The notes beneath the pieces are model-generated. The model saw nothing but the letters and a program-made list of their open reading frames with translations, did no database searches and was not told the DNA's origin. Position numbers and translations under genes: made by a program. From the IMG/VR virus record IMGVR_UViG_3300045988_123958: a stretch of DNA of 64,000 nucleotides; one strand, written 5' to 3'. This document shows positions 1-64,000 of the stretch, piece by piece. Numbering within the stretch: position 1 is the first letter of the stretch; each line of letters opens with the position of its first letter. This stretch comes from a virus.

Positions 1-920
1 AACAAGAAAAAAAGGAGAAAAAATTATTAACTGATAATCGTATGGCTACAGTTAATAAGCGTGAGACTTCTTTTGAAGGTCTTGTTTCCCAACTCGAAAA
101 TGGCGAAGACGGAATTTATAATTTAATTACAGATAATAGAAATACAATATTTCAACCACATATTACAATTACAAAAAAAGATTTAGAAGAAATACCAAGT
201 TTAAATTAGTTAAGAGAAGCCATTAATGTTTGGGAGGCTAAATTAAAAGTAACAGAAGGTAAAGATGCTTTTGTTATTAAAAAGGCTCTTATTGAAATGC
301 GCAAAGATTAGTATGTTATGAAAAATGCTTATCGTCGTCCAATAGTGCCTACAAAATTAACCAGATCAAAGTCTTATATTCCATTAGATGATAAAACATT
401 TATTTTTGATGATGATGGTTTTCCCATTCCTGATGGAATTAGTTTATTAAGACCTGAAATATGTTCTGCGGTTTTATGTAATTATTCCCGATTAAAACAA
501 GATAGTTGGGGCGAATATGATAAAGACTTATGGTATTTAATGGAGGATTTTGATAAGCTTTGTGATAAAGCTTTAGCTAATTATCCTCTTTATGATAGAA
601 TCGTTGAATATAAAATTGATGGTTTACAAAATATTGACATTCAAGAGAAAATACAAATGGAATTTGGTATTAAACACAGCCTTGAATATATTTCAAGTTT
701 ATGGCGTAATAAAATTCCAAAATTAATTGCTTCGACTGCGGAAGATGAATATTTAGATAATTATTATTTAAATGTTGAAAAAGGTAAATATAAAAAATGT
801 AGTCGTTGTGGTAAAATAAAATTAGCTCATAATAAATATTTTAGTAAAAATAAAACAAGTAAAGATGGCTTTTATAGTATTTGTAAAAGTTGTCGAAATT
901 CTAAGGCCAAAAAATCTTAA
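1..920 (+). CDS. 5'-partial hypothetical protein with C-terminal C4 zinc ribbon (CSRCG...CKSC); TAG-recoded
   Basis: Frame 0 (pos mod 3) is open from nt 1 and joins track ORF 318..920 through two in-frame TAG codons. The ORF likely begins upstream of the window. The Cys-x2-Cys pairs lie near the C-terminus. Confidence 0.5.
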
Positions 921-969
921 TATTGTCCTTTTGTTTATAATAAATAGTTGAAAGGAGAATATTTTATTT

Positions 970-2157
970 ATGGCTGAAACATATTATTGCGAAAAATGTA
1001 ATCGTACAATGAATGGCACGGAATTCTATTCATCTAATAATTTAGAAAAATATCCTAATGATGGTAAATTTCCTGTGTGCAAAAAATGTATGACAATGCA
1101 CGTCGATAATTGGAATCCAGATACTTATTTATGGATTTTACAAGAGGCGGATGTTCCTTATGTTCCAGACGAATGGAATAAACTAATGGAAAAATATGGG
1201 CGCGATCCGCAGTCTATGACCGGTATGACGATTCTTGGACGTTATTTGTCAAAAATGAAACTCAAATAGTTTAAAGATTACCGTTGGAAAGATACAGAAT
1301 TTTTATAGTAGATGGCGAACAATAAATTAGAGCAAACTATGAAACGTCAAGGGTATGATGCTCAATAGATTGCAACCGCTATTGAAAAAAGTTCTATTGC
1401 TATTCCAGAAGGAAAACTAAAAGAGCCGGTTTATGCTCCACCACCTAATGCCCCTACAGAAGATTATTTCGCACAATAGAGTGGTGAAGTGGAACAAGAA
1501 TTAGACTTAACTGATGAAGACCGCACTTATTTAAGACTTAAATGGGGCAAGACTTATAAACCTGAAGAGTGGGTTAAGCTTGAATAGTTGTATGAAGAAA
1601 TGATGGCTTCTTATGATATTCAAGGTGCCGGACATAAAGATACGCTAAAACTAATATGTAAGACATCTTTAAAGGCAAATCAATTGATCGATATTGGTGA
1701 TATTGAAGGTTTCCAAAAGATGAGCAAAGTATACGATAGCTTAATGAAGTCTGGTAAATTTACTGCCGCTCAAAACAAAGCAGAATCAGGTGAATTTGTT
1801 GATTCAATTGGCGAATTAATTGAATTATGTGAAAAAGAAGGATATATTGAAAGATATTATGTTGAATAGCCACATGATAAAGTGGATTTAACTATTCAAG
1901 ATATGCAACGTTATACTCGCACTCTTATTGAAGATGAAACTAATATTAGCACAATGGTAGAAAAGGCTTTACGCGAAAATGCTAAAGAAGATGAAGAGAA
2001 AGCAAAGAACGCGGAAAGCGATATCGTTGATGATGCTGATTTAAGTATTGAAGAACTTGAAAAAACTATTAAAGATAGTGATTACGCGGATTTTGAGGAA
2101 TTTAAAGAATAGGAGTCCGCGCAAGATAATGAGTTCTTATAGAGTTTGGATAAATAA
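970..2157 (+). CDS. Zn-ribbon / acidic C-terminus protein, possible small terminase or DNA-binding packaging protein
   Basis: Track ORFs 970..1269, 1588..1869 and 1882..2112 share the same frame and are separated only by TAG, about 8 in-frame TAG in all. N-terminal CEKCN...CKKC zinc ribbon. Lies immediately upstream of terL; the TAATG overlaps the terL start. Confidence 0.45.
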
Positions 2158-3896
2158 TGGCATTACAAGATTTACTGTAGTTAAGTGATAGCCGTAGAAA
2201 AATAGGGTTATCACCGGAGCGAGTAGAAGCGGTCATGCCCACTATCCGCAAATACGTTGCCTTTTGGAGAGAATATCCTGATTTATTTGTAGATTTTATG
2301 GTTCGAGGAAGACGTACTGAAATAAAAGATGGAGAATTTAACTTTTATTTTTATTAGAGAGTATTTCTCCGTTCTGTTATGCGTTATTAGTATGTTTACG
2401 CGGTTTTTCCTCGTGCTTATTCCAAATCATTCTTGTCTGTTATGGCATTAATGATTAGATGTATTTTATATCCTGGTGCGCATTTGTTCGTTACTTCTGG
2501 AGGTAAAGAACAAGGTGCTAGTATTCTTCATGATAAAGTTCAAGAAATATGTGAACTTATTCCAAGTTTTAATCGAGAAATTGATTGGAGTCGAGGAAAA
2601 ACTCTTGAAGGAAAAGATAAAGTTAGATATGTATTTAAAAATGGTTCAGTTTTGGATAACCTCGCAGCTCGTGAAAGCACTCGTGGTCAGCGTCGTCATG
2701 GTGGATTAATGGAAGAATGTGTTGGTATTGATGATGCCATTCTTCGTGAAGTTATTATTCCTGTTATGGCAATTTCTCGTAGAGCTAAAGATGGCACTAC
2801 TAATGAACAAGAGCCATTAAATAAATCACAAATCTATATTACTACTGCTGGTTATAAGGGCACATTCCCTTATGATAGACTTATTGGTTTCTTAGTTCGT
2901 ATGGTGACTTAGCCTGATCGTTGTATGGTATTAGGCGGAACATGGCGAACTCCTGTTGCGGTAGGATTACAAAGTAAAACATTTATTACTGACCAAAAGA
3001 AGGAAGGAACTTATAATGAGGCTTCATTCGAACGTGAATACGAGTCTAAGTGGTCAGGAACGGTCGAGGATGCTTTCTTTAATGGAGAGCATTTTGATAG
3101 AAATAGAAAACTATTATAGCCTGAATATGAAGCTTCTGGACGTGCGGGTGCGCAAGCTTATTATGTGCTTTCTGTAGATGTAGGTCGTAAAGGATGCGAT
3201 TCAGTAGTTTGTGTATTTAAAGTAACACCACAAGCTCAAGGTCCAGCTATTAAATCTTTAGTAAATATGTATACTATGTCAGATGACCATTTTGAAGATT
3301 AGGCTATTAAATTAAAGAAATTATTTTATAAATATAAAGCTAAAACTTTGGTTATAGACGGTAATGGTTTAGGTATTGGACTTTTAGATTATATGGTAAA
3401 ATCTCAAAATGATGAAGATGGTGAATTTTTACCTGATTTTGGTGTTGAGAATGATGATGATGGGTATTATAAAAAATATCGCACACCAAATACTCAATTT
3501 GATGCTATGTATGTTATTAAAGCAAATGCTCCAATAAATACTGAATGTCATGCTAACGCTCAGACTCAATTACAGGCGGGTAAAGTAAAATTTTTAATAG
3601 ATGAGAGAACAGCTAAAGAAAAATTATTAGCTACTCAAAAAGGTTCAAAAATGACTCCTGAACAAAGGGCAGATTATTTAAAACCATTTACTTTAACCTC
3701 CATATTAAAAGAAGAAATGATGAATTTACGCGAAGAAAATGAAGGTATTAATATTATCCTAAAATAGGCAAATCGCGGAATTCGTAAAGATAAATTTTCG
3801 GCTTTTGAATATGGATTATATTATTTAAAACTTGAAGAAGATAAAAAGAAAAAACGTAAAAAGTTTAATGCGGCTGATTGGTGCTTTTTAAATTAA
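2157..3896 (+). CDS. terL: terminase large subunit
   Basis: ATG at 2157 is in frame with track ORFs 2433..2912, 2925..3119 and 3348..3767 through TAG codons. N-terminal ATPase-like region and a C-terminal RNaseH-like nuclease region (YVLSVDVGRKGCDSVVCVF). End coordinate is approximate. Confidence 0.75.
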
Positions 3897-3908
3897 GGAG
3901 GGTGGAAA

Positions 3909-4265
3909 ATGCGTGCTTCAAGAGGAGAAATTAAAATTGAAGAAATCTTAGAAGAAGCAGGACTACCTTTTAAAATGGAATATATTTTTCCAGATTTAAA
4001 AAGCCCAAGCGGGCGTCCGCTTCGTTTTGATTTTGTTATATTTGATGATGATGGAAAAATTGATTTCATTATTGAGTATTAGGGAAAATAGCATTATGAA
4101 GCCAGTTCTAAATTTGGCGGAAAACGCGGTTTATACCAGTAGCAATATAATGATAATCAAAAAAGACGTTTTTGCGCTTTACATGATTTTAGATTAATAG
4201 AGATTCCATATACCGACGAAAACCTTATTTCTTATGATTATATAATGAAATTAGCAGGTTATTAA
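3909..4265 (+). CDS. PD-(D/E)xK Vsr/DUF559-like endonuclease, putative free-standing homing endonuclease
   Basis: Reading TAG as sense gives about 118 aa with the motif FDFVIFDDDGKIDFIIEYQGKQH (IExxGxxH signature). Located between terL and portal, a classic site for homing-endonuclease insertion. Coordinates approximate. Confidence 0.5.
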
Positions 4266-4278
4266 AGGAGGTGGAACT

Positions 4279-5928
4279 TTGGATACGCAAGATCGTAATG
4301 ATTAGATTCACGCTAAAGGTTTTGATATTTATAATAGTCGTTATGAATATAATTATAATGACACTATGGATTATGCCAATAGAAAAATAAAAGTTGGCAC
4401 AAAAACTTTAGATGATGCTATTTTAAAACTTGGTGATTATAGTAAGATTAGATACCCAGGTCAAACTCGTATTATCACGAAACCTGATGTGCTTCGCGCG
4501 CTCGCAGAAAGAGATTTAAATGCTTTGCGATATATTTCTAATTTTTATTATGACATAAGTGGTGTATATCAACGAGTTTGTAATTATGTTGCTTTTTTAT
4601 ACCGCTATGATTGGTATATTGCGGCCGAAACTTATGATGATAATGTAAAAGAAGAAAAAGTTTTAAAAGATTTTTATAGAATGTTGAATTATTTTGATAA
4701 TAGTTATATTAAAAAGATTTGCGGAGATATTGCTTTACAAGTCGTTAAAAATGGATGCTATTATGGATATATAGTTCCTTCAGAGAAAAATCTAATTTTA
4801 CAAGAATTGCCAGTTAGATATTGTAGAACACGTTATAGTGTAAATAATACCCCAGTTGTCGAATTTGATATGCGATTTTTTGATACTTTTAGAGATATGA
4901 ATTATCGTTTAAAAGTATTAAAATTATTCCCAGAAGAATTTGCTAAAGGTTATGTTTTATATAAGCAAGGAAAACTTGCTTTAGAAGAAGCGGTCGGATG
5001 TCAACACACAGGTAGTTGGTATGTTCTTGAACCAGAAAATTGTGTTAAGTTTAATATTAATAATAGTGATATTCCTATTTTTGTAAACTCTATTCCAACG
5101 ATTATGGATTTGGACGCTGCGCAAGACCTTGACCGCAAGAAACAAATGTAGAAATTACTTAAAATTTTAGTCCAAAAGCTTCCAATGGATAAAAATGGCG
5201 ATTTGATATTTGATGTTGATGAAGCCAGAGATATTCATAATAATGCAGTTTAGATGTTATAGAGGGCTATTGGAGTAGATGTTTTGACTACATTTACTGA
5301 TGTAGATTCTATTGATATGTCTGATAAGAATACTACAACGACTACTGATGATTTAGCAAAAGTTGAACGTAGTGTTTATAATTCATTAGGTATCTCATAG
5401 AATTTGTTTAATACTGATGGTAATATGGCTTTAGAGAAATCTGTATTGAATGATGAATCTACAATAAGAAGTTTAATTTTATAGTTTAATATATTCTTTA
5501 ATAGGATTATTGAAAAAAAGAGTAGTAATAAAAAATATAATTTTAGATTTTATTTATTAGAAACTACTCAAAATAATTATCAAACACTTTCTAAAATGTA
5601 TAAAGAACAAGCGCAAATGGGACAATCAAAACTATTGTCTTAGATTGCTCTTGGACATTCATAGAGTTTTATTCTTAATGCAGCTCATTTTGAAAATGAG
5701 ATTTTACATTTAAGTGAAATTATGATTCCTCCTCTTATGAGTTCTACTATGGGTAGTGAAGATATTTTGGGTTTAAAAGGTTCATCATCTAATAATAAAA
5801 CTCAAAATAATTCAGGAAGTTCAGGTTCTGGAACTGCTAAAACTTCTAATGGTGAGGCAGGACGTCCGGAGAAACCTGATGATTAGAAAAGTGAAAAAAC
5901 TATTCAAAATAAAGAAGCAATGAAATAA
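4279..5928 (+). CDS. portal protein
   Basis: TTG start after AGGAGGTG. Track ORF 4366..5151 extends through many in-frame TAG to a TAA near 5926. About 549 codons, Ser/Gly-rich acidic C-terminus, positioned between terL and the scaffold gene. Confidence 0.6.
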
Positions 5929-5937
5929 GGAGGATTT

Positions 5938-7524
5938 ATGAAACATACAAGTATTAAATTAAATACACCTTGTGAGTTTATAAATATAACTCCTGTAAAT
6001 CCTTTAATTTCTAAATGCCAAATTAAGGTTTGTTATGTAGATGATAAACCTAATCGTAACAAAAGCGTAATTACTAAAGATGTAGCGACTGAGATGGCTA
6101 ATAGCCTTCCGGGCAGTCCTATTGTTGGCTTTTTTAATGAAAATACCGAAGATTTTGAAGAACATAATAGGATAATTGAATTATCTAATGGCGAATTTAG
6201 AATGAGAGATAATACTCGCCCTTATGGTTTTGTTGATCTTGGAGCTAGAGTTTGGTTTTAGAAATTTTTGGATGATGGTGTTGCCGAACGTGAGTATTTA
6301 ATGACTGAAGGTTATTTGTGGACTGGTTAGTATCCTGAATGTAAACGTGTAGTTGATAAAGGGAATAATCATTCTATGGAGCTTGATGAAAAAACATTAA
6401 ATGCTACGTGGGCAAAAGATAGTAATGGAAAGCCTTAGTTTTTTATTATAAATAAGGCAATTATTTCTAAACTTTGTATTTTGGGAGAAGAAAATGAACC
6501 TTGTTTCGAAGGCTCCCAAATCAATGTGAATTTTTCATTCGATGATGGTTTTAAGAACACTTTGTTCTCCATGATGAATGAACTTAAAGAATTTATGAAA
6601 GAAGGAGGACCCAAAGTGTTTACACAATATGCTGTTGAAATTGGCGATAATTTGTGGAATTCTCTCTGGTCTTATGTTGAGACTAAGTATCCTGGCGAGC
6701 CTAGTAGTTATTGTTCTATTTATCGCATTGAAGGTGTTTATGAAGATGCTGGACAAAAGTTTGCTATTCTTCAAAATAGACAAGACCAAAAATATTATCG
6801 CATGGACTTTTCTCTTACCGATGTAGAAGGCTTTGTTCCTTCTGACGCTTTAACTGAAGTAACTAAGTCTTATACTCCGGCAGCAGAGCCTCAGTTTGCT
6901 CTTGCTGATGTTGAAGCTTTTGAGACTGATTATGCTTCAAAGAAAAAGACTGAGGAAGAGGACAAAAATAATAAATCTAATGGCCAAAACCCTGATAATA
7001 AATCAGAGGGCAATGATAATAAAAAGAACCCTGATAATGGGGAACCCTCTAATAAGTCTGATAAAGGCGACAATGGCGAGAATGATGATGATAAAAAGAA
7101 AAAGAAAAATTATTCTCTTGAGGACGTTGTTGAATATACTGAACTTAAAGCTCAGTATGATGAATTACAGACTAAATTCGCGGCTCTTGAAACTGAAAAT
7201 AATAGCTTGAAAGAGCAAATTGCTCCACTTGCTGAATTTAAAAATGCCGCTGAAAAGAAAGATAAAGAAGATATGATTGCTAAATTCTATATGCTTTCTG
7301 ATGAAGATAAGGCTGATGTTGTTGAAAATATTGATAAATATTCTCTTGATGATATTGAAGCTAAATTATCTGTTATTTGTGTTCGCAACAAGGTGAGTTT
7401 CGACCTTGACGAAAATAATAAGCCCAATGGTGCTACTACTTTTAATTTGAACGATAATGGTTCAGAAGATGATGATATGCCCGCTTGGGTGAAGGCGGCT
7501 TTTGCTACCGCCAACAAAAATTAA
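5938..7524 (+). CDS. scaffolding protein (possibly with N-terminal prohead-protease-like region)
   Basis: Track ORFs 5938..6261 and 6481..7524 share a frame and are linked by 3 TAG. Contains an acidic low-complexity K/D/N/E-rich stretch followed by a coiled coil (ELKAQYDELQTKFAALETENNSLKEQIAPL). Sits upstream of the head genes. Confidence 0.5.
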
Positions 7525-7541
7525 TAAGGAGGACATACTAA

Positions 7542-8459
7542 ATGTTTAAAGACTTTTTGAATAAGAATCTTCCTATTAAGTCTCAGGCAAAGTATGTTGA
7601 GTTTGGTTACGGTCAGGTCGAGCCTAATCACCTTTCCGCACAAAGAAATGCTCAAATCTATGCTCAACTTCCTGCCAATAAAGACATTGAGATTCTTGAA
7701 AACGGTCAGTTTGTAAAGTATGACTATGCTGCTAATGGTAATGGTATTGGCGAAGTCAACTTCACTGGCGAAGGTGAATGGATGCTCGTTTATAACGAGA
7801 TTAAGCTTTATCGTGATCATTATGATGGCAGTAAACAGTGGGATTGCGAATTTGCTATGATTAAAGATGACTATCAGGCTCGTGTTTATAGCCCTTATGA
7901 TTGGGAGCATACCGAGGTTGAATATGGTGGTCGTTTCTGGAATGGCGTTGATGAAAAGGGTCAAACCTATAAGTTAATCAATCAGACCGTTTCCGCAGAT
8001 CAAGGTTTAAAGACTGTTACTATTGCTGGTCGTGTTTATGATGTTGATGAAACCGGCAAGTTTACTTATGATGGTAATGAATATACTCTTAATAGTAATC
8101 ATCAAGTTGCCAATGTTCCTGTAAAATATTACTATGATAAGCTTCTTACTGATGTTCCTGATATGTATGAAATGAATTGGACCAATGATCCATATCATAA
8201 GTTAGGTATTTATCATGAGAAGTTCATGGAATCTGGCACCTCTATGGTTCCTCGTGTATTTAAGACCATGATTGGTGATCTTTATACTACTAATATGATT
8301 AATGAAGAGACTCTTGCTGTTGGAGATAAGCTTTCTCCTTCTGCTGCTACAAAGGGTATTCTTAGCAAAACTGGCGACGATTCAATGACCTGGCAGGTTG
8401 TTAAGGTTTATACTATGCCTGATGGTCAAAAGGGCGTCAAGGTAATGCGTATTAAGTAA
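7542..8459 (+). CDS. abundant head protein (major capsid or decoration protein candidate)
   Basis: Intact 305-aa ORF with no TAG at all and GC-richer codon usage (ctt/gct/ggt), unlike neighbouring genes. Strong RBS. Confidence 0.6.
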   Translation: MFKDFLNKNLPIKSQAKYVEFGYGQVEPNHLSAQRNAQIYAQLPANKDIEILENGQFVKYDYAANGNGIGEVNFTGEGEWMLVYNEIKLYRDHYDGSKQWDCEFAMIKDDYQARVYSPYDWEHTEVEYGGRFWNGVDEKGQTYKLINQTVSADQGLKTVTIAGRVYDVDETGKFTYDGNEYTLNSNHQVANVPVKYYYDKLLTDVPDMYEMNWTNDPYHKLGIYHEKFMESGTSMVPRVFKTMIGDLYTTNMINEETLAVGDKLSPSAATKGILSKTGDDSMTWQVVKVYTMPDGQKGVKVMRIK

Positions 8460-8476
8460 GAAAGGAGAAAAGGATA

Positions 8477-9583
8477 ATGTTAGATAAAAATAATTTAATT
8501 GCTCTTATGAAGCAAGTTGCTAAGGCTGATCCTTCTGCTCCTGTTGCTTATAGTTATGAGGGAAAAAATCTTAGTTATGAAGCCTTAAATGAAACTCTTC
8601 GTAATGAAATGAATGAGTTGGCTGGTACTTACGCTCTTTATCGTGAAAATAAGAATCTTATTTTCTCTATGATTGAGCAGACTCTTGATGAGGTTCTTCC
8701 TAAGAAAGTTATTCAGCAATATGATCAGTTTGCTGAGGTTAAGACTTTCGCTCAGGGTGATAAGCCTATTTTCCGTCGTCCTCTTAATAATCGTGCTCGT
8801 GCTAAGCAGTTTGTAACTCGCGTTGGTCTTGCTGGTATTTATGAAGTCTTCAAGCTCGGACCTAAAGAGAATGAAGCCTTCGAGGTACGTACTAGCGCTA
8901 TCGGCGGAGCTGCTTAGATTGGCTTCGAAGAGTTCCTTGATGGTCGTGTTGATTTCGGTGAAGTAACCAAAATCATCATGGATGGTATGGATGAACTTAT
9001 TTATAAAGAAGTCGCTGCTGCTCTTAGATCTTCTATCAACCAGCTTCCTCCTGCTAACCGCGTTGCGGCTGCCGGATTTGATGAAGCTGCTATGGATCGT
9101 TTGATCACTATTGCTTCTGCTTATGGTACTCCTACTATTTATTGTACTTATGAGTTTGCTGTTAAGATGATTCCTCATGAGGCTTGGAGATATACTGAAG
9201 CTATGAAGAATGAGCTTTGGAATAATGGTCGTCTTGCTACCTACAAGGGCACTAAGGTTATTATTCTTGAGCAGGGCTTTGAAGATGAAACCAATACTCG
9301 TAAGGTTATTGATCCTGGTTATGCTTGGGTTATTCCTACGGGCGCTGATGGTAAGCCTGTAAAGATTGCTTTCGAAGGCGGAACTATTGTTGACGAGTTC
9401 AATAATTATGATCGTTCTCGTGAGATTCAGGTTTACAAGAAGGTTGGCGTAGTTTGTATGCTTGCTAATAATATCTGTGCTTATGTTGATACTTCACTTC
9501 TTGGTCAGATGTATACTTGGAATTATGATGGAGTCACCGGTAAGGTTATCACTTATGATGGCCGTCTTGATGGCACTGTTTAA
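8477..9583 (+). CDS. major capsid protein candidate
   Basis: Track ORFs 8477..8917 and 8978..9583 share a frame and are joined by a single TAG. 368 codons, high-expression codon usage, followed by a strong terminator. Confidence 0.55.
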
Positions 9584-9603
9584 TTTAATATAAATTATTC
9601 CAT

Positions 9604-9646
9604 GGGGGAGAAGGGATTAAACTCCCTCTCCCCATATTTTTGTTTT
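9604..9646 (+). terminator. rho-independent terminator
   Basis: GGGGAGAAGGGA...TCCCTCTCCCC hairpin followed by a T-run. Confidence 0.7.
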
Positions 9647-9670
9647 ATGAGTAAAAGGAGAAATTGAATA

Positions 9671-10264
9671 ATGATTAATAATGAAGATATTTATAATGTA
9701 AAAAATAGAAGCACTAGTGTAGTTGTTTATACTATTCCTGATACTAATTTGCGCCGTGAGTTTGCGCCCGGCGAGACTAAACGCATTCCATTTGGTGAGC
9801 TAGAGAAGTTAACTTATCAAGCAGGTGGCCGCGAATTAATTGCTAATTTTTTACAAATTTTAGAGCCAGAAGTAACTCATACTCTTAATGTTCATACTGA
9901 ACCTGAATATAATATGTCAGAGCAACAAGTTGCTGATTTAATTCTTAATGGCTCATTAGATGCTTTTTTAGATGCTCTTGATTTTGCTCCTATTGGGATT
10001 ATTGACTTAATCAAGAATTTATCTGTTAGCCTTCCTATTACTGATATTAATAAGCGTAGAGCTTTGAAGGAAAAAACTGGGTTTGATGTTGATAAAGCTA
10101 TTGCTAATGATATCGCTAGTAAAGAAGAAGATACTATTGTAGAGAAAGAACCCGCAGCTAAGCGTCGTGGAGTAAGAGAAGAACCTACTACTCAAGGTCG
10201 TCGCACAAGCGGTTCTGGATATAAAGTAATTAATAAAACCGAGGAAACTTCCTCCAAGAAATAA
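9671..10264 (+). CDS. hypothetical virion protein (no TAG codons)
   Basis: Intact 197-aa track ORF preceded by the GAGTAAAAGGAG ribosome-binding context. Confidence 0.6.
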   Translation: MINNEDIYNVKNRSTSVVVYTIPDTNLRREFAPGETKRIPFGELEKLTYQAGGRELIANFLQILEPEVTHTLNVHTEPEYNMSEQQVADLILNGSLDAFLDALDFAPIGIIDLIKNLSVSLPITDINKRRALKEKTGFDVDKAIANDIASKEEDTIVEKEPAAKRRGVREEPTTQGRRTSGSGYKVINKTEETSSKK

Positions 10265-10283
10265 TTTATAGGAGGGCGATTAA

Positions 10284-10856
10284 GTGGGAACATTATTCTC
10301 AACTGTTTATAATCGCTTTCTTAACAAGGTTACTGATGATATGTATCTGGAATTAACTCCCGAAGATACTTTAAGAGATTTATAGAATCTTATAATAGAT
10401 GCTATTCCTGGATTTGAATTTCCGCGAAAAAATCTTTTAGATTATAACTTAGATGTTGCTACTATTAATGAATCTGATGCTACGTCTGATGATTTCATTG
10501 TAGCAACAGTATGGGGAGAACTTCCAGAGCCGGGTGAAGAACCTCAAGTTTTAGTTGATAGATCCAGTTTTAATTGTGATCTAACTGAAGAAGAAATTAA
10601 TATTTTAGCTATTTTAATGATGTGCGGTTGGACGCAAAGACAAGTCACTTCAATTGAGAATACTCGAATGAAATATAGCGGCTCTGATTTTAAATTTACT
10701 TCTTAGGCAAATCACCTATCAAAGCTATTGAATTTATTGGGTGAATGTCAAAGACAATCTCACCATATGTAGCGTTTGTATAAACGCAGACGTCTAAATA
10801 ACAAAGGTGAGTATGAATCTAATTGGGATGTGTTTAAAAGTCGATATGATTACTAA
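10284..10856 (+). CDS. hypothetical head-tail joining protein
   Basis: GTG start after GGAGGG. About 190 codons with 4 in-frame TAG. Coordinates approximate. Confidence 0.4.
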
Positions 10857-10935
10857 ATATAATTTTGATATTCCAATAGAGAGTATAAAAGTAAATTGTT
10901 TGCGCTTAACCAATCAATTATGGAAATTAATTCCA

Positions 10936-11150
10936 ATGCGCGAAAATAATGAAGATTGGCATAAATAGCTAGAAACTGTTATAAATGAAATTGTGGGGTT
11001 TAGTGTGATTTTTAACGCTGAACCCCTTTATTTATAGTTATTAAATAAACTTGAGGGATTATAGAATCAAGATACTGATTTTAATTTTTATCGTAAGACT
11101 GTGTTTGAAACGATCAGTCTTTTATAGGAGATAAATTATGGCGTCAGGGT
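10936..11150 (+). CDS. small hypothetical protein
   Basis: About 71-codon frame with 4 TAG. Weak evidence. Confidence 0.2.
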
Positions 11151-12202
11151 TTGATTATAGTAGTAAGCAACCTTTTAGATTATAGCAAGGTCGCTTAGGA
11201 ATTTATGATAAACCACCCTTTGAAGGTAGCCCTGTTGAAGGCGTTAATTATACAGCGGTTCGGCTCGGTCAAATGGGCGGAAACCGCCAACAAGAGCGTA
11301 TGATTTTATCTAAGCGCAGAAGTTTAGATAGGGCAGTATGGAATTCATACCAAGCCGCAGAAATTATTAAATAGGATGCGGAATATAAAAAACCTATTAG
11401 GTGTTTGATTAATCCTAATAAATTAAAATAGGATTATGATGACAAGATTTTATCTGTTGGAAATGAGTATTAGTTTAAACCGGGAGATATCTTTGAATGG
11501 TGCGGAACTAATACCTATTGGATTTGTTATCTTTAGGATTTGACTGAATTGGCTTATTTTAGAGGAGATATTAGAAAATGCTCTTATAAAATAAATTGGG
11601 TAGATAATGGAGAGAAAAAATCTACTTATGCAGCAATCCGCGGTCCGGTAGAAACGAAAATTGATTATATTTAGAAACATGAAATTAGTGTAGATAATCC
11701 TAATTATTCATTAAATATTTTATTGCCTAAAAATAAAGATACTTTAAATTATTTTAGACGTTATACTAAATTTTATTTAGATAGTTAGGATGAGGGAGAT
11801 AATTTAATTTGTTGGCGTGTTGAAGCTGTAGATTCTATAAGTATGCCTGGTATTTTAGAAGTTAATGCGACTGAATATTATATTAATGAGTAGGAAGATA
11901 ATTTAGATGATAAGACTGTTGGTTCTTTAATTGCGGAACCAATTGATCCAAATCCTACGACAACTGATATTATAGGGGAAACATTTATTTTTCCAAAGAA
12001 AACTTATACTTATTATTTTGATGGTGAAGCTGTTTTAGAATGGGAAATAAAGAATAATAAAAAGTTGCCAATTTCTTTAAGAGTTATTAAAGAAGCTAAA
12101 AAACCAACAGTTGAAATAAGTTGGACTTCTGGATATAGCGGATAGTTTGACTTATGTTATGGAGATTATAAAAAAACGATTGTAGTTCAATCATTGTTTT
12201 AA
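11138..12202 (+). CDS. hypothetical neck/tail structural protein
   Basis: ATG after AGGAG. About 354 codons with about 12 in-frame TAG and no TAA or TGA. Coordinates approximate. Confidence 0.5.
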
Positions 12203-12217
12203 GGAGTAAAAGGTGTT

Positions 12218-12799
12218 ATGAAAATTAATGGTGTAAATTTACCTAAATCAAGTTTTCTTTCTGTTGAAAAAGATTTAGAAATTATTGTAAAGCATCTCTG
12301 TAAAAATGAGAGATTAAAGCGGTTATTGTATTATACAACAAAAGATGCTATTGATAAGCCAGATTTAAATGATGAACAAATGATTCAATTATTTAATAAA
12401 AATATTAAGATAATTCCTAAACTTTATGTTGATGGAAGTGTATTAAATTATGTAATTATTAACTTCGATAATTTTACACAAAGTGGAAATCCTGAGTTTA
12501 GAGATAATATTATTGAATTCGATATTATTTGTCATTTCGATCAATGGCATTTAAAAGATTATCAATTGCGCCCTTATCGTATTGCTGCTGAAATTGATAG
12601 TATGATAGATAAAACACATTTGACTGGTATTGGTAAGTTAGAGTTTCTTGGTGCTAATCAAATTATTTTAACTGATGAATATGCTGGTTTGTGTCTTATG
12701 TATCAAGCAGTTCACGGCGAAGAGGATAAAAAATTTATGCCGAATCCTAATGACGAGGAAAGATTTATAGAAGATTTTAAAAAAAGAATTGAAGAGTAA
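12218..12799 (+). CDS. hypothetical structural protein (no TAG codons)
   Basis: Intact 193-aa track ORF preceded by the GAGTAAAAGG ribosome-binding context. Confidence 0.6.
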   Translation: MKINGVNLPKSSFLSVEKDLEIIVKHLCKNERLKRLLYYTTKDAIDKPDLNDEQMIQLFNKNIKIIPKLYVDGSVLNYVIINFDNFTQSGNPEFRDNIIEFDIICHFDQWHLKDYQLRPYRIAAEIDSMIDKTHLTGIGKLEFLGANQIILTDEYAGLCLMYQAVHGEEDKKFMPNPNDEERFIEDFKKRIEE

Positions 12800-13524
12800 T
12801 GGATATTAGACTTGGGTTAATGACAGGTATTGATTTGCCAATACCTGAATTAGAAGTCACTATTCATTAGCCATCTATAAAAGAAATTTCTTTTATAGGT
12901 GAAAAAGATCTTTTCTTGGGGATTTAGTGTTTATGTATTGATAAAAACATAATAGAGAATTCGGGCGAAAGTCTTTTAAGAGAAACAAATAATTTTTAGA
13001 TATTTATGACAATGATGAAAGAAAAAGAGATGGCCGATAAAAAACAAGCATCTATGTAGGTTCTTACATTATTGTTTCCAAAGCAAAATGTTTTATTTAC
13101 CCCGAGGTCAATTGTTTTACAAGGTGATCCACAAATAATGATTGACGAAAGCAATTTTAATATATTATAGGAATATATTAAAGAAATATTTTGTTTTAAA
13201 TCTAATGCTTCGCAAGAAATGGGATTTAATCCTGGAAATGCGGCCGCGAAAAAGATAGCCGATAAATTAATGCGAGGTAGACAACGTGTCGCTGAATTGA
13301 ACGGCACGGCTAATGCTAGTATATTTAGTTAGTATCTTTCAATGCTTACTATAGGTCTTGATTCAATGTCTTTACAGGATTTAATGGATTTAACAATGTT
13401 CCAACTCTATGACCTTGTTGAAAGATATCAACTTTATATTAATTGGGATATTGATATCCGGTCTAGATTAGCAGGTGCGAAGCCTGATAATAAGCCGGAT
13501 AACTGGATGAAAAATATCCATTAA
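12799..13524 (+). CDS. hypothetical protein (tail assembly?)
   Basis: ATG overlapping the preceding stop, in the same frame as track ORF 13342..13524. About 241 codons with 6 TAG. Confidence 0.45.
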
Positions 13525-13548
13525 ATTTTTTAAGGAGGAAAAAAACCT

Positions 13549-14532
13549 ATGAAATTTGGTGTACGCGAAATTTGCGATGTCGTTTTAAAGGCAAAGGCTA
13601 ATCAAAAGATTGGTAATAAGCAATTTTATAAGAATGAGCCAGTTATTTATTTCGACACTTTAAAGACTTCCAGTATGGAAGGCGCTGCTACCACTGTATA
13701 CGCACAAGGTGGACGTGGTAATACTAATTTAGTCGCATGGGAAGGCGAGCGTACTGTTACCTTCACAATGGAAGATGCTCTTATTTCTCCTGAAGGTTTC
13801 ATGATTCTTTCCGGTGCTGGTCTTGTTGAGGCTTCTGCTAACAATAAGATTAAGCAACATATTACTCAAACTGTTGATAAGACTAAAGACATTGTCCCTG
13901 CTAATACTGGAAAAGACATTAAGACTGATGGACTAATCGTTCCTGTTTCTTATGCCCCTTATCTTGATAATGAGCATAAAGATGACGATTATGTTTATGT
14001 TTTCTTTATGAAAGATGGCGAAATTATTTCTGAGCCTTATTTGGCACATGAAGGAGTTACTACGGGAGATACTGGTTTTAGTGTTACCGTAAAAGGATTT
14101 GATCGTGCTACTGGAGTGGCTTATACCACTAACGATTTAGAAAATGATTATGCTAAATGCGACTCTGTAATGGTTGATTATTACACTGAGCGTGAATCTG
14201 GTGCTAAGCAGATTGAAATTACTGCTGATAAGTTCGGTGGTAACTACTATCTTGAAGCTTCTACTTTATTCCGTAATCAAGATGGTGTAGATATGCCTGC
14301 TGAATTTATTATTCCTAACTGCAAGATTCAATCCAACTTTAACTTTACAATGGCTTCTTCTGGTGATCCTTCTACTTTCACCTTTACTATGGATGCATTC
14401 CCTGATTATACTCGTTTCGATCATAGTAAGAAAGTTTTGGCTGCTATTCAGATTATTGAAGAAGACGAAACTGTTGACAACGATATTCGTAGAAAGACCG
14501 CTGCTAATAGCACCATTGTTGTTGGAGGCTAA
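13549..14532 (+). CDS. major tail (tube) protein candidate
   Basis: Intact 327-aa ORF with no TAG and high-expression codon usage. It lies upstream of the chaperone genes and the tape measure gene. No sheath-sized gene is present, which suggests a long non-contractile tail. Confidence 0.5.
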   Translation: MKFGVREICDVVLKAKANQKIGNKQFYKNEPVIYFDTLKTSSMEGAATTVYAQGGRGNTNLVAWEGERTVTFTMEDALISPEGFMILSGAGLVEASANNKIKQHITQTVDKTKDIVPANTGKDIKTDGLIVPVSYAPYLDNEHKDDDYVYVFFMKDGEIISEPYLAHEGVTTGDTGFSVTVKGFDRATGVAYTTNDLENDYAKCDSVMVDYYTERESGAKQIEITADKFGGNYYLEASTLFRNQDGVDMPAEFIIPNCKIQSNFNFTMASSGDPSTFTFTMDAFPDYTRFDHSKKVLAAIQIIEEDETVDNDIRRKTAANSTIVVGG

Positions 14533-14537
14533 TTAAT

Positions 14538-14720
14538 ATGGTTGTAAAAGGTCCAGTAAAATATACTCCACCAAAACAGCCTAAAAAAGAATCTACTAAA
14601 AAGCAGCCAAAAGTAGAAAAGGCTGTAAAGAAAGAGCTTGTCGAACCTATTGAGGAAGTAATTCTTCAAGAGGAAGATGAGGTAAGTAAGATTTTATCTG
14701 AATTAGATAAAAAAGATTAA
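14538..14720 (+). CDS. small Lys/Glu-rich protein
   Basis: Intact 60-aa track ORF. Confidence 0.4.
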   Translation: MVVKGPVKYTPPKQPKKESTKKQPKVEKAVKKELVEPIEEVILQEEDEVSKILSELDKKD

Positions 14721-14725
14721 TTAAT

Positions 14726-14758
14726 GGGAGAGAATAGAAATATTCTCTCCCATTTTTT
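14726..14758 (+). terminator. rho-independent terminator
   Basis: GGGAGAGAATA gaaa TATTCTCTCCC hairpin followed by TTTTTT. Confidence 0.75.
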
Positions 14759-14781
14759 CGTTATGTGAAAAAGGAGAAAAT

Positions 14782-15855
14782 ATGATTATTAAATCAGATG
14801 GAAATATTAAAGGTTCTTCTATTATTAATGAAACTGAAAAATAGATTATTTAGAATATGACTATAGCAACTTAGTAGGATTGGGGACCTTTATTGCAAAA
14901 ATGGTTGATAGATATTTATAAATGGTTAAATAAAGCAAGAGCTTATGTAGCATCTCAAAATTCTGTTATAGAGAAATTGTCTTCTTCTTTAGTTATAACT
15001 AATAAGACTGGAAAACAAGAAATTAATTTAGTCGAAATTAATAGCATGAAAAAAATGAGAATTAATAAAAAAAATATTAACAATAAAGAAATTTTATGGG
15101 AAGGATACAGATTATTAAATGAAATAGGTGAAACTTTACGCGGAGAAGAAATAATGTATTCTATTACTTTTACTAAAACTGGTGAAGCTATAAGTGATTC
15201 TAATGAAGTATATACTTGGACTGTCCCAATGAGTGAGTTTTTTAATTTAGTTAGATTTAGTGAAACTCGTATAACTTTAAGAGACTCAAGTGCTATATAT
15301 AAAATGATGTAGAAACAAATTTAGAATGATGAAAAAGATACTATGATTGAAAAATGGACTGAATAGAAAATTTAGGATTATGCTTTATTTAATGATGAAG
15401 TTAGGAACAATCCAAATTGGGAAAAATGGCATAAAATTAATGAAGGTAATATGCTTGAAAGTTATCTAAGACTTTTAAGAAATGGCGGAACTGTATAGGA
15501 TAGAGATAACGTAAAAAAAGATTCGGAATATTGGCGTAAATTAGGAACAGCGGTTTCTTCTACTATGAAAGCTCCTGACGCTTTCTTTAAAGGTGGAGAT
15601 ATTGACAATGAACAAATTAAAGGACTACATGCTTCAGTTACTAATATTAATACTTTAATGTTAAATTTATAGAAAGTTTTTGCCATTTTAAAAAATGCTA
15701 AAATTAATGAAGAAGTTTTAAATAAATATTATAAAAAAAGTGGATTAAATTTAGAATAGTAGCAAAAAGAAGTAGAACAAGAAGTTATAAATAAATTAAC
15801 TGATTTCTTCACAAGTAAAATTGATAGAAATATAAATACTATAATTGAATTTTGA
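14782..15855 (+). CDS. hypothetical protein (tail assembly region)
   Basis: ATG after AGGAGA. The frame includes track ORF 14893..15312 and continues through about 9 TAG to a TGA near 15853. About 357 codons. Confidence 0.45.
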
Positions 15856-15880
15856 CTAAATAAAAAATTTTTTGTATAAT
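15852..15880 (+). promoter_or_regulatory. sigma70-like promoter
   Basis: TTGACT, a 17-nt spacer, then TATAAT, located upstream of the 15908 gene. Confidence 0.5.
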
Positions 15881-15907
15881 ATAATAAAGAGTAAAAGGAG
15901 GCTAATT

Positions 15908-16441
15908 ATGGCTAAAATTTCATATAATAAATTAGGAATTACTAAGGATGAACTTAATAAAGTTCAAACTGTTGAATATAATGATTAGACTATTGAGGTA
16001 AAGCAATATCTTCCTATCGCGGAAAAGAGTGAATTGATTACCCGTGTATTGAATAATTCAGTAGATGAAAATACTGGATACTATAATCTTTTAAAGTTAG
16101 ATATGAATCTTGGTTTAGAGATTGTTTATGCTTATAGTAATATTTCATTTACTGAAAAGCAAAAGGAAGACCCAATGAAACTTTATGATATGCTTAATGC
16201 TTCTAAAGTGCTTAATCTTATTATTGGCCTTGTGCCAGATGGAGAATTTTATTATTTAAATAAAACGACTCACGAGATGGCTAATAATATTGTGACATAT
16301 CGCAATTCCGCGATGGGTATTATGGAAGCAATTTCCGCGGATTATAGTAATTTAGATTTGGACGCAACAGATATTCAAAAGAAATTAAATGATCCAGATA
16401 ATATGGCTTTATTGAAAGATGTGCTTATTAAATTGGGCTAA
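15908..16441 (+). CDS. tail assembly chaperone-like protein
   Basis: ATG in the same frame as track ORF 16034..16441, with 1 TAG. 177 codons, immediately upstream of the tape measure gene. Confidence 0.45.
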
Positions 16442-16496
16442 TTAAATTAGTTAATAATATTATTTTTTGAAAAATAATAGAGTGATGGGGATAAGA

Positions 16497-16530
16497 GTGT
16501 AATTGCTCTTATCCCCGTTTTATTTTTATT
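16497..16530 (+). terminator. rho-independent terminator
   Basis: GGGGATAAGAG...CTCTTATCCCC hairpin followed by a T-run. Confidence 0.65.
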
Positions 16531-16565
16531 TTGCAAAGTAAAAATTGGAGAGAAAGGAGATTTCT

Positions 16566-19500
16566 ATGGCTAAACAATTAAATAGTTATTAGGTTAATTT
16601 ACAATTTACCGCTGATTCTAAATAGGCTCAACAGCAATTATAGGATTTACAAAATTAGCTAAATAATCTAATGGCAAATTCTATAAAAACTGATGCTAGT
16701 TTAGGAATTTCTAAAGATATATAGAGTGCGATTCAACTAACCGCACAATTAAAAACTTAGTTATAGCAAGCAACTAATGTTGACACGGGTAAATTAGACC
16801 TTAGTAAATTTAATTAGGCTTTAAAATAGGGTGGAGTTTCCCTTAAAGAATACCAAAAGAATCTAAGCTTATTAGGACCAGAAGGCGAAAAAGCATTTGC
16901 TAATTTAGCGACTTCTATTTCGCAAGCAGAATTACCTTTAAAAAGAACTAATTCTTTACTGAAAGAGTTTGGGATTACTTTAGCAAATACTGCTCGTTGG
17001 CAAATTTCTTCTAGTATCTTACACGGATTTATGGGATCTTTATAGACTGCTTATGGGTACGCTCAAGATTTAAATGAATCTTTAAATAATATTCGTATTG
17101 TTACTGGATAGACTACCGATTAGATGGCTAAATTTGCTAAATAGGCGAATATCGCGGCCAAAGCTTTAAGCACAACTACTACTGAATATACTGACGCTGC
17201 TTTAATTTATTATCAATAGGGCTTAGATGATTAGGCAGTAAAAGAGCGTACTGATGTTACTATTAAAATGGCTAATGTGGCTCGTGAAAGTGCTGAAATT
17301 GTTTCCGATCAAATGACCGCAGTTTGGAATAACTTTTATAATGGAAGTTAGTCTATCGAGCATTATGCTGATGCGATGGTACGTTTAGGTGCTGATACTG
17401 CATCTAGCACTGATGAAATTGCTGGCGGTCTTGAGAAGTTCGCGGCTGTAGCTGACACAATCGGGTTAAGCTTTGACAACGCGGCGGCCGTTTTAGCAAC
17501 TATTACTGCTACTACACGTTAGAGCGAAGATGTTGTAGGTACTGCTTTAAAAACTATTTTTGCTCGTATTCAAGGTTTAAAACTTGGCGAAACTCTTGAA
17601 GATGGTACTACATTAAATCAATATTCATAGGCTCTTGAAAAAGTTGGAATTAATATCAAAGATTCCAATGGTGAATTGAAAGATATGGATAATATCATTG
17701 AAGAAATGGGTAATAAATGGAATACTATTGATAAAGATTAGCAAGTAGCTTTAGCTCAATAGGTAGCTGGTGTTCGTTAGTATACTCAATTAATTGCTTT
17801 AATGGATAATTTTGATTTTTATAAAGAAAATCTTGCTAGAGCATAGAATGCTGATGGCTCTCTTCAAGAACAAGCAGATATTTATGCTGAATCTTGGGAG
17901 GCCGCCGGAGATAGAGTAAAGGCTTCAGCTTAGAAAATATATGCTGCTCTACTGGATGATAATTTCTTTATTGATTTAACCAATGGATTTAGTTCTGTTT
18001 TAGATTTAATAGGTAATGTATCATAGAGTTTAGGTGGAATGCCTGGTATGTTGCTTTTAATTGGTTCTACAATGTCAAAAGTTTTTTCAAAAGAATTAAC
18101 TACATCTTTTGATAATTGGTTTTATAATTTAGGATTAAAGTTTGGAACTATCAAAAATGATATTGAAGAATTAAAAAAATAGGCTAATGAAAGTCTTATT
18201 TTATCTGGAAATAAAAATACTACTTCTGGAAAAGCAATGAATATGGCTTATTCAGAATAGTCTACCGCTCAATTAATGCTTATTGCTAATGCCGATAAAT
18301 TAAGTGAAAAAGAAAAGTAGATTGCTTCAAGTTTATTAGATTAGCATAATTTATTAGTATAGAGTGTTATTAAACGTGGTGAAGAAGTAGAATTGGCTGA
18401 GAAAGAAGTGAGTACATTAAATAAACGTTCTTCAGTTATGGCTAAAGTAATGGCTAGTAGAACCTACTAGAATGGTACTCCACAAGGTACTGAAGATGCT
18501 GAAAACGTTGCTAATCGTTTTGAAAAAGCTAAAAAGCAAATTTAGGCTTATTCAGAATTAGTTTATAAATTATCTTCTGTTCCTATCGTTAGTGAAGAGT
18601 AGTTTAAAACTGAGGGGCTTGAAAAAGTTAAAAAGATATTAGATGAAGTTTATATAAAAGAAGAAAATTTAAATAAATAGGATTTAGGATTTGGTGCTGA
18701 TAATAAAAATATTAAAGCATTAATTAAAAGTTTAAATAATGGTACTCTAACTGCGAAAAATTTTGAAATTGCTTTGGCTGGATTAGATGATACTAATTCT
18801 ATTAAAAGATTAACTAAGACATTAGAGCTTTGTGGATATGAAACAAAAGATGCTATGAAATTAGCCATGTAGTTAGTTGATACTTATAATAAAGTTGGAG
18901 ATTCCTCGGCTAATTTGACTGAAGATGAATAGAGACTCGCTAATGCCACAAAATCTTTAGGGGATTGGTTTGCAACTGTTAAAGGAGAAACTCAAACTCT
19001 TGGTTCAGCATTCTCCGCTTCTATTAACGGAATAACTAATTTTGGTATGGCATTAACTTCTATTAAAGGATTAATAGATACTTTAAATGACACAGATATG
19101 TCTTTTGGAGATAAATTATTAGCCACTTTTACTTAGTTAGGATTAATTTTACCAAATTTAGTTTATAGTTTTTAGACGGTAAGTAGTGTTCTTGGTCCAT
19201 CTGGGTTTATAGGAAGTATTTTTGCTTCTAAAGCTGCAATGGAAAAATTAAATTAGACTTATGGCGAAAATGTAATTGCAACGGCTACTGATATTATAAT
19301 GAAAAATAAGGACACTTTAGCGACTGATGAAAATACTAGAGTAAAAGTTCTTAATGAATTAGCTCAAAAAGGTATCACTGATACAGAAGAAGCTGCTATA
19401 GTTATTTAGACAATTCTTACAGCTAAAAAAAGAGAAGAAACTCTTGCTATAGAAAAGAATACTCTTGCTGAAATAAAAAATAGAGCAGTTAAATTACTCA

Positions 19501-22500
19501 CTAATAAAACTTTTCTTGCTACTGTTGCTATTAGTGCTGTAGTTATCGGTACTTTATATGCGGTTTCTAAAGCGGCAAATGCTGAAGCAGAAAGTCTTCA
19601 AAAAGCTACTGAAGCTGCTGAAAATTTAAAAGAAAAATCTCAATAGACGAAAACTGAATTAAATAATATTATTTCGGCTTTCGATCAATATTAGACTGCG
19701 ATAGATACATTAAATGAATGTACTAAAGGAACTGATGAGTGGAAAGAAGCTTTATCAGATGTAAATGAATAGATTTGGAGTATTCTTGAAACTTATCCTG
19801 ACTTAGCTAAAATAGATAATCTTTTTAATGAAGATGGCACATTTAATCAAGAAGCTATTGACTCTTTTATAGCAGATAAACGTGATAAATCTAATAACGC
19901 TTAGGCAGCTGCTTTGGCCAGTTAGGCCGCAGTTAGTTAGATGGAATATTAGTCCAATAGAAAAGAAGCGGTTAATTAGGTTTATTCTGTGGTATCTAAA
20001 TATAGCACTAATGGCGAATCCAATGCGGAAAATAAAAAAATAGCAGGAGAATTAGTTGATTCTATCGTAAATGCTATAAATTCTCCTGATGGTATTCAAA
20101 ATATTGATGGAATTTTTGAAGACTATGCTAAGCAATTTGATAATATAAGTCTTGGCACTTCTTTAGATGATTTTACTAACGCTTTAAAGGGATGCTCTGA
20201 TAATTTAAAAGAATTAGGTAGAAATGCTAAAGAAACAGGAAATTAGGTTGATAATACTGGTAAATTATTATCTAAACAAGTTCTTGGCGATAATATAACA
20301 GATGAATAGGCAAATGATTTTACTAATACTTTTGATTCTGCTTATGCCAAACAAAAGAGAATTACTTTAAATGGTTTAAAAAATGATTTTACTAGATGGG
20401 CTGGAAGAAATAATAGTAATGTAAAAGATTATTGGGAACAATATAAAGAAGCTACAGGTTATGATTATAATTTAACAAGTAACGCAGTTCAAGGTAGTGG
20501 AGATAATCGCGTTTTTGAGTATTATAATGATGATGGTAACAAAGTAACCATTTCTGTTGAAGAAATGGCTGAAGCAATTGCTAGTGCTTAGGCTAAAAAT
20601 GATGCCGAAAAATCTACTAGAGAAGATTTAAATAATACTTTAGGTGAAGATATTTCTTCTAATATTAGTTCTGATGTAGATATTTCTCTTTTAAATGATT
20701 TGGTTCAAACTATGAATTTAGAAGATGAAACTACAAGACAAGCTCTTGAAGCGATGTTCGATGTAAATCAAACTGTAAGTGAGCAAGAAGATATTATAAA
20801 AGATTTAGTTAATACTTTAAGTGAAGAAGAAAAAGCTCAATAGGAAGTTGCTTCTTTAACTGAAAATGCTGTTTAGAAATATGGGTTAGATGCTGATGAC
20901 ATTGAAGATTAGGCTAAACGAATTCAGAAAGCCTATGATTTAACTGAAGTTGAAGCAACTAAACTTGCTATTACTAATTAGCGAATGAATAATGGCGTTA
21001 AAAACTTAAGCGACAATTGGGAAAATTGGAATTCTGTTTTAAAGAAAAGTCAAATCGATGATAAAGAAAAATTAACTAAAGAATATACTGATACAATCCA
21101 AGATTTAACTAAAACTATTGCTGATTTAACCGGTGCTTCAGAAGATTTAGAATTACCTGATGAATTTTTTGATTCGGCCGATAATTTAGAATTAATTAAT
21201 TAGGCTGCTCAAGGTAGTACTGATGCTATTAATCAATTGGGTATTGCTGTAGCAAAAACCACAGTTGATTTAATGGAAATTAATGATGCGGAAAAAAATC
21301 TTACCATGACTTATGGGGATAACGAAGATGAAGGTATTTTACCTGAATATATTCGTAATTTCCAAGATAATAAAGAAATTATTTTAAATGGTTTAGATGA
21401 AATTTCAGCTAAACTTGCTGAAGGTCAAGATTTAACTGGTAAAGGATTAGAAGAGATTCTTTCTGGTGGAACTGAAGCTGCAAATAATTGGGTTAATGCA
21501 TTAAATGAAATGGCTATGGCTACTAACATGTCTGTTGAAGACATGAATAGCACTCTTAGTCAAATGGGATTAACTGCTGATGTTGATGTAACTGAAAAAA
21601 CTATTACAAGTAAAAAACCAGTTACTAAAACCACTCTTACTTATGGAGAGCTAGACAAAGTTACAGGATTTCCAAAAGAAATAACTCAGCAATCTAGCAT
21701 AGTTGATTATACTGATGTACCTGAAAAAATATAGGTAGCTCAAATTGCTACTAATGGAGCAAAAAATACTCCTCCTAAAGTTAATTTTGCTGGTTCTGGT
21801 CCCGTATCTCATTCTTCTACTTCGTCAGGGAAAAAATCAAGTGGTGGTTCTTCTTCTTCTAAGCCTTCTAAAATTGATAAATCTAAAAAATCTGATGTTG
21901 TTGATAGATATAAAGAAATAACTGATAGTATCAACGATACTACTCGTGCTTTAGATAAAGCTAATAAATCAGCGGATAGGCTTTGGGGTAAAGCTCATCT
22001 TGATGCGATGGCTAAAAGCAATAAGTTAACTTTAAAAGAAGTTGATTTATTAAAACAAAAGCAAAAAGAAGCTTAGGCCTATTTAAAGACAGATAAAGCT
22101 ACTTTATAGCAAGCTGCGAAAAAAGCTGGAATTACTTTCACATTTGATGCAGATGGTGATATTTCTAATTATACTGATTAGATGACTAAACTTTATAATT
22201 AGCTTGTAGCCGCTTAGGATAAAGCAAATTCTTTTTCTACAAAAGATGCTCAAGATGCTTATAAAGAAGCAACTTTAGATCCTATTCAAAAGAAAATCGA
22301 TGAGTTAAAAGACGCCATTAGTCAATATGAAGATACAAGAGATTTAGTCGAAGAATTAACTGATGATATTCAAGATAAAATAAACGAGTGGCAAGACAGA
22401 AATTATCAAATGCTTACTTATGAAGTTGAAGTAAAGGTTCAATTAGACGAAAATGATACTAAGAAATTAGAATATTATTTTGATAAATTAAGTGATAATA

Positions 22501-24785
22501 TTTATAAAGCTGCTGAAGCTCTTGGATATTTACAAGGTCAATTTGATCCAGTAATTAGCCAATTAGGAACTTATGAAAATTTCTATGGTTAGTTAAACAA
22601 TGCTTATTCTAATGGAGAAATTTCTCAAGAAAATTATATTGAAGGCTTACAAGATGTATATGATAATACATTAGATAATTTAAATGCTTTGTAGGATTTA
22701 GATAAAGAAATGCTTGAATATTATGGTAATACTATAGATTTAGCAAATGATGAATTATCTAAATATACAGATCATATGGAGCATTTAACTAGTGTATTGG
22801 ATCATTATCGTTCTATTATTACTTTGTTAGGTAAAGACAAAGATTATGATAAAGTTTTATCAGTTTTGAATGGAACTGCTTAGACTAAGAAAAATAATTT
22901 TGATACTTCTAAACAATGGTATGAAAGCTTGAAGCGTGAACGTGATGCAGCAGCCGCGGCCTTAGCCAATTCGACCGATGAGGCGGAACGTGAAGGACTT
23001 CAAAAGAATTATGATGCTATATTAGCTGCGTTCGATGAGGCGGAAGAAGATATGCTTTCTAAAGCTGAAGAATATGGTGAAGCATTAAAAGAAATTCTTA
23101 CTACAAAGATGGAACAAGCTGCGGATGAAATGAATAAGCAATTGAGCACTACTAAAGTAAGTATTAACGGTAATAACTTTAATATTTCTGGCTGGGATGC
23201 TTTAAATGACGCTTTGGATAGAATGTCTTCTTATCAAGATGAATATTTAACAAAAACTAATTAGATTTATGAAATGAATAAACTACTTAATAATGTTAAT
23301 TAGGCTATTAATAAGACAAATAATCAAGCAGCTAAAAATAGATATCAGCAATTTACTAAAGAAATTGAGTAGTTAAGAGATAAAGATAAATTAAGTCAAT
23401 TAGAATTAGAAATTGCTTAGGCTAAATATAAAGTGCTTGAAGCACAAATCGCGTTAGAGGAAGCTCAAAACGCAAAGTCTACAGTTAGACTGCAACGTGA
23501 TAATGAGGGTAATTTTGGTTATGTGTATACCGCAGACCAAGAGAAAGTAAATGACGCGCAATAGGCTTTGGCAGACGCGGAAAATGACTTATATAACATT
23601 CGTCTTGATGCGACAAATAAATATGGTCAACAAAAACTTCAATATGAAAAAGAGCTAGCTGAAAAGCTTGCGGAACTCGATTAGAAAGCCGCGGAAGATG
23701 CTGTTTATCGTGAGACCACATATCAGCAAGAACGCGCATTAGTAATTCAACAATATACTGATTTAATTACTACTGCTGGAAACCTTTATGCGAAAGCACA
23801 AGAAGAGGATAACCGAGTAGTTCAAGATGCTTGGGTAAATTCTTTTGATATTATCAAAGATAATAGTAATAGTTGGAAAGATACTATTACTGAAAACACT
23901 AATATTATCAATGATACATTTAAAGAATGGCAAGGCAGTATGGATGAAATTAGTAAAATTGTTGGTGATGATTTAAAAGATACTCAATAGAAAGTTAAAG
24001 ACGTTACTGATGAAAGTAATAAACTTTATCAAGAAGTATCTAATAGAGTTATTCCTGCTCTTGAAAGTGAGTTGAGTTCCGTCCGTAGCGCCACTGAAGC
24101 TTGGGCACAACATCGTCAGCAATTACTTGATACTATTAGAGCTTATGAAGAGCTTTTAGATGCTATCCAAGCGACATTACGTGCTTAGAGTGGATTTGGT
24201 AGTGGAAGTAGCTCTGGTAATGATAGTGATTGGTCTAAAGATATGGGTAATGTAACATATGGGTCTGATGATTATTATAAATATATGTAGAATCGCGAAG
24301 ATAAAATTAATGGTGGATATGATGTTGGAGCTGCTACTAATGCTCGTGTTGATGCTTTCTATCGTAAAGGATTAACACTTCCAATTACTCGTAATGGATA
24401 GACTTATCGTTATTTTACTGACATTCCTGATAGTGTTTGGAAACAATTGGTTGGATTTAGAAGTGGTGGCTATACCGGCACTTGGAATGATGATGGCAAG
24501 TTAGCATTCTTACATTAGAAAGAATTAGTTCTTAATGCTGATGACACGGAAAATATGTTAGCTTCTATTCAATTAGTTAGATAGATCGCGAAACAATTAG
24601 ATTTCAATAGTCAACAAATTTCTACTCTTTCATCTTCTGGATTTACTGTTAGTTCTCAAGATGGAACATTAGAATAGAATGTTAGAATTGAAGCTAGCTT
24701 CCCGAACGCAACTGATAGATATGAAATTCAAGAAGCATTTAATACATTAGTTAATGTAGCTTCTCAATATGCCAATAGAAAATAA
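16566..24785 (+). CDS. tail tape measure protein (2,739 codons)
   Basis: ATG at 16566 is in frame 0. Track ORFs 19989, 20985, 21237, 22410 and 22929 are all in frame 0 and are separated only by TAG. Hand reading found dozens of in-frame TAG and no TAA or TGA before 24783. Contains a TMP-like segment (TEYTDAALIYYQQGLDD). Confidence 0.75.
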
Positions 24786-24791
24786 AATTAA

Positions 24792-24828
24792 GGGTGAGGT
24801 CCGCGGACTTCACCCTTTTTTCTTTTTG
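24792..24828 (+). terminator. rho-independent terminator
   Basis: GGGTGAGGTCCGCGGACTTCACCC hairpin followed by a T-run. Confidence 0.7.
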
Positions 24829-24900
24829 GGTAATTATATTGAATAAAACTAATTAATTTTTTAGAAAATTATAGAGTAATGAGTAAAAGGAGGGATTATT

Positions 24901-27900
24901 TTGGCTGATAACGCACTAAATATTCAAGAAAGTTTATGTCAAGCAATGAGTATTATTGCTAATTCAAGTGTTGATAAAGTTAAGTTTGATAGTACCATTG
25001 AATGTACTATTATTGACGCAACTGATAAACTTATTGGTAAGTATAAGGTCAAAAATGAATCTTATGCGGAATTTTATGCTTATTCCCAAATAACCACTTA
25101 TAATAAAGGCGATAAAGTATATGTATAGATCCCAAAAGGAGACTATAATAGCACTAAATTTATTGTTGGTAAAAAGACAGATAAAAATGAAGATAAACCA
25201 TATAATTTTGTTAATCCTTTTAATACTTTTATTGATTTAACTGGCAATTTTTTTGTTGCCAAAGATAATAATAAAGAAGTTTGGAGTATCTTAGCCAATG
25301 GTAATGAAGAGGAAATTGAGATTACTCCAAGTGGCGGAATTACCTTTACTGATGAGCAATAGGGATTTACGCGGTTGGGGTTGCGTGCCGATTTTCGCGC
25401 CTGGCTTGAAACGCTCGGTGTAATAAGTGGTAATTATGGATTAAAATTAAATATATATGGTATTAAAGATGATACTGCGGACAATATTAAAAAAATAGAA
25501 AATAGTATTAAAAATAATGGAGAGATCCCTTTAATTGCATCTATTGATTTAGATACTAATGATATGTATGGCAATCCTTATAATTTTGAAGGATATTATT
25601 CTCAAGAAATTGTTATTGATACTAGCGCAGTAGCTAAAATATATAATATAAAAATATACCTTTATCAAAAAGGTAATTTTAAAGATAGCAATAATGATTT
25701 AATTAGCTATGCTAATGATTTTAATATGTCAGTCCCGCCTAATAATATTTTTGTAAAAGATATATATATGGGATTAGGTATTTCCGCGGATGAAATAGAA
25801 AATGAATATGTAAGATTATATTCATTAGATGGAAGTACTTACGTAATTGATGATAAAGGTTAGATTGATTCTAAAACTATTAGATTAAAATGGGTTCATT
25901 TTGATGAAGATGGCAATAGAACTCAAATAACCGAGTATAAAAAAGATGATACTTTTGAAGTTCGTTGGTATAGGTATGAATTTGGAGCACCGTCCGCGGA
26001 CGAATATTCTGGTGTCTATTGGACTGCGATTGAAGATAATAAAAATAATTTTTATTATTAGCTAAAACCGCGCTCTAATAAAAATCAAGAATAGATTAAA
26101 GTAATTATCTTATACAATGGAAAAGTTTATAGAAGTAATATAATTACTTTTAATAATGAAAAACAAGTCCCTAATGATGCGACTATTGATAGTTTAAATG
26201 CTTTGTCTATTCACTGTGAAGATTAGACTAATGGTAATTATTTAATTTATAATTAGGCTAATTATTTAATGAATAGATCAGATGGAAAAATTAGTCGTAA
26301 ATTAACTCTACATTTTGATTCTAAGACTTACGCTATTACTAATGGTATAATTGGTAAGAATCAAAATGGAGAAAGTAAATTAGTTGAAGCATAGAGAGTA
26401 ATTTGGTAGATTCCTATTAAAAATACTATGCTTAATTTTGGGATTAAAGATGATGGAACTGATGCTACTTATAAAGAAATTGTAATTGATTTAACTAATG
26501 AAAATGTTAATGTGTCTCCTGGAGAATTTTCTTTAGATTATACTATTAATACTTTTTATAGCGCCAATAAATCCAATAATACTGTAATTGCTAAAGTAGA
26601 AAAAGATGGTATTGTTTATACTGCTATTAAAGATTTCACTTTTGGATAGGCAGGAACTAATGGCACTGACTGTACTTTAGTAATTGATATGATAGCTCAT
26701 GAGAATTTAAATAATAAAGTATTTACTGCTATAAAGAGTGGGGTAAGAGATAATTATACTTTTAGAGCTTAGTTATATGATAATGAAGGCAAGGAAATTA
26801 CCAATTTTGAAAAATGTAATTGGACTTGGAGTTTTATGTCTGGATCAAATACTAATAATATTGAATTAGGAAATACTGAGAATTAGGACTGTATATTAAG
26901 AGTTAATACTACAAATTCTATAATGAATAATTTAATTATTTTATAGGTAAAGTTATCTGGTTGGGGAGATTACGATTTAACTGCTTATTATCCAGTTCCT
27001 ATTACAACTTTAAATAACGCTTATATAAATGGTCCAACAGAAGTAATTTATTTAAGTAATGGTGAACCTACATTTTCTAAAGAACCTTATAAATTATTTA
27101 TAGATGGCGAGGTAGATAAAACTGTAATTTGGAGTATTTATCCTACTGAATCTACCGATAAATTTATTGGGTAGATTAAATATAATGATAAGAAAAAAGA
27201 ATATAGATTAAGTCCTATGAATTTTTATGTTGATGGCGTAAGTGTTTATGGGGTTCAAGGAAAATAGGAAAGTAATGTAGTTTGGAGCCAACCTATCTTA
27301 GTTGTTTAGAATAAATATCCATCAGCAATGGTAAATAAATGGGATGGATAGTTAAATATAGATAGTGATAATAATTTTATCGGTGTTGCTTAGATCGCGG
27401 CCGGTAAAAAAGAAAATAATAATACATTTACTGGTGTCCTAATGGGGTCTTTTGGTGATAGTAATGTTGATAGTAGTCTTAGTAAAAACACTGGTGTTTA
27501 TGGATATTACCAAGGTAAATAGGTTTATGCTTTAAAAGATGATGGTACTGCGACATTTGGTAAATCTGGAAATGGTTAGATTGAAATTAAAGGTGATTCT
27601 GGAAAAATAAAATCCGCTGGTTATGATAGTGGTAATGGCCTTTTAATTGATTTAAAAGAAAGTCAAATAGATGGATAGAGTGGCGGAATTAGTGCTTTTC
27701 TCTTAAACAAATCTAGTCCGTATTTAACAATTAAAGATCCGGTTGAAAATAAAATTTTAATGAATGTTGGAAGCGATAATTATTATTTACAATCAAAAAA
27801 TTATACTTCTTCAACAGGAACTTACTTTAATTTAGCAACAGGAAGTATTACAACAAATAGCATTACTGTGAATAGTGGAACATTTAAAGATGACATTATT

Positions 27901-28350
27901 ATTAATTATACCGGTAATACGGGTAGTGGATGGACTTATGGTAGTCAAAGTTTAAATTATATTTTAAATAGAATTGGGACAGCAGCTTCTGAAGCTAGTC
28001 GATTAGCTGAAGAATCTATTACGTGGACTGCAGATATAGATAAGGCTCAAAAGAATGCAGAACATGCTATAAATGGTATTTCAAATACTCTTGATATGTT
28101 AAATTAGTTTTTTGAAATTGGAGCTTCTATAGACAAAAACACTGGATATGTTTCATATGGATCCCGTCCTTCATTTGTAAGTCCTAATGGAGGTTCAGTT
28201 TCAGTTGGTTATGGCGTAGAGCTTTTAGGAAATGAAATTAATATAGGATATTCGTATGGTAGTAGTACTGTAAATTTTCATGGTAGTACTATATATATAA
28301 CTGGAACTGTAACCTTAGAAGACTATATTAGACAAATTGCGAAAAGTTAA
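24901..28350 (+). CDS. distal-tail / baseplate structural protein (about 1,149 codons)
   Basis: Track ORFs 24901, 25375, 26428 and 27760 are all in the same frame and joined by TAG. First gene after the tape measure gene. Confidence 0.55.
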
Positions 28351-28373
28351 ATTAAAAAAGGAGAAAAAGGAAA

Positions 28374-28550
28374 ATGAAAGAACAAGATATTAATTTCTTA
28401 AAGGTTTTATATAATACTCTCTCTTTGGTAACAACCAAAGGAGAAGATACTATTCTTATGGGAGAGTGTTTAAAACAATTAAGAGATTTTACAAATAGAT
28501 TAGCAGATCTTCAAGAGGAGAAGAATAACGAAAATAATTAGGAGGGATAA
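28374..28550 (+). CDS. small hypothetical protein
   Basis: 58 codons with 1 TAG and a good RBS. Confidence 0.3.
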
Positions 28551-28551
28551 A

Positions 28552-31436
28552 ATGGTTAATAAATTATATCCACCTATTATATCTGGAACTTTGCCAGCAT
28601 TTGTTGGATAGGAAATTACTATTCCATTTCAAATGAACCGTGCAGTTAGTATGGCAGAAGTTTCAGGATTGTGTTATATAATTAAAACAGTATCAAGTAA
28701 TGTAGTAATTGCTTAGGGAACAACCGCGGATTTTACTCCAAGCAAAGTCCGCGGTTGCTTAGAACAAGGTTCTATTACCTTTAATATAAATCTTAAATCA
28801 ATTACTAATAATGGGAAACCTATCCAATATAAATTAAATCCAGGATAGTCTTATAAAATTCAATTAGCATATATTAATACTAATGGAATAATTGGATATT
28901 ATTCTACAGTTGGTATTGCTAAATGCACAACTAAGCCCGCAGTTTATATAAAAGGTTTTGAAGATAATTTAGTAGGAATAAATAAAACAAATTTTATTGG
29001 AGTATATAGTCAAAAAGAAAAAAATGATGATATTACTGAAAAAGTTTATTCATACAGATTTAAAGTGTATGATGAAAATGGTAATATTTTTGCTGATAGT
29101 GGAGAGCAATTACATAATTCAATTAATGACACGGAATTAAATGAAAGTTATGATAGTTTTGAATTAAATAAAGAATTACAAAAAAATAAAAATTATTTTA
29201 TTCAATATTCTATAACTACTATTAATAACTATGAAGCAGAGAGTGTTAGATACCAAATCATTAATAGAGAAACTATTAATCCAGAATTACAAGCAACCCT
29301 TTCCGCTACTATGGATGAAAATAATGGATATGTAAAAATTAATTTAAATGGAATCCGCGATAAAAAAACAGGGTTAGAAATTCCTGCTACTGGGGCTTTT
29401 GCTTTATTAAGAGCCAGTAGCGAAGATGATTTCAATACTTGGAATACAGTATTAAAATTTAAATTAGTTGGTGAAACTCCATCAAGAGAATTATATAGAG
29501 ATTTTACTGTCGAGCATGGGTTTAGTTATCAATATGCGGTTCAGCAATATAGCGACGAAACTGCGGTCCGCAGTAATAAAATCTTTTCTAATACTGTATA
29601 TAGCATTTTTGAAGATAGTTTTTTATATAATAATGGATAGTTATTAAAAATAAGATTTAATCCAAAAGTAAGCAATTTTAAAATTAATACCCTTGAAAGT
29701 AAAACTGATACTATTGGAAGCCAATATCCTTATATTTTTAGGAATGGAAATACTTATTATCACGAATTTCCTATAAGTGGTTTAATTTCTTACCTTATGG
29801 ATGAAGACCATTTATTTATAGGTAAATTAGGCGATGATGAAATTAAAGATTTTACATCAACTGATTTAACTAACTATAATATTAATATAGAACGTCAATT
29901 TAAAACTAAGGCTTTAGAATTTTTAACTGATGGAGAACCTAAATTATTTAAATCTCCAACAGAAGGAAACTTTATTGTGCGTTTGTTAAATGTAAGTTTA
30001 AGCCCTGAAGATAAATTAGGACGTATGCTTCATACATTTAGTGGAACTGCATATGAGATTGATAAAGTTAGTTTTGATAATCTTACTACTTATGGATTTA
30101 TTGACGCGGACCCGCCCGAGAGCGAAATTCTTAAATGGGATAGTATTTCTTTTGATGGATGGTATAAAATTAATGGGTATATTAATGATGTAAATACCTA
30201 TATTGATAATTTGAAAGATGAAAATCTGACTTAGGTAGAAATTAATAAATTACAAGCAAATAAACAAACTTGTTTAGATAATTTATTACAAACATTAAGT
30301 TTTTATCCTATGTTTGAATTACTTTATGACGGAGATCATTATAGTTTATAGACCAAAGATATTTTAGCTAATTCTCCTGCGATAACGATTCGATTTGAAG
30401 GTTTTGCTCCTGGAGATAAGTTCAGCATTGATGGAGAAGAAATTGTTATTGGTATTACAGGAGCTTATTTAATAGATCATGTTGCTCCAATCTATAGTGT
30501 TAAAGTAGTAGAATTATCTGACGTGGGCTTATAGCAAGGAACTATTGTGTATTCTTATTATGGTAAACAAGCAAGTAAGTTTGATACTATTAATGATATT
30601 CAAGTGGCGGATTTGCCTTTAGAGCAATATTATGGAACTGAAGGTAATATTTTAAATCTTTATAATGATGATTTTAAATACAAAGTAACATAGATTTATT
30701 TCTTGCGTTTTACTAAGCGTGATGTATAGAAATTATATACAAGTAATAAAGTTAATTTTTATACTACTCCCGGCGGAGCAATTAGTGAAGAAGAAGGAGA
30801 AAAAGATCATTCGGTAGAAATTAAACGTGTAGATTTTGATCCTACCTTAATTTATCATATCTATTTAGTAAGTCAAACTGAAGAACAAGATTACTATATT
30901 GATGGATATACTAAGAAAGAAATTTATGATTCTGGCGTATTAGTTAGTGAAAAGAATTGGGCTTGTAATATTAGAATAAATGAAGATGATAAACAAATTA
31001 TTGGTATTGATTAGAAGAATGAATATTAGGTTAAAGACTTAACTGATATTACTTCTATTGAAATCGATCCAGGTGTTTTATGCGAATTATCAGTTCAACG
31101 TCAAGAAGTAGTTTACTCTTTTGAAAATGATAATCAAACTACTTATAGAATTTTTAATGGTTAGAATTATACTACAACTACAATTTATCAATTAAAGCAA
31201 AATTGGTTAAGGGCTAAGAAGGCTTTAAAAGATTTTAAAGAATTAGAGCAAGATAAAAGCAATCCTGATTTTACTAAAGATGATCCATTTTATAATGTAA
31301 ATTAGAGTAATATTTAGACTTGTATAAAAAATTATAATAATAAAGTAGCAGAATTGCAAAAGATAGTTGATGAAACATATACTTTATTTATTGATACTTT
31401 AAGAAAGGCGGTAGAGGATTATGAAGACTCAAAGAC
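28552..31436 (+). CDS. tail/baseplate structural protein (about 960 codons)
   Basis: ATG at 28552 is in the same frame as track ORFs 29065..29640 and 29797..30234. Many TAG codons. Ends at a TGA that overlaps the next gene's start. Confidence 0.5.
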
Positions 31437-33727
31437 AATATGATACCGACTTTCTTAAAAAATTAGACGAATTTAAACATAAAGTAGTTTATGCTCGTAT
31501 TGAGCTATTAACATTTGATGAATTGCCAATAGAGAGTATAGAAGGCAAGATAACCGGCGGATCGATTAATATTGATGGAACATCTGCGGTCCGCAGGTCT
31601 TGTTCCCTTACTATGATGACTAATGAGAAATTATATAGACAATATTCTTGGGGTTTAAATTCTAAATTTAGTTTAGCTATTGGATTAGAAAATAAGATTG
31701 ATAGTAAATATCCAGATATTATTTGGTTTAATCAAGGTATTTATTTAATTACTTCTTTTAATACTTCTCAAAGTGCTAGCTCATATAGCATTTCTATTCA
31801 AGGTAAAGACAAAATGTGTTTATTAAATGGAGATTTGGGAGGAGATTTACCTGCTTCTATAGATTTTGGATAGGAAGAAGTAATTACTTATACTTATAAT
31901 AAACAAGATAATATAACCAAAGATAACTATATAAAAGGTAAATATTGCTATATTGTCAATAGTGAGGAAGAAGCTAAGAAACATAACGTTTATTATATTT
32001 CTACTTAGAATAAACAAACCACTTATTACGTTTTAGATGAAGAAGAATTTAGTAATAGAGAATACTATTTAAGAGAAAGTTATTTAAATTTAATTCAAAT
32101 TCCTATTTAGACTATTATTAAAAAACTTCTTACAGTTTATGGCAAAGAAAAAGAAAGTAATATAGTTATTAATGATTTAGATCAATATGGTTATGAATTA
32201 TTGGCTAATAAATGTGATGAAACTATGTATTTTTTTAAAGACGCGCAAACTAATAGAATAGTTAATGCTTCAATAGGGATATTGCCAGATTTATTAGATG
32301 TAAATAATAATAAAATAACTGATATGAGTAGTATTAAATTCGATAATTTAGATAGTAATAAATTATTAGATGACGCTTCTGAACCGACTAAAGTAAGACT
32401 GGTAAATAACGGAACTATTTATACTATTATAAGTCGAACAACTAATGAAACAGTTGGTTATCGTATTTGTGATTTAGTCTATGCAGGAGAACTTATTACA
32501 AGTGTTGGTGAAAATGTGGCTAGCGTGTTAGACAAAATTAAAAATATGTTAAGTTGTTTTGAATATTATTATGATATAGATGGTAGATTTATTTTTTAGC
32601 GAAAGAAATTTTATGAATACCAATCTTGGAATAATATAGTAAATAATTCTAATGGAGATAGTTATATTGAACCTGCGGTTTATTCTTCTTCTTCAATTTA
32701 TTCTTTTAGAGATGGATAGACGATTATTTCTTTTAATAATACTCCATAGATTGCTAATTTAAGAAATGATTTTTCTATTTGGGGATAGAGAGAAAGCGCC
32801 AGTGGGGCAGAAATTCCTATTCATTTAAGATATGCAATAGATCAAAAGCCTATCCAATATACCACAATTACTGTGAACGATAATGATATAAATAGGTATA
32901 AATCTACAATGTATAATAATGATATTTTTGATACTATGAATCCGCAATTAGAACAAAAGACTTATAAAAACAAATGGTATCAAAGCGAAAATGAACCGGG
33001 AGTTATTTATTGCGATTGGCGTGAAGTTTTATATCGTATGGCCGTAGATTATTATCAATATAATTATGCAGATGATTTTACTAGTAAAGTGGCAACCGCT
33101 AATCCTGATTTTTATCCTTCTGGAATAACTGGTTATGAAACTTATTATGTAGATTTATTTTCTTTTTGGAGAGATATCTATGATTATGATAAGTTAGATT
33201 TTAAAGAAGAAGTAAAGAATAATCCTGAGAATTTAAATTTTTGGTTTGATTTTATTGGGGAAGAAAATGCGGATATTGCTAAATATTCAGTCCAATTAAT
33301 CGGAGATAGAACAAAAGCAATTAATGATACTAATATAAAAGTTATATGTTATAGGGATACCCCTGATGTATTATTTATGACATAGACAGATTATGATTCT
33401 ATTATTTAGAATAACTATCCAGCAGAAAGCGGATATATTTGGATTAATATTCCTTCAGGATATGATAATTATTTTAAAATTAGTTCTAAAGGTAAGAGTG
33501 CAGTTGATGAAATTGAAGATTTACTTTACACGACCGCTTACTGCACGGAAAGTGTTTCAATTTCTACTATTCCAGTTTATTATTTAGAGCCTAATAATAG
33601 AATTTATATTGAAGATAAAAGAAGTGGCGTTGAAGGAGAATATTTAGTTAATAAAATAACTATTCCATTAACTTATAATGGTTCAATGTCTATTAGTGCC
33701 ACCAAAGCGATATCAAGAGTATATTAA
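31421..33727 (+). CDS. tail tip protein, Tal / prophage-tail N-terminal-like (about 768 codons)
   Basis: Track ORFs 31421, 32201 and 32873 share a frame and are joined by TAG. The N-terminus resembles tail-associated-lysin / gp27-like hub proteins. Confidence 0.45.
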
Positions 33728-33740
33728 GGAGGACCACTAA

Positions 33741-34085
33741 ATGGCAAGAAAGATAAGACAAATTCGTTATTATGGTGAAGGTCTTAATTCTAAGAACTAT
33801 CCAAGTGATGTTAATATGAGTAAATTAATTACAGGAACCGCATTTAAAAATAATAATCAAAATGTATTAATTACTCAATTAGGCATTTAGACTTTGCCAG
33901 GAACGAAATTTTATTTAAATGATAGCACTAATGCTATTATTGTTGGAAATACTGGTATTTATGAATTAGATTTAGAAGGTATTTCTACTATTAATTTGAT
34001 TAAATTTGATAGAAGCTCTATGAATTTGATTAATCAAAATCAAGAAGCATATCTTATTATAGATTATTTATTTGAGGAGGGTTGA
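33741..34085 (+). CDS. hypothetical baseplate protein
   Basis: ATG in the same frame as track ORF 33894..34085, with 1 TAG. About 114 codons. Confidence 0.4.
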
Positions 34086-36358
34086 TAATGGGTTTTTATG
34101 GTAATATAACTAATACTTCAAAAACAACCTTTACTTTTGATAAAATTTATAGCAATAGACTTCAAATGGATAATAGTTGTACGAGTGATGGTATATTTTT
34201 AGGACGCTATGTTTTAGTTGAATATGGCCTTCCTGCTACTCAATATTTAGTAGGATATCTTGATAATAAAATTATGTATGATGATCCTTCTGATAGAAGT
34301 GATTCTCATATTATTTTATGTGAGAATGGAAAATTAGTAAAAGTTAAAAGAAGCAACCAATGGTATTTATATGTGGGAAATGTAACCGCGAGCGGGACTA
34401 AAGAGTGGAAATATCTCACTAGAATTACTAATGATAGAGTCGATGATGAATAGTATAATTTAAATTATCAAATAGATTATCCTGTTTATGGTCGCGGCTA
34501 TGATTCTACAGTTTGGATAAAACAATACATCAATAATCAAGAGACTTATGTTTAGATTGCTGAATTAAATACTGTTGTTCCTAATTTTTCAATTTACCCA
34601 CTACTTCCTCAAGATCCCTATGTTGCGGTTGATAATGCTAGTATTGTATACCAACCAGGTAAGTATTATTATTATGATGAAACTGATAGTCATTATAAAT
34701 TAGATAATAATGATACTAAAACTGAGGGGCGCGTTTATTATTTAGAAAGTGAGCTTGGACCTGCGATAACCACAGATCAAAGTAGCACGAATTTACTTTA
34801 TAAATTAAGAGTTCCTACTAATTTCCAGCTTGATTTAGACGATAATAATATTTATTATAATAAAGAAGGATTTAGTAAAACAAAACGTTCTTACGATAAT
34901 ACTACAAAAAATAGTATTAATTATAAATTAAGTTAGTCAGGATATAGATTTTATTATAATGTAGAATAGGATAATGTTGTTGGTGAGCCGATCGAAGACG
35001 GCTACGACCGCAAATCTCTTGTTGTAAAGCTTCCTGCTCTTGGTAATGCAGTATGTGATACCTATGACTTGCTTTACGGTCAAAATCGCGATGATTCTAC
35101 TACTAATTTTGATAAAACTAATATTAAAGGTGCTTTGAATACCCTTAATAGAAAAATGAGTTTAGATAAATTAGATACTAATAAACTTATTTATTTTTCT
35201 ACTGAAACTGATAATGATATTAATGATAATTATATGAAATCTGCGACTATCGAAGGAGATAATTTGATTTCAGTAGATGCGAACATTGAGAAGAATAGCG
35301 GAGTTATTAAAATTACTCATAATAATTTAGATGTAAGTAAAGCATCAAAAAGCTATGGCAAAGATGTTGATTTTGGTACTTTTGGTTCTTCTATTACTTT
35401 ACCTAAATTATTTACTGATAGAGCGGGACATATTGTAAAAGAAGAAACATTTTCAGTTAGTATTCCAAAAGGCTCTTATACTAATACTAAAGAAGGTAAT
35501 GTTTTTACTTCTTTAAATTTTACTGATACTACTGGAGCTTTAAGTAGTGAGAAATCTTATTTAGGAACTTTAGCATTAGGCAAAGGGTATATTATTAACA
35601 ATAAATTAAATACTATTACTAAAGATACAACTCTTAATGATAGTATTAGTAAATTAATTGATAATAGTGATAGTAAATATAATACTCTATTAGGTCAATC
35701 TAACAATAGTTTTGGTAAAGATACTATCCCGACTCTTTATGGATTAAGATAGGGAATTAATGCTGATAGAGATAGTATTAGCAATTTAAGTGATAAAATT
35801 GATGTATTAAATGGAACTGTATCTACGACTAATTCTGTTGCTTATAGTATTAAATAGGCTATTGATAAATTAGATAAAACTGATAATAAAGTAGATAAAC
35901 AATTTGTTACGGCAGTAGAAGAAAAAGATGGTTTAATAACTGTTTCAAGAAGTGCTTTACAAGAAAGTGATTTACCTATTACTTTTGATGGAACTTATAG
36001 CAATAGTAATAAAGTAGCTACTATGAGTAGTTTAAATACTTTAAAAACTAATCTTTTAGGTGGCTATACTGGCACATTAGCTGATATAAATACTTTAGCA
36101 AGTGGCAAATTAAATGAAAGCGCAGTGCGTGGTCTTACATATAATGCGACTTCTGGAGATAATGGAGCTAAAACAGTAGTAGGAATGTTTGATTTAATTG
36201 TAGTTTTACAAACTAAAAACGCGGAATTGAATAAAACTATTAAAGCATTATAGGATAAAGATACAGAATTAAATGATTTAATTACTGGATTAAGAACTGA
36301 TGTTGATGCTTTAAAGAAAAATTCAAACAATACTGATACTCCATCTGAAACAACTTAA
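34082..36358 (+). CDS. tail fiber-like protein with C-terminal coiled coil (about 758 codons)
   Basis: Track ORFs 34082, 35069 and 36023 share a frame and are joined by TAG. Ends at TAA just before a terminator. Confidence 0.5.
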
Positions 36359-36366
36359 TTTAAATA

Positions 36367-36398
36367 AAGGGTTTGGTCTTAATAGGCCAAACCCTTTT
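36367..36398 (+). terminator. rho-independent terminator
   Basis: AAGGGTTTGG...CCAAACCCTT hairpin followed by TTTT. Confidence 0.65.
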
Positions 36399-36446
36399 AG
36401 TATTGATTAAAAAGATTTTATAAATAATAGAAAGGAGTCGATTATC

Positions 36447-37028
36447 TTGCCTAATACATTAAATAAATATGTAAAATTTGTTAGAGGTTCTAAAACTGCT
36501 TTTGAAAGTTTAGGAACCAAAAGAGACAATGATACTTTATATTTTATTTATGGGGAAAATGATTCTTCTGGAGAACTTTATTTAGGTAGTCGTTTAATTT
36601 GCGGTGGAATTAGTTCCGGGGGTAAGTTAAGCGATTTAAGTGATATTGTTCTCAATGAAGTTAAAACAAATCAAGTTTTAATTTATAATGAAGAACAAAA
36701 AAAATGGGTTAATTAGGGCTTAGAAAATAATGAAACTTTAATTAATTCTATTGTTGAAAAATTATCTACGGAAGAAAATTTAGCTAAGTTAGCTCCTGTT
36801 TTTAAGGGTACAGTTCCAGGCTTAGTTCCAGTTTCTTTGCATGAAACTAAAGGAAAACATATTCTTACTGATGCTGGTACATGGATTGATATGCCAGTAG
36901 GAACATTAACTTAGGGAGATATTGAAACAATTAATATAGCTAATAAATATTTAGTAGATAAGGGTCCTGATAATTTGGTAACTCGTGTTGAAGCGGTTGA
37001 ACAAACTGTTTCTTGGGCTGATATTTAA
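36447..37028 (+). CDS. fiber N-terminal anchor-domain protein (short paralog)
   Basis: Track ORF 36447..36716 extends through 2 TAG to 193 codons. Its N-terminus is paralogous to those of the genes at 37043, 38809 and 49240. Confidence 0.5.
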
Positions 37029-37042
37029 AGGAGTGAAAAAAA

Positions 37043-38689
37043 TTGAACGTTAAGTTTTTAAAAGGCTCTCAAGCCGAATTTGAAAAGGTGGCAGGTAGAT
37101 ATAAACCTGGTGCGTTTTATTTAGTAATTAATGATAATAAGTCCGCAAAAGACTATAAAAAACCAAGCCGTCTTTATTATGGTGTAGATGAAAATAATTG
37201 CGTTCCTGTAAATCAAGGTATTAATGTAGTTGATACTATCGCAGGTTTACCTCAAAGTTTTAGTCAAAATACTGCTGGCGAATTTTATTATGTAAAAGAT
37301 AAAAATATCTTATGTATTAATAATGGTAAAGGTTGGATTCAAACTAACACTGATACTGTTTTAGATACTAGTAAAAAAAATAGTAATGTATCAGTAAATA
37401 GTAATCCTGAAAAACCTAATGGAGTTTCTATAACTAATACTATTGCTGATAGTAGTGGTAATATTATTACTGAGACTTATGATATTATTGGTAGCGATTA
37501 TATTCAAGTGGAAGCAATTCCTGCTGTTGATGATAAAGGTGTAGACACTGTTAAACTGAGTTTAAAAGGAATTAATTATCAATTAAGCTCTTCTTTAAGT
37601 GATAAAACTTTAAATGTTAATTTAAAAAATGCTGATACTGATGCGGGTAATTTTAATATTATCGCTGGCAGTAATGTTAATATTGCTGAAAACCCCGCTG
37701 GTAGTTATACTTTAAGTGTTGATAAAGCAGTTAATGATATCAACGTAATTAACCACGCTAATGGTACTGGTTTTACTGCTTCTATTAGCGGTCCTGGTGT
37801 TGAAGGAGCTGGTAATAGTACAACTTTATCTGCTGATATTGATCCAGAAATTGCTTTAGAAGGCAAGGATGGCAGTTATAAATTTAAAGATGGTGTTTTA
37901 ACTCTTCCTGTTTATAGTAAACAAGATATTGATAATCAGCTTAGAACTATTAACGCTATGATATTCCGTGGCGGATTCTAGGTTAAAGATGGAGCCATTA
38001 TTTATGATAGCGCTGATATTACTGAAATTGCTGAAGGTAATACCTTTATTTATACTGGCGCTGAAGACACTCTTTGGAACGGTCATTACTTACGTCCTGG
38101 AGATTTAATTATCGCTTCTGGCAAAGAAGTTGATGGTGTTATTACTGGTACTATTAGTTGGACTTATGTTCCTTCTGCTGATGATCCTGTTACTGAGGTC
38201 GAAGGAGCTGATGATAACAGTAATGCTGGATTTATTATTAAGCTTGGTCCTACTAAAGAACTTTTAAATTATGTCCTTAAAGGTGAAGAAGGTATTGAGT
38301 TAGAAGTAAAGGCTCAAACTGGTTCAGTAGTGAAAGAAATTACTATTAAACACAGTAATACTTTAACTGTGAATACTCCAGTCTCTCAAAATTATGCCGA
38401 TGAGTAGACTATTGTTATTAATGAACCAACTGAAATTGATGCTCAAGGCCATGTAATTAAATCTACTAAAAAAACATTTACTGTAAAGAATACTCACCAA
38501 GAAATTGCCAACGCAGATTATACAGTAAATGGTACTGATACTTTAATTCCTAATCTTAAAGTTGCTGGTGCTGATCTTGAAGGTAAACCACTTGTTTTCA
38601 CTAGTAATAGCTTAAAAGTTAATGTTTCTGCGGCAACTAAGACTGATGATGCTAAAGTTAATTTTGAGTTAGAGTGGGGAACATTCTAA
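37043..38689 (+). CDS. tail fiber protein (about 548 codons)
   Basis: TTG start; track ORF 37043..37981 extends through TAG. Shares the N-terminal anchor domain with the other fiber genes. Confidence 0.55.
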
Positions 38690-38750
38690 GGGCAATACTA
38701 TTTAATAATAAATATAATTTTTTCTATTTTATATAGAAGAATGTTTTTAT

Positions 38751-38788
38751 GGGGAAAGATGAAATATTCTTTCCCCATATTTTTTTTT
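38751..38788 (+). terminator. rho-independent terminator
   Basis: GGGGAAAG...CTTTCCCC hairpin followed by a T9 run. Confidence 0.7.
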
Positions 38789-38808
38789 AGGATAGAAAGG
38801 AGTAAATT

Positions 38809-41800
38809 ATGTCTAAGATACGTTTTCGTCCTGTATAGGGCCCAGAAGAAAAAATAAAAGAATATCCTCAAAGCGATGGATATTTTTATGTGGCAACAGA
38901 TACAGGCCGAGTTTATTTAGATACGGCAACTGAAAATAAAATGCCAATAGGGTCTAGTGGTGTTCAGGTAATTTACGGTACAGATAATACTGTGGAAATT
39001 GAATATGATGCGGATGAAAACCCAGTGGCTTATTTAATTCTTTTATCAAAATTATCTATAACAAATTGTCATATAGATGATTTAATTTTAAATTTAGACG
39101 GATGTTTTTATCGAATTTTAGGTTTTGCTTTAAATGAAAACCGCGAAGAATGTGCGAGATGTGAAAAATTAACTGTCGCTGGGGCAGGCGGTGGCGGAGA
39201 AGGAGACTCTGAACAAAAAGTTTTAGGAACTGTTTCTTTAACAAGAATTCCATCTGACAGCCCTGTTGATATCTTAAATGAAGAAAATGTTAAAGTAAAA
39301 GTTTTGGTTAAATGTAGAACTGTTGGTGGCGTTCCGCAATCTTCTTCTGTGCAAGGAATTATAACTATAAGCGAAATTAAAAGTGCTACAGAAAAAGAAA
39401 TTTATTATACTTCTCCTCCTACTACTTATGAGCACAATATTCCGCAAGAAATTGATTTAACTAATATTTTAAGAAATTCATGTTCTAGTGAAATTAATTT
39501 TAGTATTTATTATAATCCTGATAAAGAAAATAATAGATTTTAGAAAAGCTCTGATACTATTAATATTAATAAACATCATCTTTCTTTTAGTTGGAAAGAA
39601 AGTAGTTTTAGTAATGATAGTCCAGTTGATAATGGACAAATATCTGTTAGCTGGTTAATGTCTGAAGATATTGCTAGATCTGTTGAAGTTTATTTTGATG
39701 ATTATTTAGTTTTAGATAGAGCTTATAGTGATACTGATTCTTCTTCTGAAGATTCTTTTGTTATTACTCCTGATACAAATATATTAGGGGTTGACAAAGT
39801 TTCTACTTTAAAAAATTATTTTACTCATGGTGAGCATATAATAAAAGCAAAGTTGTATTTAATGAATAATTCTAAAAAAGGCGCGGGAACAGATTTTATT
39901 CAAAAGGAAATTGTTATTCAAGAATCAGGTAATAAAATGCCTTTAATTTGGGTACAAGATTTTAAGACAGAATATTATACTTATGAGACAATAAGAATTC
40001 CTTTTAAAGTATTAGATCCAAATAATAATGGAGCTTTTATAACTCTTTATAAGAATGGCGTTCAAGTAGGAACTAGAGAATTAGATAGTTCACAAGTTAG
40101 AGAATGGCAATATTGGGAAATTACTAATTTAACTGTAGATGATAGTTCTTATTATACTATTAAAGTTGGTACTGATCCTTATTCTTATTCTCGTAATTTT
40201 AATTTTACAATTTTAATTGATCCTTTAAGAGATATGAAATTAGCAAAAAAAGATAATTTAAAAGTTAATTTTATAGCTACTGGTCGTTCTAATTCAGAGG
40301 GAAAATTAGGCCGTGAAACTTATTTAATTAATAATAATAAATACGTAGAATTTAAAAATTTTAATTGGTATAATAATGGCTGGATTTTCGATGAAAATAA
40401 TACAACTTGTTTACGAGTAAGTAATGGTGCAGAAGTATCTATTCCAGTTGGGAAAATGGCTTTTAAAGATGGGTCATCATCTGCTACTATTGAGGTTCAA
40501 TTTAAAATAAAAAATCCTCAAAATTATGCTAAAGTTATAACTAAATATACTAGATATAAAGTAAGTAAAGATAATTGGGAAGACGATGATGCTTGGGATA
40601 AATTTAAAGCTCAAAATAAATATCTTAATTATGATGAGTTTTTAACTAAAAAATATTTACCGACAACCAATTATAGTTATGATGATTTAGAATATAATAA
40701 AATAGAACAAGATTTTAATTTAAAGAATTTAGTTTGTGCGTATGGTAAATTAGGAAGCTCTGTATCTCCTGGTATTTATTTTAGTCCATAGGATGCTGTA
40801 TTTACAGCTAATGGTGCTCAAGAAACAGTTTCAGTTGATTTTATTGAAAATGAAATGCTAAATCTTTCATTTGTTTATACTAAAAAGAAAAGTGATATAG
40901 AAGGCGGAAATTCTAAATTATTAGAAATTTTTATGAATGGCGTTTTAACTAGTGTTGTACGTTGTAGTAGTGATGTTTGGAATATTGATTCTGATTTCAT
41001 TAAATTTATGTCTAATACTTGTGATATTGATATTTATAGTATTAGAGTTTATGATACAGATTTAACCATTCCTGAAATAGTCCAAAATTACGCTTTTGAT
41101 AAGAGAAGTATAAAACAGTGGGACCAAAAAGATCTTTATGAAAACAATACGGTATTAAAAGATGATGTATTTTCTTATACTAAAATGAAAAAGTATAATG
41201 ATAATCATCCGACTGAACCTTTAATGCCCTATATTATTTTAAGGACTACTAAAAATAATAAAAATAATACGGATAATAGATTACCTTATTCTAAAGCAAA
41301 AGAAAGCTAGGAAGGAACTTTAGAATTTGTTAACACTGCTTTAGACGCTGCTTACAACAGTGGTGAATTAGAAAAAGTTGCTATAAAAGAAGGATGGAAA
41401 CCTGTAATTGAAAAAAATGAAGAAACATAGGAAGAAGTAGTAAAATATACTGCGGTATAGAATTATTATATGCATCATTGTCCTAGTTTTATAACTGTTC
41501 TTAATGGATGTACTTTCCAAGTTCAAGGTACTTCTTCACAATTTTATCCTCGTCGTAATTATAAAGCTAAATGCAAAGAATCAATGCTTTTAAATAGAGG
41601 CCCATTTGCTGAAGACTATAAAAAAGCAGGAGACTAGTATAATGAAGATATAACTAAACATCCTTGTTATTTAGAATGGTTTTATATGGATAATAAGACA
41701 GTCGGTACTACTAAATTTACTTTAAAAATAGATTTTATGGAATCTTCTGGAGATTATAATAGAGGATTTGCTAATTTAGTTAACGAGATTTATTCTAAAC

Positions 41801-44800
41801 ATCCAGTAGAAGACTATAAAGATTCTTTTGATAATTATAATTTATATGGAAATTTAGAAGATTATCGCACTTCGGTAAAAGGATTCCCCGTCTTAGCTTT
41901 CCACTATATGTCCAACGATGATAATACTTACTCTAAGGAAAATAGTAATAACTGTATTTTTATTGGCAAATATAATATGTTATTAGATAAAGGATCAGAT
42001 GAATGTTTTGGATTTAAACCAGATAAAAAGATTTTACAAAATCAAATTACGGGCAATCCTAAAGTAAGAGATATGGCAGAATGTTGGGAATTTTAGAACA
42101 ATTCAAGAACTTTCTGTTCTTTCCGTGATCCTTGGAATCGTTATAAATTATCATTTAGAAATCCTAATATGGTAATACCTCCAGACGGAGATAATCCTGA
42201 ATTAGTTAAAGGCGCTCCAAAAGTCGTTGATTCTTTTGAGCCAAGATATAATCCAAATGATGATTTAATTGCTAAATAGTTATTTAGTTTAAAAGACTGG
42301 CTTGATCCAGATGGAACATAGACTGAGGCTACTGGAAAAGAATTAAAAAATGTAGCTCCTGATAGACTTACTAAAAAAGAAGTAGTAGATGAGCTTACTG
42401 GAATAAAATCTACTAAATGGATTATAAAAAATCCCGATGGAGAAGAGATAGAATTTAATGTTAAAGATGATACAAGCAAACAAGAATTACTTTTAGCTTT
42501 AATGTCTAACTGGGAAGATGCAGTTAGTTGGGTTTGGAGTACTTGCTTAGATTGCGATATTGAATTTGATGATGGATAGAAATTAAAAATTCCATCTATG
42601 GGCGTTTATACTAAAGTTGATGGATTAGCTGAAGCCATATATGTTCCTAATGTCTATTATGTTGAAAATGGAGTTAATGAAAATGGAAAAATTATTTATA
42701 AATTAGCTTCTGAAGAATATAACTCTGAAACAAGATATTATAAGTAGATTAATGAAAATAATAGTTTAAAGTATGTAAGCATAAAACTTACAAATAATTC
42801 AGATAAAGTATATAAAGCAAATATTTATTATCTTTTAACTGATAGTAAAAATGAAATTTATGTATTAAGTTCTGATAAATTTAATTCTTCTTTAGATTAT
42901 TATTCTTTTAATAAAAATGAAGAAGGTATTGAGGAAAGATGGAAATTACCTAACCCAGTAACCTATGGCTCTATTACTTATACTAAAGATAGTAAAGAAT
43001 ACCGTCAAGCTAAATTTAAAAATGAATTAAGTAATTTCTTTGATATTGAATATTTAGCTTCTTACCTTTTAATGACAGAAATTTTTGAATGTTATGATTC
43101 TCGTGGAAAAAATGCAATGTTTGCTTCTTGGGGGCCTCAAAAAGGCAATGTTCAAAAATCTACTGGCAAACAACATTATGTTTGGTATCCTATCTTTTAT
43201 GATATTGATACTCAATTAGGTATTAATAATACTGGTATTCCATCTTTTGAATACTATATTGATGCTACTGAAGAAGGAAGTTTTTCAACTAACGATAGTG
43301 TTCTTTGGAATAATTTTTACACTTTCTTTAGAAGTAAGATGGTGGATAAGTATAAGCAATTAATGGGAACTCAAAATAATTCTTATAGTCCAAATGATTC
43401 AAGAGTAAATAAAATTTTTATTAAAGGCGCTGAGGCAGGGGCTAAAAAAAGTGATATTGTAGATAAATGGTATCGTACTGATCCTTCAGTATTCCCCGGT
43501 AGTTATGCGGCTTTAGGAGACCGACCAATTATTGCATTAAGTTTGGATGAAGAATTTAAATATATTATTCCAACAAATTCTAAAGCAGAAAATATGCCAG
43601 TATTTGGTCGTTTAAAGGATGATGGATCTTATGGCCGTGAAGATGATAAATATTTTTATGCTTTACAAGGAGATAGAAATCTTTATCGTGCGCAATTTTT
43701 AGCCAATCGTCTTAATTATATTGACTCTTGGTTAACTGTTGGTACTTATGCCAGAAATGGTGGAGGAAGCTATATTAGAAGTCGTATTTCCGCGAACAAT
43801 CCTAAGAATACATCAGATAAATGGATTGAAGGTACTAACACTCAAAACATGGAAGGATTAATTACAAATTCTCAGTATTGGAAAAATGGTACTGAATTCG
43901 AAGAAAAAAATCATATGTTTGATGGTGAGTATTGGATCAACATGGAACCCGCGCGTAATGCCTATGTTACTATTGGTACAGATGGAGAGAATTTTCCTTC
44001 AAAAAAATATAATGGTTTAGAACCGGTTAAATATGTAGCTCCTGATATTAAAAAAGGAATTATGAGTAGCGGAAATTATAAAGAACAATTATATTATATT
44101 TATGGAATGGATCAAATGAAATCTCTTGGTGATTTAAGTAAATTATATTTCCAAGAGTTTGCAGCTGAAGGAAAAATGGAGCGTTTAACTGATTTATTAT
44201 TAGGATATGATGGAAAAGATGAAAGCGGTAATGAATATTTTAATAATGATGTAAATGACTGGTCCTTCTCAAAAGGTGGAATGCCTTTACTTAAAGAAAT
44301 GAATCTTTGTAATATTAACTTTAAAAAAGACTAGGGGGCATTAGATTTAACTAAGAGTGAAAAACTTGAAAACTTTAGAAATACTAAATCTAATATCCCG
44401 AGAGTTAATTTTGCTCCTGGAGTAGCTTTAAATACTTTATATTTAACCAATCGAACAAATTATTTAAGTTTAATAGAAGCTAATTTATTAACGAAATTAA
44501 TAACTAACTATATATATCCTGAAAAAAATTCAATTACTGGAAAACTTGAGGTCTTAGATGAAAATCGTGGTTTATATATTCAAGGTCTTACTGATGCTGA
44601 AGAAGGAAAAGAAAAAACCGAGATAAGAACTTTTGATATTCGAGGCGGTAATTTAGGTTATAATAGTTATGAATTGTTACGCAAATATATTTCAGCTAGT
44701 AAAAATAGTAAATTAGATTTATCTAATTGTATTATTAATTTAAATAATGTTTAGTGGAGTCCATATAGACTTCTGACTGACACTAAAACAACTCTTGACC

Positions 44801-46553
44801 CAGAAAGAAAATCTTATTATAGAGATAATGGACATTTTTAGTTAACAGCTATTCCAAAAGATTAGGTTAATAAAATAACAAAATCTGATATTAAAAATAA
44901 TTAGATTTATTATTTAGATACAATAAATGGAGACAATAATAATCATAATATAATAACTGATTATAATTTATTAATTGATATTTATAATAATTATAGGGGT
45001 CTTAATACTAATAAACCAGAAATATCTGGTGTTATGTATATAAAAAATAATAATTAGATTGATGAATCTATTATCTAGAATGAGTTATAGGATAAATACC
45101 CTGATTTAATAATTTTTGTAGAAAATGTTAAACAAGAATGTTCTGCCAAGTTTATTTTAGAAAAAGAAGATATTGATGGAGTGTTAATTTAGGAGGTTCT
45201 AAAAACTTAGAAATTACCTTTATCTAGCAGTAAATTCTTTGATGATCCAACAAATTCTTCTAGCGAAACTTATATTTCTTTTGGTAGCTTACAAGAAAAA
45301 ATGCCAACTTATGATTTTAAAGGTTGGGAAGATGATACGGGAGAATTAGTAATTACTGTTGGAAAAAATGTAAATGAAGAAGATGTTGTTTTAAAAAGCG
45401 ATTGGAATTCTTTGTCTTTACAACCTAATAAAATGGATTATATTTTTAAAGCGAGATTTAAGCGTAAATCTTATACGATCACTTTCGTTAATGGTGACCG
45501 CGTTGTTAATGATTCAACTGTAAAGAAAGTATTTAATTATGGTGAAAGAATTACTGTTCCAGAAGAATTCTATTATTTTAATAATACAGAAGTATCTAAT
45601 TTACCAGAAGGCGAAGATCCATTAGAATGGACTTGGAAATAGGCTGGATGGGCGGATAAAGATGGAGTTAAAATTGATTTAACTAAACAATTAGCTTATT
45701 CCGACCGTGAATTCTATGCTGTTGGAGAGCCGATTAGTGTTTATGATAATATTTTAATTAATGATTCTGCTCATAAATATTATGATATTATAAACTCTGA
45801 TGGAGAATTATCATTTGCAATGACTGACTTAGCTAAGAATTTAAAAGGCAAAATTACTTTACCTACAACTTATAATGGTTAGCCAATTACAAGAATTAAA
45901 TATAGTCAAGTTAACCCATCAGCAGCAGTTGGTATTCAAGTAAATCCTAATATCACTGCGATATTTTTTGCTCCAAAAGATAGCAATAAAATTTCTGTAA
46001 TAGATGATTATGCTTTTATTTTAGATAGTGGGTTAGAATATTTCCAATTTAGTGATTGTTTAAAGAAAATTGGTACTAAAGCATTTTATCAATGTCCTTT
46101 AAGTCGTAATAACATAATTCCTTATTCTTCTTCTACTGAAGGTTTGACTTTTGGAGCTCAAGCATTTTATCAAAGTAAGATGGGTTCTTATTCTCCTTAT
46201 AATTTAATTATAGAGGGATGCAAAGACGGTATTCTTAATTTTGATATAAATGCGTTCTCTGGTTAGACAATTTTAAATATGTCTGGTAATTAGTTTAAGG
46301 GTTATACTGGTGCTATTCAAGTATAGATTGGCACTAATAAACATCCAATTAAATAGATTACGGCAGATAGTTCTGGTAATATTTTTACCCCTCGTCAAAC
46401 AGGTATGCCTACTGTCGCTAATGGATATACAGGTCGTTTTAGATATTATTATGTTGCTAGTTATGGTGAAAGTGTTAAGAATACTTTACATAGAATTTAT
46501 GAAGCAATGATATCTAATAGAGCAAACTTTGAAGAAGAACCTATTGTAAAGTG
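38809..46553 (+). CDS. giant tail fiber / receptor-binding protein (about 2,581 codons) with Listeria-Bacteroides-type repeat and BspA-type LRR C-terminal region
   Basis: ATG at 38809 is in the same frame (pos mod 3 = 1) as track ORFs 38890, 39658, 40855, 41686, 43072 and 45301. Hand reading of the gaps shows only TAG, no TAA or TGA, up to a TGA near 46551. The C-terminal region contains GYxFxGW-like repeats (YDFKGWED) and an LRR-like stretch (ISVIDDYAFILDSGLEYFQFSDCLKKIGTKAFYQC). Confidence 0.55.
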
Positions 46554-46563
46554 AGGATAAAAT

Positions 46564-46764
46564 ATGGAAAAAGAAATTGTTTATAGATATATGGGTTCTA
46601 ATGGCATTATTGAATCTTCTATATAGTTAGCAGGAGTGCCTGCGACTAAATTATATAGATTAATTGCGGATTATAATAAAAAATTAACGAGAGATGGAAA
46701 AGAATTCTTTTCCATCTCTCCCTTAGTTCCCGAGGATGAATTAGAAGAATGGTATGAGGTTTAA
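46564..46764 (+). CDS. small protein, possible fiber assembly chaperone
   Basis: About 66 codons with 1 TAG, immediately after the giant fiber gene and before a terminator. Confidence 0.3.
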
Positions 46765-46798
46765 ATAGGCCAGAATACATTGATTTAAATATAAAAAA

Positions 46799-46843
46799 AA
46801 TTAGGTTAAATAGGAAAAGAAACTATTTAACCTAATTTTTTTA
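46799..46843 (+). terminator. rho-independent terminator
   Basis: AATTAGGTTAAATAG...CTATTTAACCTAATT hairpin followed by TTTTTT. Confidence 0.65.
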
Positions 46844-46860
46844 GAAAGGAAGAGATAGAT

Positions 46861-48539
46861 TTGATAGTTAAAAATGATAGCGTTATCGAACAAGCTAAGT
46901 GGGAAGAACTTCAAAAGAAAATCAATACTTTAGCCAAAGATAATAAAATAAAAAATGTTAATGGAAAAATCGTTGAAATAAAATCTATTGAAGACTATTA
47001 TAGTAACATCACTGGTATCGTTCAAATGAAGAAGTTAGATCCATCTGTTCTTCGCATACCTTTAGATGAGCCTATTATAAATATAAATGCTGATACTCGT
47101 CAAATTGAATTAACTAAAGAGTTCGGAAAAACTCAATTGCTTACTGTTGAAAATGATCATTTAGCAGAAACAATTTATTTTCAAATTGATAGATATTTTG
47201 ATTTACAAGATTTAGCAGCTGATGATATTAAAATTTATATTTAGTATTATTTAAACGATCAAATTCAAGGTTATTCTGAAGCTATTTGCCCCGATATTGG
47301 TACTGCTGGAAAATTAATTTTTGGTTGGCAAATTAGTGATGAAGTAACTAGTGAATCTGGTACTTTATAGTTTTCTATTATTTTCTTTAAAAAGAATCCA
47401 AAAGATAATAATAATTTAATGTATGTGTTTAATACATTACCTGCGCAAATGGTTATCAATAAAACTTTAGACATTGATGAAGATTTAGTTACTGCGCAAC
47501 CTGTTGATTATTTAACTGGGTATTTAGAAAGTTTAATCGATTCAAAGAAATCCGCCGGTTTTGGAGTTCCTGATAATGTGGCTTTCTTGACAAGCATTTT
47601 GAATAACAAATCAGTTTATTTAACTGGTGATAAATTATATGCTTTAGCTTATAATGATACTTTAAATAATCCAGATAATACTACTATTGAGTATAAATGG
47701 ATTTGTAATTATAGAGGAACTAATACTGAATTAAAAAATGGTATTGGTTATGAATACAAAAAAATTGTTGATGATAATAGTATCTTTAGTGGAGATATGG
47801 CTTATAATGAAAAATTGACCTATTTTACTAAAAATGGAGACTCTTATATTAATAGTAGCAGTGATATTAATCTTGAGAACTATACTGCTAAGAAAAACGA
47901 TCTCTACCTAAAAGTTCAATACTGCGAAGTTGATGGATGTGGAAGTTATAGCGTTACCGCATTTGGTACAACTGCCAATCAAGTGAGTAAAGAAGTTAAA
48001 TGGGCTGGATTAGCTATTTCTGTTGAAGGAATTAGTGAAGATTTTAGAATTGTTCTTGATCCTTCCCCTGATAATGGATGTTATTATGGTTCTTCTAATA
48101 CTATTACTGCTGTTGGATAGAATGATGAAGGCGTTCAGTGTACTTATCTTTGGAAAAAGAATGGCTCTGATTTTAGCACTGAAAAAACTGTAACTTTAAC
48201 TAAAGAGGATAATTATACTTTATCAGTTCATGGTTATAAAAATAAAGATAATATAGATTATCCTACAATTAGTTTTACTAATTATTTTGACCCAACTAAT
48301 TTAGTTCCTGTTATTAAAGAAGTTTCAATTGAAAATGGAAAATATATTGTTAAACTCGAAAATACTAGTGAGTTAGGCAATGGTATTTATGAATATCAAT
48401 GGAAAAATGCGAATGGTCTTACTCAAAAAACAACTTCTGAAAATTCAACAGAAGTAGATGAAAATATTACTCAAGTAGCTGTAATTATCTAGAAAGGTGA
48501 AAGAAAATCAAAACCAGGAACCTTTAAGATTGAGGGGTA
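46861..48539 (+). CDS. tail/baseplate-associated protein with C-terminal Ig-like or carbohydrate-binding-like region (about 559 codons)
   Basis: Track ORFs 46861..47244 and 47419..48120 share a frame and are joined by TAG. N-terminal region is paralogous to the gene at 48546. Confidence 0.5.
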
Positions 48540-48545
48540 AGATAA

Positions 48546-49166
48546 ATGATAACTAATCCAACTGATTATTATAGTGTTTTACATCAAATACAAGATGAAA
48601 ACTTTCCAGTTAAGTATCCTGCTCTTCCAGCCCCAGAAGATGAAAAGTTAGTTTAGATAGATTTAAACTCAAGAACTATTAGTAATGAAAATAGTTATAT
48701 TACAGTTGAAGGCGATCACGCTGCTGAAATTATTTATTTTGAAATAGATAGATATTTTGATACTATGGATTTAACTAATATGATGTGTATTATTTAGTAT
48801 ATTAATGCTGATAATGAAAAACGCATTTATCCCGTTCCATATTATGATACTTTAACTCACAAAGATAAAATTATTTTTCCTTGGGTTTTAAATTATAGTG
48901 CTACTAAAAAATCTGGTACTTTAAATTATATGATAACTTTTTATAAAATAGAAAAAGATTCTAATAATTTACTATATAATTTAAATACATTACCAGCAAG
49001 TCTTTAGGTTTATTCTAAACTTAATTTAGATTCTATCGTAAAAGAAGAAGATTATTATGTAATTGATGATAGCCAAGTAGTACAACAAATTTGGGAACGC
49101 TTAGCACGTTTAGAAGGATTTGTTGGCGGTAATGGGTTGGATGTTTATTGGATTGTTCTCGAATAA
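48546..49166 (+). CDS. paralog of the N-terminal domain of the 46861 gene (about 206 codons)
   Basis: Shares the motifs E.DRYFD...D, FPW/FGW and TL.Y/F, then NTLPA with the 46861 gene. 3 TAG. Confidence 0.45.
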
Positions 49167-49239
49167 ATAAACTAAATGGTATAGAATTATTAATTTAATT
49201 CTATACCATTAATTTATAGAAAGGAGTTATTGAAGATCG

Positions 49240-50265
49240 ATGGCTCTATTTAAAATTTTAAAAGGTGATTCAGATAGATTAGTCACCTATGATGCGAAAG
49301 CGGTTAATGGAAAAATACCCTTTCCATCTTTAGATTCTGGAAAAACTTTATTTACAACAGTAGAAAGCACTCCTATTACAGAGGGCTATGCTTATTTTAC
49401 AGAAGATACTCATAAATTTTATATTGACACCGCGGACAAAAGATTAAATCTATATACCGATCATGCGGATTATGCTACCTATGATGAAAATGGTCGTAAT
49501 TTAGCAGAATTGTCAGAAGTATCTTATGAAAATATTGATGATAATGGAAGTAAAATTGGTGCGATAAATATCAATGGAATTGAGTATAATGTTACTTGTC
49601 CTGCGAATGTAGTAAGTAAACCTGTAAATAAATATGTGTTTACAGCAAAAGCAAATTAGAATACATTTACCATTCCTTTTGATTTTGATGATAGCAGTGC
49701 TTTAACTTTATATTATAATGGTATTATGTTAAAAGAAACAGATCATTATACTGTTAAAGGAAAAGTTATTACTTTAAATGGGTGGACTAGTGAAGCTGAT
49801 GATTATCTTACTGTAATGGGTATTGAGGGTGCGGCCGCGATTAATGTTGACGAAAAAGTGGCTTAGATTCAAGAAGCAGTAGATAACGCCGAAGTGACTA
49901 TTAATAATAAAGTTACTGATGCTATTAAATCTATTGATGATAAACTAGCAACCGTTCCTGATGATGTAACACAAGCAGTTTATAAAAATAAATCCAACAT
50001 AATGACCGCGGATGGTAGAATTACTATGGATAATAATTATGTTCCTACTGCTGATATGGAATTAGCTACTAAAAAATACGTTGATAATGCCACTCCTCCT
50101 ACAGTTGGAACTACCACTGATTATTCTATTTATATTGGATCTACTAAACCTGCTTCTGGAACTGCTCCTTTAGTGTGGATAGATACAACTGCTAAAACTG
50201 GCACTTTTAAATATAGAACTTCTACCACAGGTACTTGGACACCTGTCCCCGTGGCTTGGATTTGA
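49240..50265 (+). CDS. tail fiber-like protein (about 341 codons) with the shared N-terminal anchor domain
   Basis: Track ORFs 49240..49659 and 49894..50265 share a frame and are joined by 2 TAG. Confidence 0.5.
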
Positions 50266-50299
50266 TATAAATTTATTGTAAGAAAAAGGAGATAATATT

Positions 50300-50707
50300 A
50301 TGGATCAAAATTTAATTAATCAATTGTTTCAAGTGTGTTTGATTCCTATGCTTGGTGCTTTAACCACTTTTATAGTTATTTGGATTAAAGCAAAAAGTGC
50401 AGAATTACAAAAGAAAACTAATAATGATATTTTAAATAAATATGTGCAAATGGCTACTGACACAATTACTAATTGTGTTATTGCCACCAATCAAACTTAT
50501 GTAAATTCTCTTAAAGAACAAGGTAAGTTTGATGAAGCTGCTCAAAAAGAAGCATTTTAGAGAACTTATCAAGCAGTATTGCTTATTTTAAGTGATGATG
50601 CTAAAGAGTATTTGAATAATGCTTTTGGTGATTTAAATAAATATTTACAAGAGAAGATTGAGTCTACAGTAAATAATTATCGTACTCCAAGTAATGATTT
50701 AAAGTAA
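50300..50707 (+). CDS. putative holin
   Basis: Track ORF 50300..50560 extended through 1 TAG to about 135 codons. Single N-terminal transmembrane helix (LIPMLGALTTFIVIWI) followed by a charged C-terminal tail. Confidence 0.45.
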
Positions 50708-50713
50708 TAAAAA

Positions 50714-50755
50714 TAAGGGAGACATTCTTAATTGAATGTCTCCCTTATTTTTTTT
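50714..50755. terminator. bidirectional rho-independent terminator
   Basis: AAGGGAGACATTC...GAATGTCTCCCTT hairpin flanked by A- and T-runs, between convergent genes. Confidence 0.7.
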
Positions 50756-51470
50756 ATCTGAATGGATTTTTCCATCGTCGATTAATTTCTTCATAGCCTT
50801 TTTTAGGAAAGTATAAAACTTCACCATTTTTGAAAGTTAAATTGTCTTTATTCATTATTTTAATTTGATTTAAAGTAATAATTAAACTTGGTGGGATAAA
50901 GACAAAATCTGGATGATAAACTAAAGTTCCTATATAATTTTCAAAAGAAGTTTTTAGAGTTTTACTATTTAGAACCTCATTTTCTAAATGATAACACAAA
51001 TTTCGTTTTTGGATATCAGCATATAATACTTTACCCAAATCAATTTTTACTTCTCCATTAGGAGTGTCTAAATATTTATATTCACGTCTTTTTTCTTCTC
51101 TAACTTCATGTAAAATAGAAAAAATTTTTTCTTTATTAGCAGGTTTTTTGACGAAGTTAAATGCCTTTACTTCATAAGAAGCTACTCCATAATTTATTTG
51201 AGAGGAAACAAAAATTATTTTTCCAATATACCCATTTGTTCTTAAGAGATGAGCTATTTCAATACCATCCATTTTTTTGAATGTAATCCCTAAAAAGATT
51301 GCATCATAATCAATATTAGAATCAATTAATTTTCCAGGATCAGTAAATTTATATACATATCCCGGCAAATTAAATTCTTTAAAATACTGATTTATTATTT
51401 CTTCCAATGAGTCATTTTGCTAATCACTATTGTCGCAAACACCTACGATAAAAATTTTAATCACCTTCAT
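50754..51470 (-). CDS. LytTR-family response regulator with atypical receiver (Gly at phospho-acceptor position)
   Basis: Track ORF 50754..51407 extends 5' through one in-frame TAG to an ATG at 51468-70, giving MKVIKIFIVGVCDNSDQQND... (about 238 codons). The receiver domain keeps the acidic pair, the Ser/Thr and the Lys, but has FLGI where FLDI is expected. C-terminal LytTR DNA-binding domain. Confidence 0.65.
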
Positions 51471-51564
51471 TTTGTTTATTTTAGAAAAAATTTTTCTATT
51501 TCTATATTTTCTCTATATTATAATTATACAAAAATTTTTAAATATTGTAAAATAAAAAATTATA

Positions 51565-51620
51565 AAGTGTCAAATTTATTTAATTTTAAGTAAGTGAAAT
51601 TTTTATTCAAAAAGTGTCAG
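51565..51620. promoter_or_regulatory. direct repeats AAAGTGTCA (x2, plus an AAGTG half-site) in a divergent AT-rich promoter region
   Basis: AAAGTGTCA occurs at 51565-73 and 51611-19, with AAGTGAAAT at about 51592, between the LytTR gene and the 51714 operon. Confidence 0.35.
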
Positions 51621-51713
51621 TAATTATAATATATTTACACAAAATAAAAGTCATATAATAATGAAAGGAAAAGATAAAACCTTTCATTATTATATTTCTC
51701 CGGAGGTAATAAC

Positions 51714-52160
51714 ATGAATACTTATGGTTATCCATAGCAGTAGTATCCAATAGGTAATAATAGACCTATTTATGGAACAACTGCTACGCCTGTGATTCAA
51801 AATAATACTACATAGCGAATTAGACCCGTTGCTTCTTTAGAAGAGGTTCGAGCTATGAATATAGATTTTGATGGTTCAGTTTTTTATTTTCCTGACTATG
51901 CTAATCGTAGAATTTATACAAAACAAATAAATATGGATGGAACAGCTTCTATTAATATGTATGAATTAAAAGAAATCCCAAATTCTTCTTAGCCTAATAA
52001 TGACTATATAACACGAGAAGAGTTTAATACTACCTTAACTTCTATTAAAGAAGTATTTGCATAGATCATGGGATCTAATAACGCGGTTGCGCCGTCTTAG
52101 GAATCGGGTTAGCCAGCTCAATAGCAACCAACAGAAAGCAAACCGCAGTTTAATTTTTAA
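51714..52160 (+). CDS. Pro/Gln-rich hypothetical protein
   Basis: ATG after a GGAGGT RBS. About 148 codons with 7 TAG. Q/P-rich at both ends. Confidence 0.45.
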
Positions 52161-52172
52161 GGAGAGTTTCAA

Positions 52173-52421
52173 ATGACACAATCAATGAATCCAATACAAA
52201 TTATTGCTATGATTAAAAACGGTCAAAATCCATAGCAATTAGTTTTATCTATGCTTGAAAATCAAATGGGTGGAACGCCAATGGGCAATAATTTATTACA
52301 AATGGCACGGAACGGTCAATCCGATGACATTGAAAAATTTGCTCGTAATTTGTTTGAATCAAGAGGTTTGAATTTCGATAAAGAATTTAATAGTTTTAAG
52401 TCCCAAATAGGGTTTAAATAA
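52173..52421 (+). CDS. small Gln/Asn-rich hypothetical protein
   Basis: 82 codons with 2 TAG and a GGAGAG RBS. Confidence 0.4.
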
Positions 52422-52447
52422 ATAAAATTATAGAAAGAGGTTTTGTT

Positions 52448-53320
52448 ATGTTTAATTACAATTATCCAATGAGCACGCCGAATTATTCATTATCTGATAT
52501 TGCTGCGGCTTCTGGAAATGGCTATCGTAATAATGATGGCGGAATGTGGGGAGACGGAGCATGGTGGATTATTATTCTGTTCTTATTCTGCTTCAATGGT
52601 TGGGGCGGTAATGGCTGGGGTAATAATGGTTCTGGTTTCCAAGGCACTACAACCCGAGAAGAATTGAACTATGGTTTCGACATTAGTGATCTTAAATCTG
52701 GAGTCAATAGTTTAAATTCTAGCCTTTGTAATGGTTTTAGCGGAGTAAACACTAATCTTTTAAGTGGTTTTGCTAATCTTGCTGAAACTAATAATGCCAA
52801 TACTCGTGCTTTACAGAGCGATATCTGCAATATGGGTATGAATAATATGCAAAATACCTTTAGTATTACTCAGGCCATTAATGCCGATACTGTAGCAGGT
52901 ATGCAGAATACTAATAATTTAACTCAGCAATTAAGTAATATGGCAGCTACTAATGCTCAATGCTGCTGCGAGAATAAACAATTAATTCAATCTAGTTTTG
53001 CTGATCTTAATTACAATCTCGCTAGTATTGCTTGCCAGAATCGTCAGACTACCGTTGATGGTGTCCGCGATATTATTGACAACAATAATGCTAATATGCG
53101 TTCTATTCTTGACTTCCTTGTTCAAGATAAAATTGAGACTCTTACCAGTGAAAATAGCACTCTTAAAAATTAGATTTCTCAAAATCTTCAAAATGCTTAT
53201 CTTATTGATCAGTTGTCTCCAAAAGCAACTCCTGCTTATATTGTTGCTAATCCTTATACCGGTGTTAGTTATACTAGCTATGGATGCGGATATGGTTCAG
53301 GATGCGGTTGCAATTCCTGA
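52448..53320 (+). CDS. Gly/Asn/Trp-rich single-pass membrane protein with N/Q-rich coiled region and Cys-rich C-terminal tail
   Basis: Track ORF 52448..53173 extended through 1 TAG to a TGA near 53318. Transmembrane segment AWWIIILFLFCF flanked by GWGGNGWGNNG repeats. C-terminus is GCGYGSGCGCNS. Confidence 0.5.
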
Positions 53321-53341
53321 TTGAAGAAAGAAGGTTAAATT

Positions 53342-53632
53342 ATGGAAATAACGGCTAATGCTTTACAATCAGTTGCTACTGGTTCTAATGTAGTATTCAC
53401 TAACACAGCTGTTGCTGGAAACTGTTCCATAATGTATCGCGAGGGTAGCGGTCTAGTTACCCTCCGCGGTCTTACGAACGGTCAACGCAGAGCTCGTTTC
53501 CGCATTTCATTTGGAGGTAATATAGGACTTCCAACTACTGGAACTGCGGGTGCTATTTCTTTGGCTATAGCTATTAATGGAGAGCCAGTTACTACTTCTA
53601 CAATGATTTCTACTCCTACGGCTACTGGATAG
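53342..53632 (+). CDS. C1q/TNF-like (BclA C-terminal-domain-like) protein
   Basis: Track ORF 53342..53632 is extended through one in-frame TAG at 53630-32 and ends at TAA near 53762 (about 140 codons). Predicted all-beta Gly/Thr/Asn-rich domain resembling exosporium BclA C-terminal domain or C1q jelly rolls. The call rests on remembered family features, not a search. Confidence 0.35.
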   Translation: MEITANALQSVATGSNVVFTNTAVAGNCSIMYREGSGLVTLRGLTNGQRRARFRISFGGNIGLPTTGTAGAISLAIAINGEPVTTSTMISTPTATG

Positions 53633-53777
53633 TTTAATAATGTTTCACGTGCTTTATTCCTTGATGTGTTAGGCGGTTGTTGCACTCAAATCAGTATTGA
53701 AAACACGAGTTCATAGGCTATTGATGTTGAAAATGCCAGCTTAATTATCGAGAGAGTGGCATAAGGAGGTTTTTTAA

Positions 53778-54320
53778 ATGTGCGATAAATTCCAAGAAAT
53801 TAAAAAGCAATTATTAACTCAAGTAGAAAGCCAAATGGCTCATTTAGAATGTGTTGATACAAAGGAAATGGGCGAAGTAATAGATATGATAAAAGACCTT
53901 GAACAGGCTATTTATTATTGCACTATTACTGAAGCTATGAATGAATTACCTGAAACCACACATTATTATACTGAAAAATATAAATCTCCTCATAAAAAAA
54001 GAATTTATAAACCCATGACATATAATTATGATTGGGAAGATTATGATTATGATGAACATGAATATGAGATGCCAACGAGTGGGAAATCTCATGAAGCCCA
54101 TGATAGCAGAGAGGGTCGTAGCGGCGTCCACAGAAAGATGTATATAGAAGCCAAAGAACTTCATAAAGATAAAAGCGTTTAGATAAAAGAGTTAGACAAG
54201 TATCTTCAAGAATTAAGCTCTGATATAGTAGAAATGATTGAAGATGCTTCTAATGATGAACGTTCTTATATGGAGAAGAAAATCTAGGCTTTAGCATCTA
54301 AAATTGGATCTATGAATGGT
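53778..54320 (+). CDS. acidic His/Tyr-rich hypothetical protein
   Basis: Track ORF 53778..54182 extended through 2 TAG. About 181 codons. Confidence 0.4.
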
Positions 54321-54615
54321 TAATATTAATAATAGGAATTGGAGGATACTATTAGTATCTTCCAATCATCCTATGTTAATGCGACCTTCTGGAATATATA
54401 CTTTAGGTTCTTGTGATGATCCTACTTCAACAATTTATATTAATGAAAATATTAGCAATAAAAAATTAAAAAAAGTATTAGCGCATGAATTAACTCATGC
54501 TGCTATTTTTAGCTATGATATTTCATTAAAACCAGAAGAAGAAGAATTGATTGCGGATTTGGTGGGAACTTATGGTGAAGAAATTATAAATAATACTAAT
54601 CTTTTATTTAAATAG
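54316..54615 (+). CDS. HExxH zincin-like putative metallopeptidase (ImmA/SprT-like)
   Basis: Intact 99-aa ORF with the motif LAHELTHAAIF. Confidence 0.4.
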   Translation: MVNINNRNWRILLVSSNHPMLMRPSGIYTLGSCDDPTSTIYINENISNKKLKKVLAHELTHAAIFSYDISLKPEEEELIADLVGTYGEEIINNTNLLFK

Positions 54616-54627
54616 ATAAAAAAAATA

Positions 54628-54670
54628 AGGGAATGAAACTATTTTTGTTTCATTCCCTTATTTTTTTTTA
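54628..54670. terminator. bidirectional rho-independent terminator
   Basis: AAGGGAATGAAAC...GTTTCATTCCCTT hairpin flanked by an A-run and a T9 run. Confidence 0.7.
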
Positions 54671-55099
54671 TTAGTCTTTAAGCGGTAATTTTAAAGTCCT
54701 TTCATAGTACTCTTTAGCCTATCCATTTCCACCTAAACCTGCATATACTTTAAAGAATTCGACTAACTATTCATACTGCCCTGAAGTCATATATCCTTGT
54801 TTTAAGAAACTTTGACATAATTGAATTAATCTAAATCTATAAGAAGCAAGAATTATTTCAATATATTTCTCACTACTTTTCTTTTCTTCCAATACGAAAG
54901 ATCTTAAATTATTTAAATCTTCTTTAATTGGAGCTATATGTTCTTCAATTAATTCTTCTAATTGTTCATCTTTCTTTTCTTCTGCCAATTTTTGATACAT
55001 TTTCATTTGGGTATAAATATATCTACAAAAGGCTAAGAGGCCAGCAGAAATAAGACCAAAAAATATTTCTATAAAATGCTAGGCAATAAAAGCAGACAT
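54671..55099 (-). CDS. small membrane protein
   Basis: Track ORF 54767..55006 extended in both directions through TAG. ATG at 55097-99 after a GGAGGT RBS. N-terminal transmembrane helix. About 142 codons. Confidence 0.45.
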
Positions 55100-55156
55100 A
55101 AAAAATACCTCCTTCCACTTAACTTCTAATATATTTTAAAAGAAGGGAAGGAGGAT

Positions 55157-55690
55157 TATTTATTTAAGGCCTATTTATTACTCCCAATTAAAATCATTAT
55201 TGGAACTTTCTTTCGTGAAATATGCGGTATATAAACATATGGCATCACATATATCGTCATTGGCTTTTATATTATATTTTTGCTATACAAAATCAATATC
55301 AGCTTGTTTAAGAGTTTCACGTTTAATACTGCGACCGGTTTTAATTCCGAGTTTTTTGCGCCATTCACTTGCCTACATCAGCTCTAATGTTTTGGAAGTA
55401 AATGAAGAATTAACTCCATGGGCGCCTAACATTACTGCGCCTTGAAGCCACATTAATAAACGTGAAGTATCAGAATATCCATAAGTTTCAGGATGAACAT
55501 CTTCCGCTACTATCTTCTCTATATTATATTTTTTTACTAATTCAATAATCTAATCTTGTATTTTTTGTATTCTATCTAAATTATTAGAGGAAACCGCGGT
55601 TAGCAGTCCATAATCTAACATTTCTCCCTCATTATTAGATACACAATAACCAGTAGATTTAGTGGACAAATCTAAAAAGAGGATATTCAA
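55157..55690 (-). CDS. RuvC-like Holliday junction resolvase
   Basis: TTG start after a GGAGGTAATTAC RBS. 177 codons with 4 in-frame TAG. Contains ILFLDLSTKSTGYCV near the N-terminus and DDICDAICLYTAYF near the C-terminus. No piece is long enough to appear in the ORF track. Confidence 0.55.
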
Positions 55691-55723
55691 GTAATTACCT
55701 CCTTTCTTTAAGGTTTGAGGTAA

Positions 55724-56242
55724 TTACTTTGAAGTTGAACCAAATCCTCCAAGGCGGTCACCAGAAGCATTATCGTCTTCGGTGATTAAATAAGGTTTAA
55801 TAATACCTTGACCAATAACATCACCTTTATGAAGTTGAATATCAAAAGGAGATAAATTAATCATTTGAAAATAAATATGTCCTTCATTATCAGGATTATT
55901 ATAATAGTCTGCGTCAATAATCCCAACGCCATTAGCAAGAATAAGCCAATATTTTAAAGGACAAGAACTGCGAACTGATAATTCAAGATATGTATTATCA
56001 TTTAATTCACATTTAATTCCAGTAGGCACAAGAGTTGGTTTTGCTTTAAGATTTTTTGTCATATTACCCATATCTTCAAGAGAGATTGAATCAAAATAAC
56101 GTGTTGGAAATCTATTTAGCAAATTCTTATATGCTGGAATTACAACATCTTCTGCTACTGTAAAATCATAGCCTGCGGATTTCGCTGTTTTTCTTACGGG
56201 CAAAACCGCGTCTGGATATTTGCTTACTCGTTCAAACTTCAT
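55724..56242 (-). CDS. dut: dUTP diphosphatase
   Basis: Intact 172-aa ORF with SAGYDF, GVGIIDADYY and GDRLGGFGSTSK motifs. Confidence 0.8.
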   Translation of the reverse strand: MKFERVSKYPDAVLPVRKTAKSAGYDFTVAEDVVIPAYKNLLNRFPTRYFDSISLEDMGNMTKNLKAKPTLVPTGIKCELNDNTYLELSVRSSCPLKYWLILANGVGIIDADYYNNPDNEGHIYFQMINLSPFDIQLHKGDVIGQGIIKPYLITEDDNASGDRLGGFGSTSK

Positions 56243-56490
56243 TAAAAGCTTACCTCATAATTTACATTAATATTACTAATAGGATCTTTTTCATCATTGA
56301 ATTTTTTAACAAGAGTGACTTGATACCATTCATCGACAATTTCGCCCTTAGCCTTTTTTTCTTTCTTCACTGAACTATACTTAGCTAAAATATATTTAGT
56401 TTCAGCCTTAGCCTCATCAATAAGCGCGGCCGCACTTTCCTCATTATCTACACGATAAACTTCTGTAGCACTTACAAGATACTTATTCAT
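56242..56490 (-). CDS. hypothetical protein
   Basis: Intact 82-aa ORF, tightly packed in the operon. Confidence 0.5.
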   Translation of the reverse strand: MNKYLVSATEVYRVDNEESAAALIDEAKAETKYILAKYSSVKKEKKAKGEIVDEWYQVTLVKKFNDEKDPISNINVNYEVSF

Positions 56491-56750
56491 TAACCTACCT
56501 CAACTTTAATTTCTTTTCTATTGGAATAATTTAAACTATTACTTTCATAAATTTTTGGAATTAATTCATTAATAAAATCTTCAATACCATATAAACGTAT
56601 AGTATCAGTATTATTCTTATAACAAGATGCTACTAAAACATTTGGAAGATCAGGAATACTACAAGTTCCAATACTTACTGCCATTCCATCATCATAAGTT
56701 TTAAAAACATTTTGTTCCATTGAAAATAAATTAATATTACAAACAATCAT
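56490..56750 (-). CDS. hypothetical protein
   Basis: Intact 86-aa ORF, contiguous with its neighbours. Confidence 0.5.
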   Translation of the reverse strand: MIVCNINLFSMEQNVFKTYDDGMAVSIGTCSIPDLPNVLVASCYKNNTDTIRLYGIEDFINELIPKIYESNSLNYSNRKEIKVEVG

Positions 56751-57284
56751 TTAATTACACTCCACAATACCAGCATCATATTGGAATAAATAAAAACAAT
56801 AAGATTCATTATCAATATTTATCCAAATTTCAATAGCATTATCATTATTTTTTTCCCAACCAACAATACTTCCTAATTCTTGGCAAAGTATAATTACCAT
56901 ACTCGCTACAGAACCAGTTGAAATAATTGGAGGAATATTTTTGTGAAAAATGGTATAATAATTATAATCTTTACATAATAACATATAATACATTCCATAT
57001 TCACTTATTTCATTAATACTACTCATTAATTTATTTAATTCTTCTTCATTAATTGGATCCATTTGTATCATAATATTTTTATTAAAATCATATAAATTCA
57101 TTCCAGTTTGAAATGTAGTAGAATTATCTGACAAATTATTAGTAGTAGTTCCTATCATTACCCATTCATTTCCAGTGTAACAATATTGTTTCTGATCTTC
57201 ACCAGAAATGGCAATAGTTCCTTCTTCGAATTTACGAGGAGAATTATATAATTCTCCCATCGTATTAGTATAAAAAACATTCAT
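56751..57284 (-). CDS. hypothetical protein
   Basis: Intact 177-aa ORF. Confidence 0.55.
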   Translation of the reverse strand: MNVFYTNTMGELYNSPRKFEEGTIAISGEDQKQYCYTGNEWVMIGTTTNNLSDNSTTFQTGMNLYDFNKNIMIQMDPINEEELNKLMSSINEISEYGMYYMLLCKDYNYYTIFHKNIPPIISTGSVASMVIILCQELGSIVGWEKNNDNAIEIWINIDNESYCFYLFQYDAGIVECN

Positions 57285-57365
57285 TGTTATATAATCTCCT
57301 ATCTATTTCATAGAAAAATTATATCACAAATTTTCTTTTTTGTCAAGTTTTAAATTAATAATGTT

Positions 57366-57818
57366 CTAATTGCGGGAACCGCGTAAAGGTAAAGTAATAT
57401 CTCTTTCCTTTTGGATATATGGTCCATCAATTAGATAATCAGCGGTTTTTAATATATTCTTAATTCTAATATTATTACTATTCTTCAAATCATCATAAAC
57501 ATATCCAGTCCATATATATATTTTAATGTTTGGATATATTTTTTTAATTTCAGTAATAATTAAATTAGTTAAAAATTCATTTTCAGGGCAGAGAGGCTCT
57601 CCACCCATAATACAAAGATTACGCTCAACATTATTCGCATTAATAGCAGTAATTAATTCATCTAATACTTTATTAGTGAATTCTTTACCACCATTAAAAT
57701 CCCACGTTTCGGGGTTTTGGCACCCTTCACAATGGTGCGGACACCCTTGTGTAAAAAATGATACACATACTCCGGGTGCCGCTGCCAAATCATTCTTTAT
57801 AATTCCTGCATATTTCAT
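57366..57818 (-). CDS. nrdG: anaerobic ribonucleotide reductase activating protein (radical SAM)
   Basis: CPHHCEGC (Cx3Cx2C) motif; overlaps the end of nrdD. Confidence 0.8.
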   Translation of the reverse strand: MKYAGIIKNDLAAAPGVCVSFFTQGCPHHCEGCQNPETWDFNGGKEFTNKVLDELITAINANNVERNLCIMGGEPLCPENEFLTNLIITEIKKIYPNIKIYIWTGYVYDDLKNSNNIRIKNILKTADYLIDGPYIQKERDITLPLRGSRN

Positions 57819-60085
57819 TCTAACACTCCTGTATGTTTCACTCTTGCTTCAACTTCTTTTTGTTTACCCCAGTTAAAAGCAGTTTTATAATTGCCTGTAA
57901 GATAACCAGTCACACGACGCAATTGTTGAATATTGTGGCTTCCGCACACAGGACAAGAATCATTAAACTCATCACAATAACCACATTCAAGGCAAGTATC
58001 ATTAGGAACATTTACTGCGAAATAAGGAATATCGTGGTCCATTGCATAATTAACAATAGTTTCAAGAGCATCAATATTGTGTTTTACAGTAGAATCAAGT
58101 TCAACATAAGTAATACATCCTGCGGATGAATAGCCAGTCAGCTCAGATTCAATATCAATTTTTTCAAACGGACTCATTTCTTTCCACACTGGAACATGAA
58201 TACTATTAGTGAAAAATTCTCTATCACTAACATTAGGAATAATTCCATACCTTTCTTTAAATTTTGTCATAGCAGTATAACATAAATTTTCTGCGGGTGT
58301 ATAATAAACTCCAAAATTTAATTTATATTTTTCTTTATACTCGGCGCATCTATCTTTAAATAATTGTTCAATTCGTTTAGCTAATTCCATTCCTTCTGAA
58401 GTGGTGTGGTCTTTACCAATAAGAATTTGAAGAGTTTCAGCTAAACCTAACTGACCAATAGCAAGAGTTCCGTGCTTAAGAGCGGAACGAATTCCTTCTT
58501 CTGGAATATAACCTGCCATAACGTTATTTTCATACATAAATTTCGCGGAGCCTGGGTCTTGAGAGCAAATCCATTCAAAACGTTCCATTAATTGGATACG
58601 TGCTTCATTGATTTTTCTATCAAGTAAAGACATAAATCGTTCTACACCAATTTTAGTCCGTTCTTCTTGGGACAACGATTTATAGTCCTCCCAATTATCA
58701 TTTTCGTTTAGGGTAACGGCCATCATCGCAAGAGTTGGAAGAATAATAGTAACTGGACAAATATTTCCACGTCCATCTTTAAGCTGGCCGAATCCATTGA
58801 TATCCCAGCCGTTTGCGGTTCTACATCCCATTGTAGAAAAATAAGTGCGAGGATCATTAATATCATATCCCGCATTACCAGACCAATCAACATTTGCATA
58901 ATTAGGATAAAGGCGTCTCGCGGTGCTTTCTAATGCTAATCTATATAAATCATAGTTAGGATCACCTAATTTGCGGTTAACCCCTTTCATACATTGGAAA
59001 ATTCCACAAGGAAAAATTGAAGTTTTATGTAATTTACCAAGACCTTCAATAGAAACATCTAATAACGCCTTAGTTACCATTCTGCCTTCAGGTTTAGTAC
59101 AAGTGCCATAGTTAATACTTGTAAATGGTAATTGATTGCCACTACGAGATTGTAAAGTATTAAGATTATGATAAAGACCTTCTGCAGCTTGATGAGTTTC
59201 GCGAGTAGTCATTTTCATAGCATATTTATATGCTTTTGGAAATGATTTATAAAAATCATCATCAATAGGAGTTTCTTTACTATAACAACCATCATATTTG
59301 CTCATATCTAATCCTTCATATAAAAATTCAATACCATCATTGAAATGTTTAAAGAAAGATTTTCTTACATAAGGAACCATAGTCCAATCTAAATGAGTAG
59401 CACTAACTCCACCAAACTAACAAAGACTTTGGATTTGAAAAATAACAGCAATTAATTGAAACGCTGTATTAATTGAACCCGCAGGACGAACATCAGCTTG
59501 ACGAGTATTAAATCCATTAGTGAGTAAATCATCAAAGGGAATACTTAAACAATTATGAGAACCAACATAATAAGAATCAAGGTCATGAGTATATATCATA
59601 TTATCAATATGATTCTTACGAGCCATAGGGGAAAGTAAGTAATCAAGTGCAAGTTGTTTGGTGACAACACTACTTGCTTCACCTATACGGCCACCAAATG
59701 AATGTTCATCAACATTAGCATTTTGATTTTTTACATTATTACCATCGAGCTTTTCACGAATTGCTTTAATAAAATCATCTTTTTTATTACGAGCAACTTC
59801 TTTTTTATATCTATATCTGATATAAGCACGAGCAACATCGCGTCGCTCAGAACGCATTAAATAATCTTCAATCCAATCTTGAAGATCTTCTACTCCAACG
59901 CTTCCATCAGGGAAATGATTTATTTGTCTTTCAATGTCTTCCGCGATATCTTTCGCAGTATCATCTTCATATAGTTTACCATCAACTTCAATAAATGCTT
60001 TATTTATTGCGTTAATAATTTTCTTTTTATTAAATTGAGTTATACTTCCATCACGTTTAATAATATACAATTTTTTTGCCTCCAA
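57815..60085 (-). CDS. nrdD: anaerobic ribonucleoside-triphosphate reductase (single gene read through one TAG)
   Basis: Track ORFs 59417..60085 (ATP-cone N-terminus) and 57815..59380 are in the same frame, with a TAG at 59417-19 and a 12-codon open linker. C-terminal Zn ribbon CLECGYC...CPVCG and glycyl-radical motif RVTGYL. Confidence 0.85.
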
Positions 60086-60144
60086 ACTAAATATAGTAGT
60101 TCTTTTAGAATATTCTACTATATTTAGATTTTGTTAGTAAATAA

Positions 60145-60750
60145 TTATTTATCTTGGTCCATTTCCGCCCATTGCTTAACTCTTTGAGTTAAAAGATTAA
60201 CAATATTATTATAATCTTCTAATGTTTCATTTGTCACAATATTGCACTTAATATCATTCATTAGTTGAAATTGAATTTCATCAGTAGTATATCTTCTAAT
60301 AATTTCATTTACATCAGGATTTTCTTCTCTGTTTAATTGCCTAATTAAACGTGTCTTTCCTTTAGCGGTGATATAATATATCTCCAATTCAATTCTATCA
60401 TCTTTAAGAAGACTTATAATTCCTTCGGGATTAAAAACACCAATATTAACTTTACTATCAGACAAACTATCAATACTTGTGCCATAATACCAATTATTAA
60501 AAGAAGTGGTTTCTAACATTTTATTTTCATCAATTAAAGTTAAAAACTAATCATCTGAAACAAAATGATAATTTTTATCTGCTATTTCTTTTTCACGCTT
60601 TGGGCGCGTAGTGTGGCTTATAATAGGATTTAGATATTCTTCTAATTGGGAAAAGGTAGCCATCATTAGGCTATCTTTTCCTGCACCAGATTTTCCACAT
60701 AATGCAATAATTTTATACATCTTCTTCAATTCCTCCTTGATAACGAGCAT
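60145..60750 (-). CDS. gmk: guanylate kinase (read through one TAG)
   Basis: Track ORFs 60547..60750 (P-loop GKSGAGKDS, TTRPKRE, HFVS) and 60145..60519 (NWYYGTS) are in the same frame, separated by a TAG at 60547-49. Confidence 0.8.
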
Positions 60751-62190
60751 CTTTTAAAACTAAATCGCCATTGGATAAAATTTCATCAATTTTATATAAT
60801 TGATGCCCTCCAGAAGAAGCATATTTTTTTGACATGAAATTATCTCCATTGCGGATTCCAGAGACTACAATCATATTTCCGCGATTAAACCAAGATTTTT
60901 CAACAATATGTTTGGTTCCATCTGCACCGCGCTCTGAAATTTGTTTATCAAACAAACTAAAATATTCTTTTCTAAACTTTACTTCTACAGGACCAGTAGT
61001 AGTAAGAATGGTTACAGTGCTTTTAGTTTTATTTTTGGCAATACAAGTTCCGCAAATTTTAAATAACTTATAAATATGAATAGTATGATTTCCTTTGGTA
61101 AAACTTCTATCAATTATTGGATCTTCTGGAAGCTTAAAGAAATCTACAAATCCATATTTATCATTGTTAATATTGTTCAATTCATGAGTATGATAATAAT
61201 AACAAAGAACTTCCATTTCCCAGGCGGATAAATTATTTTTATTAGCGTATTTATCCCAATCATCTTTAAATATTTTTATATTCAGATTATTCAAAATTTC
61301 ATCTTTATTATTAGCAATCCAAGTGCGGAATATGTCCATCCACTTTTGGTATATACCATTCCAAACATTTTCACTTAAAGAATAATTAGTTCCATCAAAT
61401 TGAATATTATTATCTTCTCCAATTTCTACTAAAAAATTAATGGCTCGTTCATCAAGTTGATATAGACCATTATTTTTTGTAGTTTTACAAATTGCTTTTA
61501 AATATCTATTAAATTCATAAATACGGCGAGCCATAATTTGATTTTCATTTTCTTCTGGAAGAAGATCATACTTCATAAGTCCGCCCATATTTTGAAGAGT
61601 AATTCTTTTCTTTTTGTCGCAGGTTTCCCAAATATACCAAATCATTAATTCTTTTCTATCCATCATATTATCAAAGGCTCCACCTTTAATAAGAGAAATC
61701 ATAGCTTGTTTACCTGGCTTAATACGATATAAAAATTCTTTAGGATTTGAATAAGGACGATTAGCAATGATTGTATTAACTAATTCATCACCAACATTTA
61801 GCATACCTTTTAATCCAAAAAGAATTTTATTATTTTCAATATCAGGGGCAAATCCAAATTTAGATTTGTTAATATCAGGAAGACCTACTTCAATTCCTGC
61901 TTTTTGAATATCACTAATAGCCTTGGCAATTTTTCCATAATCGGTGGCTGCGGTTTTGCGGATTTTGCCACTTTTGTCAGGAAGATCTTCAAATGTTACT
62001 CCATTAGCTAAATCATCGCCTTCAGGAGCATAAATATCGACAATCTCTTCTTCGCTATTATCTTCAAGGGAACCACTATTAACAATTAAACAAGCGGTAT
62101 CCCAATAGATAGGATTAAAATGAATTACTAAGTAAATCATTTGAATTGCTACAAATGAATAAGGTAGACTATGATTTAAACTAAATGCAT
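60713..62190 (-). CDS. dnaE: DNA polymerase III alpha subunit (DnaE-type), exon 2
   Basis: Track ORF 60713..62203. The region DAFSLNHSLPYSFVAIQ aligns with the conserved GYGFNKSHSAAYALVSYQ motif. The first four track codons (MRIT) are inferred to be intronic. Confidence 0.7.
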
Positions 62191-63331
62191 CAGTTATTCT
62201 CATATTTCTATGAGGGCTGGACTATCTTTTACTATAATATATATAAATTATAGCACACCATTTCGAACTACGTATCAATAGTAGTCCTACTTCCGGTCTC
62301 ACCCGGAATAGTCTCTACAATATTTATCTTAATGGATATTTTAAATTTTCGTCTTTATCAATAGCACCTATATTAACTCTACGCACTGTTTCATCAGATG
62401 TTCCAGTTAATTTTACAATATCTTTATATAGGAGATTAGTATTTAATAAATATTCTTTTATTAATTGTCTTTTATATTTTTGTGGAGTTATTTTTCTAAT
62501 AGGATATTCGCCTTTATAATATCCTTTTTGCAATGTTCCATAATTAAATTTTTTAATAGTTGATTCTCCTAAATTATATCGTTGTGCTAGTTCTTTAAAA
62601 GTTAGTTCAGGTTTTATTAAATCTTCAATTAAAGCATCATAAATATCATTAGAAATTCGATATCTACATAAAGGATATATTTCTTTTTTATTATAAAAAT
62701 ATTTTCCAGAATTGATACCTGAAATAAAAGTTTTAGATATGGGATAATATTCTTGTATTTTTGAATAAGATGTTTCATCTTTAATCATTATTTTTATCTT
62801 TTCAACATCTTCTTGTGTTAAAAAAGACTTCCAACTATTATTTCCGCCTTCTAAAACATTATATCCCCATTGAGTTAATAAACTTTGTTCTTTTTTAATC
62901 CAATAACTTTCACGTTCATTTACTAAATCATATGTTTTAGCATCTGTTATAATTTCAATAATTTCAATTTTAAAATTGTCATATCCATATTTACGAATTG
63001 CTTGATGGATTTTATCATTATAATTTACACTATTAGGATTAAAAGAACAACTTTTATGTTCATTAACTCTTCTTTGAAAATTATTAGTCTAACCTATATA
63101 TTTTTTATTATTAATTAAATTCGTATATTTATAAATATAAAATATCATTTTATTTCTCCTTTAAAATATATTAAAGGACCATTAAGACATTTATCACGGG
63201 ATTGGTATATATTAATGATTCCTTCATTAATACTTAACTTTCCCCGTTAGCAAATTAATAAGTTTAGCCCCAAAAAGGGCTATTAATTTACCCCTGTGAT
63301 AACAGGTTAGGTGTGTAAGGGCAAGCTATTT
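62191..63331 (-). mobile_element. group I intron (about 1,141 nt) carrying a GIY-YIG homing endonuclease gene, inserted in dnaE
   Basis: Exon 1 ends with ...UUAGGGU, which pairs with the internal guide GCCCUUA at 63316-22, giving a U.G pair at the 5' splice site. The terminal G at 62191 precedes exon 2 (AUGCAUUU). The splice gives the in-frame sequence ...PQLG-Y-AFSLNHS. Confidence 0.65.
62324..63148 (-). CDS. GIY-YIG homing endonuclease (intron-encoded)
   Basis: ATG after AAAGGAG. MIFYIYKYTNLINNKKYIG[TAG]TNNFQRRVNEHK continues in frame into track ORF 62324..62788. About 274 codons. The TAG falls at the canonical YIGQT position. Confidence 0.75.
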
Positions 63332-64000
63332 ACCCTAATTGAGGAGCAACTGCAATTTCCCAAAAGTATTCAGCAGATTTTTCATTATCAAATTTACTAA
63401 ATACTTGTTCTTTTAATTGTGGAATTTTAGCCATTTGCTTTTTAGCAACAATCTTACGCGCAGTATTAGCTTCACCAAGAGTAAAATGAGCTACATCCAT
63501 AAGAATTTCCATCATTTGCTCTTGAATAGGACAACATCCATAATATTTATCACAATGCTTATGCATCTTATCAATTAATTCTTGCGGAAGATGCTGAGCC
63601 TTCATTTCATCATCAAATACTTTAATACCCGAATGTTGAATGCGATAATATCTATCTTGCTGTGATTCCTTACCTTTTTCAGACATAAGACGCATCATAG
63701 CATTGGCCGCCGTCATTTCCATAGGGTCTTGGGGTTTAAGGCGTTTTGCTATTGCCAAACCGACTCCTGTAGAAAATTGGAATACATCTAATACATCACC
63801 AGCAGCAAGGTGGTCCCAAATTGCTTGATCAGTTGTATCTATTACTTCTGGATGAATATATTTATTATAAAATTCTCGTAAAGATAATTCTGGAACCTAC
63901 TTATCTTTTAGAAGTAATTGATAACAAGTAATAATTTTATCAGAAGCTTCAGTTACAAGGAAGTCATATTTTGTGTCTCCAGCAGCTTCCGCTTTATGAA
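63332..64000 (-). CDS. dnaE: DNA polymerase III alpha subunit (DnaE-type), exon 1, 5' portion outside the window
   Basis: Track ORF 63330..63758 (FTLGEANTARKIVAKKQ finger-like region). The frame continues upstream through a TAG and includes a KYDFL motif. Confidence 0.65.

What the first reader, a model, noticed from the sequence alone, without database searches (positions are those of the whole stretch)
1..64000. Genome-wide reassignment of the amber codon TAG to a sense codon (probably Gln)
Conserved enzymes are single genes only if TAG is translated. NrdD is split by a TAG at 59417-19 between its ATP cone and catalytic barrel. Gmk is split between its P-loop half and its NWYYGTS half. RuvC, the LytTR regulator, TerL, the portal and the tape measure protein all run across same-frame track ORFs separated only by TAG, while TAA and TGA still end genes. 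In the GIY-YIG endonuclease, TAG sits exactly where the canonical motif YIGQT has Gln. Both the late (+) and early (-) modules use the recoded codon.
Basis: partly seen in the sequence, partly recalled or inferred. Interest (0 to 1): 0.8.

Follow-up and report, generated by a model that had tools for sequence, protein, structure and literature searches.

The report
Gut phage reads TAG as glutamine

Summary
With TAG as a sense codon the window resolves into 49 tightly packed genes (93.5% coding). They contain 267 in-frame TAGs in 41 genes, and all end in TAA (39) or TGA (10). ORFs of at least 150 aa cover 43% of the window under code 11, 93% with TAG as sense, and 44% with TGA as sense. Single Pfam domain matches run across the TAGs in NrdD, Gmk, NrdG and GIY-YIG.

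TAG means Gln. In seven standard-code relatives, 144 of 245 residues opposite window TAGs are Gln (log-likelihood −435.7, against −718.6 for the next best). In close relatives TAG exchanges mainly with CAA and CAG.

The window is positions 1525-65524 of a 130 kb human-gut contig. It belongs to a ~190-197 kb SPbeta/EF1-like siphophage clade that is abundant in metagenomes. The window has no tRNA. Every 94-97% identical relative examined carries a tRNA(CUA) with a Gln-like acceptor end about 70 kb past the window, followed directly by an HDV-like ribozyme-like element. No release-factor gene was found.

TAG density rises from 0.7 per 1000 codons in the earliest genes, to 2-5 in replication genes, to 15 in virion genes. 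The most abundant virion proteins avoid TAG.

This matches published code-15 gut phages (Borges 2021, Peters 2022, phAss-1 2023, Kienbeck 2024). It is a new member of a known kind.

The parts
1..54636 (+). Virion, packaging and lysis-side gene block read in code 15: 36 genes with 254 in-frame TAGs (15.2 per 1000 codons; 35% of all Gln positions are written TAG).
   Evidence: Precomputed Pfam on the identical contig gives YonG_N, YonD_N, YonB, YomW, YomV_2nd, YomU_Tube and PhageMin_Tail.
2157..3896 (+). Large terminase (579 aa, 7 in-frame TAG).
   Evidence: tblastn gives 44-47% identity over 88-93% of its length to Enterococcus, Geobacillus and Alicyclobacillus phage records; the gene is annotated terminase large subunit in Enterococcus phage H1 and Geobacillus E3 and hypothetical protein in the others. 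Opposite the TAGs the hits have Q3 K2 R1 and Q2 R2 K1 T1.
4366..5928 (+). Portal protein (520 aa, 8 TAG).
   Evidence: Aligns to the annotated portal proteins of VRE9_4 and E3.
16566..24785 (+). Tape measure protein (2739 aa, 77 in-frame TAG, no TAA or TGA).
   Evidence: PhageMin_Tail on the identical contig. Aligns to the VRE9_4 and E3 tape measure proteins.
38809..46554 (+). Giant tail/fibre-region protein (2581 aa, 28 TAG).
13549..14532 (+). Tail tube protein (YomU_Tube) with no TAG. It is one of five abundant-virion-protein genes that avoid TAG; the others are 7542-8459, 8477-9583, 9671-10264 and 12218-12799.
   Evidence: These five genes have at most 1 TAG in 47 Gln codons, P about 4e-8.
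54671..63998 (-). Replication and nucleotide-metabolism block, sparsely recoded: 12 of the window's 13 minus-strand genes (the thirteenth is the response regulator at 50754-51470); the 13 together hold 13 TAGs, 4.0 per 1000 codons.
57815..60133 (-). Anaerobic ribonucleotide reductase NrdD with one in-frame TAG.
   Evidence: The Pfam NRDD match is a single stretch over model positions 2-562 of 562 and crosses the TAG. Solved homologs have Q, Q and M at that position. On a short contig called under code 11 the gene splits into 222 + 521 aa.
59417..59419 (-). The in-frame TAG codon of NrdD.
60145..60750 (-). Guanylate kinase-like protein with one in-frame TAG.
   Evidence: Guanylate_kin matches as a single stretch over 3-172 of 182, across the TAG. 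Solved homologs have Asp or Glu there.
57324..57818 (-). NrdG activase with one TAG near the C-terminus.
   Evidence: Fer4_12 matches 4-137 of 137 across the TAG.
62324..63148 (-). GIY-YIG homing endonuclease (TAG directly after 'YIG') inserted between two DnaE ORFs.
50754..51470 (-). Response-regulator-like protein (one TAG at residue 17).
   Evidence: Response_reg, E=3e-8. LytTR is not confirmed.

Best explanation
The window is part of a ~190-197 kb SPbeta/EF1-like tailed phage of the human gut that uses genetic code 15, in which UAG means glutamine and UAA and UGA remain stops.

Shown here:
- UAG is a sense codon in 41 of the window's 49 genes.
- The amino acid is Gln.
- All close relatives examined encode a tRNA with a CUA anticodon in a tRNA cluster about 70 kb beyond the window, on the same strand as, and upstream of, the replication genes.
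- That tRNA has an unpaired 1:72 position plus G73 at its acceptor end. From established knowledge of tRNA identity, this is the tRNA-Gln signature.
- The tRNA is followed within 1-2 nt by a conserved HDV-like (theta-type) ribozyme-like element.

Inferred:
- The host uses the standard code.
- After infection the phage tRNA(CUA) is transcribed and its 3' end is released by the ribozyme.
- A host enzyme charges it with Gln, either GlnRS or GluRS followed by GatCAB.
- It competes with host RF1 at UAG, so TAG-containing genes are translated in full only once the suppressor has accumulated.

The TAG gradient fits a timing or dosage role: 0.7 per 1000 codons in the earliest genes, 2-5 in replication genes and 15 in virion genes. 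Avoidance of TAG in the most abundant virion proteins fits incomplete suppression efficiency.
For: Sense reading: (ORF lengths, 93.5% coding density, TAG-specific effect). Single Pfam stretches run across TAG.

Gln identity:
- two cultured standard-code phages, Q 24%, log-likelihood -246.8 against -267.5 for E, with the same profile as true CAA/CAG codons.
- seven standard-code relatives, Q at 144 of 245 aligned residues, log-likelihood -435.7 against -718.6.
- TAG exchanges mainly with CAA and CAG. Across 746 aligned positions the counts are CAA 257, CAG 72 and TAG 171.

Suppressor tRNA:
- a CTA-anticodon tRNA in all of L153-L162, L200 and L201, scoring 52-56 bits against Rfam tRNA.
- The positive control on phAss-1 worked.
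- Acceptor-end features are; unconstrained folding gives cloverleaves.

Ribozyme-like element.

TAG gradient and avoidance.

Literature with the same model: bioRxiv 10.1101/2021.08.26.457843, PMC9523058, PMC10607447, PMC10879173.
Against: - The tRNA(CUA) was not seen in the window, nor on the window's own 130 kb contig, which ends about 6 kb short of it. It is inferred from relatives 94-97% identical in the structural region.
- About 45 kb of the reference 194 kb genome was never scanned.
- Replication genes (NrdD, NrdG, Gmk, DnaE, RuvC-like) carry a few TAGs, so a strict 'late-only switch' is too simple.
- The ribozyme match is below Rfam's gathering score (26-28 bits against 44).
- The charging enzyme and the host are unknown.
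- One tRNA allele (type B) has an extra hairpin in its variable region that is atypical for tRNA-Gln.
- There are no protein-level data for this phage.
Confidence: 0.93

Rival explanations
1. TAG is reassigned to an amino acid other than Gln. Candidates are Tyr, Ser or Leu through a class II suppressor, Glu or Lys, or pyrrolysine.
For: ARAGORN labels the CTA tRNAs 'Pyl'. The type B allele is 90 nt with an extra variable-region hairpin, and its nearest paralogue is tRNA-Tyr, though only at 64% identity. At some single sites homologs have Asp/Glu, Ser or Met rather than Gln.
Against: The likelihood strongly favours Gln over all 19 alternatives. Tyr, Ser and Leu are rare opposite TAG: 0, 5 and 5 of 245. 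TAG exchanges with CAA/CAG equally in lineages carrying type A (36 of 49 changes) and type B (35 of 54). Both alleles have the mismatched 1:72 pair plus G73, not the G1-C72 of Tyr, Ser and Leu tRNAs. 'Pyl' is only ARAGORN's default name for a CTA anticodon.
Confidence: 0.03
2. TAG is still a stop codon. On this view the apparent long ORFs are pseudogenes of a decaying element, low-level readthrough products, or assembly and sequencing artefacts.
For: Under code 11 the genes are fragmented. Short contigs in public data are indeed called that way, for example NrdD as 222 + 521 aa in L009.
Against: There are 267 in-frame TAGs and no in-frame TAA or TGA across 19,940 codons. TAG positions are conserved in independent assemblies from many samples (171 TAG=TAG matches; 50-105 per relative). 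Essential genes (TerL, portal, tape measure protein) are affected, yet the clade is abundant and diverse, with 7,527 TerL homologs. A dedicated tRNA(CUA) is present.
Confidence: 0.01
3. The reassignment belongs to the host: the phage simply mirrors a bacterium that itself reads TAG as Gln.
For: The host is unknown. The relatives sit in MAG bins of many phyla. TAG also occurs in replication genes.
Against: The earliest genes almost lack TAG, with 1 in 1,395 codons, and the phage carries its own tRNA(CUA). Close family members use the standard code, and the cultured relatives infect standard-code Bacillota. Published surveys predict standard-code hosts for such phages, apart from code-25 cases. 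The MAG placements are mutually inconsistent, which points to mis-binning.
Confidence: 0.03

Closest known systems
phAss-1 / proposed 'Phassvirus' group (OQ749652; NCBI 'Caudoviricetes code 15 clade'; Babkin et al. 2023, PMC10607447)
   Same: A human-gut siphophage of the same broad EF1/SPbeta-like lineage (TerL 45% identical). TAG is read as Gln in TerL, portal, tape measure protein and other genes. tRNA-Sup(CTA) genes sit in a large tRNA cluster on the replication-gene strand, there is no dedicated synthetase, and standard-code relatives exist in the same group.
   Different: This clade is larger (~190-197 kb against 133-138 kb) and only distantly related; megablast finds no match for the window's first 20 kb (1-20000). 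It has one suppressor slot rather than 2-3 genes. That slot holds exchangeable tRNA bodies (types A and B) with a conserved 3' ribozyme-like element. No tRNA-Gln(UUG/CUG) was seen in the close relatives' clusters.
TAG-recoded gut phage clades of Borges et al. (Lak, crAss-like, Agate, Sapphire, Jade, Garnet, Amethyst, Topaz; bioRxiv 10.1101/2021.08.26.457843)
   Same: [quoted passage not shown] Recoding is concentrated in structural and lysis genes and variable in replication genes. Suppressor tRNAs are present, the code varies within clades, and several clades have 150-210 kb genomes with Firmicutes hosts.
   Different: No RF2 or 'code-change module' was found in the parts scanned.
crAss-like phages with experimentally verified code 15 (Peters et al. 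2022, PMC9523058)
   Same: The same reassignment (TAG to Gln), shown there by metaproteomics (abstract).
   Different: A different order (Crassvirales, podovirus-like, Bacteroidota hosts). No proteomic evidence exists for the present phage.
tRNA-associated theta (minimal HDV-like) ribozymes of gut phages (Kienbeck et al. 2024, PMC10879173)
   Same: An HDV-like element begins directly at the 3' end of a viral tRNA, here the suppressor. In that study one in five associated tRNAs is a suppressor.
   Different: Here it is only a sub-threshold Rfam match to RF02682 (26-28 bits against 44). Self-cleavage and the double-pseudoknot fold were not tested.

Membership tests
Genetic code 15 phage (TAG = Gln; TAA and TGA = stop) | In-frame TAG in conserved genes, with gene fragmentation under code 11 that is relieved only by reading TAG as sense. 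| tested here: met
   coverage 0.43 rises to 0.93, and TGA-sense gives 0.44.
Genetic code 15 phage (TAG = Gln; TAA and TGA = stop) | TAG positions correspond to Gln in standard-code homologs. | tested here: met
   Q at 24% and 59% of aligned residues, and Gln is the maximum-likelihood amino acid by 20.7 and 283 log units.
Genetic code 15 phage (TAG = Gln; TAA and TGA = stop) | TAA and TGA are kept as terminators. | tested here: met
   All 49 genes end in TAA (39) or TGA (10), and no in-frame TAA or TGA occurs.
Genetic code 15 phage (TAG = Gln; TAA and TGA = stop) | Phage-encoded suppressor tRNA with a CUA anticodon. | tested here: inconclusive
   Absent from the window and from its own contig as far as that was read. 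Present in all 12 loci from close relatives that cover the site. Borges et al. detected it in only about 40% of TAG-recoded genomes, so it is common but not strictly defining.
Genetic code 15 phage (TAG = Gln; TAA and TGA = stop) | Gln actually incorporated at UAG (protein-level evidence). | not testable with these tools
   Needs proteomics or an in vitro translation assay.
SPbeta/EF1-like large siphophages | Shared structural module (YonG, TerL, portal, YonD, YonB capsid, YomW, YomV, YomU tube, very long tape measure protein) in conserved order. | tested here: met
   Precomputed Pfam families on the identical contig. Collinear tblastn matches to Enterococcus phage VRE9_4 and Geobacillus E3.
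Theta (minimal HDV-like) ribozyme next to a viral tRNA | An HDV-like fold whose cleavage site abuts the tRNA 3' end. | tested here: inconclusive
   Full-length but sub-threshold RF02682 matches start 1-2 nt after both tRNA alleles. The element is 98-100% conserved and occurs once per locus. Fold and cleavage were not tested.
Pyrrolysine decoding system | tRNA-Pyl architecture together with pylS and pylBCD genes. | tested here: not met
   The tRNAs fold as ordinary cloverleaves with normal D and T arms. The residues opposite TAG have the profile of Gln. pyl genes were not specifically searched for.

The most novel reading that the evidence does not exclude
In this clade the suppressor locus may be a modular 'code-switch cassette'. 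A fixed promoter-distal slot between tRNA-Val and tRNA-Tyr has a conserved theta-type ribozyme at its 3' edge. Unrelated CUA-anticodon tRNA bodies have been swapped into this slot, including a 90-nt form with an extra variable-arm hairpin but a Gln-like acceptor end. This happens in a phage that otherwise lacks any tRNA-Gln. If the two alleles differ in charging route or efficiency, for example adaptation to hosts with GlnRS versus GatCAB, the clade would be a natural experiment on how a phage retunes its code switch to different hosts. The TAG gradient (early 0.7, middle 2-5, late 15 per 1000 codons) and the TAG avoidance in capsid and tube genes would then be its quantitative read-out.
Probability: 0.2. 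Interest if true: 0.55.

Novelty: new member of a known kind. Interest (0 to 1): 0.3.

Why it matters
For annotation, code 11 shatters this phage's genes. NrdD becomes 222 + 521 aa, and the tape measure protein alone carries 77 in-frame TAGs that would each read as a stop, so any pipeline has to use table 15 here. Mis-binned copies of this low-GC phage are also deposited as 'Mollicutes', 'Treponema' and other MAGs.

For biology, it adds a large and abundant SPbeta/EF1-like gut phage lineage to the list of code-15 phages. The family contains both recoded and standard-code members, shows a clean early-to-late TAG gradient, and has a single suppressor slot with interchangeable tRNAs and a ribozyme-like 3' element. 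That makes it useful material for testing the 'recoding as a timer of late gene expression' hypothesis. It does not reveal a new principle.

Tried and rejected
- Megablast of window 1-20000 against 50,697 GenBank phage records found no match.
- Pfam on 10 structural proteins gave essentially nothing. The informative families came from precomputed hits on the public contig.
- Rfam at gathering threshold found nothing in the window.
- tRNA scans of the window, its 3' flank, the region upstream of TerL and four successive 10 kb steps through IMG/VR relatives were all empty. The first tRNA cluster found had no CTA anticodon. The suppressor appeared only in the second cluster.
- ARAGORN's 'tRNA-SeC(tca)' at L153/L154 8804-8883 was rejected: it lies inside an ORF, has a mismatched acceptor stem, and has no Rfam support.
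It gave no hit in close relatives and only a weak hit in the unrelated L115.
- Host assignment through species-representative genomes placed the phage in bins of many phyla, which was judged to be mis-binning.
- Two attempts to recover the suppressor region from the window's own sample returned contigs from other samples.
- A permissive Rfam scan found no group I intron at the DnaE/GIY-YIG junction.

Full report
**What is in the window.** The window is 64,000 bp with 30.5% G+C. It has no tRNA gene and no Rfam match at gathering threshold. Under the standard bacterial code the longest stop-to-stop frames are about 530 codons. If TAG alone is treated as sense they become 2747, 2582, 1155, 986 and so on. 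Treating TGA or TAA as sense has no comparable effect. ORFs of at least 150 aa cover 43% of the window under code 11, 93% with TAG as sense and 44% with TGA as sense.

Read this way the window tiles into 49 genes at 93.5% coding density. A virion and packaging block lies on the + strand up to 54.6 kb. A replication and nucleotide-metabolism block lies on the − strand from 54.7 kb. These genes contain 267 in-frame TAGs in 41 genes, no in-frame TAA or TGA, and all end in TAA (39) or TGA (10).

- The NrdD TAG is exactly at 59417-59419.
- Pfam matches run across TAGs as single stretches: NRDD positions 2-562 of 562, Guanylate_kin 3-172 of 182, Fer4_12 4-137 of 137, and GIY-YIG.
- The NrdD TAG lies inside the catalytic domain, not between the domains.
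- The regulator is confirmed only as a receiver domain, and the RuvC match is sub-threshold.
- A short public contig of the same phage, called under code 11, shows NrdD as 222 + 521 aa. That is the expected artefact.

**Provenance.** The window is 100% identical to positions 1525-65524 of a 130,275 bp human-gut metagenome contig, ENA ERZ913377 k127_37263. The public protein collection already holds the full-length, TAG-readthrough versions of its proteins. TerL has more than 7,500 homologs there. IMG/VR holds many 94-99% relatives on contigs of 181-197 kb, which is probably the genome size.

Precomputed Pfam families (YonG_N, YonD_N, YonB, YomW, YomV, YomU_Tube, PhageMin_Tail) mark it as an SPbeta/EF1-like siphophage, as do collinear matches to Enterococcus phages VRE9_4, H1 and EF1 and to Geobacillus E3. 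No GenBank phage record is close at the nucleotide level. The closest named recoded relative is phAss-1, with TerL 45% identical. NCBI files phAss-1 under 'Caudoviricetes code 15 clade'.

**Which amino acid.** I put X at every TAG so that no residue was favoured.
1. Against two cultured standard-code phages, 96 TAG positions aligned: Q 24%, E 14%, R 10%, K 9%. This is almost the same as the profile of the window's own CAA/CAG codons (Q 22%, E 11%, K 10%, R 9%). An empirical likelihood over the 20 amino acids puts Gln first, at −246.8 against −267.5 for Glu.
2. The species-representative genome scan returned 20 relatives. Seven of them gain nothing from reading TAG as sense (Δ coverage ≤0.09; the known standard-code controls give 0.01-0.02), so they are standard-code members of the same family. 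In those seven, 144 of 245 residues opposite window TAGs are Gln. The log-likelihood is −435.7 against −718.6 for the runner-up, and Gln is the majority residue at 34 of 54 distinct sites.
3. At the codon level, across all 20 relatives the partners of window TAGs are CAA 257, TAG 171, CAG 72, GAA 42 and AAA 32. In 94-97% identical genomes the changes are again mainly TAG↔CAA. TAG to CAA needs two substitutions, so the bias only makes sense if the exchange is synonymous.

Single sites are less telling. At the NrdD TAG, solved homologs have Q, Q and M. At the Gmk TAG they have Asp or Glu. At the GIY-YIG TAG, I-TevI has Ser.

**Decoding machinery.** The window has no tRNA, so I walked outward through 94-100% identical IMG/VR relatives in 10 kb steps. 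The reference was contig 3300045988_118866 (194,412 bp). A positive control on phAss-1 recovered 33 tRNAs including its CTA suppressor.

After about 50 kb without any tRNA, a small cluster appeared (Ser, Leu, Gly, Lys, Cys ± Thr, Ser, Met) with no CTA anticodon. Infernal confirmed this. About 15 kb further on lies a second cluster of up to 18 tRNAs. It contains a tRNA with anticodon CTA between tRNA-Val and tRNA-Tyr in every relative examined: ten IMG/VR loci and two independent ENA and Logan assemblies. The Rfam tRNA scores are 52-56 bits. In window coordinates this is about 134.5 kb, roughly 70 kb beyond the window and about 6 kb beyond the end of the window's own contig. For this exact strain the suppressor is therefore inferred, not seen.

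Two different tRNA bodies occupy the slot: type A (73 nt) and type B (90 nt, with an extra small hairpin in the variable region). A third form occurs in L161. All of them have a mismatched or weak 1:72 pair and a G73 discriminator, as do the suppressors of more distant relatives and of phAss-1. From established knowledge of tRNA identity, this is the tRNA-Gln acceptor signature and not that of Tyr, Ser or Leu tRNAs. Lineages with type A and type B show the same TAG↔CAA/CAG exchange, 36 of 49 and 35 of 54 changes respectively. Some more distant relatives have tRNA-Gln(UUG) directly upstream of the suppressor. The close relatives show no tRNA-Gln at all.

Starting 1-2 nt after the tRNA, both alleles are followed by a 56-nt element. 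It is 98-100% conserved, occurs once per locus, and gives a full-length but sub-threshold match to an HDV-like ribozyme (RF02682, 26-28 bits against a gathering score of 44, E≈0.02). This is the arrangement described for theta ribozymes next to viral suppressor tRNAs (PMC10879173). No release-factor homolog was found in the DNA fetched from close relatives.

**Pattern of use.**

| Gene class | TAG per 1000 codons | Source |
|---|---|---|
| 15 small ORFs transcribed divergently from the terminase operon (presumed earliest genes) | 0.7 (1 TAG against 35 CAA/CAG) | |
| Replication / nucleotide block | about 2-5 | |
| Virion block | 15.2 (35% of Gln positions) | |

Within the virion block, the likely most abundant proteins (YonB capsid-like, YomU tube, YomW and two neighbours) have at most 1 TAG in 47 Gln codons (P≈4e-8) and are enriched in CAG. 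This fits a suppressor that competes with RF1. On that view TAG-rich genes are expressed fully only once the tRNA has accumulated, and TAG is selected against where translation efficiency matters most. These last steps are inference.

**Comparison with what is known.** Stop-codon recoding of TAG to Gln in gut phages is established.
- Borges et al. found it in diverse clades, including ~150-210 kb Firmicutes phages. They reported late-gene enrichment, variable recoding of replication genes, TAG suppressors detected in about 40% of recoded genomes, and mixed codes within clades (bioRxiv 10.1101/2021.08.26.457843).
- Peters et al. verified code 15 by metaproteomics in crAss-like phages (PMC9523058).
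- Babkin et al. described phAss-1 and its relatives, which belong to the same broad lineage as this phage (PMC10607447).

The present phage reproduces all of these features. What is specific to it is modest: a distinct, larger and very abundant lineage, one suppressor slot with interchangeable tRNA bodies, and a conserved ribozyme-like 3' element.

**Rivals.** All were considered and found unlikely.
- Another amino acid, or pyrrolysine, is excluded by the likelihoods and by the tRNA architecture.
- Pseudogenes or artefacts are excluded because the effect is specific to TAG, the TAG positions are conserved across samples, and the clade is abundant.
- A recoded host is unlikely given the TAG-free earliest genes, the phage's own suppressor and the standard-code relatives.

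**Verdict.** The observation and the interpretation are both correct. The case is a new member of a known kind, and interest is low to moderate.

Noticed in passing
window 60713-63998 (- strand) and L008 5359-11491: The DnaE polymerase is encoded in three ORFs (PHP/pol3_alpha, 425 aa; finger, 313 aa; HHH_6 C-terminal part, 496 aa). They are separated by a NUMOD3 and a GIY-YIG homing-endonuclease gene. A permissive Rfam scan found no group I intron at the GIY-YIG junction, so whether these are introns, or the polymerase is made as split subunits, is open.
   Followed up: partly
window 7542-8459, 8477-9583, 9671-10264, 12218-12799, 13549-14532: Five genes for probably abundant virion proteins (including the YonB capsid-like and YomU tube proteins) have at most 1 TAG in 47 Gln codons (P about 4e-8 at the late-gene rate). 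They use CAG unusually often. This suggests selection against the recoded codon where expression is highest.
   Followed up: yes
L045 38-7516 (about 0.3-7.8 kb upstream of the window start): Fifteen small ORFs transcribed divergently from the terminase operon hold 1 TAG in 1,395 codons and all end in TAA or TGA. They look like standard-code-compatible earliest genes.
   Followed up: yes
L153 7453-7581; L154 7442-7587; L200 11610-11755; L201 8480-8625: The suppressor slot holds different tRNA bodies in different close relatives: 73 nt type A, 90 nt type B with an extra variable-region hairpin, and a 72 nt form in L161. The 56 nt that follow are 98-100% conserved and give a sub-threshold HDV-like ribozyme match (RF02682).
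   Followed up: partly
L164, L169, L172, L178, L179, L180, L182: Family members with 47-71% protein identity to the window appear to use the standard code, since they gain no coverage from reading TAG as sense. Recoding is therefore patchy within this phage family.
   Followed up: yes
L164-L183 (GTDB species-representative genomes): Contigs of this phage family are deposited inside MAGs labelled Bacteroidales, Treponema, Mollicutes/Tenericutes, Lachnospiraceae, Erysipelotrichaceae, Gastranaerophilales and others. L168 is a 164 kb 'Mollicutes' contig with 98% TerL identity. This is almost certainly mis-binning of low-GC phage DNA.
   Followed up: partly
L129 3788-5905 and L153 194-8188 (reference contig about 13.9-39.7 kb): Close relatives carry roughly 20-26 tRNA genes in two clusters separated by about 15 kb of tail-fibre-like genes, yet none of them has a tRNA-Gln(UUG/CUG). 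Small basic ORFs, an AAA ATPase, and HNH and GIY-YIG genes are interspersed among the tRNAs.
   Followed up: partly
L047 136-1491: A lysin-like gene (lysozyme-like plus amidase-like, 452 codons stop to stop) on the replication-gene strand carries 9 in-frame TAGs. That is far above its neighbours and is consistent with lysis genes being heavily recoded.
   Followed up: no
L153 and L154 8804-8883: ARAGORN calls a 'tRNA-SeC(tca)' here. It lies inside an ORF, has acceptor-stem mismatches and is not supported by Rfam, so it is regarded as a false positive.
   Followed up: yes
window 57815-60133 (5' end): The NrdD ATP-cone lies upstream of the first ATG, so the gene probably starts at a TTG (codon 'LEAKKLYIIKRDG'). 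The public gene call of 680 aa, which starts at the first ATG, would truncate the ATP-cone.
   Followed up: partly

What the first reader, a model, noticed from the sequence alone, without database searches (positions are those of the whole stretch)
7542..14532. Most abundant virion-protein genes avoid TAG entirely and use distinct codons
The genes at 7542..8459, 9671..10264, 12218..12799 and 13549..14532 contain no TAG, and the capsid candidate at 8477..9583 has one. Nearby genes carry TAG about once per 10-30 codons; the tape measure protein has dozens. The TAG-free genes also favour ctt/gct/ggt/cgt codons. This suggests amber read-through is inefficient or timed, so the highest-expression structural genes are purged of it. 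It is also a useful marker for picking out the major capsid and tail genes.
Basis: seen in the sequence. Interest (0 to 1): 0.55.

Follow-up and report, generated by a model that had tools for sequence, protein, structure and literature searches.

The report
Abundant virion genes purge recoded TAG
In this gut phage, which reads the stop codon TAG as glutamine, the genes for the capsid protein, its upstream neighbour and the tail tube have almost no TAG and use a distinct codon set, a pattern kept in 26 related lineages, so TAG behaves like a strongly disfavoured rare codon in the most heavily translated genes.

Summary
The window is a TAG->Gln (code 15) siphovirus of the phAss-1/SPbeta-like group, about 197 kb.

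- **TAG counts.** Genes 7542-8459, 9671-10264, 12218-12799 and 13549-14532 have no TAG. The capsid gene 8477-9583 has one. About 22 were expected at the 1.6% rate of the other late genes (P ~5e-9).
- **Codon usage.** Three genes carry a strong separate bias towards CTT, CGT, GCT, CCT, AAG, GAG, TTC and CAG: the gene upstream of the capsid gene (g7), the major capsid gene (g8) and the tail tube gene (g15). Gene g9 is intermediate. Gene g13 is not biased.
- **Relatives.** In 26 independent recoded lineages, g7, g8 and g15 hold 0.5-0.8 TAG per 1000 codons, against 12-34 in neighbouring genes (26 of 26 lineages). TAG density tracks codon bias across genes (rho -0.86). Gene g13 is TAG-rich in the other lineages, so its TAG-free state here is lineage-specific or chance.
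- **Standard-code relatives** show the same codon bias in the same genes.
- **Suppressor.** The lineage encodes a CUA-anticodon tRNA, outside the window.

Best reading: TAG is a costly, non-preferred codon removed by translational selection. Expression level and the mechanism of the cost are inferred. The idea is largely anticipated in the literature, so this counts as a new member of a known kind.

The parts
7542..8459 (+). g7, 305 aa, directly upstream of the capsid gene. It has 0 TAG and the second strongest codon bias in the window. Function is unknown. I infer a high-copy head protein, such as a decoration or auxiliary capsid protein.
   Evidence: PC1 5.0. Orthologues hold 0.8 TAG per 1000 codons over 25 lineages, 20 of them with none, although protein identity is only about 58%. 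No Pfam or PDB match. AlphaFold models were poor, pLDDT 38 and 47.
8477..9583 (+). g8, major capsid protein, 368 aa. It has one TAG at 8915-8917 (codon 147), which is a private CAG->TAG change.
   Evidence: Homologues are annotated as major capsid protein. An orthologue matches Pfam YonB. Top of codon PC1. Orthologues hold 0.5 TAG per 1000 codons, 22 of 26 lineages with none. Codon 147 is CAG in all 17 near-identical relatives.
9602..9646 (+). Strong GC-rich hairpin followed by a T-run, directly after the capsid gene. Terminator-like.
   Evidence: Read from the sequence. Similar hairpins with a T-run follow the capsid orthologue in at least 10 of 32 lineages under a strict detector. They are rare after other genes.
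9671..10264 (+). g9, 197 aa, 0 TAG, moderate codon bias. An intermediate member of the pattern. Function unknown.
   Evidence: PC1 1.3. Orthologues hold 3.5 TAG per 1000 codons, 17 of 26 lineages with none, preference index 0.47.
12218..12799 (+). g13, 193 aa, a virion structural protein family. It has 0 TAG here but is not part of the conserved pattern.
   Evidence: PHROG 6123. PC1 -0.55. P(0 TAG) is about 0.04 on its own. Orthologues hold 16.2 TAG per 1000 codons in 22 lineages.
13549..14532 (+). g15, tail tube (major tail) protein, 327 aa, 0 TAG, strong codon bias.
   Evidence: Homologues are annotated as tail tube or major tail protein. PHROG 2729. PC1 3.65. Orthologues hold 0.7 TAG per 1000 codons, 17 of 19 lineages with none.
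14723..14760 (+). Terminator-like hairpin with a T-run, after the tail tube gene and a small TAG-free ORF (14538-14720).
   Evidence: A comparable structure lies downstream of the tail tube orthologue in 16 of 23 lineages.
5938..7524 (+). g6, 528 aa, with an acidic low-complexity region and a coiled-coil segment. Scaffold-like by position. TAG density and codon bias are intermediate.
   Evidence: 3 TAG, PC1 2.1. Orthologues hold 6.2 TAG per 1000 codons, preference index 0.45. Coiled-coil Pfam hits.
16545..24785 (+). g18, tape measure protein, 2746 aa, 77 TAG (28 per 1000 codons). A contrast case: a low-copy late gene.
   Evidence: Pfam PhageMin_Tail, E = 2e-28.
52448..53320 (+). g34, 290 aa, outside the reported range. 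It shows the same signature (fourth on codon PC1, 1 TAG, 7 CAG). Function unknown.
   Evidence: PHROG 16490, unknown function. No Pfam hit.
54671..63758 (-). Replication and nucleotide-metabolism block on the opposite strand (NrdD, dUTPase, DNA polymerase III alpha pieces). It is TAG-poor without the strong codon bias, so it forms a second, different class of TAG-poor genes.
   Evidence: 13 TAG in about 3110 codons, summed by hand. PC1 mostly between -2.4 and 0.9, with one gene at 1.8. Pfam hits.

Best explanation
The window is about a third of a roughly 197-kb siphovirus that decodes TAG as glutamine using its own tRNA with a CUA anticodon. In this genome TAG is a legitimate sense codon, making up about 37% of glutamine codons in ordinary late genes. 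Selection treats it as a strongly non-preferred codon, in the same class as AGG, CGA, CGG, ATA and GGG.

Genes whose products are needed in the highest copy number carry a translational-selection type of codon bias. These are the major capsid protein, the protein encoded just upstream of it, and the tail tube protein. A neighbouring gene (g9) and the scaffold-like gene do so to a lesser degree. These genes encode glutamine with CAG or CAA instead of TAG.

The likely reason is that a UAG codon must be read by a single phage-supplied suppressor tRNA in competition with the host release factor RF1. Each TAG would then cost time and some truncated product. That cost scales with how often the gene is translated, so purifying selection removes TAG only where translation is heaviest.

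- **Shown:** the recoding, the depletion, its conservation, its correlation with codon bias, the ancestral nature of the bias, and the suppressor tRNA in the same lineage.
- **Inferred:** the expression ranking, the competition with RF1, and the size of the cost.
For: **Recoding**

- ORF coverage rises from 59% to 97% when TAG is read through.
- TAG sites in the window align with Gln in 69% of cases in standard-code relatives.
- A 90-nt tRNA with anticodon CTA sits in a tRNA array on contigs whose capsid loci are 99-100% identical to the window. It scores 57.8 bits against Rfam tRNA and is homologous to a phAss-1 suppressor tRNA.

**Depletion in the window**

- 1 TAG against 22 expected, P = 4.9e-9.
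- For the capsid and tail tube genes alone, P = 1.8e-4.

**Codon bias**

- The first axis of codon usage was computed without Gln codons and explains 29% of the variance. It ranks g8, g7 and g15 first.

**Conservation**

- In 26 recoded lineages below about 93% ANI, excluding the window's own cluster, g7, g8 and g15 hold 0.8, 0.5 and 0.7 TAG per 1000 codons. Most other genes hold 12-34, with g9, g17 and g6 intermediate at 3.5-6.2. The density is lower in these three genes in 26 of 26 lineages.
- The relation is graded over 16 genes: rho = -0.86, p = 2e-5.
- g7 and g15 are no better conserved as proteins (58-64% identity) than their TAG-rich neighbours.

**Specificity to TAG**

- TAG falls from 32% to 1.7% of Gln codons, while the other G-ending codon CAG rises from 14% to 64%. 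The depletion (log2 -4.2) is comparable to GGG, AGG, CGA, CGG and ATA.

**The bias is ancestral**

- The same three genes are biased in the 5 standard-code relatives, 0.48-0.52 against 0.28-0.38 for most other genes (g9 is again intermediate at 0.44), and they prefer CAG there too.

**Other support**

- The only TAG in the window's capsid gene is CAG in all 17 close relatives.
- Terminator-like hairpins follow the capsid and tail tube genes.
Against: - No expression, proteomic or read-through measurement exists for this phage. 'Most abundant' rests on homology-based function for two genes, and on codon bias and position alone for g7.
- The host is unknown, so I could not test whether the preferred codons match the host's optimal codons or tRNA pool.
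- Within the window, the correlation between codon bias and TAG density is not significant once the five genes are removed (rho -0.33, p = 0.13).
- One gene (g17) is TAG-poor without marked codon bias.
- Early genes are TAG-poor without strong bias, so expression level is not the only force shaping TAG density.
- The +4 context of TAG differs only weakly from that of CAA (p = 0.035). This gives little direct sign of RF1 competition.
- In crAss-like phages a tail tube family was reported to prefer TAG, so the rule is not universal.
Confidence: 0.7

Rival explanations
1. Accuracy rather than speed. TAG is removed from lattice-forming proteins because RF1 occasionally terminates at it. Truncated capsid or tube subunits would then poison the assembly of large polymers. 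On this view the selection is on product quality in multimeric assemblies, not on elongation rate. This overlaps with the main explanation and is not exclusive of it.
For: The three robustly TAG-free genes include the two proteins that polymerise in the highest copy number, capsid and tail tube. The depletion of TAG is as extreme as for the rarest codons.
Against: The graded relation with a general codon-bias index, and the same bias in standard-code relatives, are explained more simply by expression level. The few TAGs that do occur in these genes are scattered from 6% to 84% of gene length. They show no avoidance of late, near-full-length truncation sites, although only 15 sites are available. 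g7 has no known assembly role.
Confidence: 0.3
2. Timing. The TAG-free late genes begin to be translated before the suppressor tRNA has accumulated, so they must be readable in the standard code, as the early genes are.
For: Timing-type TAG avoidance does exist in this genome. The opposite-strand replication block has about 4 TAG per 1000 codons without strong codon bias. This matches the published early/late model. Terminators bracket the capsid and tail tube genes, so they could form separate transcription units.
Against: The genes sit inside a co-directional late module, between TAG-rich partners needed at the same moment: portal at 16 per 1000, head and tail completion genes at 16-35 per 1000. 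No convincing promoter excess was found (59 sites against 53 expected). Timing does not predict the accompanying bias at all other amino acids, nor the same bias in standard-code relatives.
Confidence: 0.12
3. Mosaicism. The TAG-free genes were recently acquired from a phage with higher GC content and the standard code, and have not yet accumulated TAG.
For: g7, g8 and g15 have higher GC (0.38-0.40) than the genome (about 0.30). Standard-code relatives exist and appear interleaved with recoded ones.
Against: The genes are syntenic in every lineage examined. They are TAG-poor in 26 of 26 recoded lineages that have diverged to 50-60% protein identity in g7 and g15. That is ample time for TAG to arise, as it has in all their neighbours. 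The GC excess follows from the preferred C- and G-ending codons.
Confidence: 0.03
4. Chance. A few short genes lack TAG by sampling alone.
For: This holds for individual short genes. 12218-12799 (7 Gln codons) and 9671-10264 (5 Gln codons) have P about 0.04-0.1 each. The orthologues of 12218-12799 are TAG-rich elsewhere.
Against: For the set, P is about 5e-9 and heterogeneity chi-square is 92 on 29 df. Replication in 26 lineages excludes chance for g7, g8 and g15.
Confidence: 0.02

Closest known systems
Gene-family-level enrichment and depletion of recoded stop codons in code-15 and code-4 phages (Borges et al., preprint 10.1101/2021.08.26.457843)
   Same: The phage recodes TAG while infecting a presumably standard-code host. 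The replication block is TAG-poor and late genes are TAG-rich. [quoted passage not shown]
   Different: That work stresses enrichment in lysis genes and a tail tube family, and depletion in integrases, and reads this as regulation. Here the holin is not enriched (1 TAG in 135 codons). The tail tube gene is depleted, not enriched. The depletion lies inside the late module and tracks codon bias.
Report that the major capsid gene of an amber-reassigned Crassvirales phage has no recoded TAG (preprint 10.64898/2026.08.21.746148)
   Same: The observation for the capsid gene is the same. The proposed reason is the same: capsid genes are under strong pressure to match host translational preferences.
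   Different: That report covers a single genome and a single gene in an unrelated phage order, with no statistics or comparative test. Here the effect extends to the tail tube gene and an unknown neighbour of the capsid gene. It is graded across genes and is replicated in 26 lineages, with standard-code relatives as controls.
Translational-selection codon bias in phage structural genes (for example Lucks et al. 2008, Carbone 2008; cited from my own knowledge, not read here)
   Same: The main axis of codon usage separates capsid and tail genes from the rest. Classic rare codons (AGG, CGA, CGG, ATA, GGG) are avoided in them.
   Different: The avoided set here includes a reassigned stop codon that depends on a phage-encoded tRNA. 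The match to host codon preference could not be tested.
phAss-1 / proposed Phassvirus and related SPbeta-like gut siphoviruses (PMC10607447)
   Same: The capsid protein is 50% identical to that of phAss-1. Both have a giant tape measure protein, TAG->Gln recoding, an NrdD gene, and homologous suppressor tRNAs with a long variable arm.
   Different: This is a different and larger lineage: about 197 kb against 136 kb, with no nucleotide-level match. That paper lists which ORFs contain TAG but does not analyse TAG density against expression or codon bias.
Under-use of reassigned codons in highly expressed genes of organisms with variant codes, such as ciliate UAA/UAG-Gln (from my own knowledge, not checked here)
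   Same: The logic is the same. A reassigned codon is served by a minor tRNA and is avoided where translation is heaviest.
   Different: Those are cellular genomes in which the release factor has changed. Here the host release factor is presumably intact, so the reassigned codon still competes with termination.

Membership tests
Code-15 (TAG->Gln) recoded phage | Coding density and ORF length rise sharply when TAG, and only TAG, is read through | tested here: met
   Coverage rises from 59% to 97% for TAG, and only to 62.5% for TGA. The longest ORF rises from 534 to 2748 aa.
Code-15 (TAG->Gln) recoded phage | In-frame TAG aligns with glutamine in homologues that use the standard code | tested here: met
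   177 of 256 aligned sites (69%) are Q, followed by E at 7% and K at 5%.
Code-15 (TAG->Gln) recoded phage | A phage-encoded suppressor tRNA with anticodon CUA | tested here: met
   There is none in the window, nor within -10 to +84 kb of it. One is present in a tRNA array on same-lineage contigs (L378:3369-3458 and others). Which amino acid it carries was not tested.
Code-15 (TAG->Gln) recoded phage | Early genes compatible with the standard code, late genes recoded | tested here: met
   The opposite-strand replication block holds about 4 TAG per 1000 codons. Ordinary late genes hold 16 per 1000.
Translational-selection codon bias of highly expressed phage genes | The main trend in synonymous codon usage separates genes for high-copy proteins | tested here: met
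   PC1 (29% of variance, Gln codons excluded) ranks capsid, g7 and tail tube first. They are in the top 3 in 24-27 lineages.
Translational-selection codon bias of highly expressed phage genes | Preferred codons match the host's optimal codons or most abundant tRNAs | not testable with these tools
   The host is unknown. The only hit in genome collections is a 164-kb contig labelled 'uncultured Mollicutes bacterium', most likely the phage itself.
Translational-selection codon bias of highly expressed phage genes | Direct evidence that the biased genes are the most highly expressed | not testable with these tools
   No transcriptome or proteome is available. Support is indirect: function and flanking terminators.
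Translational-selection codon bias of highly expressed phage genes | The bias is kept in orthologues across divergent lineages, independent of recoding | tested here: met
   The preference index is 0.59-0.65 in recoded relatives and 0.48-0.52 in standard-code relatives. Most other genes score 0.28-0.39; g9 and, in recoded lineages, g6 are intermediate at 0.44-0.48.
Regulatory enrichment of recoded stops in lysis and tail tube genes (crAss-like model of Borges et al.) | Lysis cassette genes and the tail tube gene use TAG in preference to CAA/CAG | tested here: not met
   The holin (50300-50707) has 1 TAG against 10 CAA. The tail tube gene has 0 TAG. No endolysin was identified in the window.
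phAss-1-related SPbeta-like siphoviruses | Homologous capsid and tail tube proteins, a giant tape measure protein, and module synteny | tested here: met
   The capsid protein is 50% identical to phAss-1 and 40% to Enterococcus phage EF1. The tail tube protein is 40-50% identical. The tape measure protein matches PF10145. Genus-level membership is not met, since there is no megablast match.

The most novel reading that the evidence does not exclude
In TAG-recoded phages, TAG density may be a conserved, quantitative readout of how heavily each late gene is translated. It would then reveal, from sequence alone, the fitness cost of decoding a reassigned stop codon against an intact host release factor. 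On that reading it predicts that the uncharacterised g7 (7542-8459), and possibly g34 (52448-53320), are major products made in roughly capsid-like amounts. It also implies that the code switch does not gate the synthesis of the bulk virion proteins. It would gate only the low-copy assembly, packaging and tail-tip proteins.
Probability: 0.35. Interest if true: 0.55.

Novelty: new member of a known kind. Interest (0 to 1): 0.4.

Why it matters
This qualifies the prevailing model that stop-codon recoding gates late gene expression. In this large and widespread family of gut phages, the proteins needed in the greatest amounts can be translated without the suppressor tRNA. Portal, terminase, tape measure and tail genes cannot.

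It also offers a simple, testable genomic measure of the cost of natural codon reassignment. It gives a practical hint for annotation: within a recoded late module, genes that are both TAG-free and codon-biased are candidates for high-copy virion proteins. The hint is limited, because early genes and short genes give false positives, and at least one crAss-like tail tube family behaves in the opposite way.

Tried and rejected
**Function of g7.** There were no matches in Pfam, or in PDB by sequence or profile. The only PHROG hit is a family of unknown function. AlphaFold gave pLDDT 38 from the single sequence and 47 from 38 homologues. I ran no fold search, because the matches would be meaningless at that confidence. 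The profile search for g9 also found nothing.

**TAG derived mainly from CAG.** Not supported. Window TAG sites align with CAA 132 times and CAG 45 times in standard-code relatives, much like CAA sites do.

**TAG concentrated at the 5' ends of genes, as a gate.** Not seen. The deciles are flat.

**Selection on the base after TAG.** Only a weak shift (more A, fewer T; p = 0.035). Inconclusive.

**Promoter scan.** No excess over shuffled sequence.

**Search for the suppressor tRNA.**
- There was none in the window or in 10-kb extensions on either side.
- An exact-protein look-up of a gene at the window's end found nothing.
- Walking with an exact 40-mer gained only 0.7 kb.
- It was finally found with a pattern built from the phAss-1 suppressor tRNAs.

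**Nucleotide search of the phage collection.** No match.

**Rfam.** The window matched no RNA family.

Full report
**What the window is.** Reading through TAG, but not TGA, raises coverage by ORFs of at least 100 aa from 59% to 97%. The longest ORF rises from 534 to 2748 aa. I called 49 genes under code 15.

- Positions 42-50707 on the + strand form a packaging, head, tail and lysis module.
- That module includes a tape measure gene of 2746 aa (PF10145) and a holin.
- Positions 54671-63758 on the - strand hold replication and nucleotide-metabolism genes: NrdD, dUTPase and DNA polymerase III alpha pieces.

The capsid protein is 50% identical to that of phage phAss-1 and about 40% identical to Enterococcus phage EF1. 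More distant homologues in large Bacillus siphoviruses are annotated as major capsid protein. phAss-1 is a published code-15 gut phage with three suppressor tRNAs (PMC10607447). No nucleotide-level match exists in the phage collection. IMG/VR holds many near-identical contigs. Several are about 195-200 kb, and one (197,006 bp) closes on itself, so the genome is about 197 kb.

**The observation.** Under code 15 the four named genes have no TAG and the capsid gene has one, at 8915-8917. The tape measure gene has 77.

- The other 25 late genes carry 240 TAG in 14,968 codons (1.6%). About 22 were therefore expected in the five genes (P = 4.9e-9).
- On glutamine codons alone the contrast is 1/47 against 240/644 (p = 3e-8).
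- TAG counts are heterogeneous across late genes (chi-square 92 on 29 df).
- Four TAG-free genes of at least 190 codons compare with 0.36 expected.
That gives P = 1.8e-4.
- The statement that neighbours carry TAG every 10-30 codons is too high. The range is one per 29-175 codons.

The codon-usage claim is correct. Figures are percent of each amino acid's codons:

| Codon | Five genes | Other late genes |
|---|---|---|
| CTT | 49 | 19 |
| GCT | 80 | 55 |
| GGT | 53 | 40 |
| CGT | 62 | 31 |
| AAG | 60 | 16 |
| GAG | 40 | 16 |
| TTC | 42 | 13 |
| CAG | 38 | 3 |

**Which genes really share the signature.** I ran a principal-component analysis of synonymous codon usage with glutamine codons left out. 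Its first axis explains 29% of the variance.

- It ranks the capsid gene g8 first, then g7 (7542-8459) and the tail tube gene g15.
- Next come g34 (52448-53320) and the scaffold-like g6.
- g9 (9671-10264) is moderately positive.
- g13 (12218-12799) is not distinct.

g15 is the tail tube or major tail protein by homologues so annotated. The function of g7 could not be established.

**Comparative test.** I retrieved 80 loci around capsid homologues and identified orthologues of genes 1-17. I then clustered the loci at about 93% ANI. This gave 26 recoded lineages outside the window's own cluster and 5 standard-code lineages. Pooled over the 26 recoded lineages:

| Genes | TAG per 1000 codons |
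|---|---|
| g8 | 0.5 |
| g15 | 0.7 |
| g7 | 0.8 |
| g9 | 3.5 |
| g17 | 5.9 |
| g6 | 6.2 |
| every other gene, including g13 at 16.2 | 12-34 |

- All 26 lineages have a lower TAG density in g7, g8 and g15 than in their other genes.
- g7 and g15 are no better conserved as proteins (58-64% identity) than their TAG-rich neighbours. Protein constraint therefore does not explain the pattern.
- A codon-preference index built from ten amino-acid families correlates with TAG density over 16 genes (rho -0.86, p = 2e-5).
- The same three genes are the most biased in nearly every lineage, including the five that do not recode TAG. In those five they also prefer CAG.
- In g7, g8 and g15, TAG drops from 32% to 1.7% of glutamine codons, while CAG rises from 14% to 64%. 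The depletion is comparable to that of GGG, AGG, CGA, CGG and ATA.
- The single TAG in the window's capsid gene is CAG in all 17 near-identical relatives, so it is a recent private C-to-T change.

**Decoding.** Window TAG sites align with glutamine in 69% of cases in standard-code relatives. No tRNA lies in the window or within 10 kb upstream and 20 kb downstream in same-lineage contigs.

I built a search pattern from the phAss-1 suppressor tRNAs. It found a tRNA array on three contigs of the window's own lineage. The array includes a 90-nt tRNA with anticodon CTA. That tRNA is homologous to phAss-1 sup1 and to suppressors in other related lineages, all with a long variable arm. It scores 57.8 bits against Rfam tRNA.

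**Mechanism.** The best-supported reading is that TAG is a sense codon with a cost. It depends on one phage tRNA. By established knowledge of bacterial termination, it is also the target of release factor RF1. Selection against it is therefore strongest where translation is heaviest.

Support for high expression is indirect:
- Function. A tape measure protein of 2746 aa implies a tail of roughly 400 nm, and so several hundred tube subunits. This uses the usual rule of about 0.15 nm per residue, from my own knowledge.
- The codon bias itself.
- Terminator-like hairpins directly after the capsid gene (9602-9646), after the tail tube gene (14723-14760), and before the tape measure gene. These recur in many lineages.

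The opposite-strand replication block is also TAG-poor, at about 4 per 1000 codons, but lacks the strong bias. There are therefore two classes of TAG-poor genes. One fits the published early/late model. The other fits expression level.

**Rivals.**
- **Timing.** Early translation of the capsid and tail tube genes is not excluded. It explains neither the bias at other amino acids nor the same bias in standard-code relatives. The genes also lie between TAG-rich partners that are needed at the same time.
- **Truncation poison.** This variant is compatible with the data and is not separable from the main reading here.
- **Recent acquisition from a standard-code phage.** Conserved synteny and 26 of 26 lineages argue against it.
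- **Chance.** It is excluded for g7, g8 and g15. It is the likely explanation for g13.

**Relation to the literature.**
- Borges et al. showed family-level enrichment and depletion of recoded stops. They called stop codons the least efficient codons and emphasised lysis genes. They reported a crAss-like tail tube family that prefers TAG. That is the opposite of what is seen here. The holin here is not enriched either.
- A 2026 preprint on a Crassvirales genome notes that its capsid gene has no recoded TAG, and invokes host codon adaptation.
- Cook et al. found that the capsid protein is identifiable with table 11 in 407 of 715 code-15 genomes, against 475 with table 15. This is consistent with capsid genes often being TAG-poor, but it is not a direct test.
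- The phAss-1 paper does not analyse TAG density.

The finding is therefore a well-replicated, quantitative instance of an idea already in the field. It is not a new kind of phenomenon.

**Verdict.**
- Novelty: a new member of a known kind.
- Interest: 0.4.

Noticed in passing
window 52448-53320 and 53342-53764: g34 is 290 aa, with an N-terminal hydrophobic segment, an Asn/Gly-rich body and a Cys-rich C-terminus. It has the same signature as the capsid gene: fourth on codon PC1, 7 CAG, 1 TAG. The adjacent g35 is also positive on PC1. Both match only PHROGs of unknown function. They may be abundant products outside the head and tail modules.
   Followed up: partly
window 51714-52160: g32 (148 aa, Gln-rich) has the highest TAG density in the window, 8 TAG or 54 per 1000 codons. 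It lies about 1 kb downstream of the holin, beyond an opposite-strand gene. Function unknown (PHROG 21718).
   Followed up: partly
L378:3369-3458 (same-lineage contig IMGVR_UViG_3300045988_118370); also L356:9078-9167 and L352:7965-8054: The CUA-anticodon suppressor tRNA is 90 nt with a long variable arm, like a type II tRNA. It is conserved with phAss-1 sup1 and with suppressors of other related lineages. Its anticodon arm resembles that of the neighbouring tRNA-Tyr(GTA). Several family members have U1:A72, G2:C71, G3:C70 and G73, which I recall as glutamine-type acceptor identity elements. How such a scaffold is charged with Gln is unclear.
   Followed up: partly
L356:7726-7805 (contig IMGVR_UViG_3300045988_110853): ARAGORN calls a tRNA with anticodon TCA, which would read TGA, in a sister strain. 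Yet TGA ends 11 of the 49 genes in the window, and reading through TGA does not lengthen ORFs. Rfam did not report this tRNA at its gathering score.
   Followed up: no
L378:8092-8179, L356:13395-13481, L352:3243-3330: The phage tRNA array includes tRNA-Leu with anticodon AAG, an unusual A34 tRNA for bacteria. It would read CTT, which is the leucine codon preferred in the TAG-free, codon-biased genes.
   Followed up: no
loci L027, L059, L062, L064, L081 compared with the recoded loci: Standard-code relatives have capsid proteins 75-87% identical to the window's, a range that overlaps that of the recoded lineages. In a quick neighbour-joining tree of terminase, portal and capsid proteins, two of them nest inside recoded lineages (no support values). 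The code seems to have been gained or lost more than once in this family.
   Followed up: partly
L326 (CAMELE010000001.1, 163,874 bp): A GTDB species-representative 'genome' titled 'uncultured Mollicutes bacterium' carries a tail tube gene 99% identical to the window's. The contig is probably this phage binned as a bacterium, or it is a hint to the host.
   Followed up: no
window 14538-14720: A small TAG-free ORF of 60 aa, Lys- and Glu-rich, sits between the tail tube gene and its terminator-like hairpin. It was not included in my gene set.
   Followed up: no
window 38809-46554: A second giant late gene of 2581 aa with 28 TAG, of unknown function, lies downstream of the tail genes. I did not annotate it.
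   Followed up: no
window 60713-62320 and 63330-63758 (- strand), continuing beyond the window (L088:7889-11902): DNA polymerase III alpha domains (HHH_6 and finger) are spread over separate ORFs. This suggests a split or interrupted dnaE-like gene.
   Followed up: no
The g7 family is therefore very common in gut metagenomes but has no annotation, no Pfam domain and no confident predicted fold.
   Followed up: partly

What the first reader, a model, noticed from the sequence alone, without database searches (positions are those of the whole stretch)
36447..50265. Cassette of at least four paralogous fiber genes sharing one N-terminal anchor domain
The genes at 36447, 37043, 38809 and 49240 all begin with the same motif type: M..k(F/I)(v/l)kG......L....ddtLYFi / fYyvtDt..lYl. 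They then diverge completely. One is only 193 codons (anchor domain alone), one is 548, one is 341 and one is a 2,581-codon giant. This pattern fits modular receptor-binding proteins that dock onto a common baseplate site. It suggests multivalent or switchable host recognition. The 46861/48546 pair is a second paralog family interleaved with the fibers.
Basis: seen in the sequence. Interest (0 to 1): 0.6.

Follow-up and report, generated by a model that had tools for sequence, protein, structure and literature searches.

The report
Phage tail-fibre genes sharing an N-terminal module
Four neighbouring late genes of an uncultured gut phage that reads TAG as glutamine really do share a short N-terminal module typical of phage tail fibres, which makes this an ordinary modular host-recognition gene block and not a switchable cassette.

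Summary

- **Genetic code.** The four ORFs exist only if TAG is read as a sense codon. Every internal stop is TAG, 28 of them in the giant gene. TAG aligns mostly with CAA/CAG in relatives, so it most likely encodes Gln.
- **N-terminal similarity.** It is real but graded. Direct pairwise alignment supports only 36447~37043 and 38809~49240 (z 7.8 and 6.5; 0 of 1000 shuffles). Profile-profile comparison links them as a chain A-B-C-D (probabilities 92, 90 and 88%). A-C and A-D are not significant.
- **The module.** It covers about 35-50 residues and is predicted, at low confidence, as strand-helix-strand-strand. The 36447 version falls just under the Pfam PF24243 "Phage tail tip domain" cut-off, while many homologues pass it.
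- **Conservation.** The gene order is kept in 18 close relatives and one distant relative. A second distant relative, held only as far as the giant, keeps the first three genes. Each gene keeps its own N-terminal subtype, and the N-terminus is the best-conserved part.
- **Variation.** The distal and central parts vary by recombination.
- **No switching machinery.** The window has no inverted repeats and no diversity-generating retroelement (DGR)-like repeats.
- **Other corrections.** The 193-codon gene is not "anchor alone". The 46861/48546 pair are true paralogs (E 1.5e-15).

Verdict: a modular tail-fibre and adhesin block of a large siphovirus-like phage, and a new member of a known kind. 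Attachment by the module is inferred, not shown.

The parts
36447..37028 (+). Gene A, 193 aa (TTG start, 2 in-frame TAG): a mini-fibre or adaptor protein. It has three parts: the N-terminal module, one LsDLxDV..KWxN repeat, and a GLVPxx...DxGxW fibre-type motif.
36468..36602 (+). N-terminal module of A (aa 8-52, YVKFVRGSKTAFESL..DTLYFIY..GELYLGSRL). It scores just under the PF24243 cut-off.
   Evidence: Pfam 20.1-23.0 bits against a 23.7 cut-off. Homologues hit PF24243 in 14 of 32 cases, best E 1.2e-10. Predicted as strand-helix-strand-strand at low confidence.
36618..36716 (+). Single copy of a widespread repeat of about 35 aa (KLSDLSDIVLNEVKTNQVLIYNEEQKKWVN).
   Evidence: Profile positions 55-93 match 1-15 times per protein in all 149 top representatives checked.
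37043..38689 (+). Gene B, 548 aa (TTG start, 2 TAG). The N-terminal module is aa 2-55 (nt 37046-37207): VKFLKGSQAEFEKV..GAFYLVIND..SRLYYG.
38748..38779 (+). Terminator-like hairpin with a T-run between gene B and the giant gene.
38809..46554 (+). Gene C, a giant 2581-aa protein with 28 in-frame TAG. The N-terminal module is aa 4-47 (nt 38818-38949): IRFRPVQG..DGYFYVATDTGRVYLD. The central part (aa about 100-2100) is dimorphic among close relatives. A weak BspA-type LRR_5 hit lies at aa 2393-2454 (nt 45985-46170).
46794..46842 (.). Perfect 20-nt-stem hairpin in the 306-nt gap after the giant gene.
   Evidence: I12
46861..48540 (+). 559-aa protein, paralog 1 of the second family. It shares a domain of about 140 aa at aa 64-206 and has weak Ig/PKD-like hits at aa 419-467. 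It has no N-terminal module of the A-D type.
48546..49166 (+). 206-aa protein, paralog 2 of the second family (aa 27-162).
49240..50265 (+). Gene D, 341 aa (2 TAG). The N-terminal module is aa 2-72 (nt 49243-49455), split by an insertion of about 30 aa. aa 130-341 (nt 49627-50262) is an exchangeable beta-sandwich, coiled-coil and C-terminal knob module.
50300..50707 (+). Holin (phrog_13712, E 6e-38). It marks the end of the structural block. A bidirectional terminator hairpin follows at 50709-50752.
34082..36358 (+). Upstream 758-aa protein with a coiled-coil C-terminus. It is conserved at the same position in relatives, where it is 1544 aa in the distant one. It is a possible partner or docking protein. 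This is inference only.

Best explanation
The region 36.4-50.3 kb is the distal adsorption block of a large (about 160-197 kb), low-GC, TAG-to-Gln recoded, siphovirus-like phage from gut metagenomes. It encodes four ancient paralogous fibre or adhesin proteins, each beginning with a module of about 35-50 residues. The consensus is h-x-F-x-[KR]-G-x(3)-h-x(2)-h ... G-x-h-Y-h-x-x-D-[TD]-x-x-h-Y-h-[GD].

The module is the part tied to the phage backbone. I infer that it fixes each protein to its own site on the tail tip, or on a neighbouring fibre protein. The remainder carries the binding functions and is exchanged by recombination:
- a BspA-type LRR region in the 2581-aa giant;
- an Ig-like beta-sandwich, coiled coil and C-terminal knob in the 341-aa protein.

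The result would be a fixed, multivalent host-recognition apparatus, not a switch.

Shown: the recoding, the homology chain, the conserved synteny, the better conservation of the N-termini, the modular exchange, and the absence of switching repeats.

Inferred: virion location, trimeric state, attachment through the module, and receptor binding.
For: Recoding. All internal stops are TAG. Where relatives carry a different codon opposite a TAG, it is CAA or CAG in 354 of the 533 cases among the eight commonest aligned amino acids.

Context. Terminase, virion structural and tail proteins lie upstream and the holin lies directly downstream. The closest cultured TerL relatives are large Firmicutes siphoviruses at 46-47% identity.

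Homology of the module.

Family A module. It sits just under the PF24243 'Phage tail tip domain' cut-off. In a scan of 1.84 billion proteins its profile found 4602 clusters. Of the top 149, 54 carry the module, 53 of those at the N-terminus, on proteins of 116-527 aa (the one internal case is 684 aa).

Modular exchange:
- 49240 aa 130-341 is shared at 55-66% identity with proteins whose N-termini are Mtd_N (PF18454) or another type.
- The D ortholog in distant relative L021 keeps the N-terminus but is 1023 aa.
- N-terminal modules are 44-70% identical between distant orthologs, against 25-34% for the remainders.

Fibre nature of D. The AlphaFold model has a confident beta-sandwich (aa 131-195) and a long helix (aa 204-238). 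Foldseek matches T7 gp17 N-terminal, CBA120 TSP4 N-terminal and other podophage fibre chains. It also matches 194 viral tail-fibre, tailspike or depolymerase models at E<=1e-3.

Population mosaicism. Flanking genes are mostly 94-100% identical (g34082 87-99%). The giant gene has two alleles of about 96% and about 69% identity, with its last 400 aa or so at 89-99%. Gene 49240 has 323, 341 and 376-aa variants that differ in the middle.
Against: - There is no direct evidence that any of the four proteins is in the virion or that the module contacts the baseplate.
- A-C and A-D are not significant on their own, so the four-way link is transitive.
- Pfam detects only family A, and that below its cut-off. 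Families B, C and D hit nothing.
- The AlphaFold model of the A-type protein is poor (pLDDT 44.6), and the N-terminus of the D model is only pLDDT 46-68. A common fold is therefore not shown.
- The Foldseek matches probably involve the internal beta-sandwich of D rather than the N-terminal module. That sandwich resembles the tail-attachment domain of T7-type fibres, so the true docking element of D could be the sandwich.
- No solved structure contains the motif by sequence.
Confidence: 0.65

Rival explanations
1. The shared N-terminal motif is a generic fibre-start or trimerisation nucleus, a folding element found at the start of many fibre proteins. It is not a docking adaptor. Attachment would be made by other parts, for example the beta-sandwich at aa 131-195 of the 341-aa protein, or by partner proteins such as the 758-aa upstream protein or the 46861/48546 pair.
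For: - The module is very short, and similar layouts (Mtd_N-type) head many unrelated fibres.
- Foldseek hits of the D model are to the tail-attachment domains of T7-type fibres and CBA120 TSP4, and most plausibly correspond to the internal sandwich.
- Every D homologue keeps that sandwich whatever its N-terminus.
Against: - The N-terminal module is the segment that co-varies with the phage backbone, while the sandwich-to-knob part moves between backbones. An attachment element is expected to behave the first way.
- Each paralog's N-terminus is conserved in a subtype-specific way across distant relatives. A generic folding nucleus would not need that.
Confidence: 0.22
2. Not all four are receptor-binding fibres. 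The 193-aa protein is a connector or assembly factor, and the 2581-aa giant is a non-tail adhesin, for example a decoration or mucus-binding protein with BspA-like and Ig-like domains. Both would simply have inherited the same N-terminal element.
For: - The 193-aa protein has only short shaft-type motifs and no distal domain.
- The giant's only family signals are a weak BspA LRR_5 hit and two function-unknown PHROGs.
- The giant's most conserved part between alleles is the C-terminus, not the pattern expected for a receptor-binding tip under diversifying selection.
Against: - Both sit inside the tail-to-lysis late block and are conserved there in distant relatives.
- Family A homologues reach 527 aa with the same N-terminus.
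- The giant shows the allelic dimorphism typical of host-interaction genes.
Confidence: 0.1
3. The N-terminal resemblance is chance or compositional in an AT-rich genome, and the genes are unrelated.
For: Four of the six direct pairwise comparisons are not significant. Two of the six profile pairs are not significant.
Against: - Composition-preserving shuffles gave 0 of 1000 for two pairs.
- hhalign P values are 1e-7 to 5e-5 for four pairs, in consistent register.
- Leave-one-out HMMs find the omitted protein at its N-terminus at rank 1-2 of about 125 ORFs.
- Compact intermediates in relatives, such as L021 D (MALFKISKGNSVDLAKQSLNEGYAWFTPDDGKFYID), bridge the subtypes.
Confidence: 0.03

Closest known systems
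Pfam PF24243 (Phage_tail_C, 'Phage tail tip domain', 26-residue model)
   Same: It covers aa 10-35 of the 36447 protein (KFVRGSKTAFESLGTKRDNDTLYFIY). Homologues with the same N-terminus hit it at E values down to 1.2e-10.
   Different: The window protein scores 20.1-23.0 bits, under the 23.7 cut-off. The other three genes do not hit it at all. In 53 of 54 representatives the module is N-terminal, despite the '_C' in the family name.
Mtd_N (PF18454), the N-terminal domain of the Bordetella phage BPP-1 major tropism determinant and of many fibre or hyaluronidase-type proteins
   Same: It is a short N-terminal element with the same order of features, from an aromatic-x-[KR]-G start to a G-x-h-h-h-x-D-x-x-x-h-x-h-G end. 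It heads a second set of 4-5 paralogous fibre genes elsewhere in the same phage genomes. One of those shares the 49240 C-terminal module.
   Different: No Pfam hit for any of the four window proteins. The best profile-profile value is only P=0.0019, 14% probability. No DGR components are seen in the window.
Multi-RBP phages with conserved N-terminal anchor or adaptor domains: the Klebsiella anchor-branch systems (PMC6872550), Ackermannviridae TSP1-4 (PMC11414711) and the T7 gp17 N-terminal domain
   Same: The same design logic applies. Several receptor-binding proteins per virion have conserved N-terminal attachment parts and exchangeable distal parts. The D model's beta-sandwich matches T7 gp17-N and CBA120 TSP4-N structures.
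   Different: The module here is much shorter (35-50 aa) and unrelated in sequence. The phage is siphovirus-like and infers a Firmicutes-type host. No T4 gp10-like branching domain was identified by sequence. Attachment is untested.
TAG-recoded gut phages (code 15), e.g. phAss-1 (PMC10607447), crAss-like phages (PMC9523058), and the survey in bioRxiv 10.1101/2021.08.26.457843
   Same: In-frame TAG is concentrated in late structural and lysis genes. TAG aligns with Gln codons. TerL is 45% identical to Phass-1.
   Different: The genome is larger (160-197 kb against 136 kb) and only distantly related. No suppressor tRNA lies in this 64-kb window.

Membership tests
PF24243 Phage_tail_C | Score at or above the Pfam gathering cut-off (23.7 bits) | tested here: not met
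   Protein 36447 scores 20.1, 22.4 and 23.0 bits depending on the fragment given. Proteins 37043, 38809 and 49240 give no hit at E<=10. Homologues of 36447 hit it in 14 of 32 cases, best E 1.2e-10. Gene A is therefore a borderline member by homology, and B-D are not members by this test.
PF18454 Mtd_N | HMM match to the Mtd N-terminal domain | tested here: not met
   No hit for any of the 17 A-D N-termini scanned. The single positive control (P0109) hit at E 6e-7. hhalign B-type against Mtd_N-type gave P=0.0019, 14%, which is a suggestive layout only.
Modular phage receptor-binding proteins with an N-terminal anchor | The N-terminus is conserved with the phage backbone while the distal part is exchanged between backbones | tested here: met
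Modular phage receptor-binding proteins with an N-terminal anchor | Genes located in the tail module of the late region | tested here: met
   Tail and structural PHROG hits lie upstream and the holin downstream. All genes are on one strand and rich in TAG.
Modular phage receptor-binding proteins with an N-terminal anchor | Physical attachment of the N-terminal domain to the baseplate, tail or another RBP | not testable with these tools
   This needs cryo-EM, pull-downs or genetics.
Modular phage receptor-binding proteins with an N-terminal anchor | Fibre or spike-like (trimeric, elongated) structure | tested here: inconclusive
   The D-type model (mean pLDDT 63) has a beta-sandwich and a 35-residue helix, and matches fibre and tailspike structures. 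The A-type model is unusable (pLDDT 44.6).
Invertible-segment or shufflon host-range switches (Mu G segment type) | Inverted repeats flanking alternative C-terminal exons, plus an invertase | tested here: not met
   No inverted repeat of at least 45 nt anywhere in the window. Only low-identity AT-rich matches and local hairpins occur in 33.5-51.8 kb. A recombinase gene was not searched for.
Diversity-generating retroelement targets (Mtd-type) | A template and variable repeat pair of about 100-150 nt, plus a reverse transcriptase | tested here: not met
   The only direct repeats of at least 45 nt in the window are a 62-nt paralog match and two chance-level 45-nt matches. A reverse transcriptase was not searched for. 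The rest of the genome was not examined.

The most novel reading that the evidence does not exclude
This phage lineage may carry two orthogonal adaptor systems. One is the four-gene set in the window (KFxxG...YFxxDT...LY type). The other is a second cluster about 80 kb away with 4-5 genes headed by classical Mtd_N-type N-termini. The same receptor-binding module (49240 aa 130-341) is present once behind each adaptor type in one genome. If the two adaptor types dock at different virion sites, the phage would display up to about nine fibre species. It could also move a binding module between sites by recombination, which would be an unusually elaborate adsorption apparatus for a siphovirus-like phage.
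Probability: 0.2. Interest if true: 0.55.

Novelty: new member of a known kind. Interest (0 to 1): 0.3.

Why it matters
The result gives a usable annotation for about 14 kb that standard-code gene callers break into fragments.

It defines a short N-terminal signature that marks fibre and adhesin genes in an abundant but uncultured group of TAG-recoded gut phages. Three of its four subtypes are invisible to Pfam.

It shows where host-range variation sits in this lineage: the centre of the giant gene and the middle of the 341-aa gene.

For phage engineering or host prediction, the module boundaries are the natural swap points. These lie at about aa 50 in A-C and about aa 130 in D.

It does not reveal a new mechanism.

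Tried and rejected
- Megablast of 30-52 kb against 50,697 phage records found nothing.
- tblastn of the 193-aa protein against phage records found nothing. P0253, a representative with the same N-terminal module, gave only internal matches (aa 200-341) to an unannotated record and a hypothetical protein of Faecalibacterium phage FP_Brigit. No annotated cultured-phage homologue of the N-terminal module was found.
- PDB sequence searches with the 341-aa protein, the giant, the N-terminal profile and the 46861/48546 domain profile gave nothing meaningful.
- NCBIfam gave only noise.
P0001 (94% identical, 155 aa) and P0012 (93% identical) were used instead.
- The A-type model was too poor for a fold search.
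- A family-A-only HMM retrieved only the 37043 protein, at E 0.028. Broader profiles were needed.
- A literature search for PF24243 found no paper.
- Shufflon and DGR readings were rejected for lack of repeats.
- I considered that 46861/48546 might be BppU_N-like baseplate proteins. This rests on memory of the sequence pattern only. Pfam and PDB profile searches did not support it, so I make no claim.
- Host inference from genome contigs gave only a phage contig binned as a 'Mollicutes' MAG and short 'Clostridium sp.' MAG contigs. This is a hint, not evidence.

Full report
**1. What is in the sequence**

With the standard bacterial code the region is a series of short ORFs. The true ends are TAA or TGA.

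Reading TAG as sense gives a clean, same-strand gene series across 42-54636 with up to 77 in-frame TAGs per gene. The window contains no tRNA.

Where relatives carry a different codon opposite a TAG, it is CAA or CAG in 354 of the 533 cases among the eight commonest aligned amino acids. TAG therefore most likely encodes Gln (code 15). These counts are not independent, because the relatives are related to each other.

The four genes are:

| Gene | Coordinates | Length |
|---|---|---|
| A | 36447-37028 | 193 aa |
| B | 37043-38689 | 548 aa |
| C | 38809-46554 | 2581 aa |
| D | 49240-50265 | 341 aa |

All have AAAGGAG-type ribosome-binding sites. Between C and D lie 46861-48540 (559 aa) and 48546-49166 (206 aa). 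A holin follows at 50300 (phrog_13712, E 6e-38).

Upstream are a large terminase, virion structural proteins, a 2746-aa ORF and tail proteins. The closest cultured TerL relatives are large Firmicutes siphoviruses: Enterococcus VRE9_4, H1 and EF1 at 47%, Geobacillus E3 at 46%, and the TAG-recoded gut phage Phass-1 at 45% (PMC10607447).

**2. Is the N-terminal similarity real?**

- **Pairwise alignment.** Smith-Waterman on the first 90 residues with 1000 shuffles supports A~B (z 7.8) and C~D (z 6.5), each 0 of 1000. The four cross pairs are at background.
- **Family alignments.** I built N-terminal alignments for each gene from homologues: for A, 32-33 for B, 30 for D, and loci L001, L012-L021 for C.
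- **Profile-profile comparison.** hhalign gave A-B 92-95% (P 6e-7 to 5e-8), B-C 86-90% (P 2-5e-6), C-D 88% (P 3e-6) and B-D 67% (P 5e-5). A-C and A-D stayed at background.
- **A bridging sequence.** The C-D and B-D links became clear only after a distant relative (L021) supplied a compact D N-terminus, MALFKISKGNSVDLAKQSLNEGYAWFTPDDGKFYID. It lacks the roughly 30-aa insertion of the window's D.
- **Leave-one-family-out HMMs.** Searched against all 128 window ORFs, these recovered the omitted protein at its N-terminus. It was the top non-training hit for A (E 0.0085), B (E 2.7e-4) and D (E 0.21, not significant) and second for C (E 0.041).

The motif is real. It forms two subtypes joined transitively, and its layout is strand (hxFxxG), short helix, strand (GxhYhxxD), strand (xxhYhG/D). 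This layout comes from low-confidence models and the multiple alignment.

**3. What the module is**

Only A touches a known family, PF24243 'Phage tail tip domain'. It scores 20-23 bits against a 23.7 cut-off. Proteins with the same N-terminus hit it at E values down to 1.2e-10.

An exhaustive profile search of 1.84 billion representative proteins with the first 95 residues of family A found 4602 clusters at E<=1e-3. Among the best 149:

- 54 carry the module;
- 53 of those carry it at the very N-terminus, on proteins of 116-527 aa (the one internal case is 684 aa);
- all 149 contain the second half of the profile (LsDLxDVxI..dGQxLxYdxxxxKWxN) as a repeat present 1-15 times.

Gene A is thus module + one repeat + a GLVPxx...DxGxW motif shared with its family. 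It is not 'anchor alone'.

B, C and D hit no Pfam family at their N-termini. No solved structure contains the motif by sequence. The resemblance to Mtd_N (PF18454) is one of layout only (P 0.0019).

**4. Evidence for modular fibres**

*(a) Exchange of the D distal module.* D's aa 130-341 recurs at 55-66% identity in hundreds of proteins whose N-termini are Mtd_N-type or a third type (..KINKVPS..Y...G.I..DQLYLV).

*(b) Structure of D.* The D-type model has a confident beta-sandwich (aa 131-195, pLDDT 76-89), a 35-residue helix and a C-terminal domain. Foldseek matches the N-terminal parts of T7 gp17, CBA120 TSP4 and other phage fibre chains in the PDB (E 3e-4 and weaker). It also matches 194 viral fibre, tailspike or depolymerase models. 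The tool does not say which residues align. The well-folded sandwich is the likely source.

*(c) Conserved synteny.* Eighteen close relatives (IMG/VR contigs of 68-197 kb) have exactly the same order, 193-548-2581-559-206-341-holin. Distant relative L021 keeps it too, as 272-555-2524-680-208-1023. L001/L002 show the first three genes, 288-571-2488, and end there.

*(d) N-termini are the best-conserved part.* Between window and L021 the N-terminal modules are 70, 45, 44 and 58% identical, against 25-34% for the remainders. Ortholog scores exceed paralog scores for A, C and D and are roughly tied for B.

*(e) Variation lies inside genes.* Among close relatives the flanking genes are mostly 94-100% identical (g34082 87-99%). 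The giant has two alleles: about 96%, and about 69% overall with 46-76% across aa 100-2100 but 89-99% in the last 400 aa or so. D has 323, 341 and 376-aa variants that differ mostly between aa 100-260, or at the C-terminus.

**5. What is not there**

There are no inverted repeats of at least 45 nt in the window. The only direct repeat of note is the 62-nt paralog match between 46861 and 48546.

There is no DNA-level repeat at the four 5' ends, so the similarity is ancient and is not maintained by recombination. Nothing supports switching by inversion or by a DGR.

Terminator-like hairpins split the block into units: after B (38748-38779), after C (46794-46842), after 48546 (49170-49215) and after the holin (50709-50752).

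**6. Mechanism, with confidence**

Most likely (0.65), the four proteins form a fixed multivalent adsorption apparatus. Each is held by its own version of the N-terminal module at its own site. The distal parts bind the host surface and are replaced by recombination.

The attachment step is inferred from which segment stays with the backbone. The main rival (0.22) is that the module is a generic fibre-start or trimerisation element and that docking is done elsewhere, for example by D's T7-gp17-N-like sandwich.

**7. Comparison and novelty**

The design matches known multi-RBP phages with conserved N-terminal anchors: the Klebsiella anchor-branch systems (PMC6872550), Ackermannviridae TSPs (PMC11414711) and T7 gp17. 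The module here is much shorter and unrelated in sequence to those.

The A subtype is already captured by Pfam. B-D are divergent, unannotated subtypes. This is a new member of a known kind.

The side observations are of moderate interest: a second, Mtd_N-headed fibre cluster in the same genomes, the dimorphic giant, and the widespread unannotated repeat.

Noticed in passing
whole window; e.g. 16545-24785 (2746-aa ORF, 77 in-frame TAG): The window uses TAG as a sense codon, most likely Gln. Where relatives carry a different codon opposite a TAG, it is CAA or CAG in 354 of the 533 cases among the eight commonest aligned amino acids. In-frame TAG is dense in the plus-strand late genes and sparse (0-3 per gene) in the minus-strand genes after 54.6 kb. 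No tRNA gene lies in the window.
   Followed up: partly
outside the window: L031 (IMGVR_UViG_3300045988_126226, 10270-31079), L025, L026, L030; also L023, L024: Genomes that carry a cassette mostly 96-99% identical to the window's also carry, about 80 kb away, a second cluster of 4-5 genes (420, 415, 447, 501 and 364 aa). Each starts with a classical Mtd_N (PF18454)-type N-terminus. The 364-aa one shares 58-60% identity with 49240 aa 130-340. Depending on the locus, neighbours include radical-SAM genes and CBM_4_9- and ALK_LTK_GRD-like proteins. There is no DNA match to the window.
   Followed up: partly
38809-46554, mainly about 39109-45108: The giant gene is dimorphic among otherwise near-identical phages. 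In the second allele, aa 100-2100 are only 46-76% identical, while the first 100 aa (80%) and the last 400 aa or so (89-99%, including the BspA-type LRR region) are kept.
   Followed up: partly
36618-36716 (aa 58-90 of the 193-aa protein): A repeat of about 35 residues (LsDLxDVxI..dGQxLxYdxxxxKWxN) is present once here. It occurs 1-15 times in the 149 representatives checked, which reach 4638 aa, and 4602 clusters matched the full 95-residue family-A profile. No Pfam family matched it.
   Followed up: partly
46861-48540 and 48546-49166: This paralog pair shares a domain of about 140 aa (DH.AE.IYF.IDRYFD..DL...G.L.F...Fyk). It is conserved at the same position between genes C and D in the distant relative L021 (680 and 208 aa). 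Its function is unknown, with no Pfam or PDB match.
   Followed up: partly
34082-36358: The upstream 758-aa protein with a coiled-coil C-terminus has a 1544-aa ortholog in distant relatives (L001). Only the first 40 aa or so are well conserved (55%). It may be another modular tail-tip protein.
   Followed up: no
50709-50752 and GC skew from about 50 kb: A 19-bp-stem bidirectional terminator separates the holin from a convergent minus-strand gene (50754-51470). GC skew falls to about zero at 50-56 kb and turns clearly negative from 56 kb. This marks the boundary of the late plus-strand block.
   Followed up: no
L046 (CAMELE010000001.1, 163,874 bp): A near-complete genome of this phage (D protein 91% identical) is deposited as a contig of an 'uncultured Mollicutes bacterium' MAG. 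This is probably a binning artefact of a low-GC, recoded phage, or possibly a host hint.
   Followed up: no
37043-38689, aa 78-92: Protein B contains a second internal copy of the strand-2/strand-3 pattern (AGEFYYVKDKNILCI) after a conserved VPVNQGI motif. This suggests the module's hairpin is duplicated.
   Followed up: no

What the first reader, a model, noticed from the sequence alone, without database searches (positions are those of the whole stretch)
38809..46553. Giant (about 2,581-codon) tail fiber carrying Listeria-Bacteroides-type repeats and a BspA-type leucine-rich-repeat region
Same-frame track ORFs at 38890, 39658, 40855, 41686, 43072 and 45301 are linked only by TAG. The product is about 7.7 kb of coding sequence. 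Near the C-terminus there is a (G)YxFxGW-type repeat (YDFKGWEDDTGELVITVGKNV... and ...KSYTITFVNGDRVVN...) followed by an LRR-like segment (ISVIDDYAFILDSGLEYFQFSDCLKKIGTKAFYQCPLS). Both domain types are typical of bacterial cell-surface adhesins (internalin/BspA type) in Firmicutes and Bacteroidetes. A phage receptor-binding protein built from host-adhesin-like modules would be unusual.
Basis: partly seen in the sequence, partly recalled or inferred. Interest (0 to 1): 0.7.

Follow-up and report, generated by a model that had tools for sequence, protein, structure and literature searches.

The report
Giant modular phage tail adhesin gene
This is one real 7.7-kb gene of a gut phage that reads the TAG stop codon as glutamine; it encodes a 2,581-residue tail protein built from cell-surface-adhesin modules around a kinase-like domain, a widespread type whose function has never been studied.

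Summary
From ATG 38809 to TGA 46552-46554 the frame has 28 TAG codons and no TAA or TGA (chance about 3e-81). TAG alternates with CAA/CAG in homologues, so it encodes glutamine. Full-length homologues of 2,200-2,900 aa occur in many independent assemblies.

- Two Flg_new (InlB B-repeat-type) units lie at aa ~2113-2312.
- A BspA-type LRR_5 tip lies at aa ~2346-2548.
- The window's own protein scores below Pfam thresholds for both.

- a LamG-like lectin domain;
- a second, internalin-like LRR.

The gene lies between the tape-measure and tail genes and the holin. A standard-code homologue in a cultured Clostridia prophage follows the tail-endopeptidase gene. The gene body is the one divergent island between two otherwise 91-99% identical phages, and the tip is swapped in other relatives. 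Most likely it is a tail receptor-binding fibre.

It shares its LamG-CotH scaffold, and by literature description LRRs, with the ~2,000-aa DGR-diversified phage proteins. Novelty: new variant of a known, uncharacterised kind. Interest: moderate.

The parts
38796..38802 (+). Shine-Dalgarno sequence AAAGGAG, 6 nt upstream of the ATG
   Evidence: Read from the sequence. The same SD precedes the neighbouring TTG-start genes.
38809..46554 (+). Single gene: 2,581 codons plus a TGA stop, with 28 in-frame TAG codons read as Gln
38809..39228 (+). N-terminal conserved region (aa 1-140). It carries the motif F.P.(Q/R)G...G.(F)Y.ATDT...YLD and a G-rich end (LTVAGAGGGG). Proposed virion-attachment (anchor) domain.
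   Evidence: It stays with the phage backbone between close relatives: 81% nt identity against 53-83% for the body. Otherwise unrelated giant proteins P0075, P0077, P0079 and P0080 share only this N-terminal part. A similar short motif opens three neighbouring fibre-like genes, but this rests on inspection only: the giant-versus-49240 HSP has E 0.19 and the 36411-versus-37037 HSP E 3e-4.
39229..40248 (+). Unassigned beta-rich region (aa 141-480). Its end overlaps phrog_24896.
   Evidence: phrog_24896 at E 3.6e-16 over aa 336-571. No Pfam hit. No structure was modelled.
40249..41148 (+). LamG / concanavalin-A-like lectin-type domain (aa ~481-780; boundaries approximate)
   Evidence: Laminin_G_3 (PF13385) scores 29.6 bits (cut-off 27.6) in homologue P0076 and maps to aa 655-757. 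Conserved NFNWYNNGW...TCLR.SNGA...IRVY motif. No significant Pfam hit for the window protein itself.
41476..43908 (+). CotH-kinase-like domain (aa ~890-1700). Invariant motifs: QGTSS 906-910, K973/D975, DSRGKN 1430-1435, YDIDTQLG 1464-1471.
42259..42948 (+). Insertion of ~230 aa inside the kinase-like fold (aa 1151-1380); the most variable segment of the gene
   Evidence: Absent or shorter in distant homologues: HSPs break at ~1150 and resume at ~1380. 47% aa identity to P0013 against 72-75% for the flanking lobes. Substitutions among 97-99% relatives cluster at aa 1156-1220.
44119..44838 (+). Typical (internalin-like) leucine-rich-repeat domain (aa ~1771-2010)
45145..45744 (+). Two Flg_new (Listeria-Bacteroides repeat / InlB B-repeat-like) units (aa ~2113-2312), ending in YDFKGW and WKQAGW
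   Evidence: Pfam in relatives, mapped; model; 2y5p InlB B-repeat probability 1.0, TM 0.66; positions.
45844..46452 (+). BspA-type LRR_5 solenoid (aa ~2346-2548): the distal tip
   Evidence: Own LRR_5 score 20-23 bits, below the 27.7 cut-off. 19 of 21 relatives hit. Family profile against PDB: 4fs7 at 1.2e-23, 4gt6, 4cp6, 6mlx. Foldseek top hit is TpLRR 6mlx. Exchanged as a cassette among relatives.
46453..46551 (+). C-terminal cap: one helix and a final strand (aa ~2549-2581)
   Evidence: AF2 secondary structure: H421-440 and E445-451 of the fragment, pLDDT >90.
16566..24785 (+). Context: tape-measure protein, 2,739 aa, 77 in-frame TAG
   Evidence: Assigned from its length, position and helical low-complexity sequence. 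A relative, phAss-1, is described with a 3,149-aa tape-measure protein (PMC10607447).
31421..33727 (+). Context: tail protein (phrog_1887 / phrog_32343)
36447..38689 (+). Context: two further fibre-like genes with TTG starts (36447-37028 and 37043-38689) whose N-termini resemble the motif of the giant gene
   Evidence: The resemblance is by inspection; the only significant HSP is between these two genes (E 3e-4).
50300..50707 (+). Context: holin (phrog_13712, E 6e-38), the end of the late + strand block

Best explanation
Positions 38809-46554 are one late gene of a TAG-to-glutamine recoded, long-tailed siphovirus. Relatives reach ~150-195-kb contigs, and the host is an anaerobic gut Firmicute.

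The 2,581-aa product is most likely a virion tail protein: a side fibre or receptor-binding adhesin made of globular modules strung in a row.

Module order:
1. a conserved N-terminal ~130-aa anchor that would plug it into the tail tip;
2. an unassigned beta-rich region;
3. a LamG-type lectin-like domain;
4. a CotH-type kinase fold carrying a variable ~230-aa insertion;
5. an internalin-like LRR;
6. two Flg_new beta-grasp units;
7. a BspA-type LRR_5 tip with a small cap.

Proposed working:
- The anchor fixes the protein to the baseplate.
- The LRR_5/Flg_new tip, and probably the lectin-like domain, bind host envelope molecules.
- Specificity is changed by swapping whole modules between related phages, either the tip or the body.
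- The CotH-like domain keeps the catalytic-loop and metal-binding motifs of CotH kinases. It is either an active phosphotransferase, acting in the cytoplasm during assembly or on a host surface molecule, or a conserved binding scaffold.

Shown here: the single ORF, TAG read as Gln, the domain folds, the genomic position, and the mosaic variation.

Inferred: presence in the virion, receptor binding, and any kinase activity.
For: Single gene and code:
- 28 TAG and no TAA/TGA in 2,581 codons.
- Homologous genes in L002 and L003 also have only TAG inside and end in TGA. Of the window's 28 TAGs, 17 align with TAG or CAA/CAG in L002 and 15 in L003; the rest scatter over many residues.
- Full-length homologues come from many assemblies.

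Tail context:
- The window carries terminase, portal, capsid, tail-tube, a 2,739-aa tape-measure protein, a tail protein, then this gene, then the holin.
- The 1,734-aa standard-code homologue in the cultured isolate Zongyangia hominis NSJ-54 directly follows a Prophage_tail PF06605 gene. It belongs to the same PHROGs (phrog_14959 at 1.8e-147).
- In Hankyphage p00 the homologous domain lies in the 6.7-kb DGR-diversified protein just after 'minor tail protein'.

Not secreted: no signal peptide or membrane segment (maximum Kyte-Doolittle 19-residue mean 1.23).

Folds:
- C-terminal model pLDDT 90, with TpLRR and the InlB B-repeat as top hits.
- Family profile against BspA-type LRR crystal structures: E 1e-23.
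- Pfam LRR_5 in 19/21 and Flg_new in 11/21 relatives.

Catalytic motifs: QGTSS, K..D, D-S-R-G-K-N and Y-D-x-D-T are invariant in 72 homologues, including members that pass Pfam CotH. D228 and D251 are the catalytic residues of B. subtilis CotH (PMC7821199).

Signature of a host-range determinant:
- Against a phage that is 91-99% identical over 27 kb, only 39.2-45.3 kb (the gene body) falls to 62-77%.
- Third-codon-position identity rises from ~0.6 in the body to 0.77-0.96 in the last ~440 codons.
- In P0011 and P0012 the body is 76-99% identical but the LRR_5 tip only 35%.
Against: - There is no direct evidence that the protein is in the virion.
- PHROG families 14959 and 24896 are annotated 'unknown function'.
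- The window's own protein is below Pfam thresholds for every domain. It has no NCBIfam hit and no single-sequence PDB hit. All assignments therefore rest on family profiles and predicted structures.
- Classical tail fibres are trimeric and fibrous. This protein is predicted as a chain of globular domains, and its oligomeric state was not tested.
- A kinase has no obvious ATP source outside the cell.
- Foldseek E-values for the C-terminal model are weak (0.045-0.05), although the top hits are exactly the families the sequence profiles predict.
- The structures were modelled on database proteins 98-99.6% identical to the window's product, not on the window's product itself.
Confidence: 0.72

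Rival explanations
1. The region is two to six separate genes, or a decayed pseudogene. TAG is a real stop, and the apparent 7.7-kb frame is an accident of AT-rich sequence.
For: Under the standard code the frame breaks into ORFs. One such fragment (371 aa, P0085) is deposited in NCBI/ENA as a protein of its own. No suppressor tRNA is present in the window or in the four fetched homologous loci L002-L005 of 13-28 kb.
Against: - The chance of no TAA/TGA in 2,581 codons is about 3e-81.
- Homology to full-length proteins runs without a break across every TAG.
- TAG positions differ between homologues and alternate with CAA/CAG.
- A standard-code homologue in a cultured bacterium is one uninterrupted 1,734-aa ORF with the same domain order.
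- All late genes of the window, including terminase, portal and tape-measure, show the same recoding.
Confidence: 0.02
2. It is a phage-carried adhesin or kinase that is not part of the virion. It would be a 'moron' or effector expressed late, acting inside the infected cell or released at lysis to bind other cells, mucus or debris.
For: - The domain set (LRR_5, Flg_new, LRR, LamG) is that of bacterial surface adhesins.
- CotH kinases act in the cytoplasm of the mother cell (PMC7821199).
- The PHROG families are of unknown function.
- Virion presence was not tested.
Against: - There is no signal peptide or anchor, so it cannot reach the cell surface on its own.
- It sits inside the tail module, between tail genes and further fibre-like genes, before the holin.
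- The prophage homologue sits in the receptor-binding-protein slot right after the tail endopeptidase gene.
- The pattern of a conserved N-terminus with swapped body or tip is that of tail fibres.
- The Hankyphage homologue is the DGR target next to a tail gene.
Confidence: 0.1
3. It is a tail protein, but its main role is enzymatic rather than adhesive. The CotH-like domain would be an active kinase that phosphorylates virion proteins during assembly, or a host envelope polymer at adsorption. The LRR and lectin modules would only position it.
For: - The catalytic-loop-like D..KN and the DxD motifs are invariant across 72 homologues, whereas the adhesin modules vary.
- The fold match covers 308 of 359 CotH residues.
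- The CotH C-lobe is among the best conserved segments of the body: 74-77% where the neighbouring insertion is 47-50%.
- The tape-measure protein carries a Ser/Lys-rich stretch resembling CotH substrates. This is an observation and the link is speculative.
Against: - There is no biochemical evidence.
- No ATP is available outside cells.
- Mucorales CotH proteins are reported as host-binding ligands (PMC9973265), so the fold can serve adhesion.
- Conservation of the motifs could reflect structural roles.
- The exact equivalence of D1430 and D1465 with CotH D228 and D251 was inferred from motif order and Pfam coordinates. It was not read from a residue-level structural alignment.
Confidence: 0.2

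Closest known systems
Giant DGR-diversified phage variable proteins with Laminin_G_3 + CotH motifs: category f1 of Wu et al. 2018 (PMC5758913), domain group 3 of bioRxiv 10.1101/2024.11.15.621889, e.g. the 6.7-kb gene of Bacteroides Hankyphage p00
   Same: - More than 2,000 aa and phage-borne, next to tail genes.
- The papers describe a LamG/carbohydrate-binding motif plus CotH-kinase-like domain, and group 3 also LRRs.
- Direct sequence similarity: 24% identity over aa ~1393-1666. The match lies inside the DGR target of p00.
- Function unstudied (PMC8008677).
   Different: - Those proteins end in a C-type-lectin fold that a reverse transcriptase hypermutates.
- This one ends in two Flg_new units and an LRR_5 solenoid.
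- The window shows no template/variable repeat pair.
- Variation here comes from exchange of modules.
- The hosts there are Bacteroides; here the host is Firmicutes-type.
CotH spore-coat protein kinases (PF08757; PDB 5JD9/5JDA)
   Same: - Conserved D..KN and DxD motifs in the region that Pfam positions 105-278 cover.
   Different: - 14% identity, and no Pfam hit for the window protein itself.
- A ~230-aa insertion splits the fold.
- The domain is embedded in a 2,581-aa multi-domain phage protein rather than a ~360-aa free enzyme.
- Activity is unknown.
Internalins of Listeria (InlB: LRR + B-repeat) and BspA/TpLRR/PcpA-type LRR_5 surface proteins
   Same: - LRR solenoid combined with Flg_new/B-repeat beta-grasp units.
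- The family profile hits 4fs7, 4gt6, PcpA and TpLRR.
- The model hits 6mlx and 2y5p.
   Different: - No signal peptide, LPXTG, GW or choline-binding anchor.
- Encoded in a phage tail module.
- These modules are only the last ~470 residues (~18%) of the protein.
phAss-1 / 'Caudoviricetes code 15 clade' siphoviruses (PMC10607447), and more distantly the Enterococcus phages VRE9_4/H1/EF1, Geobacillus virus E3 and SPbeta-type phages
   Same: - Terminase 44-47% identical.
- TAG-to-Gln recoding of late genes and a very long tape-measure protein.
- Anaerobic RNR-activating, dUTPase and Pol III alpha genes appear in both.
   Different: The phAss-1 receptor-binding protein is described as a 1,070-aa (or split) pectate-lyase-type fibre, not a CotH/LRR giant. 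Contigs carrying this gene family are larger: 155-196 kb.

Membership tests
Genetic code 15 (TAG = Gln) phage late gene | In-frame TAG within conserved coding sequence, with TAA/TGA as the only terminators | tested here: met
   28 TAG and no TAA/TGA in the gene. 233 TAG in the 27 + strand genes, all of which end in TAA (23) or TGA (4).
Genetic code 15 (TAG = Gln) phage late gene | TAG interchanges with CAA/CAG at homologous positions | tested here: met
   Window TAG against L002: 11 TAG, 6 Gln, 11 scattered singletons. Against L003: 7 TAG, 8 Gln. The reverse comparisons are alike.
Genetic code 15 (TAG = Gln) phage late gene | Suppressor tRNA(CUA) encoded by the phage | tested here: not met
   No tRNA in the 64-kb window or in L002-L005. 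The rest of the ~150-195-kb genome was not available, and some recoded phages lack such a tRNA (PMC10607447).
Pfam LRR_5 (PF13306, BspA-type LRR) | The protein's own score reaches the gathering cut-off (27.7 bits) | tested here: not met
   19.9-23.0 bits, E 8e-5 to 7e-4, at aa ~2393-2455.
Pfam LRR_5 (PF13306, BspA-type LRR) | Homologous region of the family matches the model and solved BspA-type LRR structures | tested here: met
   19 of 21 aligned C-terminal segments hit, best 3.9e-26. Family profile against 4fs7 1.2e-23, 4gt6 2.8e-20, PcpA 2.2e-12, TpLRR 2.5e-9. AF2 solenoid with pLDDT >90; top Foldseek hit 6mlx.
Pfam Flg_new (PF09479, Listeria-Bacteroides repeat) | The protein's own score reaches the cut-off (27 bits) | tested here: not met
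   No hit at E<=1 for the window protein.
Pfam Flg_new (PF09479, Listeria-Bacteroides repeat) | Homologous positions in relatives match the model, and the fold is that of the InlB B-repeat | tested here: met
   11 of 21 relatives hit, best 2.1e-7. The P0067 hit (35.3 bits) maps to aa 2222-2295. Foldseek to 2y5p: probability 1.0, TM(target) 0.66, but E only 0.05.
CotH kinase family (PF08757) | Sequence match to the Pfam model | tested here: inconclusive
   None for the window protein. Distant full-length homologues pass the 23.8-bit cut-off (P0076 47.3, P0083 33.7, P0082 31.8 bits), and these hits map to aa ~1066-1556.
CotH kinase family (PF08757) | CotH atypical-kinase fold | tested here: met
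   [not shown]
CotH kinase family (PF08757) | Catalytic Asp and metal-binding Asp (D228 and D251 in B. subtilis CotH) | tested here: inconclusive
   D1430-x3-K-N1435 and D1465-x-D1467 are invariant in 72 homologues and lie in the Pfam-aligned catalytic region. The one-to-one equivalence was not read from a structural alignment. The primary paper (PMC4922149) was not available.
CotH kinase family (PF08757) | ATP-dependent protein phosphorylation | not testable with these tools
   Needs biochemistry.
Phage tail fibre / receptor-binding protein | Gene lies in the tail module, after the tape-measure and distal-tail genes and before lysis | tested here: met
   The homologue directly follows Prophage_tail PF06605 in Zongyangia hominis and 'minor tail protein' in Hankyphage.
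Phage tail fibre / receptor-binding protein | Conserved N-terminal attachment part with exchangeable distal parts | tested here: met
Phage tail fibre / receptor-binding protein | Physical presence at the virion tail and binding to a host receptor | not testable with these tools
   Needs virion proteomics, immuno-EM and adsorption assays.
DGR variable proteins (CotH/LamG giant class) | C-terminal C-type-lectin variable repeat with a cognate template repeat and reverse transcriptase | tested here: not met
   No TR/VR-like direct repeat of 40 nt or more in the window. The C-terminus is LRR_5, not a C-type lectin. No reverse transcriptase was seen among the window genes that were scanned (the scan of window genes was incomplete).
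Internalin family | Secretion signal and cell-wall or surface anchor | tested here: not met
   No hydrophobic N-terminus (sequence MSKIRFRPVQGPEEK...) and maximum hydropathy 1.23. The protein works like an internalin-type binder at most, and is not a member.

The most novel reading that the evidence does not exclude
The tail fibre carries a catalytically active CotH-type kinase as part of the virion. The phage would then use phosphotransfer as a step of tail-tip assembly or of adsorption and infection. Possible substrates are its own structural proteins (for example the Ser/Lys-rich stretch of the tape-measure protein) or a host envelope component. The variable ~230-aa insertion in the kinase fold would act as a substrate- or receptor-recognition loop.
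Probability: 0.2. Interest if true: 0.8.

Novelty: new variant of a known kind. Interest (0 to 1): 0.45.

Why it matters
1. Annotation. Code-11 gene calling shreds this gene, and a 371-aa fragment circulates in NCBI/ENA as a separate protein. Reading TAG as Gln restores one of the largest receptor-binding-type proteins of gut phages.

2. Scale. The search links about 1,000 50%-identity clusters of mostly 2,100-2,900-aa proteins. These include prophage genes of cultured Clostridia and the DGR-diversified giant protein of Hankyphage. They appear to share one scaffold (anchor, LamG, CotH-like kinase fold and, in the relatives examined here, LRRs) with interchangeable tips: an LRR_5/Flg_new tip here and a C-type-lectin tip in the DGR targets.

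3. Host range. The gene is the single hypervariable island between near-identical phages. It is therefore the obvious candidate host-range determinant for this abundant but uncultured phage group.

4. Open question. A kinase fold with intact catalytic motifs at a phage tail is unexplained, and it can now be tested in the cultured Zongyangia or Hespellia prophage systems.

Tried and rejected
Searches on the window protein itself gave little:
- Pfam gave only a sub-threshold LRR_5 hit.
- NCBIfam gave nothing.
- phmmer of aa 900-1799 against PDB gave nothing, and neither did phmmer of P0082.
- blastn of the gene against 50,697 phage records found no match.
- A protein search with the tip alone (aa 2300-2581) returned only a standard-code fragment of the same gene. 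No close bacterial donor of the tip was found, and no host could be inferred from it.

Database proteins P0003 (2 differences in 452 aa) and P0001 (16 in 1,126 aa) were modelled instead.
- A 72-sequence alignment was too large to send and was cut to 33 sequences.
- The primary CotH kinase paper (Nguyen 2016) is not held. The catalytic residues are cited through PMC7821199.

Ideas considered and dropped:
- A crAss-like phage, my first guess from the low GC and TAG recoding. The terminase and gene order instead point to SPbeta/E3/phAss-1-type siphoviruses.
- A DGR target. There is no TR/VR pair.
- A secreted adhesin. There is no signal peptide.

Host assignment remains weak. The best genome hit is a contig binned into an 'uncultured Mollicutes' MAG, and the others are mostly Clostridia MAGs. 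Binning of phage contigs is unreliable.

Literature searches for CotH + prophage + receptor-binding protein, and for Listeria-Bacteroides repeat + phage, found nothing relevant.

Full report
**1. The observation**

In the reading frame of position 38809, the last ordinary stop upstream is TAA at 38803. The next is TGA at 46552-46554. Between them there are 28 TAG codons and no TAA or TGA.

ATG 38809 follows an AAAGGAG Shine-Dalgarno sequence. With TAG read as Gln the product is 2,581 aa.

The other two frames carry 0.05 and 0.16 TAA+TGA per codon. From base composition, the chance of 2,581 codons without TAA/TGA is about 3e-81. The only correction is that the gene ends at 46554.

**2. TAG is a sense codon here, and it means Gln**

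- The whole + strand block (1 to 50.7 kb) behaves the same way. Total ORF length doubles when TAG is read through.
- In 27 late genes, 233 of 664 Gln-type codons are TAG, and all of these genes end in TAA or TGA.
- The orthologous genes on two other contigs (L002, 192.6 kb; L003, 154.7 kb) also contain only TAG internally and end in TGA. Their TAGs sit mostly at different positions.
- Of the window's 28 TAGs, 17 align with TAG or CAA/CAG in L002 and 15 in L003. The rest are scattered singletons.
- A homologue in a cultured, standard-code bacterium is one uninterrupted ORF.
- No suppressor tRNA lies in the window or in the four fetched homologous loci L002-L005. The rest of the genome was not available.

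**3. What phage this is**

The window encodes these late genes:

| Gene | Coordinates | Basis |
|---|---|---|
| Terminase large subunit | 2157-3896 | phrog_2 |
| Portal | 4366-5928 | phrog_2739 |
| Capsid-type protein | 8477-9583 | position and PHROG match of unknown function |
| Tail-tube-type virion protein | 13549-14532 | phrog_2729 |
| Tape-measure protein (2,739 aa) | 16566-24785 | length, position, sequence character |
| Large tail proteins, one matching a tail PHROG | 24946-36358 | phrog_1887 for 31421-33727 |
| The giant gene | 38809-46554 | this report |
| Smaller fibre-like genes | 47026-50265 | sequence resemblance |
| Holin | 50300-50707 | phrog_13712 |

The terminase is 44-47% identical to those of large Firmicutes siphoviruses. 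These are Enterococcus phages VRE9_4, H1 and EF1, Geobacillus virus E3, and the code-15 phage phAss-1. phAss-1 is described as a long-tailed, TAG-recoded phage of probable Clostridia hosts (PMC10607447).

The minus-strand genes include anaerobic ribonucleotide reductase NrdD with its activase, dUTPase, guanylate kinase and a Pol III alpha fragment. The host is therefore an anaerobe. The strong SD sequences fit a Firmicutes-type host.

The closest genome-collection hit (70% identity, full length) is a 164-kb contig binned with an 'uncultured Mollicutes' MAG. Most other hits are Clostridia MAGs. That is weak evidence for the host.

**4. Anatomy of the protein**

Direct searches with the window's protein are nearly blind: Pfam gives only LRR_5 at 20-23 bits, below the 27.7 cut-off. 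Family-level evidence is clear. A database search found 84 relatives, most of them 2,200-2,900 aa and collinear over the full length.

From N to C:

(a) aa 1-140. A conserved region that otherwise different giant proteins share (P0075, P0077, P0079, P0080). A short motif in it also appears at the N-termini of three neighbouring fibre-like genes. That resemblance rests on inspection, with weak HSPs (giant versus 49240, E 0.19). Two of those neighbours start at TTG and are truncated by gene callers.

(b) aa 141-480. Unassigned; its end overlaps phrog_24896.

(c) aa ~481-780. LamG/ConA-like. Laminin_G_3 passes its cut-off in P0076 and maps to aa 655-757.

(d) aa ~890-1700. A CotH-kinase-like fold.
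- The AF2 model of aa 885-2010 has pLDDT 79 and pTM 0.79.
- Foldseek ranks 5JD9 and 5JDA first, at probability 0.99 and 0.98.
- Distant full-length relatives pass Pfam CotH, and those hits map to aa ~1066-1556.
- QGTSS (906-910), K973/D975, DSRGKN (1430-1435) and YDxDT (1464-1468) are invariant in 72 sequences.
- Asp228 and Asp251 are the residues whose mutation inactivates B. subtilis CotH (PMC7821199).
- A ~230-aa insertion (aa 1151-1380) splits the fold and is the most variable segment.

(f) aa ~2113-2312. Two Flg_new units.

(g) aa ~2346-2548. An LRR_5 solenoid with a helix-strand cap.

For (f) and (g):
- 19 of 21 relatives hit LRR_5 and 11 of 21 hit Flg_new.
- The family profile hits BspA-type LRR crystal structures at E 1e-23 to 2.5e-9.
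- The C-terminal model (pLDDT 90.2) has TpLRR and the InlB B-repeat as its two best PDB matches.

There is no signal peptide or membrane segment.

**5. Why a tail receptor-binding protein**

- Position. The gene lies after the tape-measure and tail genes and before the holin.
- Synteny in a cultured organism. In Zongyangia hominis NSJ-54, a 1,734-aa homologue with the same domain order directly follows a Prophage_tail (PF06605) gene. Its Pfam hits are LRR_5 1.2e-19, LRR_4 and CotH 1.1e-3, and it matches phrog_14959 at 1.8e-147. A small LRR_5 protein follows it.
- Hankyphage. The CotH-like similarity falls inside the 6.7-kb protein whose 3' end is the DGR variable repeat, right after 'minor tail protein'.
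- Variation. Against a phage 91-99% identical over 27 kb, identity drops to 62-77% only between 39.2 and 45.3 kb, which is the body of this gene.
  - The first ~130 and last ~440 codons stay with the backbone, including at third codon positions.
  - In P0011 and P0012 the reverse is seen: body 76-99%, LRR_5 tip 35%.
  - A conserved anchor with exchangeable distal modules is the signature of host-range determinants.

**6. Mechanism proposed**

- Shown: one gene, TAG read as Gln, the folds, the position, and the mosaicism.
- Inferred: the N-terminus anchors the protein at the tail tip. The LRR_5/Flg_new tip, and probably the LamG domain, bind host envelope molecules. Module exchange retargets the phage.
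- The CotH-like domain. It is either an active phosphotransferase or a conserved binding scaffold.
  - For the first: the motifs are intact, and the C-lobe is among the best conserved segments of the body.
  - For the second: fungal CotH proteins are reported as host ligands (PMC9973265).
  - I rate activity at about 0.2-0.3.

**7. Comparison with what is known**

The LamG + CotH giant scaffold has been noticed in DGR surveys. Wu et al. describe ~2,000-aa phage-linked targets with CotH and Laminin_G_3 motifs (PMC5758913). A 2024 preprint describes targets of more than 2,000 aa with CotH active-site homology, carbohydrate-binding motifs and LRRs. Benler et al. call such proteins 'currently unstudied' (PMC8008677).

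The window's protein belongs to the same superfamily but carries a non-DGR tip of LRR_5 plus Flg_new. No paper found in the held library describes such a tip in phage tail proteins.

The family is large. A search with aa 885-2010 gives 977 clusters at E<=1e-3 and 175 at E<=1e-30, most of them 2,100-2,900 aa. There are also 98 confirmed loci in reference genomes and MAGs. It holds only in the sense that nobody has characterised these proteins.

**8. Verdict**

Novelty is a new variant of a known, uncharacterised kind. Interest is moderate (0.45): ordinary as a recoded giant tail gene, and made more interesting by the conserved kinase fold and the sharply localised hypervariability.

Noticed in passing
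window 16566-24785 (+): Tape-measure protein of 2,739 aa with 77 in-frame TAG codons, which implies a very long tail. It contains a Ser/Lys-rich stretch (SSTSSGKKSSGGSSSSKPSKIDKSKKSD) that resembles the Ser-rich substrates of B. subtilis CotH. The link to the CotH-like domain of the giant gene is speculative.
   Followed up: no
window 36447-37028 and 37043-38689 (+): Two fibre-like genes start at TTG behind good SD sequences. In homologous contigs, gene callers truncate them to 45 and 243 aa. Together with 49240-50265 and the giant gene they show a similar short N-terminal motif; this rests on inspection, as the HSPs are weak.
   Followed up: partly
window 47026-48540 and 48546-49166 (+): Adjacent paralogues: 37.5% identity over ~140 aa, with a 62-nt DNA repeat at 47141 and 48700. 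They lie directly downstream of the giant gene and match no PHROG.
   Followed up: no
window 50754-51569 (-): A phage-encoded response-regulator receiver-domain protein (PF00072, 34 bits) lies immediately after the holin, at the strand switch. It is conserved in L002.
   Followed up: partly
window ~50.7 kb: Strand switch and change of sign of the GC skew, exactly at the end of the late (TAG-rich) block. Minus-strand genes carry few or no in-frame TAGs.
   Followed up: no
window 55724-63160 (-): Nucleotide-metabolism and replication genes: dUTPase, NrdG-type radical-SAM activase, anaerobic RNR NrdD, guanylate kinase, and a Pol III alpha-type HHH_6 fragment next to a GIY-YIG endonuclease. The last pair may be a polymerase gene split by a homing endonuclease. 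NrdD/NrdG indicate an anaerobic host.
   Followed up: partly
window 1-64000; L002-L005: No tRNA gene at all, so no suppressor tRNA(CUA), in 64 kb of a heavily TAG-recoded genome or in the homologous loci.
   Followed up: partly
window ~45440-46554 (P0085): A 371-aa standard-code fragment of the giant gene's C-terminus (98% identical) is held in NCBI/ENA as a protein of its own, with 95 member sequences. This is a code-11 mis-annotation.
   Followed up: no
L017 7361-8074 (Zongyangia hominis NSJ-54): In the cultured-isolate prophage, a separate 237-aa LRR_5-only protein follows the giant homologue. This suggests that LRR_5 tips also exist as stand-alone tail accessory proteins.
   Followed up: no

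What the first reader, a model, noticed from the sequence alone, without database searches (positions are those of the whole stretch)
50754..51713. Phage-encoded orphan LytTR regulator with Gly in place of the phospho-acceptor Asp, facing a repeat-bearing divergent promoter
Extending track ORF 50754..51407 through one TAG gives a complete CheY-like receiver plus a LytTR DNA-binding domain. The acidic pair (CDNSD), the Ser/Thr (VSS) and the Lys (KKP) are conserved. The expected FLDI acceptor site reads FLGI. This suggests a phosphorylation-independent regulator, or one controlled by something other than a kinase. No histidine kinase or autoinducer-peptide gene is adjacent. The 240-bp AT-rich region between this gene and the 51714 operon contains two exact AAAGTGTCA direct repeats 46 bp apart plus an AAGTG half-site. 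These could be LytTR-type binding sites controlling the accessory operon or the regulator's own promoter.
Basis: partly seen in the sequence, partly recalled or inferred. Interest (0 to 1): 0.7.

Follow-up and report, generated by a model that had tools for sequence, protein, structure and literature searches.

The report
Phage LytTR regulator lacking phospho-acceptor Asp
A large gut phage that reads the TAG stop codon as glutamine encodes a two-component-type transcription factor that has lost its phosphorylation site, has no kinase nearby, and sits next to conserved copies of its likely DNA-binding site, so it most likely works without phosphorylation to control itself and a neighbouring phage operon.

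Summary
The gene is on the minus strand at 51470..50754 (238 aa). Its single in-frame TAG (codon 17) is an ordinary Gln codon, because the whole window is a TAG-recoded phage. Profile and fold evidence give a CheY-like receiver plus a LytTR domain; the best structural match is full-length ComE. Gly61 aligns with the phospho-acceptor Asp (Asp in 122 of 138 homologues). The "acidic pair" is only half kept (D13, N14). S89 and K109-P110 are kept.

The gene is a syntenic core gene of a clade of 110-200 kb recoded phages and is under purifying selection. Across the clade the active site decays further. No kinase gene is seen within about 10 kb in any relative examined.

The intergenic repeats are real and unique in the window. 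They are footprint-conserved and match published LytTR direct repeats in sequence and spacing. One repeat lies about 11-12 bp upstream of the -35 position of each divergent promoter.

Best reading: a phosphorylation-independent pseudo-receiver LytTR regulator that autoregulates and controls the divergent operon. Binding and the direction of regulation are inferred, not shown. I class it as a new variant of a known kind, of moderate interest.

The parts
50754..51470 (-). Regulator CDS: 238 aa, ATG at 51470, TAA stop at 50756..50754. The start codon is somewhat uncertain. There is no SD before the ATG, an SD-like AAGGTG lies in codons 2-3, and relative L031 has TTG at the same place.
51420..51422 (-). 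In-frame TAG, codon 17, decoded as Gln. Every lineage down to 33-34% identity except L016 has a TAG at position 17, 18 or 20.
51096..51458 (-). Receiver (CheY-like) pseudo-receiver domain, about residues 5-125. Key residues are D13, N14, G61, S89 and K109-P110.
51288..51290 (-). GGG codon for Gly61, at the C-terminal end of beta-3, in the column of the phospho-acceptor Asp.
50769..51080 (-). Divergent LytTR DNA-binding domain, about residues 131-234. It carries a PSL(I/L)I(N/T)L motif where many LytTR proteins have an (H/R)xS(F/Y)(L/V)VN-type motif; two examples were seen here, HQSFLVN in L008 and HKSFLIN in LIBA2945.
50709..50752 (.). Bidirectional intrinsic terminator (19-bp stem) shared with the convergent holin gene (50300-50707).
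51523..51551 (-). The regulator's own sigma-70-type promoter, TTTACA-17-TATAAT (11 of 12 matches). It is conserved in the relative with 68% protein identity.
51563..51571 (-). Repeat A (GACACTTTA on the minus strand), 11 bp upstream of the regulator's own -35.
51590..51598 (-). Repeat B (TTCACTTAC). The core CACTTAC is invariant in 15 distinct sequences. It lies 18 bp from A and 11 bp from C (12 bp in L001).
51610..51618 (-). Repeat C (GACACTTTT). ACACTTTTT is invariant in five lineages and always lies 34 nt from the -10 of the divergent operon.
51654..51659 (+). Conserved TATAAT -10 of the divergent plus-strand operon. There is no recognisable -35 at 17 bp, which suggests dependence on an activator.
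51655..51693 (+). Perfect 14-bp inverted repeat (hairpin) that overlaps or follows the -10. A stem is present in most lineages, with different sequences.
51714..54636 (+). Divergent six-gene operon, the putative target. It encodes phrog_21718, an 82-aa protein, phrog_16490, phrog_20016, a 181-aa protein and an M78-like HExxH peptidase.

Best explanation
The gene encodes a pseudo-receiver (aspartate-less) response regulator of the LytTR class. It is a conserved core gene of a clade of TAG-to-Gln recoded phages with genomes of 110-200 kb, probably infecting Clostridia.

Shown: the protein has lost the phospho-acceptor Asp (Gly61) and the second Mg-binding acidic residue (Asn14). No kinase gene is seen nearby.

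Inferred: its activity is not switched by phosphorylation and is set by how much protein is made. It is transcribed from a near-consensus host-type promoter (TTTACA-17-TATAAT). Its translation needs TAG to be read as Gln at codon 17. The LytTR domain binds the three direct repeats (core CACTT) in the 243-bp divergent spacer. Repeats C and B form a canonical 9-11/12-9 LytTR pair about 12 bp upstream of the missing -35 of the plus-strand operon promoter. Repeat A lies 11 bp upstream of the -35 of the regulator's own promoter. The most likely outcome is activation of the -35-less operon promoter at 51714 together with autoregulation. The geometry supports this; neither the direction of regulation nor the binding has been shown.
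For: Domain architecture and fold.

Acceptor column: Asp in 122 of 138 homologues, Gly only in this clade.

Clade-wide table:
- Acceptor Gly in 26 of 28 loci at 44% identity or more, encoded by GGG, GGA or GGT.
- The second acidic residue is never Asp (it is N, K, R, Y or S).
- L014 also loses both acidic residues and the conserved Lys.
- L016 has Glu at the acceptor position.

The gene is functional. dN/dS is 0.07 (WIN vs L006) and 0.20 (WIN vs L001). Synteny is conserved, between a convergent holin and the divergent operon, down to 36% identity.

No kinase: and the precomputed Pfam tables. In contrast, the ordinary bacterial relatives examined have Asp and an adjacent GHKL kinase.

Cis elements:
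- The exact 9-mer occurs only twice in 64 kb, both copies here.
- This is the only CACTT-N14-17-CACTT pair in the window.
- ACACTTTTT occurs exactly once per related phage locus, always in this spacer.
- The footprint shows invariant repeat cores and promoter hexamers among 15 distinct sequences.
- The distance from repeat C to the operon -10 is fixed at 34 nt in three lineages, although the sequence between them is not conserved.
- The most divergent lineage (L014) has a different motif, TTCCAACGG, at the same place. A second copy lies in the regulator's leader. These are the only two exact copies in 20.8 kb. The site therefore co-varies with the protein.

The layout matches published LytTR sites, for example ACCACTTAC-12 bp-ACCACTTAT-10 bp-TTTACA-17 bp-TATAAT (PMC6193735, Tables 2 and 3, read).
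Against: - There is no binding or expression data, so activation versus repression cannot be decided.
- Pfam LytTR is below its gathering cut-off. The DNA-binding assignment rests on profile and fold homology.
- The repeats face the regulator gene, so relative to the plus-strand operon they are inverted compared with canonical LytTR-activated promoters.
- Repeats B and A are poorly conserved in the L010 and L016 lineages.
- Two contigs (L037, L043) have Asp at the acceptor position. Phosphorylation by a host kinase cannot be excluded for those, and only flanks, not whole genomes, were searched for kinases.
- Repeat C could instead be recognised by another phage late factor.
Confidence: 0.6

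Rival explanations
1. The regulator targets the host. It would bind host LytTR boxes (quorum-sensing, bacteriocin or autolysis regulons) constitutively, or titrate a host kinase or response regulator through its pseudo-receiver. The phage-borne repeats would serve only for autoregulation.
For: The closest cellular homologues are ordinary LytR/AlgR-family regulators of Clostridia. The repeat core CACTT is the generic LytTR core found in many bacteria (PMC6193735). Phages are known to carry agr-type genes (PMC11945551).
Against: The best-conserved repeat (C) keeps a fixed distance to the phage operon's -10 in three lineages. The motif co-varies with the phage protein in L014. No host genome is available to test for sites. 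The protein is only 20-30% identical to cellular regulators.
Confidence: 0.15
2. The regulator is a repressor or timer rather than an activator. It would occupy the spacer to shut off the divergent operon, its own promoter, or both, until late in infection. The perfect 14-bp palindrome over the operon -10 would be a further operator.
For: Repeat A lies close to the regulator's own strong promoter. In L014 a second copy of that lineage's motif lies downstream of the regulator's promoter, in its leader, which is a repressor-like position. A strong inverted repeat overlaps the operon -10.
Against: The operon promoter lacks a -35, and the repeat pair sits 11-12 bp upstream of where it would be. 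That is the geometry of LytTR activators (PMC6193735). LytTR regulators bind direct repeats, not palindromes.
Confidence: 0.2
3. The TAG is a real stop. The gene would be either a 217-aa N-terminally truncated ORF (TTG at 51407) or a decaying pseudogene, and the Gly would be just part of that decay.
For: Under the standard code the listed ORF is 50754..51407, 217 aa. One related contig (L034) carries a frameshift.
Against: TAG is read as sense throughout the window and never ends a gene. The upstream in-frame beta-1 strand and the C-D motif are conserved in every lineage and are modelled with high confidence. dN/dS is 0.07-0.20. Synteny is conserved across many contigs.
Confidence: 0.03
4. The regulator is still controlled by phosphorylation or another signal. 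It could be phosphorylated by a host or distant phage kinase at another residue, or switched by a ligand, a partner protein or redox through the receiver domain.
For: S89 and K109-P110, which relay the switch in true receivers, are retained in most lineages. Two contigs have Asp at the acceptor position. Known pseudo-receivers can be regulated by ligands, redox or partners (PMC12632262). Complete genomes were not searched for kinases.
Against: The acceptor is Gly in 26 of 28 clade loci and the second acidic residue is never Asp. L014 lacks both acidic residues and the Lys. No kinase lies within about 10 kb in any lineage.
Confidence: 0.12

Closest known systems
ComE (Streptococcus pneumoniae) and AgrA (Staphylococcus aureus): receiver-LytTR quorum-sensing response regulators
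   Same: Same two-domain architecture and fold. Full-length ComE 4cbv is the best structural match (E 3e-14) and a profile match (E 2.8e-16). The predicted targets are 9-bp direct repeats with an 11-12 bp spacer just upstream of a promoter.
   Different: About 18% identity. The phospho-acceptor Asp is replaced by Gly and the second acidic residue by Asn. There is no adjacent histidine kinase or peptide gene. The NCBIfam AgrA and LytR models score about 30 bits against cut-offs of 375-400. The protein is phage-encoded.
Pseudo-receiver / aspartate-less receiver (ALR) atypical response regulators, e.g. HP1043, ChxR, GlnR, CmrT
   Same: It is recognised as a receiver but lacks conserved active-site residues. 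It is an orphan and presumably active without phosphorylation (PMC12632262, PMC4395418).
   Different: Term searches of these two reviews found neither 'LytTR'/'LytR' nor 'phage'. Here the output domain is LytTR and the gene is a core gene of a phage clade. Active-site decay is graded across lineages.
LytTR regulatory systems (HdrRM / BrsRM type)
   Same: Phosphorylation-independent LytTR regulators that auto-activate through direct repeats about 10 bp upstream of -35. The repeat sequence is nearly the same (ACCACTTAC versus TTCACTTAC / GACACTTTT) and the promoters are of the TTTACA-17-TATAAT type (PMC6193735).
   Different: Those regulators have no receiver domain and are co-transcribed with a membrane inhibitor. 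This gene has a full pseudo-receiver, is monocistronic, and ends at a terminator.
Orphan 'two-component response regulator' of Clostridioides phage LIBA2945 / LIBA6276
   Same: A phage-encoded orphan receiver-LytTR protein with no adjacent kinase.
   Different: It keeps the ED pair, the acceptor Asp, Thr and Lys. Identity is only about 21-30%. It lies in an anti-repressor/BRO region, and the phage is not recoded.
TAG-recoded (code 15) gut phages such as Phass-1 and crAss-like phages
   Same: TAG is used as Gln throughout. The major-capsid-like protein is 50% identical to that of Phass-1. The genome class is 110-200 kb and the host is Firmicutes-like.
   Different: Phass-1 shows no homologue of this regulator at E<=1e-3. 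There is no nucleotide-level match to any deposited phage.

Membership tests
Response-regulator receiver domain (PF00072) | (beta/alpha)5 CheY-like fold recognised by the family model | tested here: met
   Pfam 34.3 bits against a cut-off of 30.2. The AF2 model has five strand-helix units at pLDDT 91.9. Receiver domains match at TM 0.75-0.90.
Response-regulator receiver domain (PF00072) | Phospho-acceptor Asp at the end of beta-3 | tested here: not met
   Gly61 (GGG). The column holds Asp in 122 of 138 homologues. Pairwise alignments to MrkE and 6m8o place G under D.
Response-regulator receiver domain (PF00072) | Acidic pair after beta-1 (Mg2+ site), Thr/Ser after beta-4, Lys after beta-5 | tested here: inconclusive
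   D13 is kept but the second residue is N14 (Asp in 110 of 138). S89 and K109-P110 are kept. Relatives have K, R, Y or S at the second acidic site, and L014 lacks the Lys.
Classical two-component system | Cognate histidine kinase encoded adjacent or in the same operon | tested here: not met
   Neighbours have no kinase domains. tblastn with two kinases was negative. No HATPase or HisKA within about 10 kb in four related loci. Whole genomes were not searched.
LytTR DNA-binding domain (PF04397) | Match to the family model above the gathering score | tested here: not met
   15.4 bits against a cut-off of 22.6, E 0.022.
LytTR DNA-binding domain (PF04397) | LytTR beta-fold, and homology by profile | tested here: met
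   The family profile aligns to ComE 4cbv over residues 2-232 (E 2.8e-16). Many homologues carry a precomputed PF04397 hit. Foldseek matches ComE full length at E 3e-14 and the LytTR domain 3d6w at TM 0.71.
LytTR regulators (functional signature) | 9-bp direct repeats with a 12 +/- 1 bp spacer about 10 bp upstream of -35 | tested here: met
   C-11-B (12 in L001). A lies 11 bp from the regulator's own -35. C lies about 12 bp from the -35 position of the operon promoter. Compared with PMC6193735 Tables 2 and 3. Actual binding was not tested.
AgrA / ComE quorum-sensing systems | Orthology to AgrA or LytR, and linked agrBCD/comCD-type genes | tested here: not met
   NCBIfam AgrA scores 28.8 bits (cut-off 400) and LytR 34.3 (cut-off 375). 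No linked kinase was found. Peptide and AgrB genes were not specifically searched.
Pseudo-receiver / aspartate-less receiver | [quoted passage not shown] | tested here: met
   G61 and N14. Clade-wide decay is shown. The definition follows PMC12632262.
LytTR regulatory system (HdrRM type) | LytTR-only regulator co-transcribed with a membrane inhibitor protein | tested here: not met
   The protein has a full receiver domain. The gene is monocistronic and is followed by a terminator and a convergent holin gene.
Genetic code 15 (TAG = Gln) phage | In-frame TAG throughout conserved genes, TAG not used as a stop, suppressor tRNA | tested here: inconclusive
   In-frame TAGs occur in 37 of the 48 genes listed and none ends in TAG. 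TAG aligns to CAA or CAG in orthologues. No tRNA gene lies within this window, so the suppressor was not seen.

The most novel reading that the evidence does not exclude
The regulator couples transcription to the phage's genetic-code switch. Its mRNA comes from a host-type promoter, but the conserved early TAG (codons 17-20 in every lineage) lets full-length protein appear only once TAG is being decoded as Gln. The constitutively active pseudo-receiver then turns on a -35-less operon whose first gene is itself packed with TAG codons (8 in 148). This would be a transcription factor whose input signal is suppressor-tRNA activity rather than phosphorylation.
Probability: 0.15. Interest if true: 0.75.

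Novelty: new variant of a known kind. Interest (0 to 1): 0.5.

Why it matters
Pseudo-receivers make up several percent of all receiver domains, but how they are controlled is largely unknown (PMC12632262). No LytTR-type example was found in my term searches of two reviews.

This clade offers a compact natural case. The regulator is orphan and phage-borne, and its probable binding sites lie next to it. Close relatives differ only by Gly versus Asp at the acceptor position. More distant relatives have progressively lost the rest of the active site.

The clade could therefore show how a two-component regulator is converted into a phosphorylation-independent phage gene-expression factor. It could also help define promoter architecture and gene timing in uncultured TAG-recoded gut phages. 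If the early TAG gates translation, it would give a direct test of the proposal that stop-codon recoding times phage gene expression.

Tried and rejected
- A single-sequence AF2 model was useless (pLDDT 35). It was replaced by a model built on a 58-sequence alignment.
- Megablast of 14 kb of the window against deposited phages found nothing.
The 96%-identical P0001 was used instead.
- The 'Bacteriophage sp.' tblastn hits turned out to be ordinary bacterial LytTR regulators with Asp and an adjacent kinase. They are not phage relatives.
- RNAalifold found no consensus structure for the operon leader, because the hairpins misalign. Single-sequence folds support a strong stem only in the window (z -4.3) and a different fold in L016. 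The hairpin is therefore reported only as a side observation.
- I first took the regulator's promoter for an extended -10. The scan shows no TG at the right position.
- I first read Gly61 as being under purifying selection for Gly. The GAT (Asp) alleles in L037 and L043 argue for relaxed constraint instead.
- The function of the divergent operon could not be assigned. Pfam, PHROGs, PDB and PADLOC gave unknown-function families or nothing, and the homologous cassette in Butyrivibrio virus Ceridwen is annotated as hypothetical.
- The apparent 1.6-kb non-coding gap at 36359-37957 is coding once non-ATG starts are allowed.
Full report
**Context.** The window is 30.5% GC. Under the standard code its ORFs are broken up. 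When TAG is read as sense, summed ORFs of at least 100 aa rise from 41.9 kb to 73.2 kb. Recoding TGA instead gives 49.2 kb in shorter ORFs, and recoding TAA gives many short ORFs (233 ORFs, 119.6 kb, shorter mean length) rather than longer genes. With TAG as sense, a coherent gene map appears. A long plus-strand structural, tail and lysis block runs from 42 to 54636; one 2739-aa gene in it holds 77 TAGs. A minus-strand block runs from 54671 to 63722. In relatives this block includes dUTPase, NrdG, NrdD, guanylate kinase and Pol III alpha. No gene ends in TAG. TAG makes up 35% of Gln codons in the plus-strand genes and 11% in the minus-strand block. In orthologues, TAG aligns mostly with CAA or CAG. 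No tRNA gene lies in the window. The capsid-like protein is 40-50% identical to proteins of about 135-140 kb Enterococcus phages and of the TAG-recoded phage Phass-1 (PMC10607447). There is no nucleotide-level match to any deposited phage.

**The gene.** The ORF lies on the minus strand at 51470..50754 and encodes 238 aa, with TAG at codon 17 (51422..51420) and a TAA stop. A 19-bp-stem bidirectional terminator (50709-50752) separates it from a convergent holin gene at 50300-50707 (phrog_13712, E 6e-38). Pfam finds Response_reg above its cut-off (34.3 bits against 30.2) and LytTR below it (15.4 against 22.6). PHROGs gives a full-length match to phrog_8810, of unknown function (E 3.6e-23). HMMER against 1.84 billion representative proteins finds 7424 homologues. 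The cellular ones are receiver-LytTR regulators of Clostridia named LytR/AlgR family, and many carry a precomputed PF04397 hit. A 40-sequence family profile aligns to full-length ComE (4cbv) over residues 2-232 at E 2.8e-16. An AF2 model built on a 58-sequence alignment has pLDDT 91.9. Its best PDB matches are full-length ComE (E 3e-14), many receiver domains (TM 0.75-0.90) and the LytTR domain 3d6w (TM 0.71). NCBIfam ranks LytR, BtsR and AgrA first, but at about 30 bits against cut-offs of 246-400. The protein therefore belongs to the class but is not an orthologue of any named regulator.

**The active site.** In a MAFFT alignment of 138 full-length homologues, the acceptor column holds Asp 122 times, Gly 5 times (all in the phage clade), Glu 3 times and other residues 8 times. 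Pairwise HMMER alignments place DAIFLGI under DAIFLDI of MrkE and under DIIFLDV of 6m8o. In the model, Gly61 ends beta-3 (strand 57-61), D13 follows beta-1, S89 ends beta-4 and K109 follows beta-5. The canonical pair is D13-N14, and Asp occupies the second position in 110 of 138 homologues.

**The clade.** Exact-protein look-ups and pattern scans recovered the following relatives:
- 17 contigs at 93-98% identity, 110-200 kb long, mostly from one metagenome.
- One contig at 85% (L031).
- A 68% lineage (L001-L005).
- A 45-47% lineage (L010-L013, L036, L037, L043).
- A 36% lineage (L014).
- A 43% partial lineage (L016).
- More distant phage homologues (L015, L038, L039, L041).

Wherever flanks are available the gene is syntenic. 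It lies convergent with a holin-sized gene of about 129-136 aa and divergent from the same small-gene operon, with the NrdD/NrdG/dUTPase block nearby.

tabulates the active site:
- WIN-type: DN / G / S / K.
- L031: DK / G / S / K.
- L001: DN / G / S / K.
- L010-type: DR / G / T / K. Two contigs of this lineage (L037, L043) carry Asp (GAT) in place of Gly (GGT).
- L014: SY / G / T / Y, so both acidic residues and the Lys are lost.
- L016: SS / E / G / S.

The more distant phage homologues keep DD plus Asp, and the orphan regulator of C. difficile phage LIBA2945 keeps ED plus Asp. The gene is under purifying selection: dN/dS is 0.07 for WIN against L006 and 0.20 for WIN against L001.

The pattern is a conserved fold and DNA-binding domain with graded decay of the phosphorylation pocket and a Gly/Asp polymorphism at the acceptor position. 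This is what is expected if phosphorylation is no longer used. From my own knowledge, not tested here: Lys or Arg at the second acidic position parallels the CheY D13K substitution, which blocks phosphorylation but activates the protein.

**No kinase.** The ten neighbouring proteins have no kinase domains. tblastn with two AgrC/LytS-type kinases, taken from bacterial relatives, found nothing in the window. The precomputed Pfam tables show no HisKA or HATPase within about 10 kb in four lineages. By contrast, the two ordinary bacterial relatives examined (contigs labelled "Bacteriophage sp.") have Asp and a kinase immediately downstream. Complete phage genomes were not searched.

**The spacer.** The spacer is 243 bp at 16% GC. 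Read on the minus strand, which is the regulator's strand, the layout is:

repeat C GACACTTTT (51618..51610) - 11 bp - repeat B TTCACTTAC (51598..51590) - 18 bp - repeat A GACACTTTA (51571..51563) - 11 bp - TTTACA (51551..51546) - 17 bp - TATAAT (51528..51523) - about 52-nt leader - ATG.

On the other side, repeat C lies 34 nt from a conserved TATAAT (51654-51659). That hexamer precedes the plus-strand operon and has no recognisable -35, so C ends about 12 bp from where a -35 would be.

Statistics:
- The exact 9-mer TGACACTTT occurs twice in 128 kb of both strands, both times here.
- This is the only CACTT-N14-17-CACTT pair in the window (0.33 expected by chance).
- There are three same-strand AAGTG in 243 bp, against about 1.1 per kb window-wide.

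Conservation:
- Among 15 distinct sequences, including the 85% and 68% lineages, the invariant blocks are the repeat cores (ACACTTTTT, CACTTAC, CACTTT), TTTACAA, TTTTGTATAAT, and the operon -10 and SD.
- The spacings 9-11/12-9-18-9-11 are the same in the window and in L001.
- ACACTTTTT is present exactly once in every related locus down to the 43-47% lineages, always in this spacer.
- It lies exactly 34 nt from the operon -10 in three lineages, although the sequence between them is not conserved.
- In the most divergent lineage (L014) the same position holds CCGTTGG (TTCCAACGG on the regulator's strand). A second exact copy lies in the regulator's leader. These are the only two exact copies in 20.8 kb. 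The site changes together with the protein.

Published LytTR sites have the same grammar and nearly the same core, for example ACCACTTAC-12 bp-ACCACTTAT-10 bp-TTTACA-17 bp-TATAAT in Clostridium botulinum (PMC6193735, Tables 2 and 3).

**Mechanism.**
- Shown: the architecture, the loss of the acceptor Asp and of one Mg-binding ligand, orphan status within the flanks, conservation and purifying selection, and a conserved LytTR-type repeat array between two divergent promoters.
- Inferred: the protein binds those repeats without phosphorylation, activates the -35-less operon promoter, and autoregulates through repeat A.
- Unknown: the direction of regulation, the oligomeric state, any non-phosphoryl input, and the function of the target operon.

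The operon encodes phrog_21718, phrog_16490, phrog_20016 and an M78-like HExxH peptidase. A homologous cassette follows the endolysin in Butyrivibrio virus Ceridwen.

**The early TAG.** The clade lineages WIN-type, L031, L001, L010-type and L014, and the more distant L015, all have a TAG at the start of helix alpha-1: position 17 (WIN-type, L031, L001), 18 (L015) or 20 (L010-type, L014). L016 has none. Background turnover is fast. Of 30 TAGs in 12 neighbouring genes, only 5 are still TAG in L001, 12 are CAA or CAG, and 13 encode another residue. Persistence of an early TAG is therefore mildly unusual. However, Gln is a commonly conserved residue there in the wider family, and replication-module genes also contain TAGs. 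Translation gating by the code switch is a hypothesis, not a finding.

**Comparison and novelty.** Pseudo-receiver regulators, LytTR regulators and phage-borne agr or response-regulator genes are each known (PMC12632262, PMC4395418, PMC6193735, PMC11945551). My term searches of the two reviews on aspartate-less and pseudo-receivers found neither LytTR nor phage. Full-text searches found no description of a LytTR regulator in recoded phages. I class this as a new variant of a known kind. Interest is moderate: it is a well-defined and testable system, but not a surprise in principle.

Noticed in passing
window 1-64000: The whole window uses TAG as a sense (Gln) codon. 37 of the 48 genes listed contain in-frame TAG and none ends in TAG. 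TAG is 35% of Gln codons in the plus-strand late genes and 11% in the minus-strand nucleotide-metabolism block. Several genes, including the capsid-like 13549-14532, have no TAG at all. No suppressor tRNA lies in the window.
   Followed up: partly
window 51420-51422; L001, L010, L014, L015: An in-frame TAG sits within codons 17-20 of the regulator in every lineage except L016, although TAG codons turn over fast in neighbouring genes (5 of 30 retained between the window and L001). This could be translation gating or could simply reflect a conserved Gln.
   Followed up: partly
L037 and L043 versus L010 and L036: Within one sub-lineage of nearly identical regulators the acceptor codon is GGT (Gly) in some contigs and GAT (Asp) in others. 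This is a natural Gly/Asp pair at the phospho-acceptor position.
   Followed up: partly
window 51655-51693: A perfect 14-bp inverted repeat with an 11-nt loop (RNA fold -16.7 kcal/mol, z -4.3) starts inside or just after the operon's -10 and ends 9 nt before the SD. Most lineages show a stem there, with different sequences. It could be a 5' stabiliser, an attenuator or an operator.
   Followed up: partly
window 51453-51470: The start codon is ambiguous. The ATG at 51470 has no SD. An SD-like AAGGTG occupies codons 2-3 and is matched by GGAGGAG in L010 at the same place. L031 has TTG instead of ATG. L010 has no canonical in-frame start after its SD (ATT, ATC or ATA only).
   Followed up: partly
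L014 9860-9868 and 10038-10046: The most divergent lineage lacks the CACTT repeats. Instead it has two exact TTCCAACGG copies, one at the repeat-C position and one in the regulator's leader. This suggests co-evolution of the protein and its site.
   Followed up: partly
window 51714-54636; L017 (Butyrivibrio virus Ceridwen): The divergent operon carries a cassette (phrog_16490 plus phrog_20016, with 82-aa and 181-aa proteins and an M78-like HExxH peptidase at 54316-54636). Homologues of the 140-aa phrog_20016 protein occur in about 40-kb gut phages, and the Ceridwen homologue lies downstream of the endolysin, next to a similar-sized gene. Function is unknown. The first gene has 8 TAGs in 148 codons.
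   Followed up: partly
L042 (GTDB CAMELE010000001.1, 163,874 bp): A contig deposited as an 'uncultured Mollicutes bacterium' MAG carries a 95%-identical regulator in the same context. It is probably a genome of this phage clade that was mis-binned or mislabelled.
   Followed up: no
L034 6001-6716: One otherwise 95%-identical contig has a frameshift in the middle of the regulator gene. This is either an assembly error or a natural knockout.
   Followed up: no
window 36359-37957: This stretch looks like a 1.6-kb gene-free gap if only ATG starts are allowed. It is in fact open in two frames (36411-37028 and 37037-38689). The products share an N-terminal 'KF(L/V)(K/R)GS..(A/E)FE' motif, so they are probably tail-fibre-like genes with non-ATG starts.
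   Followed up: partly
L007, L008 (MT839679, MT838703): GenBank 'Bacteriophage sp.' contigs from human faeces that match the regulator carry ordinary bacterial LytTR two-component pairs (a regulator with Asp plus a GHKL kinase). They are probably bacterial DNA in a virome data set.
   Followed up: partly
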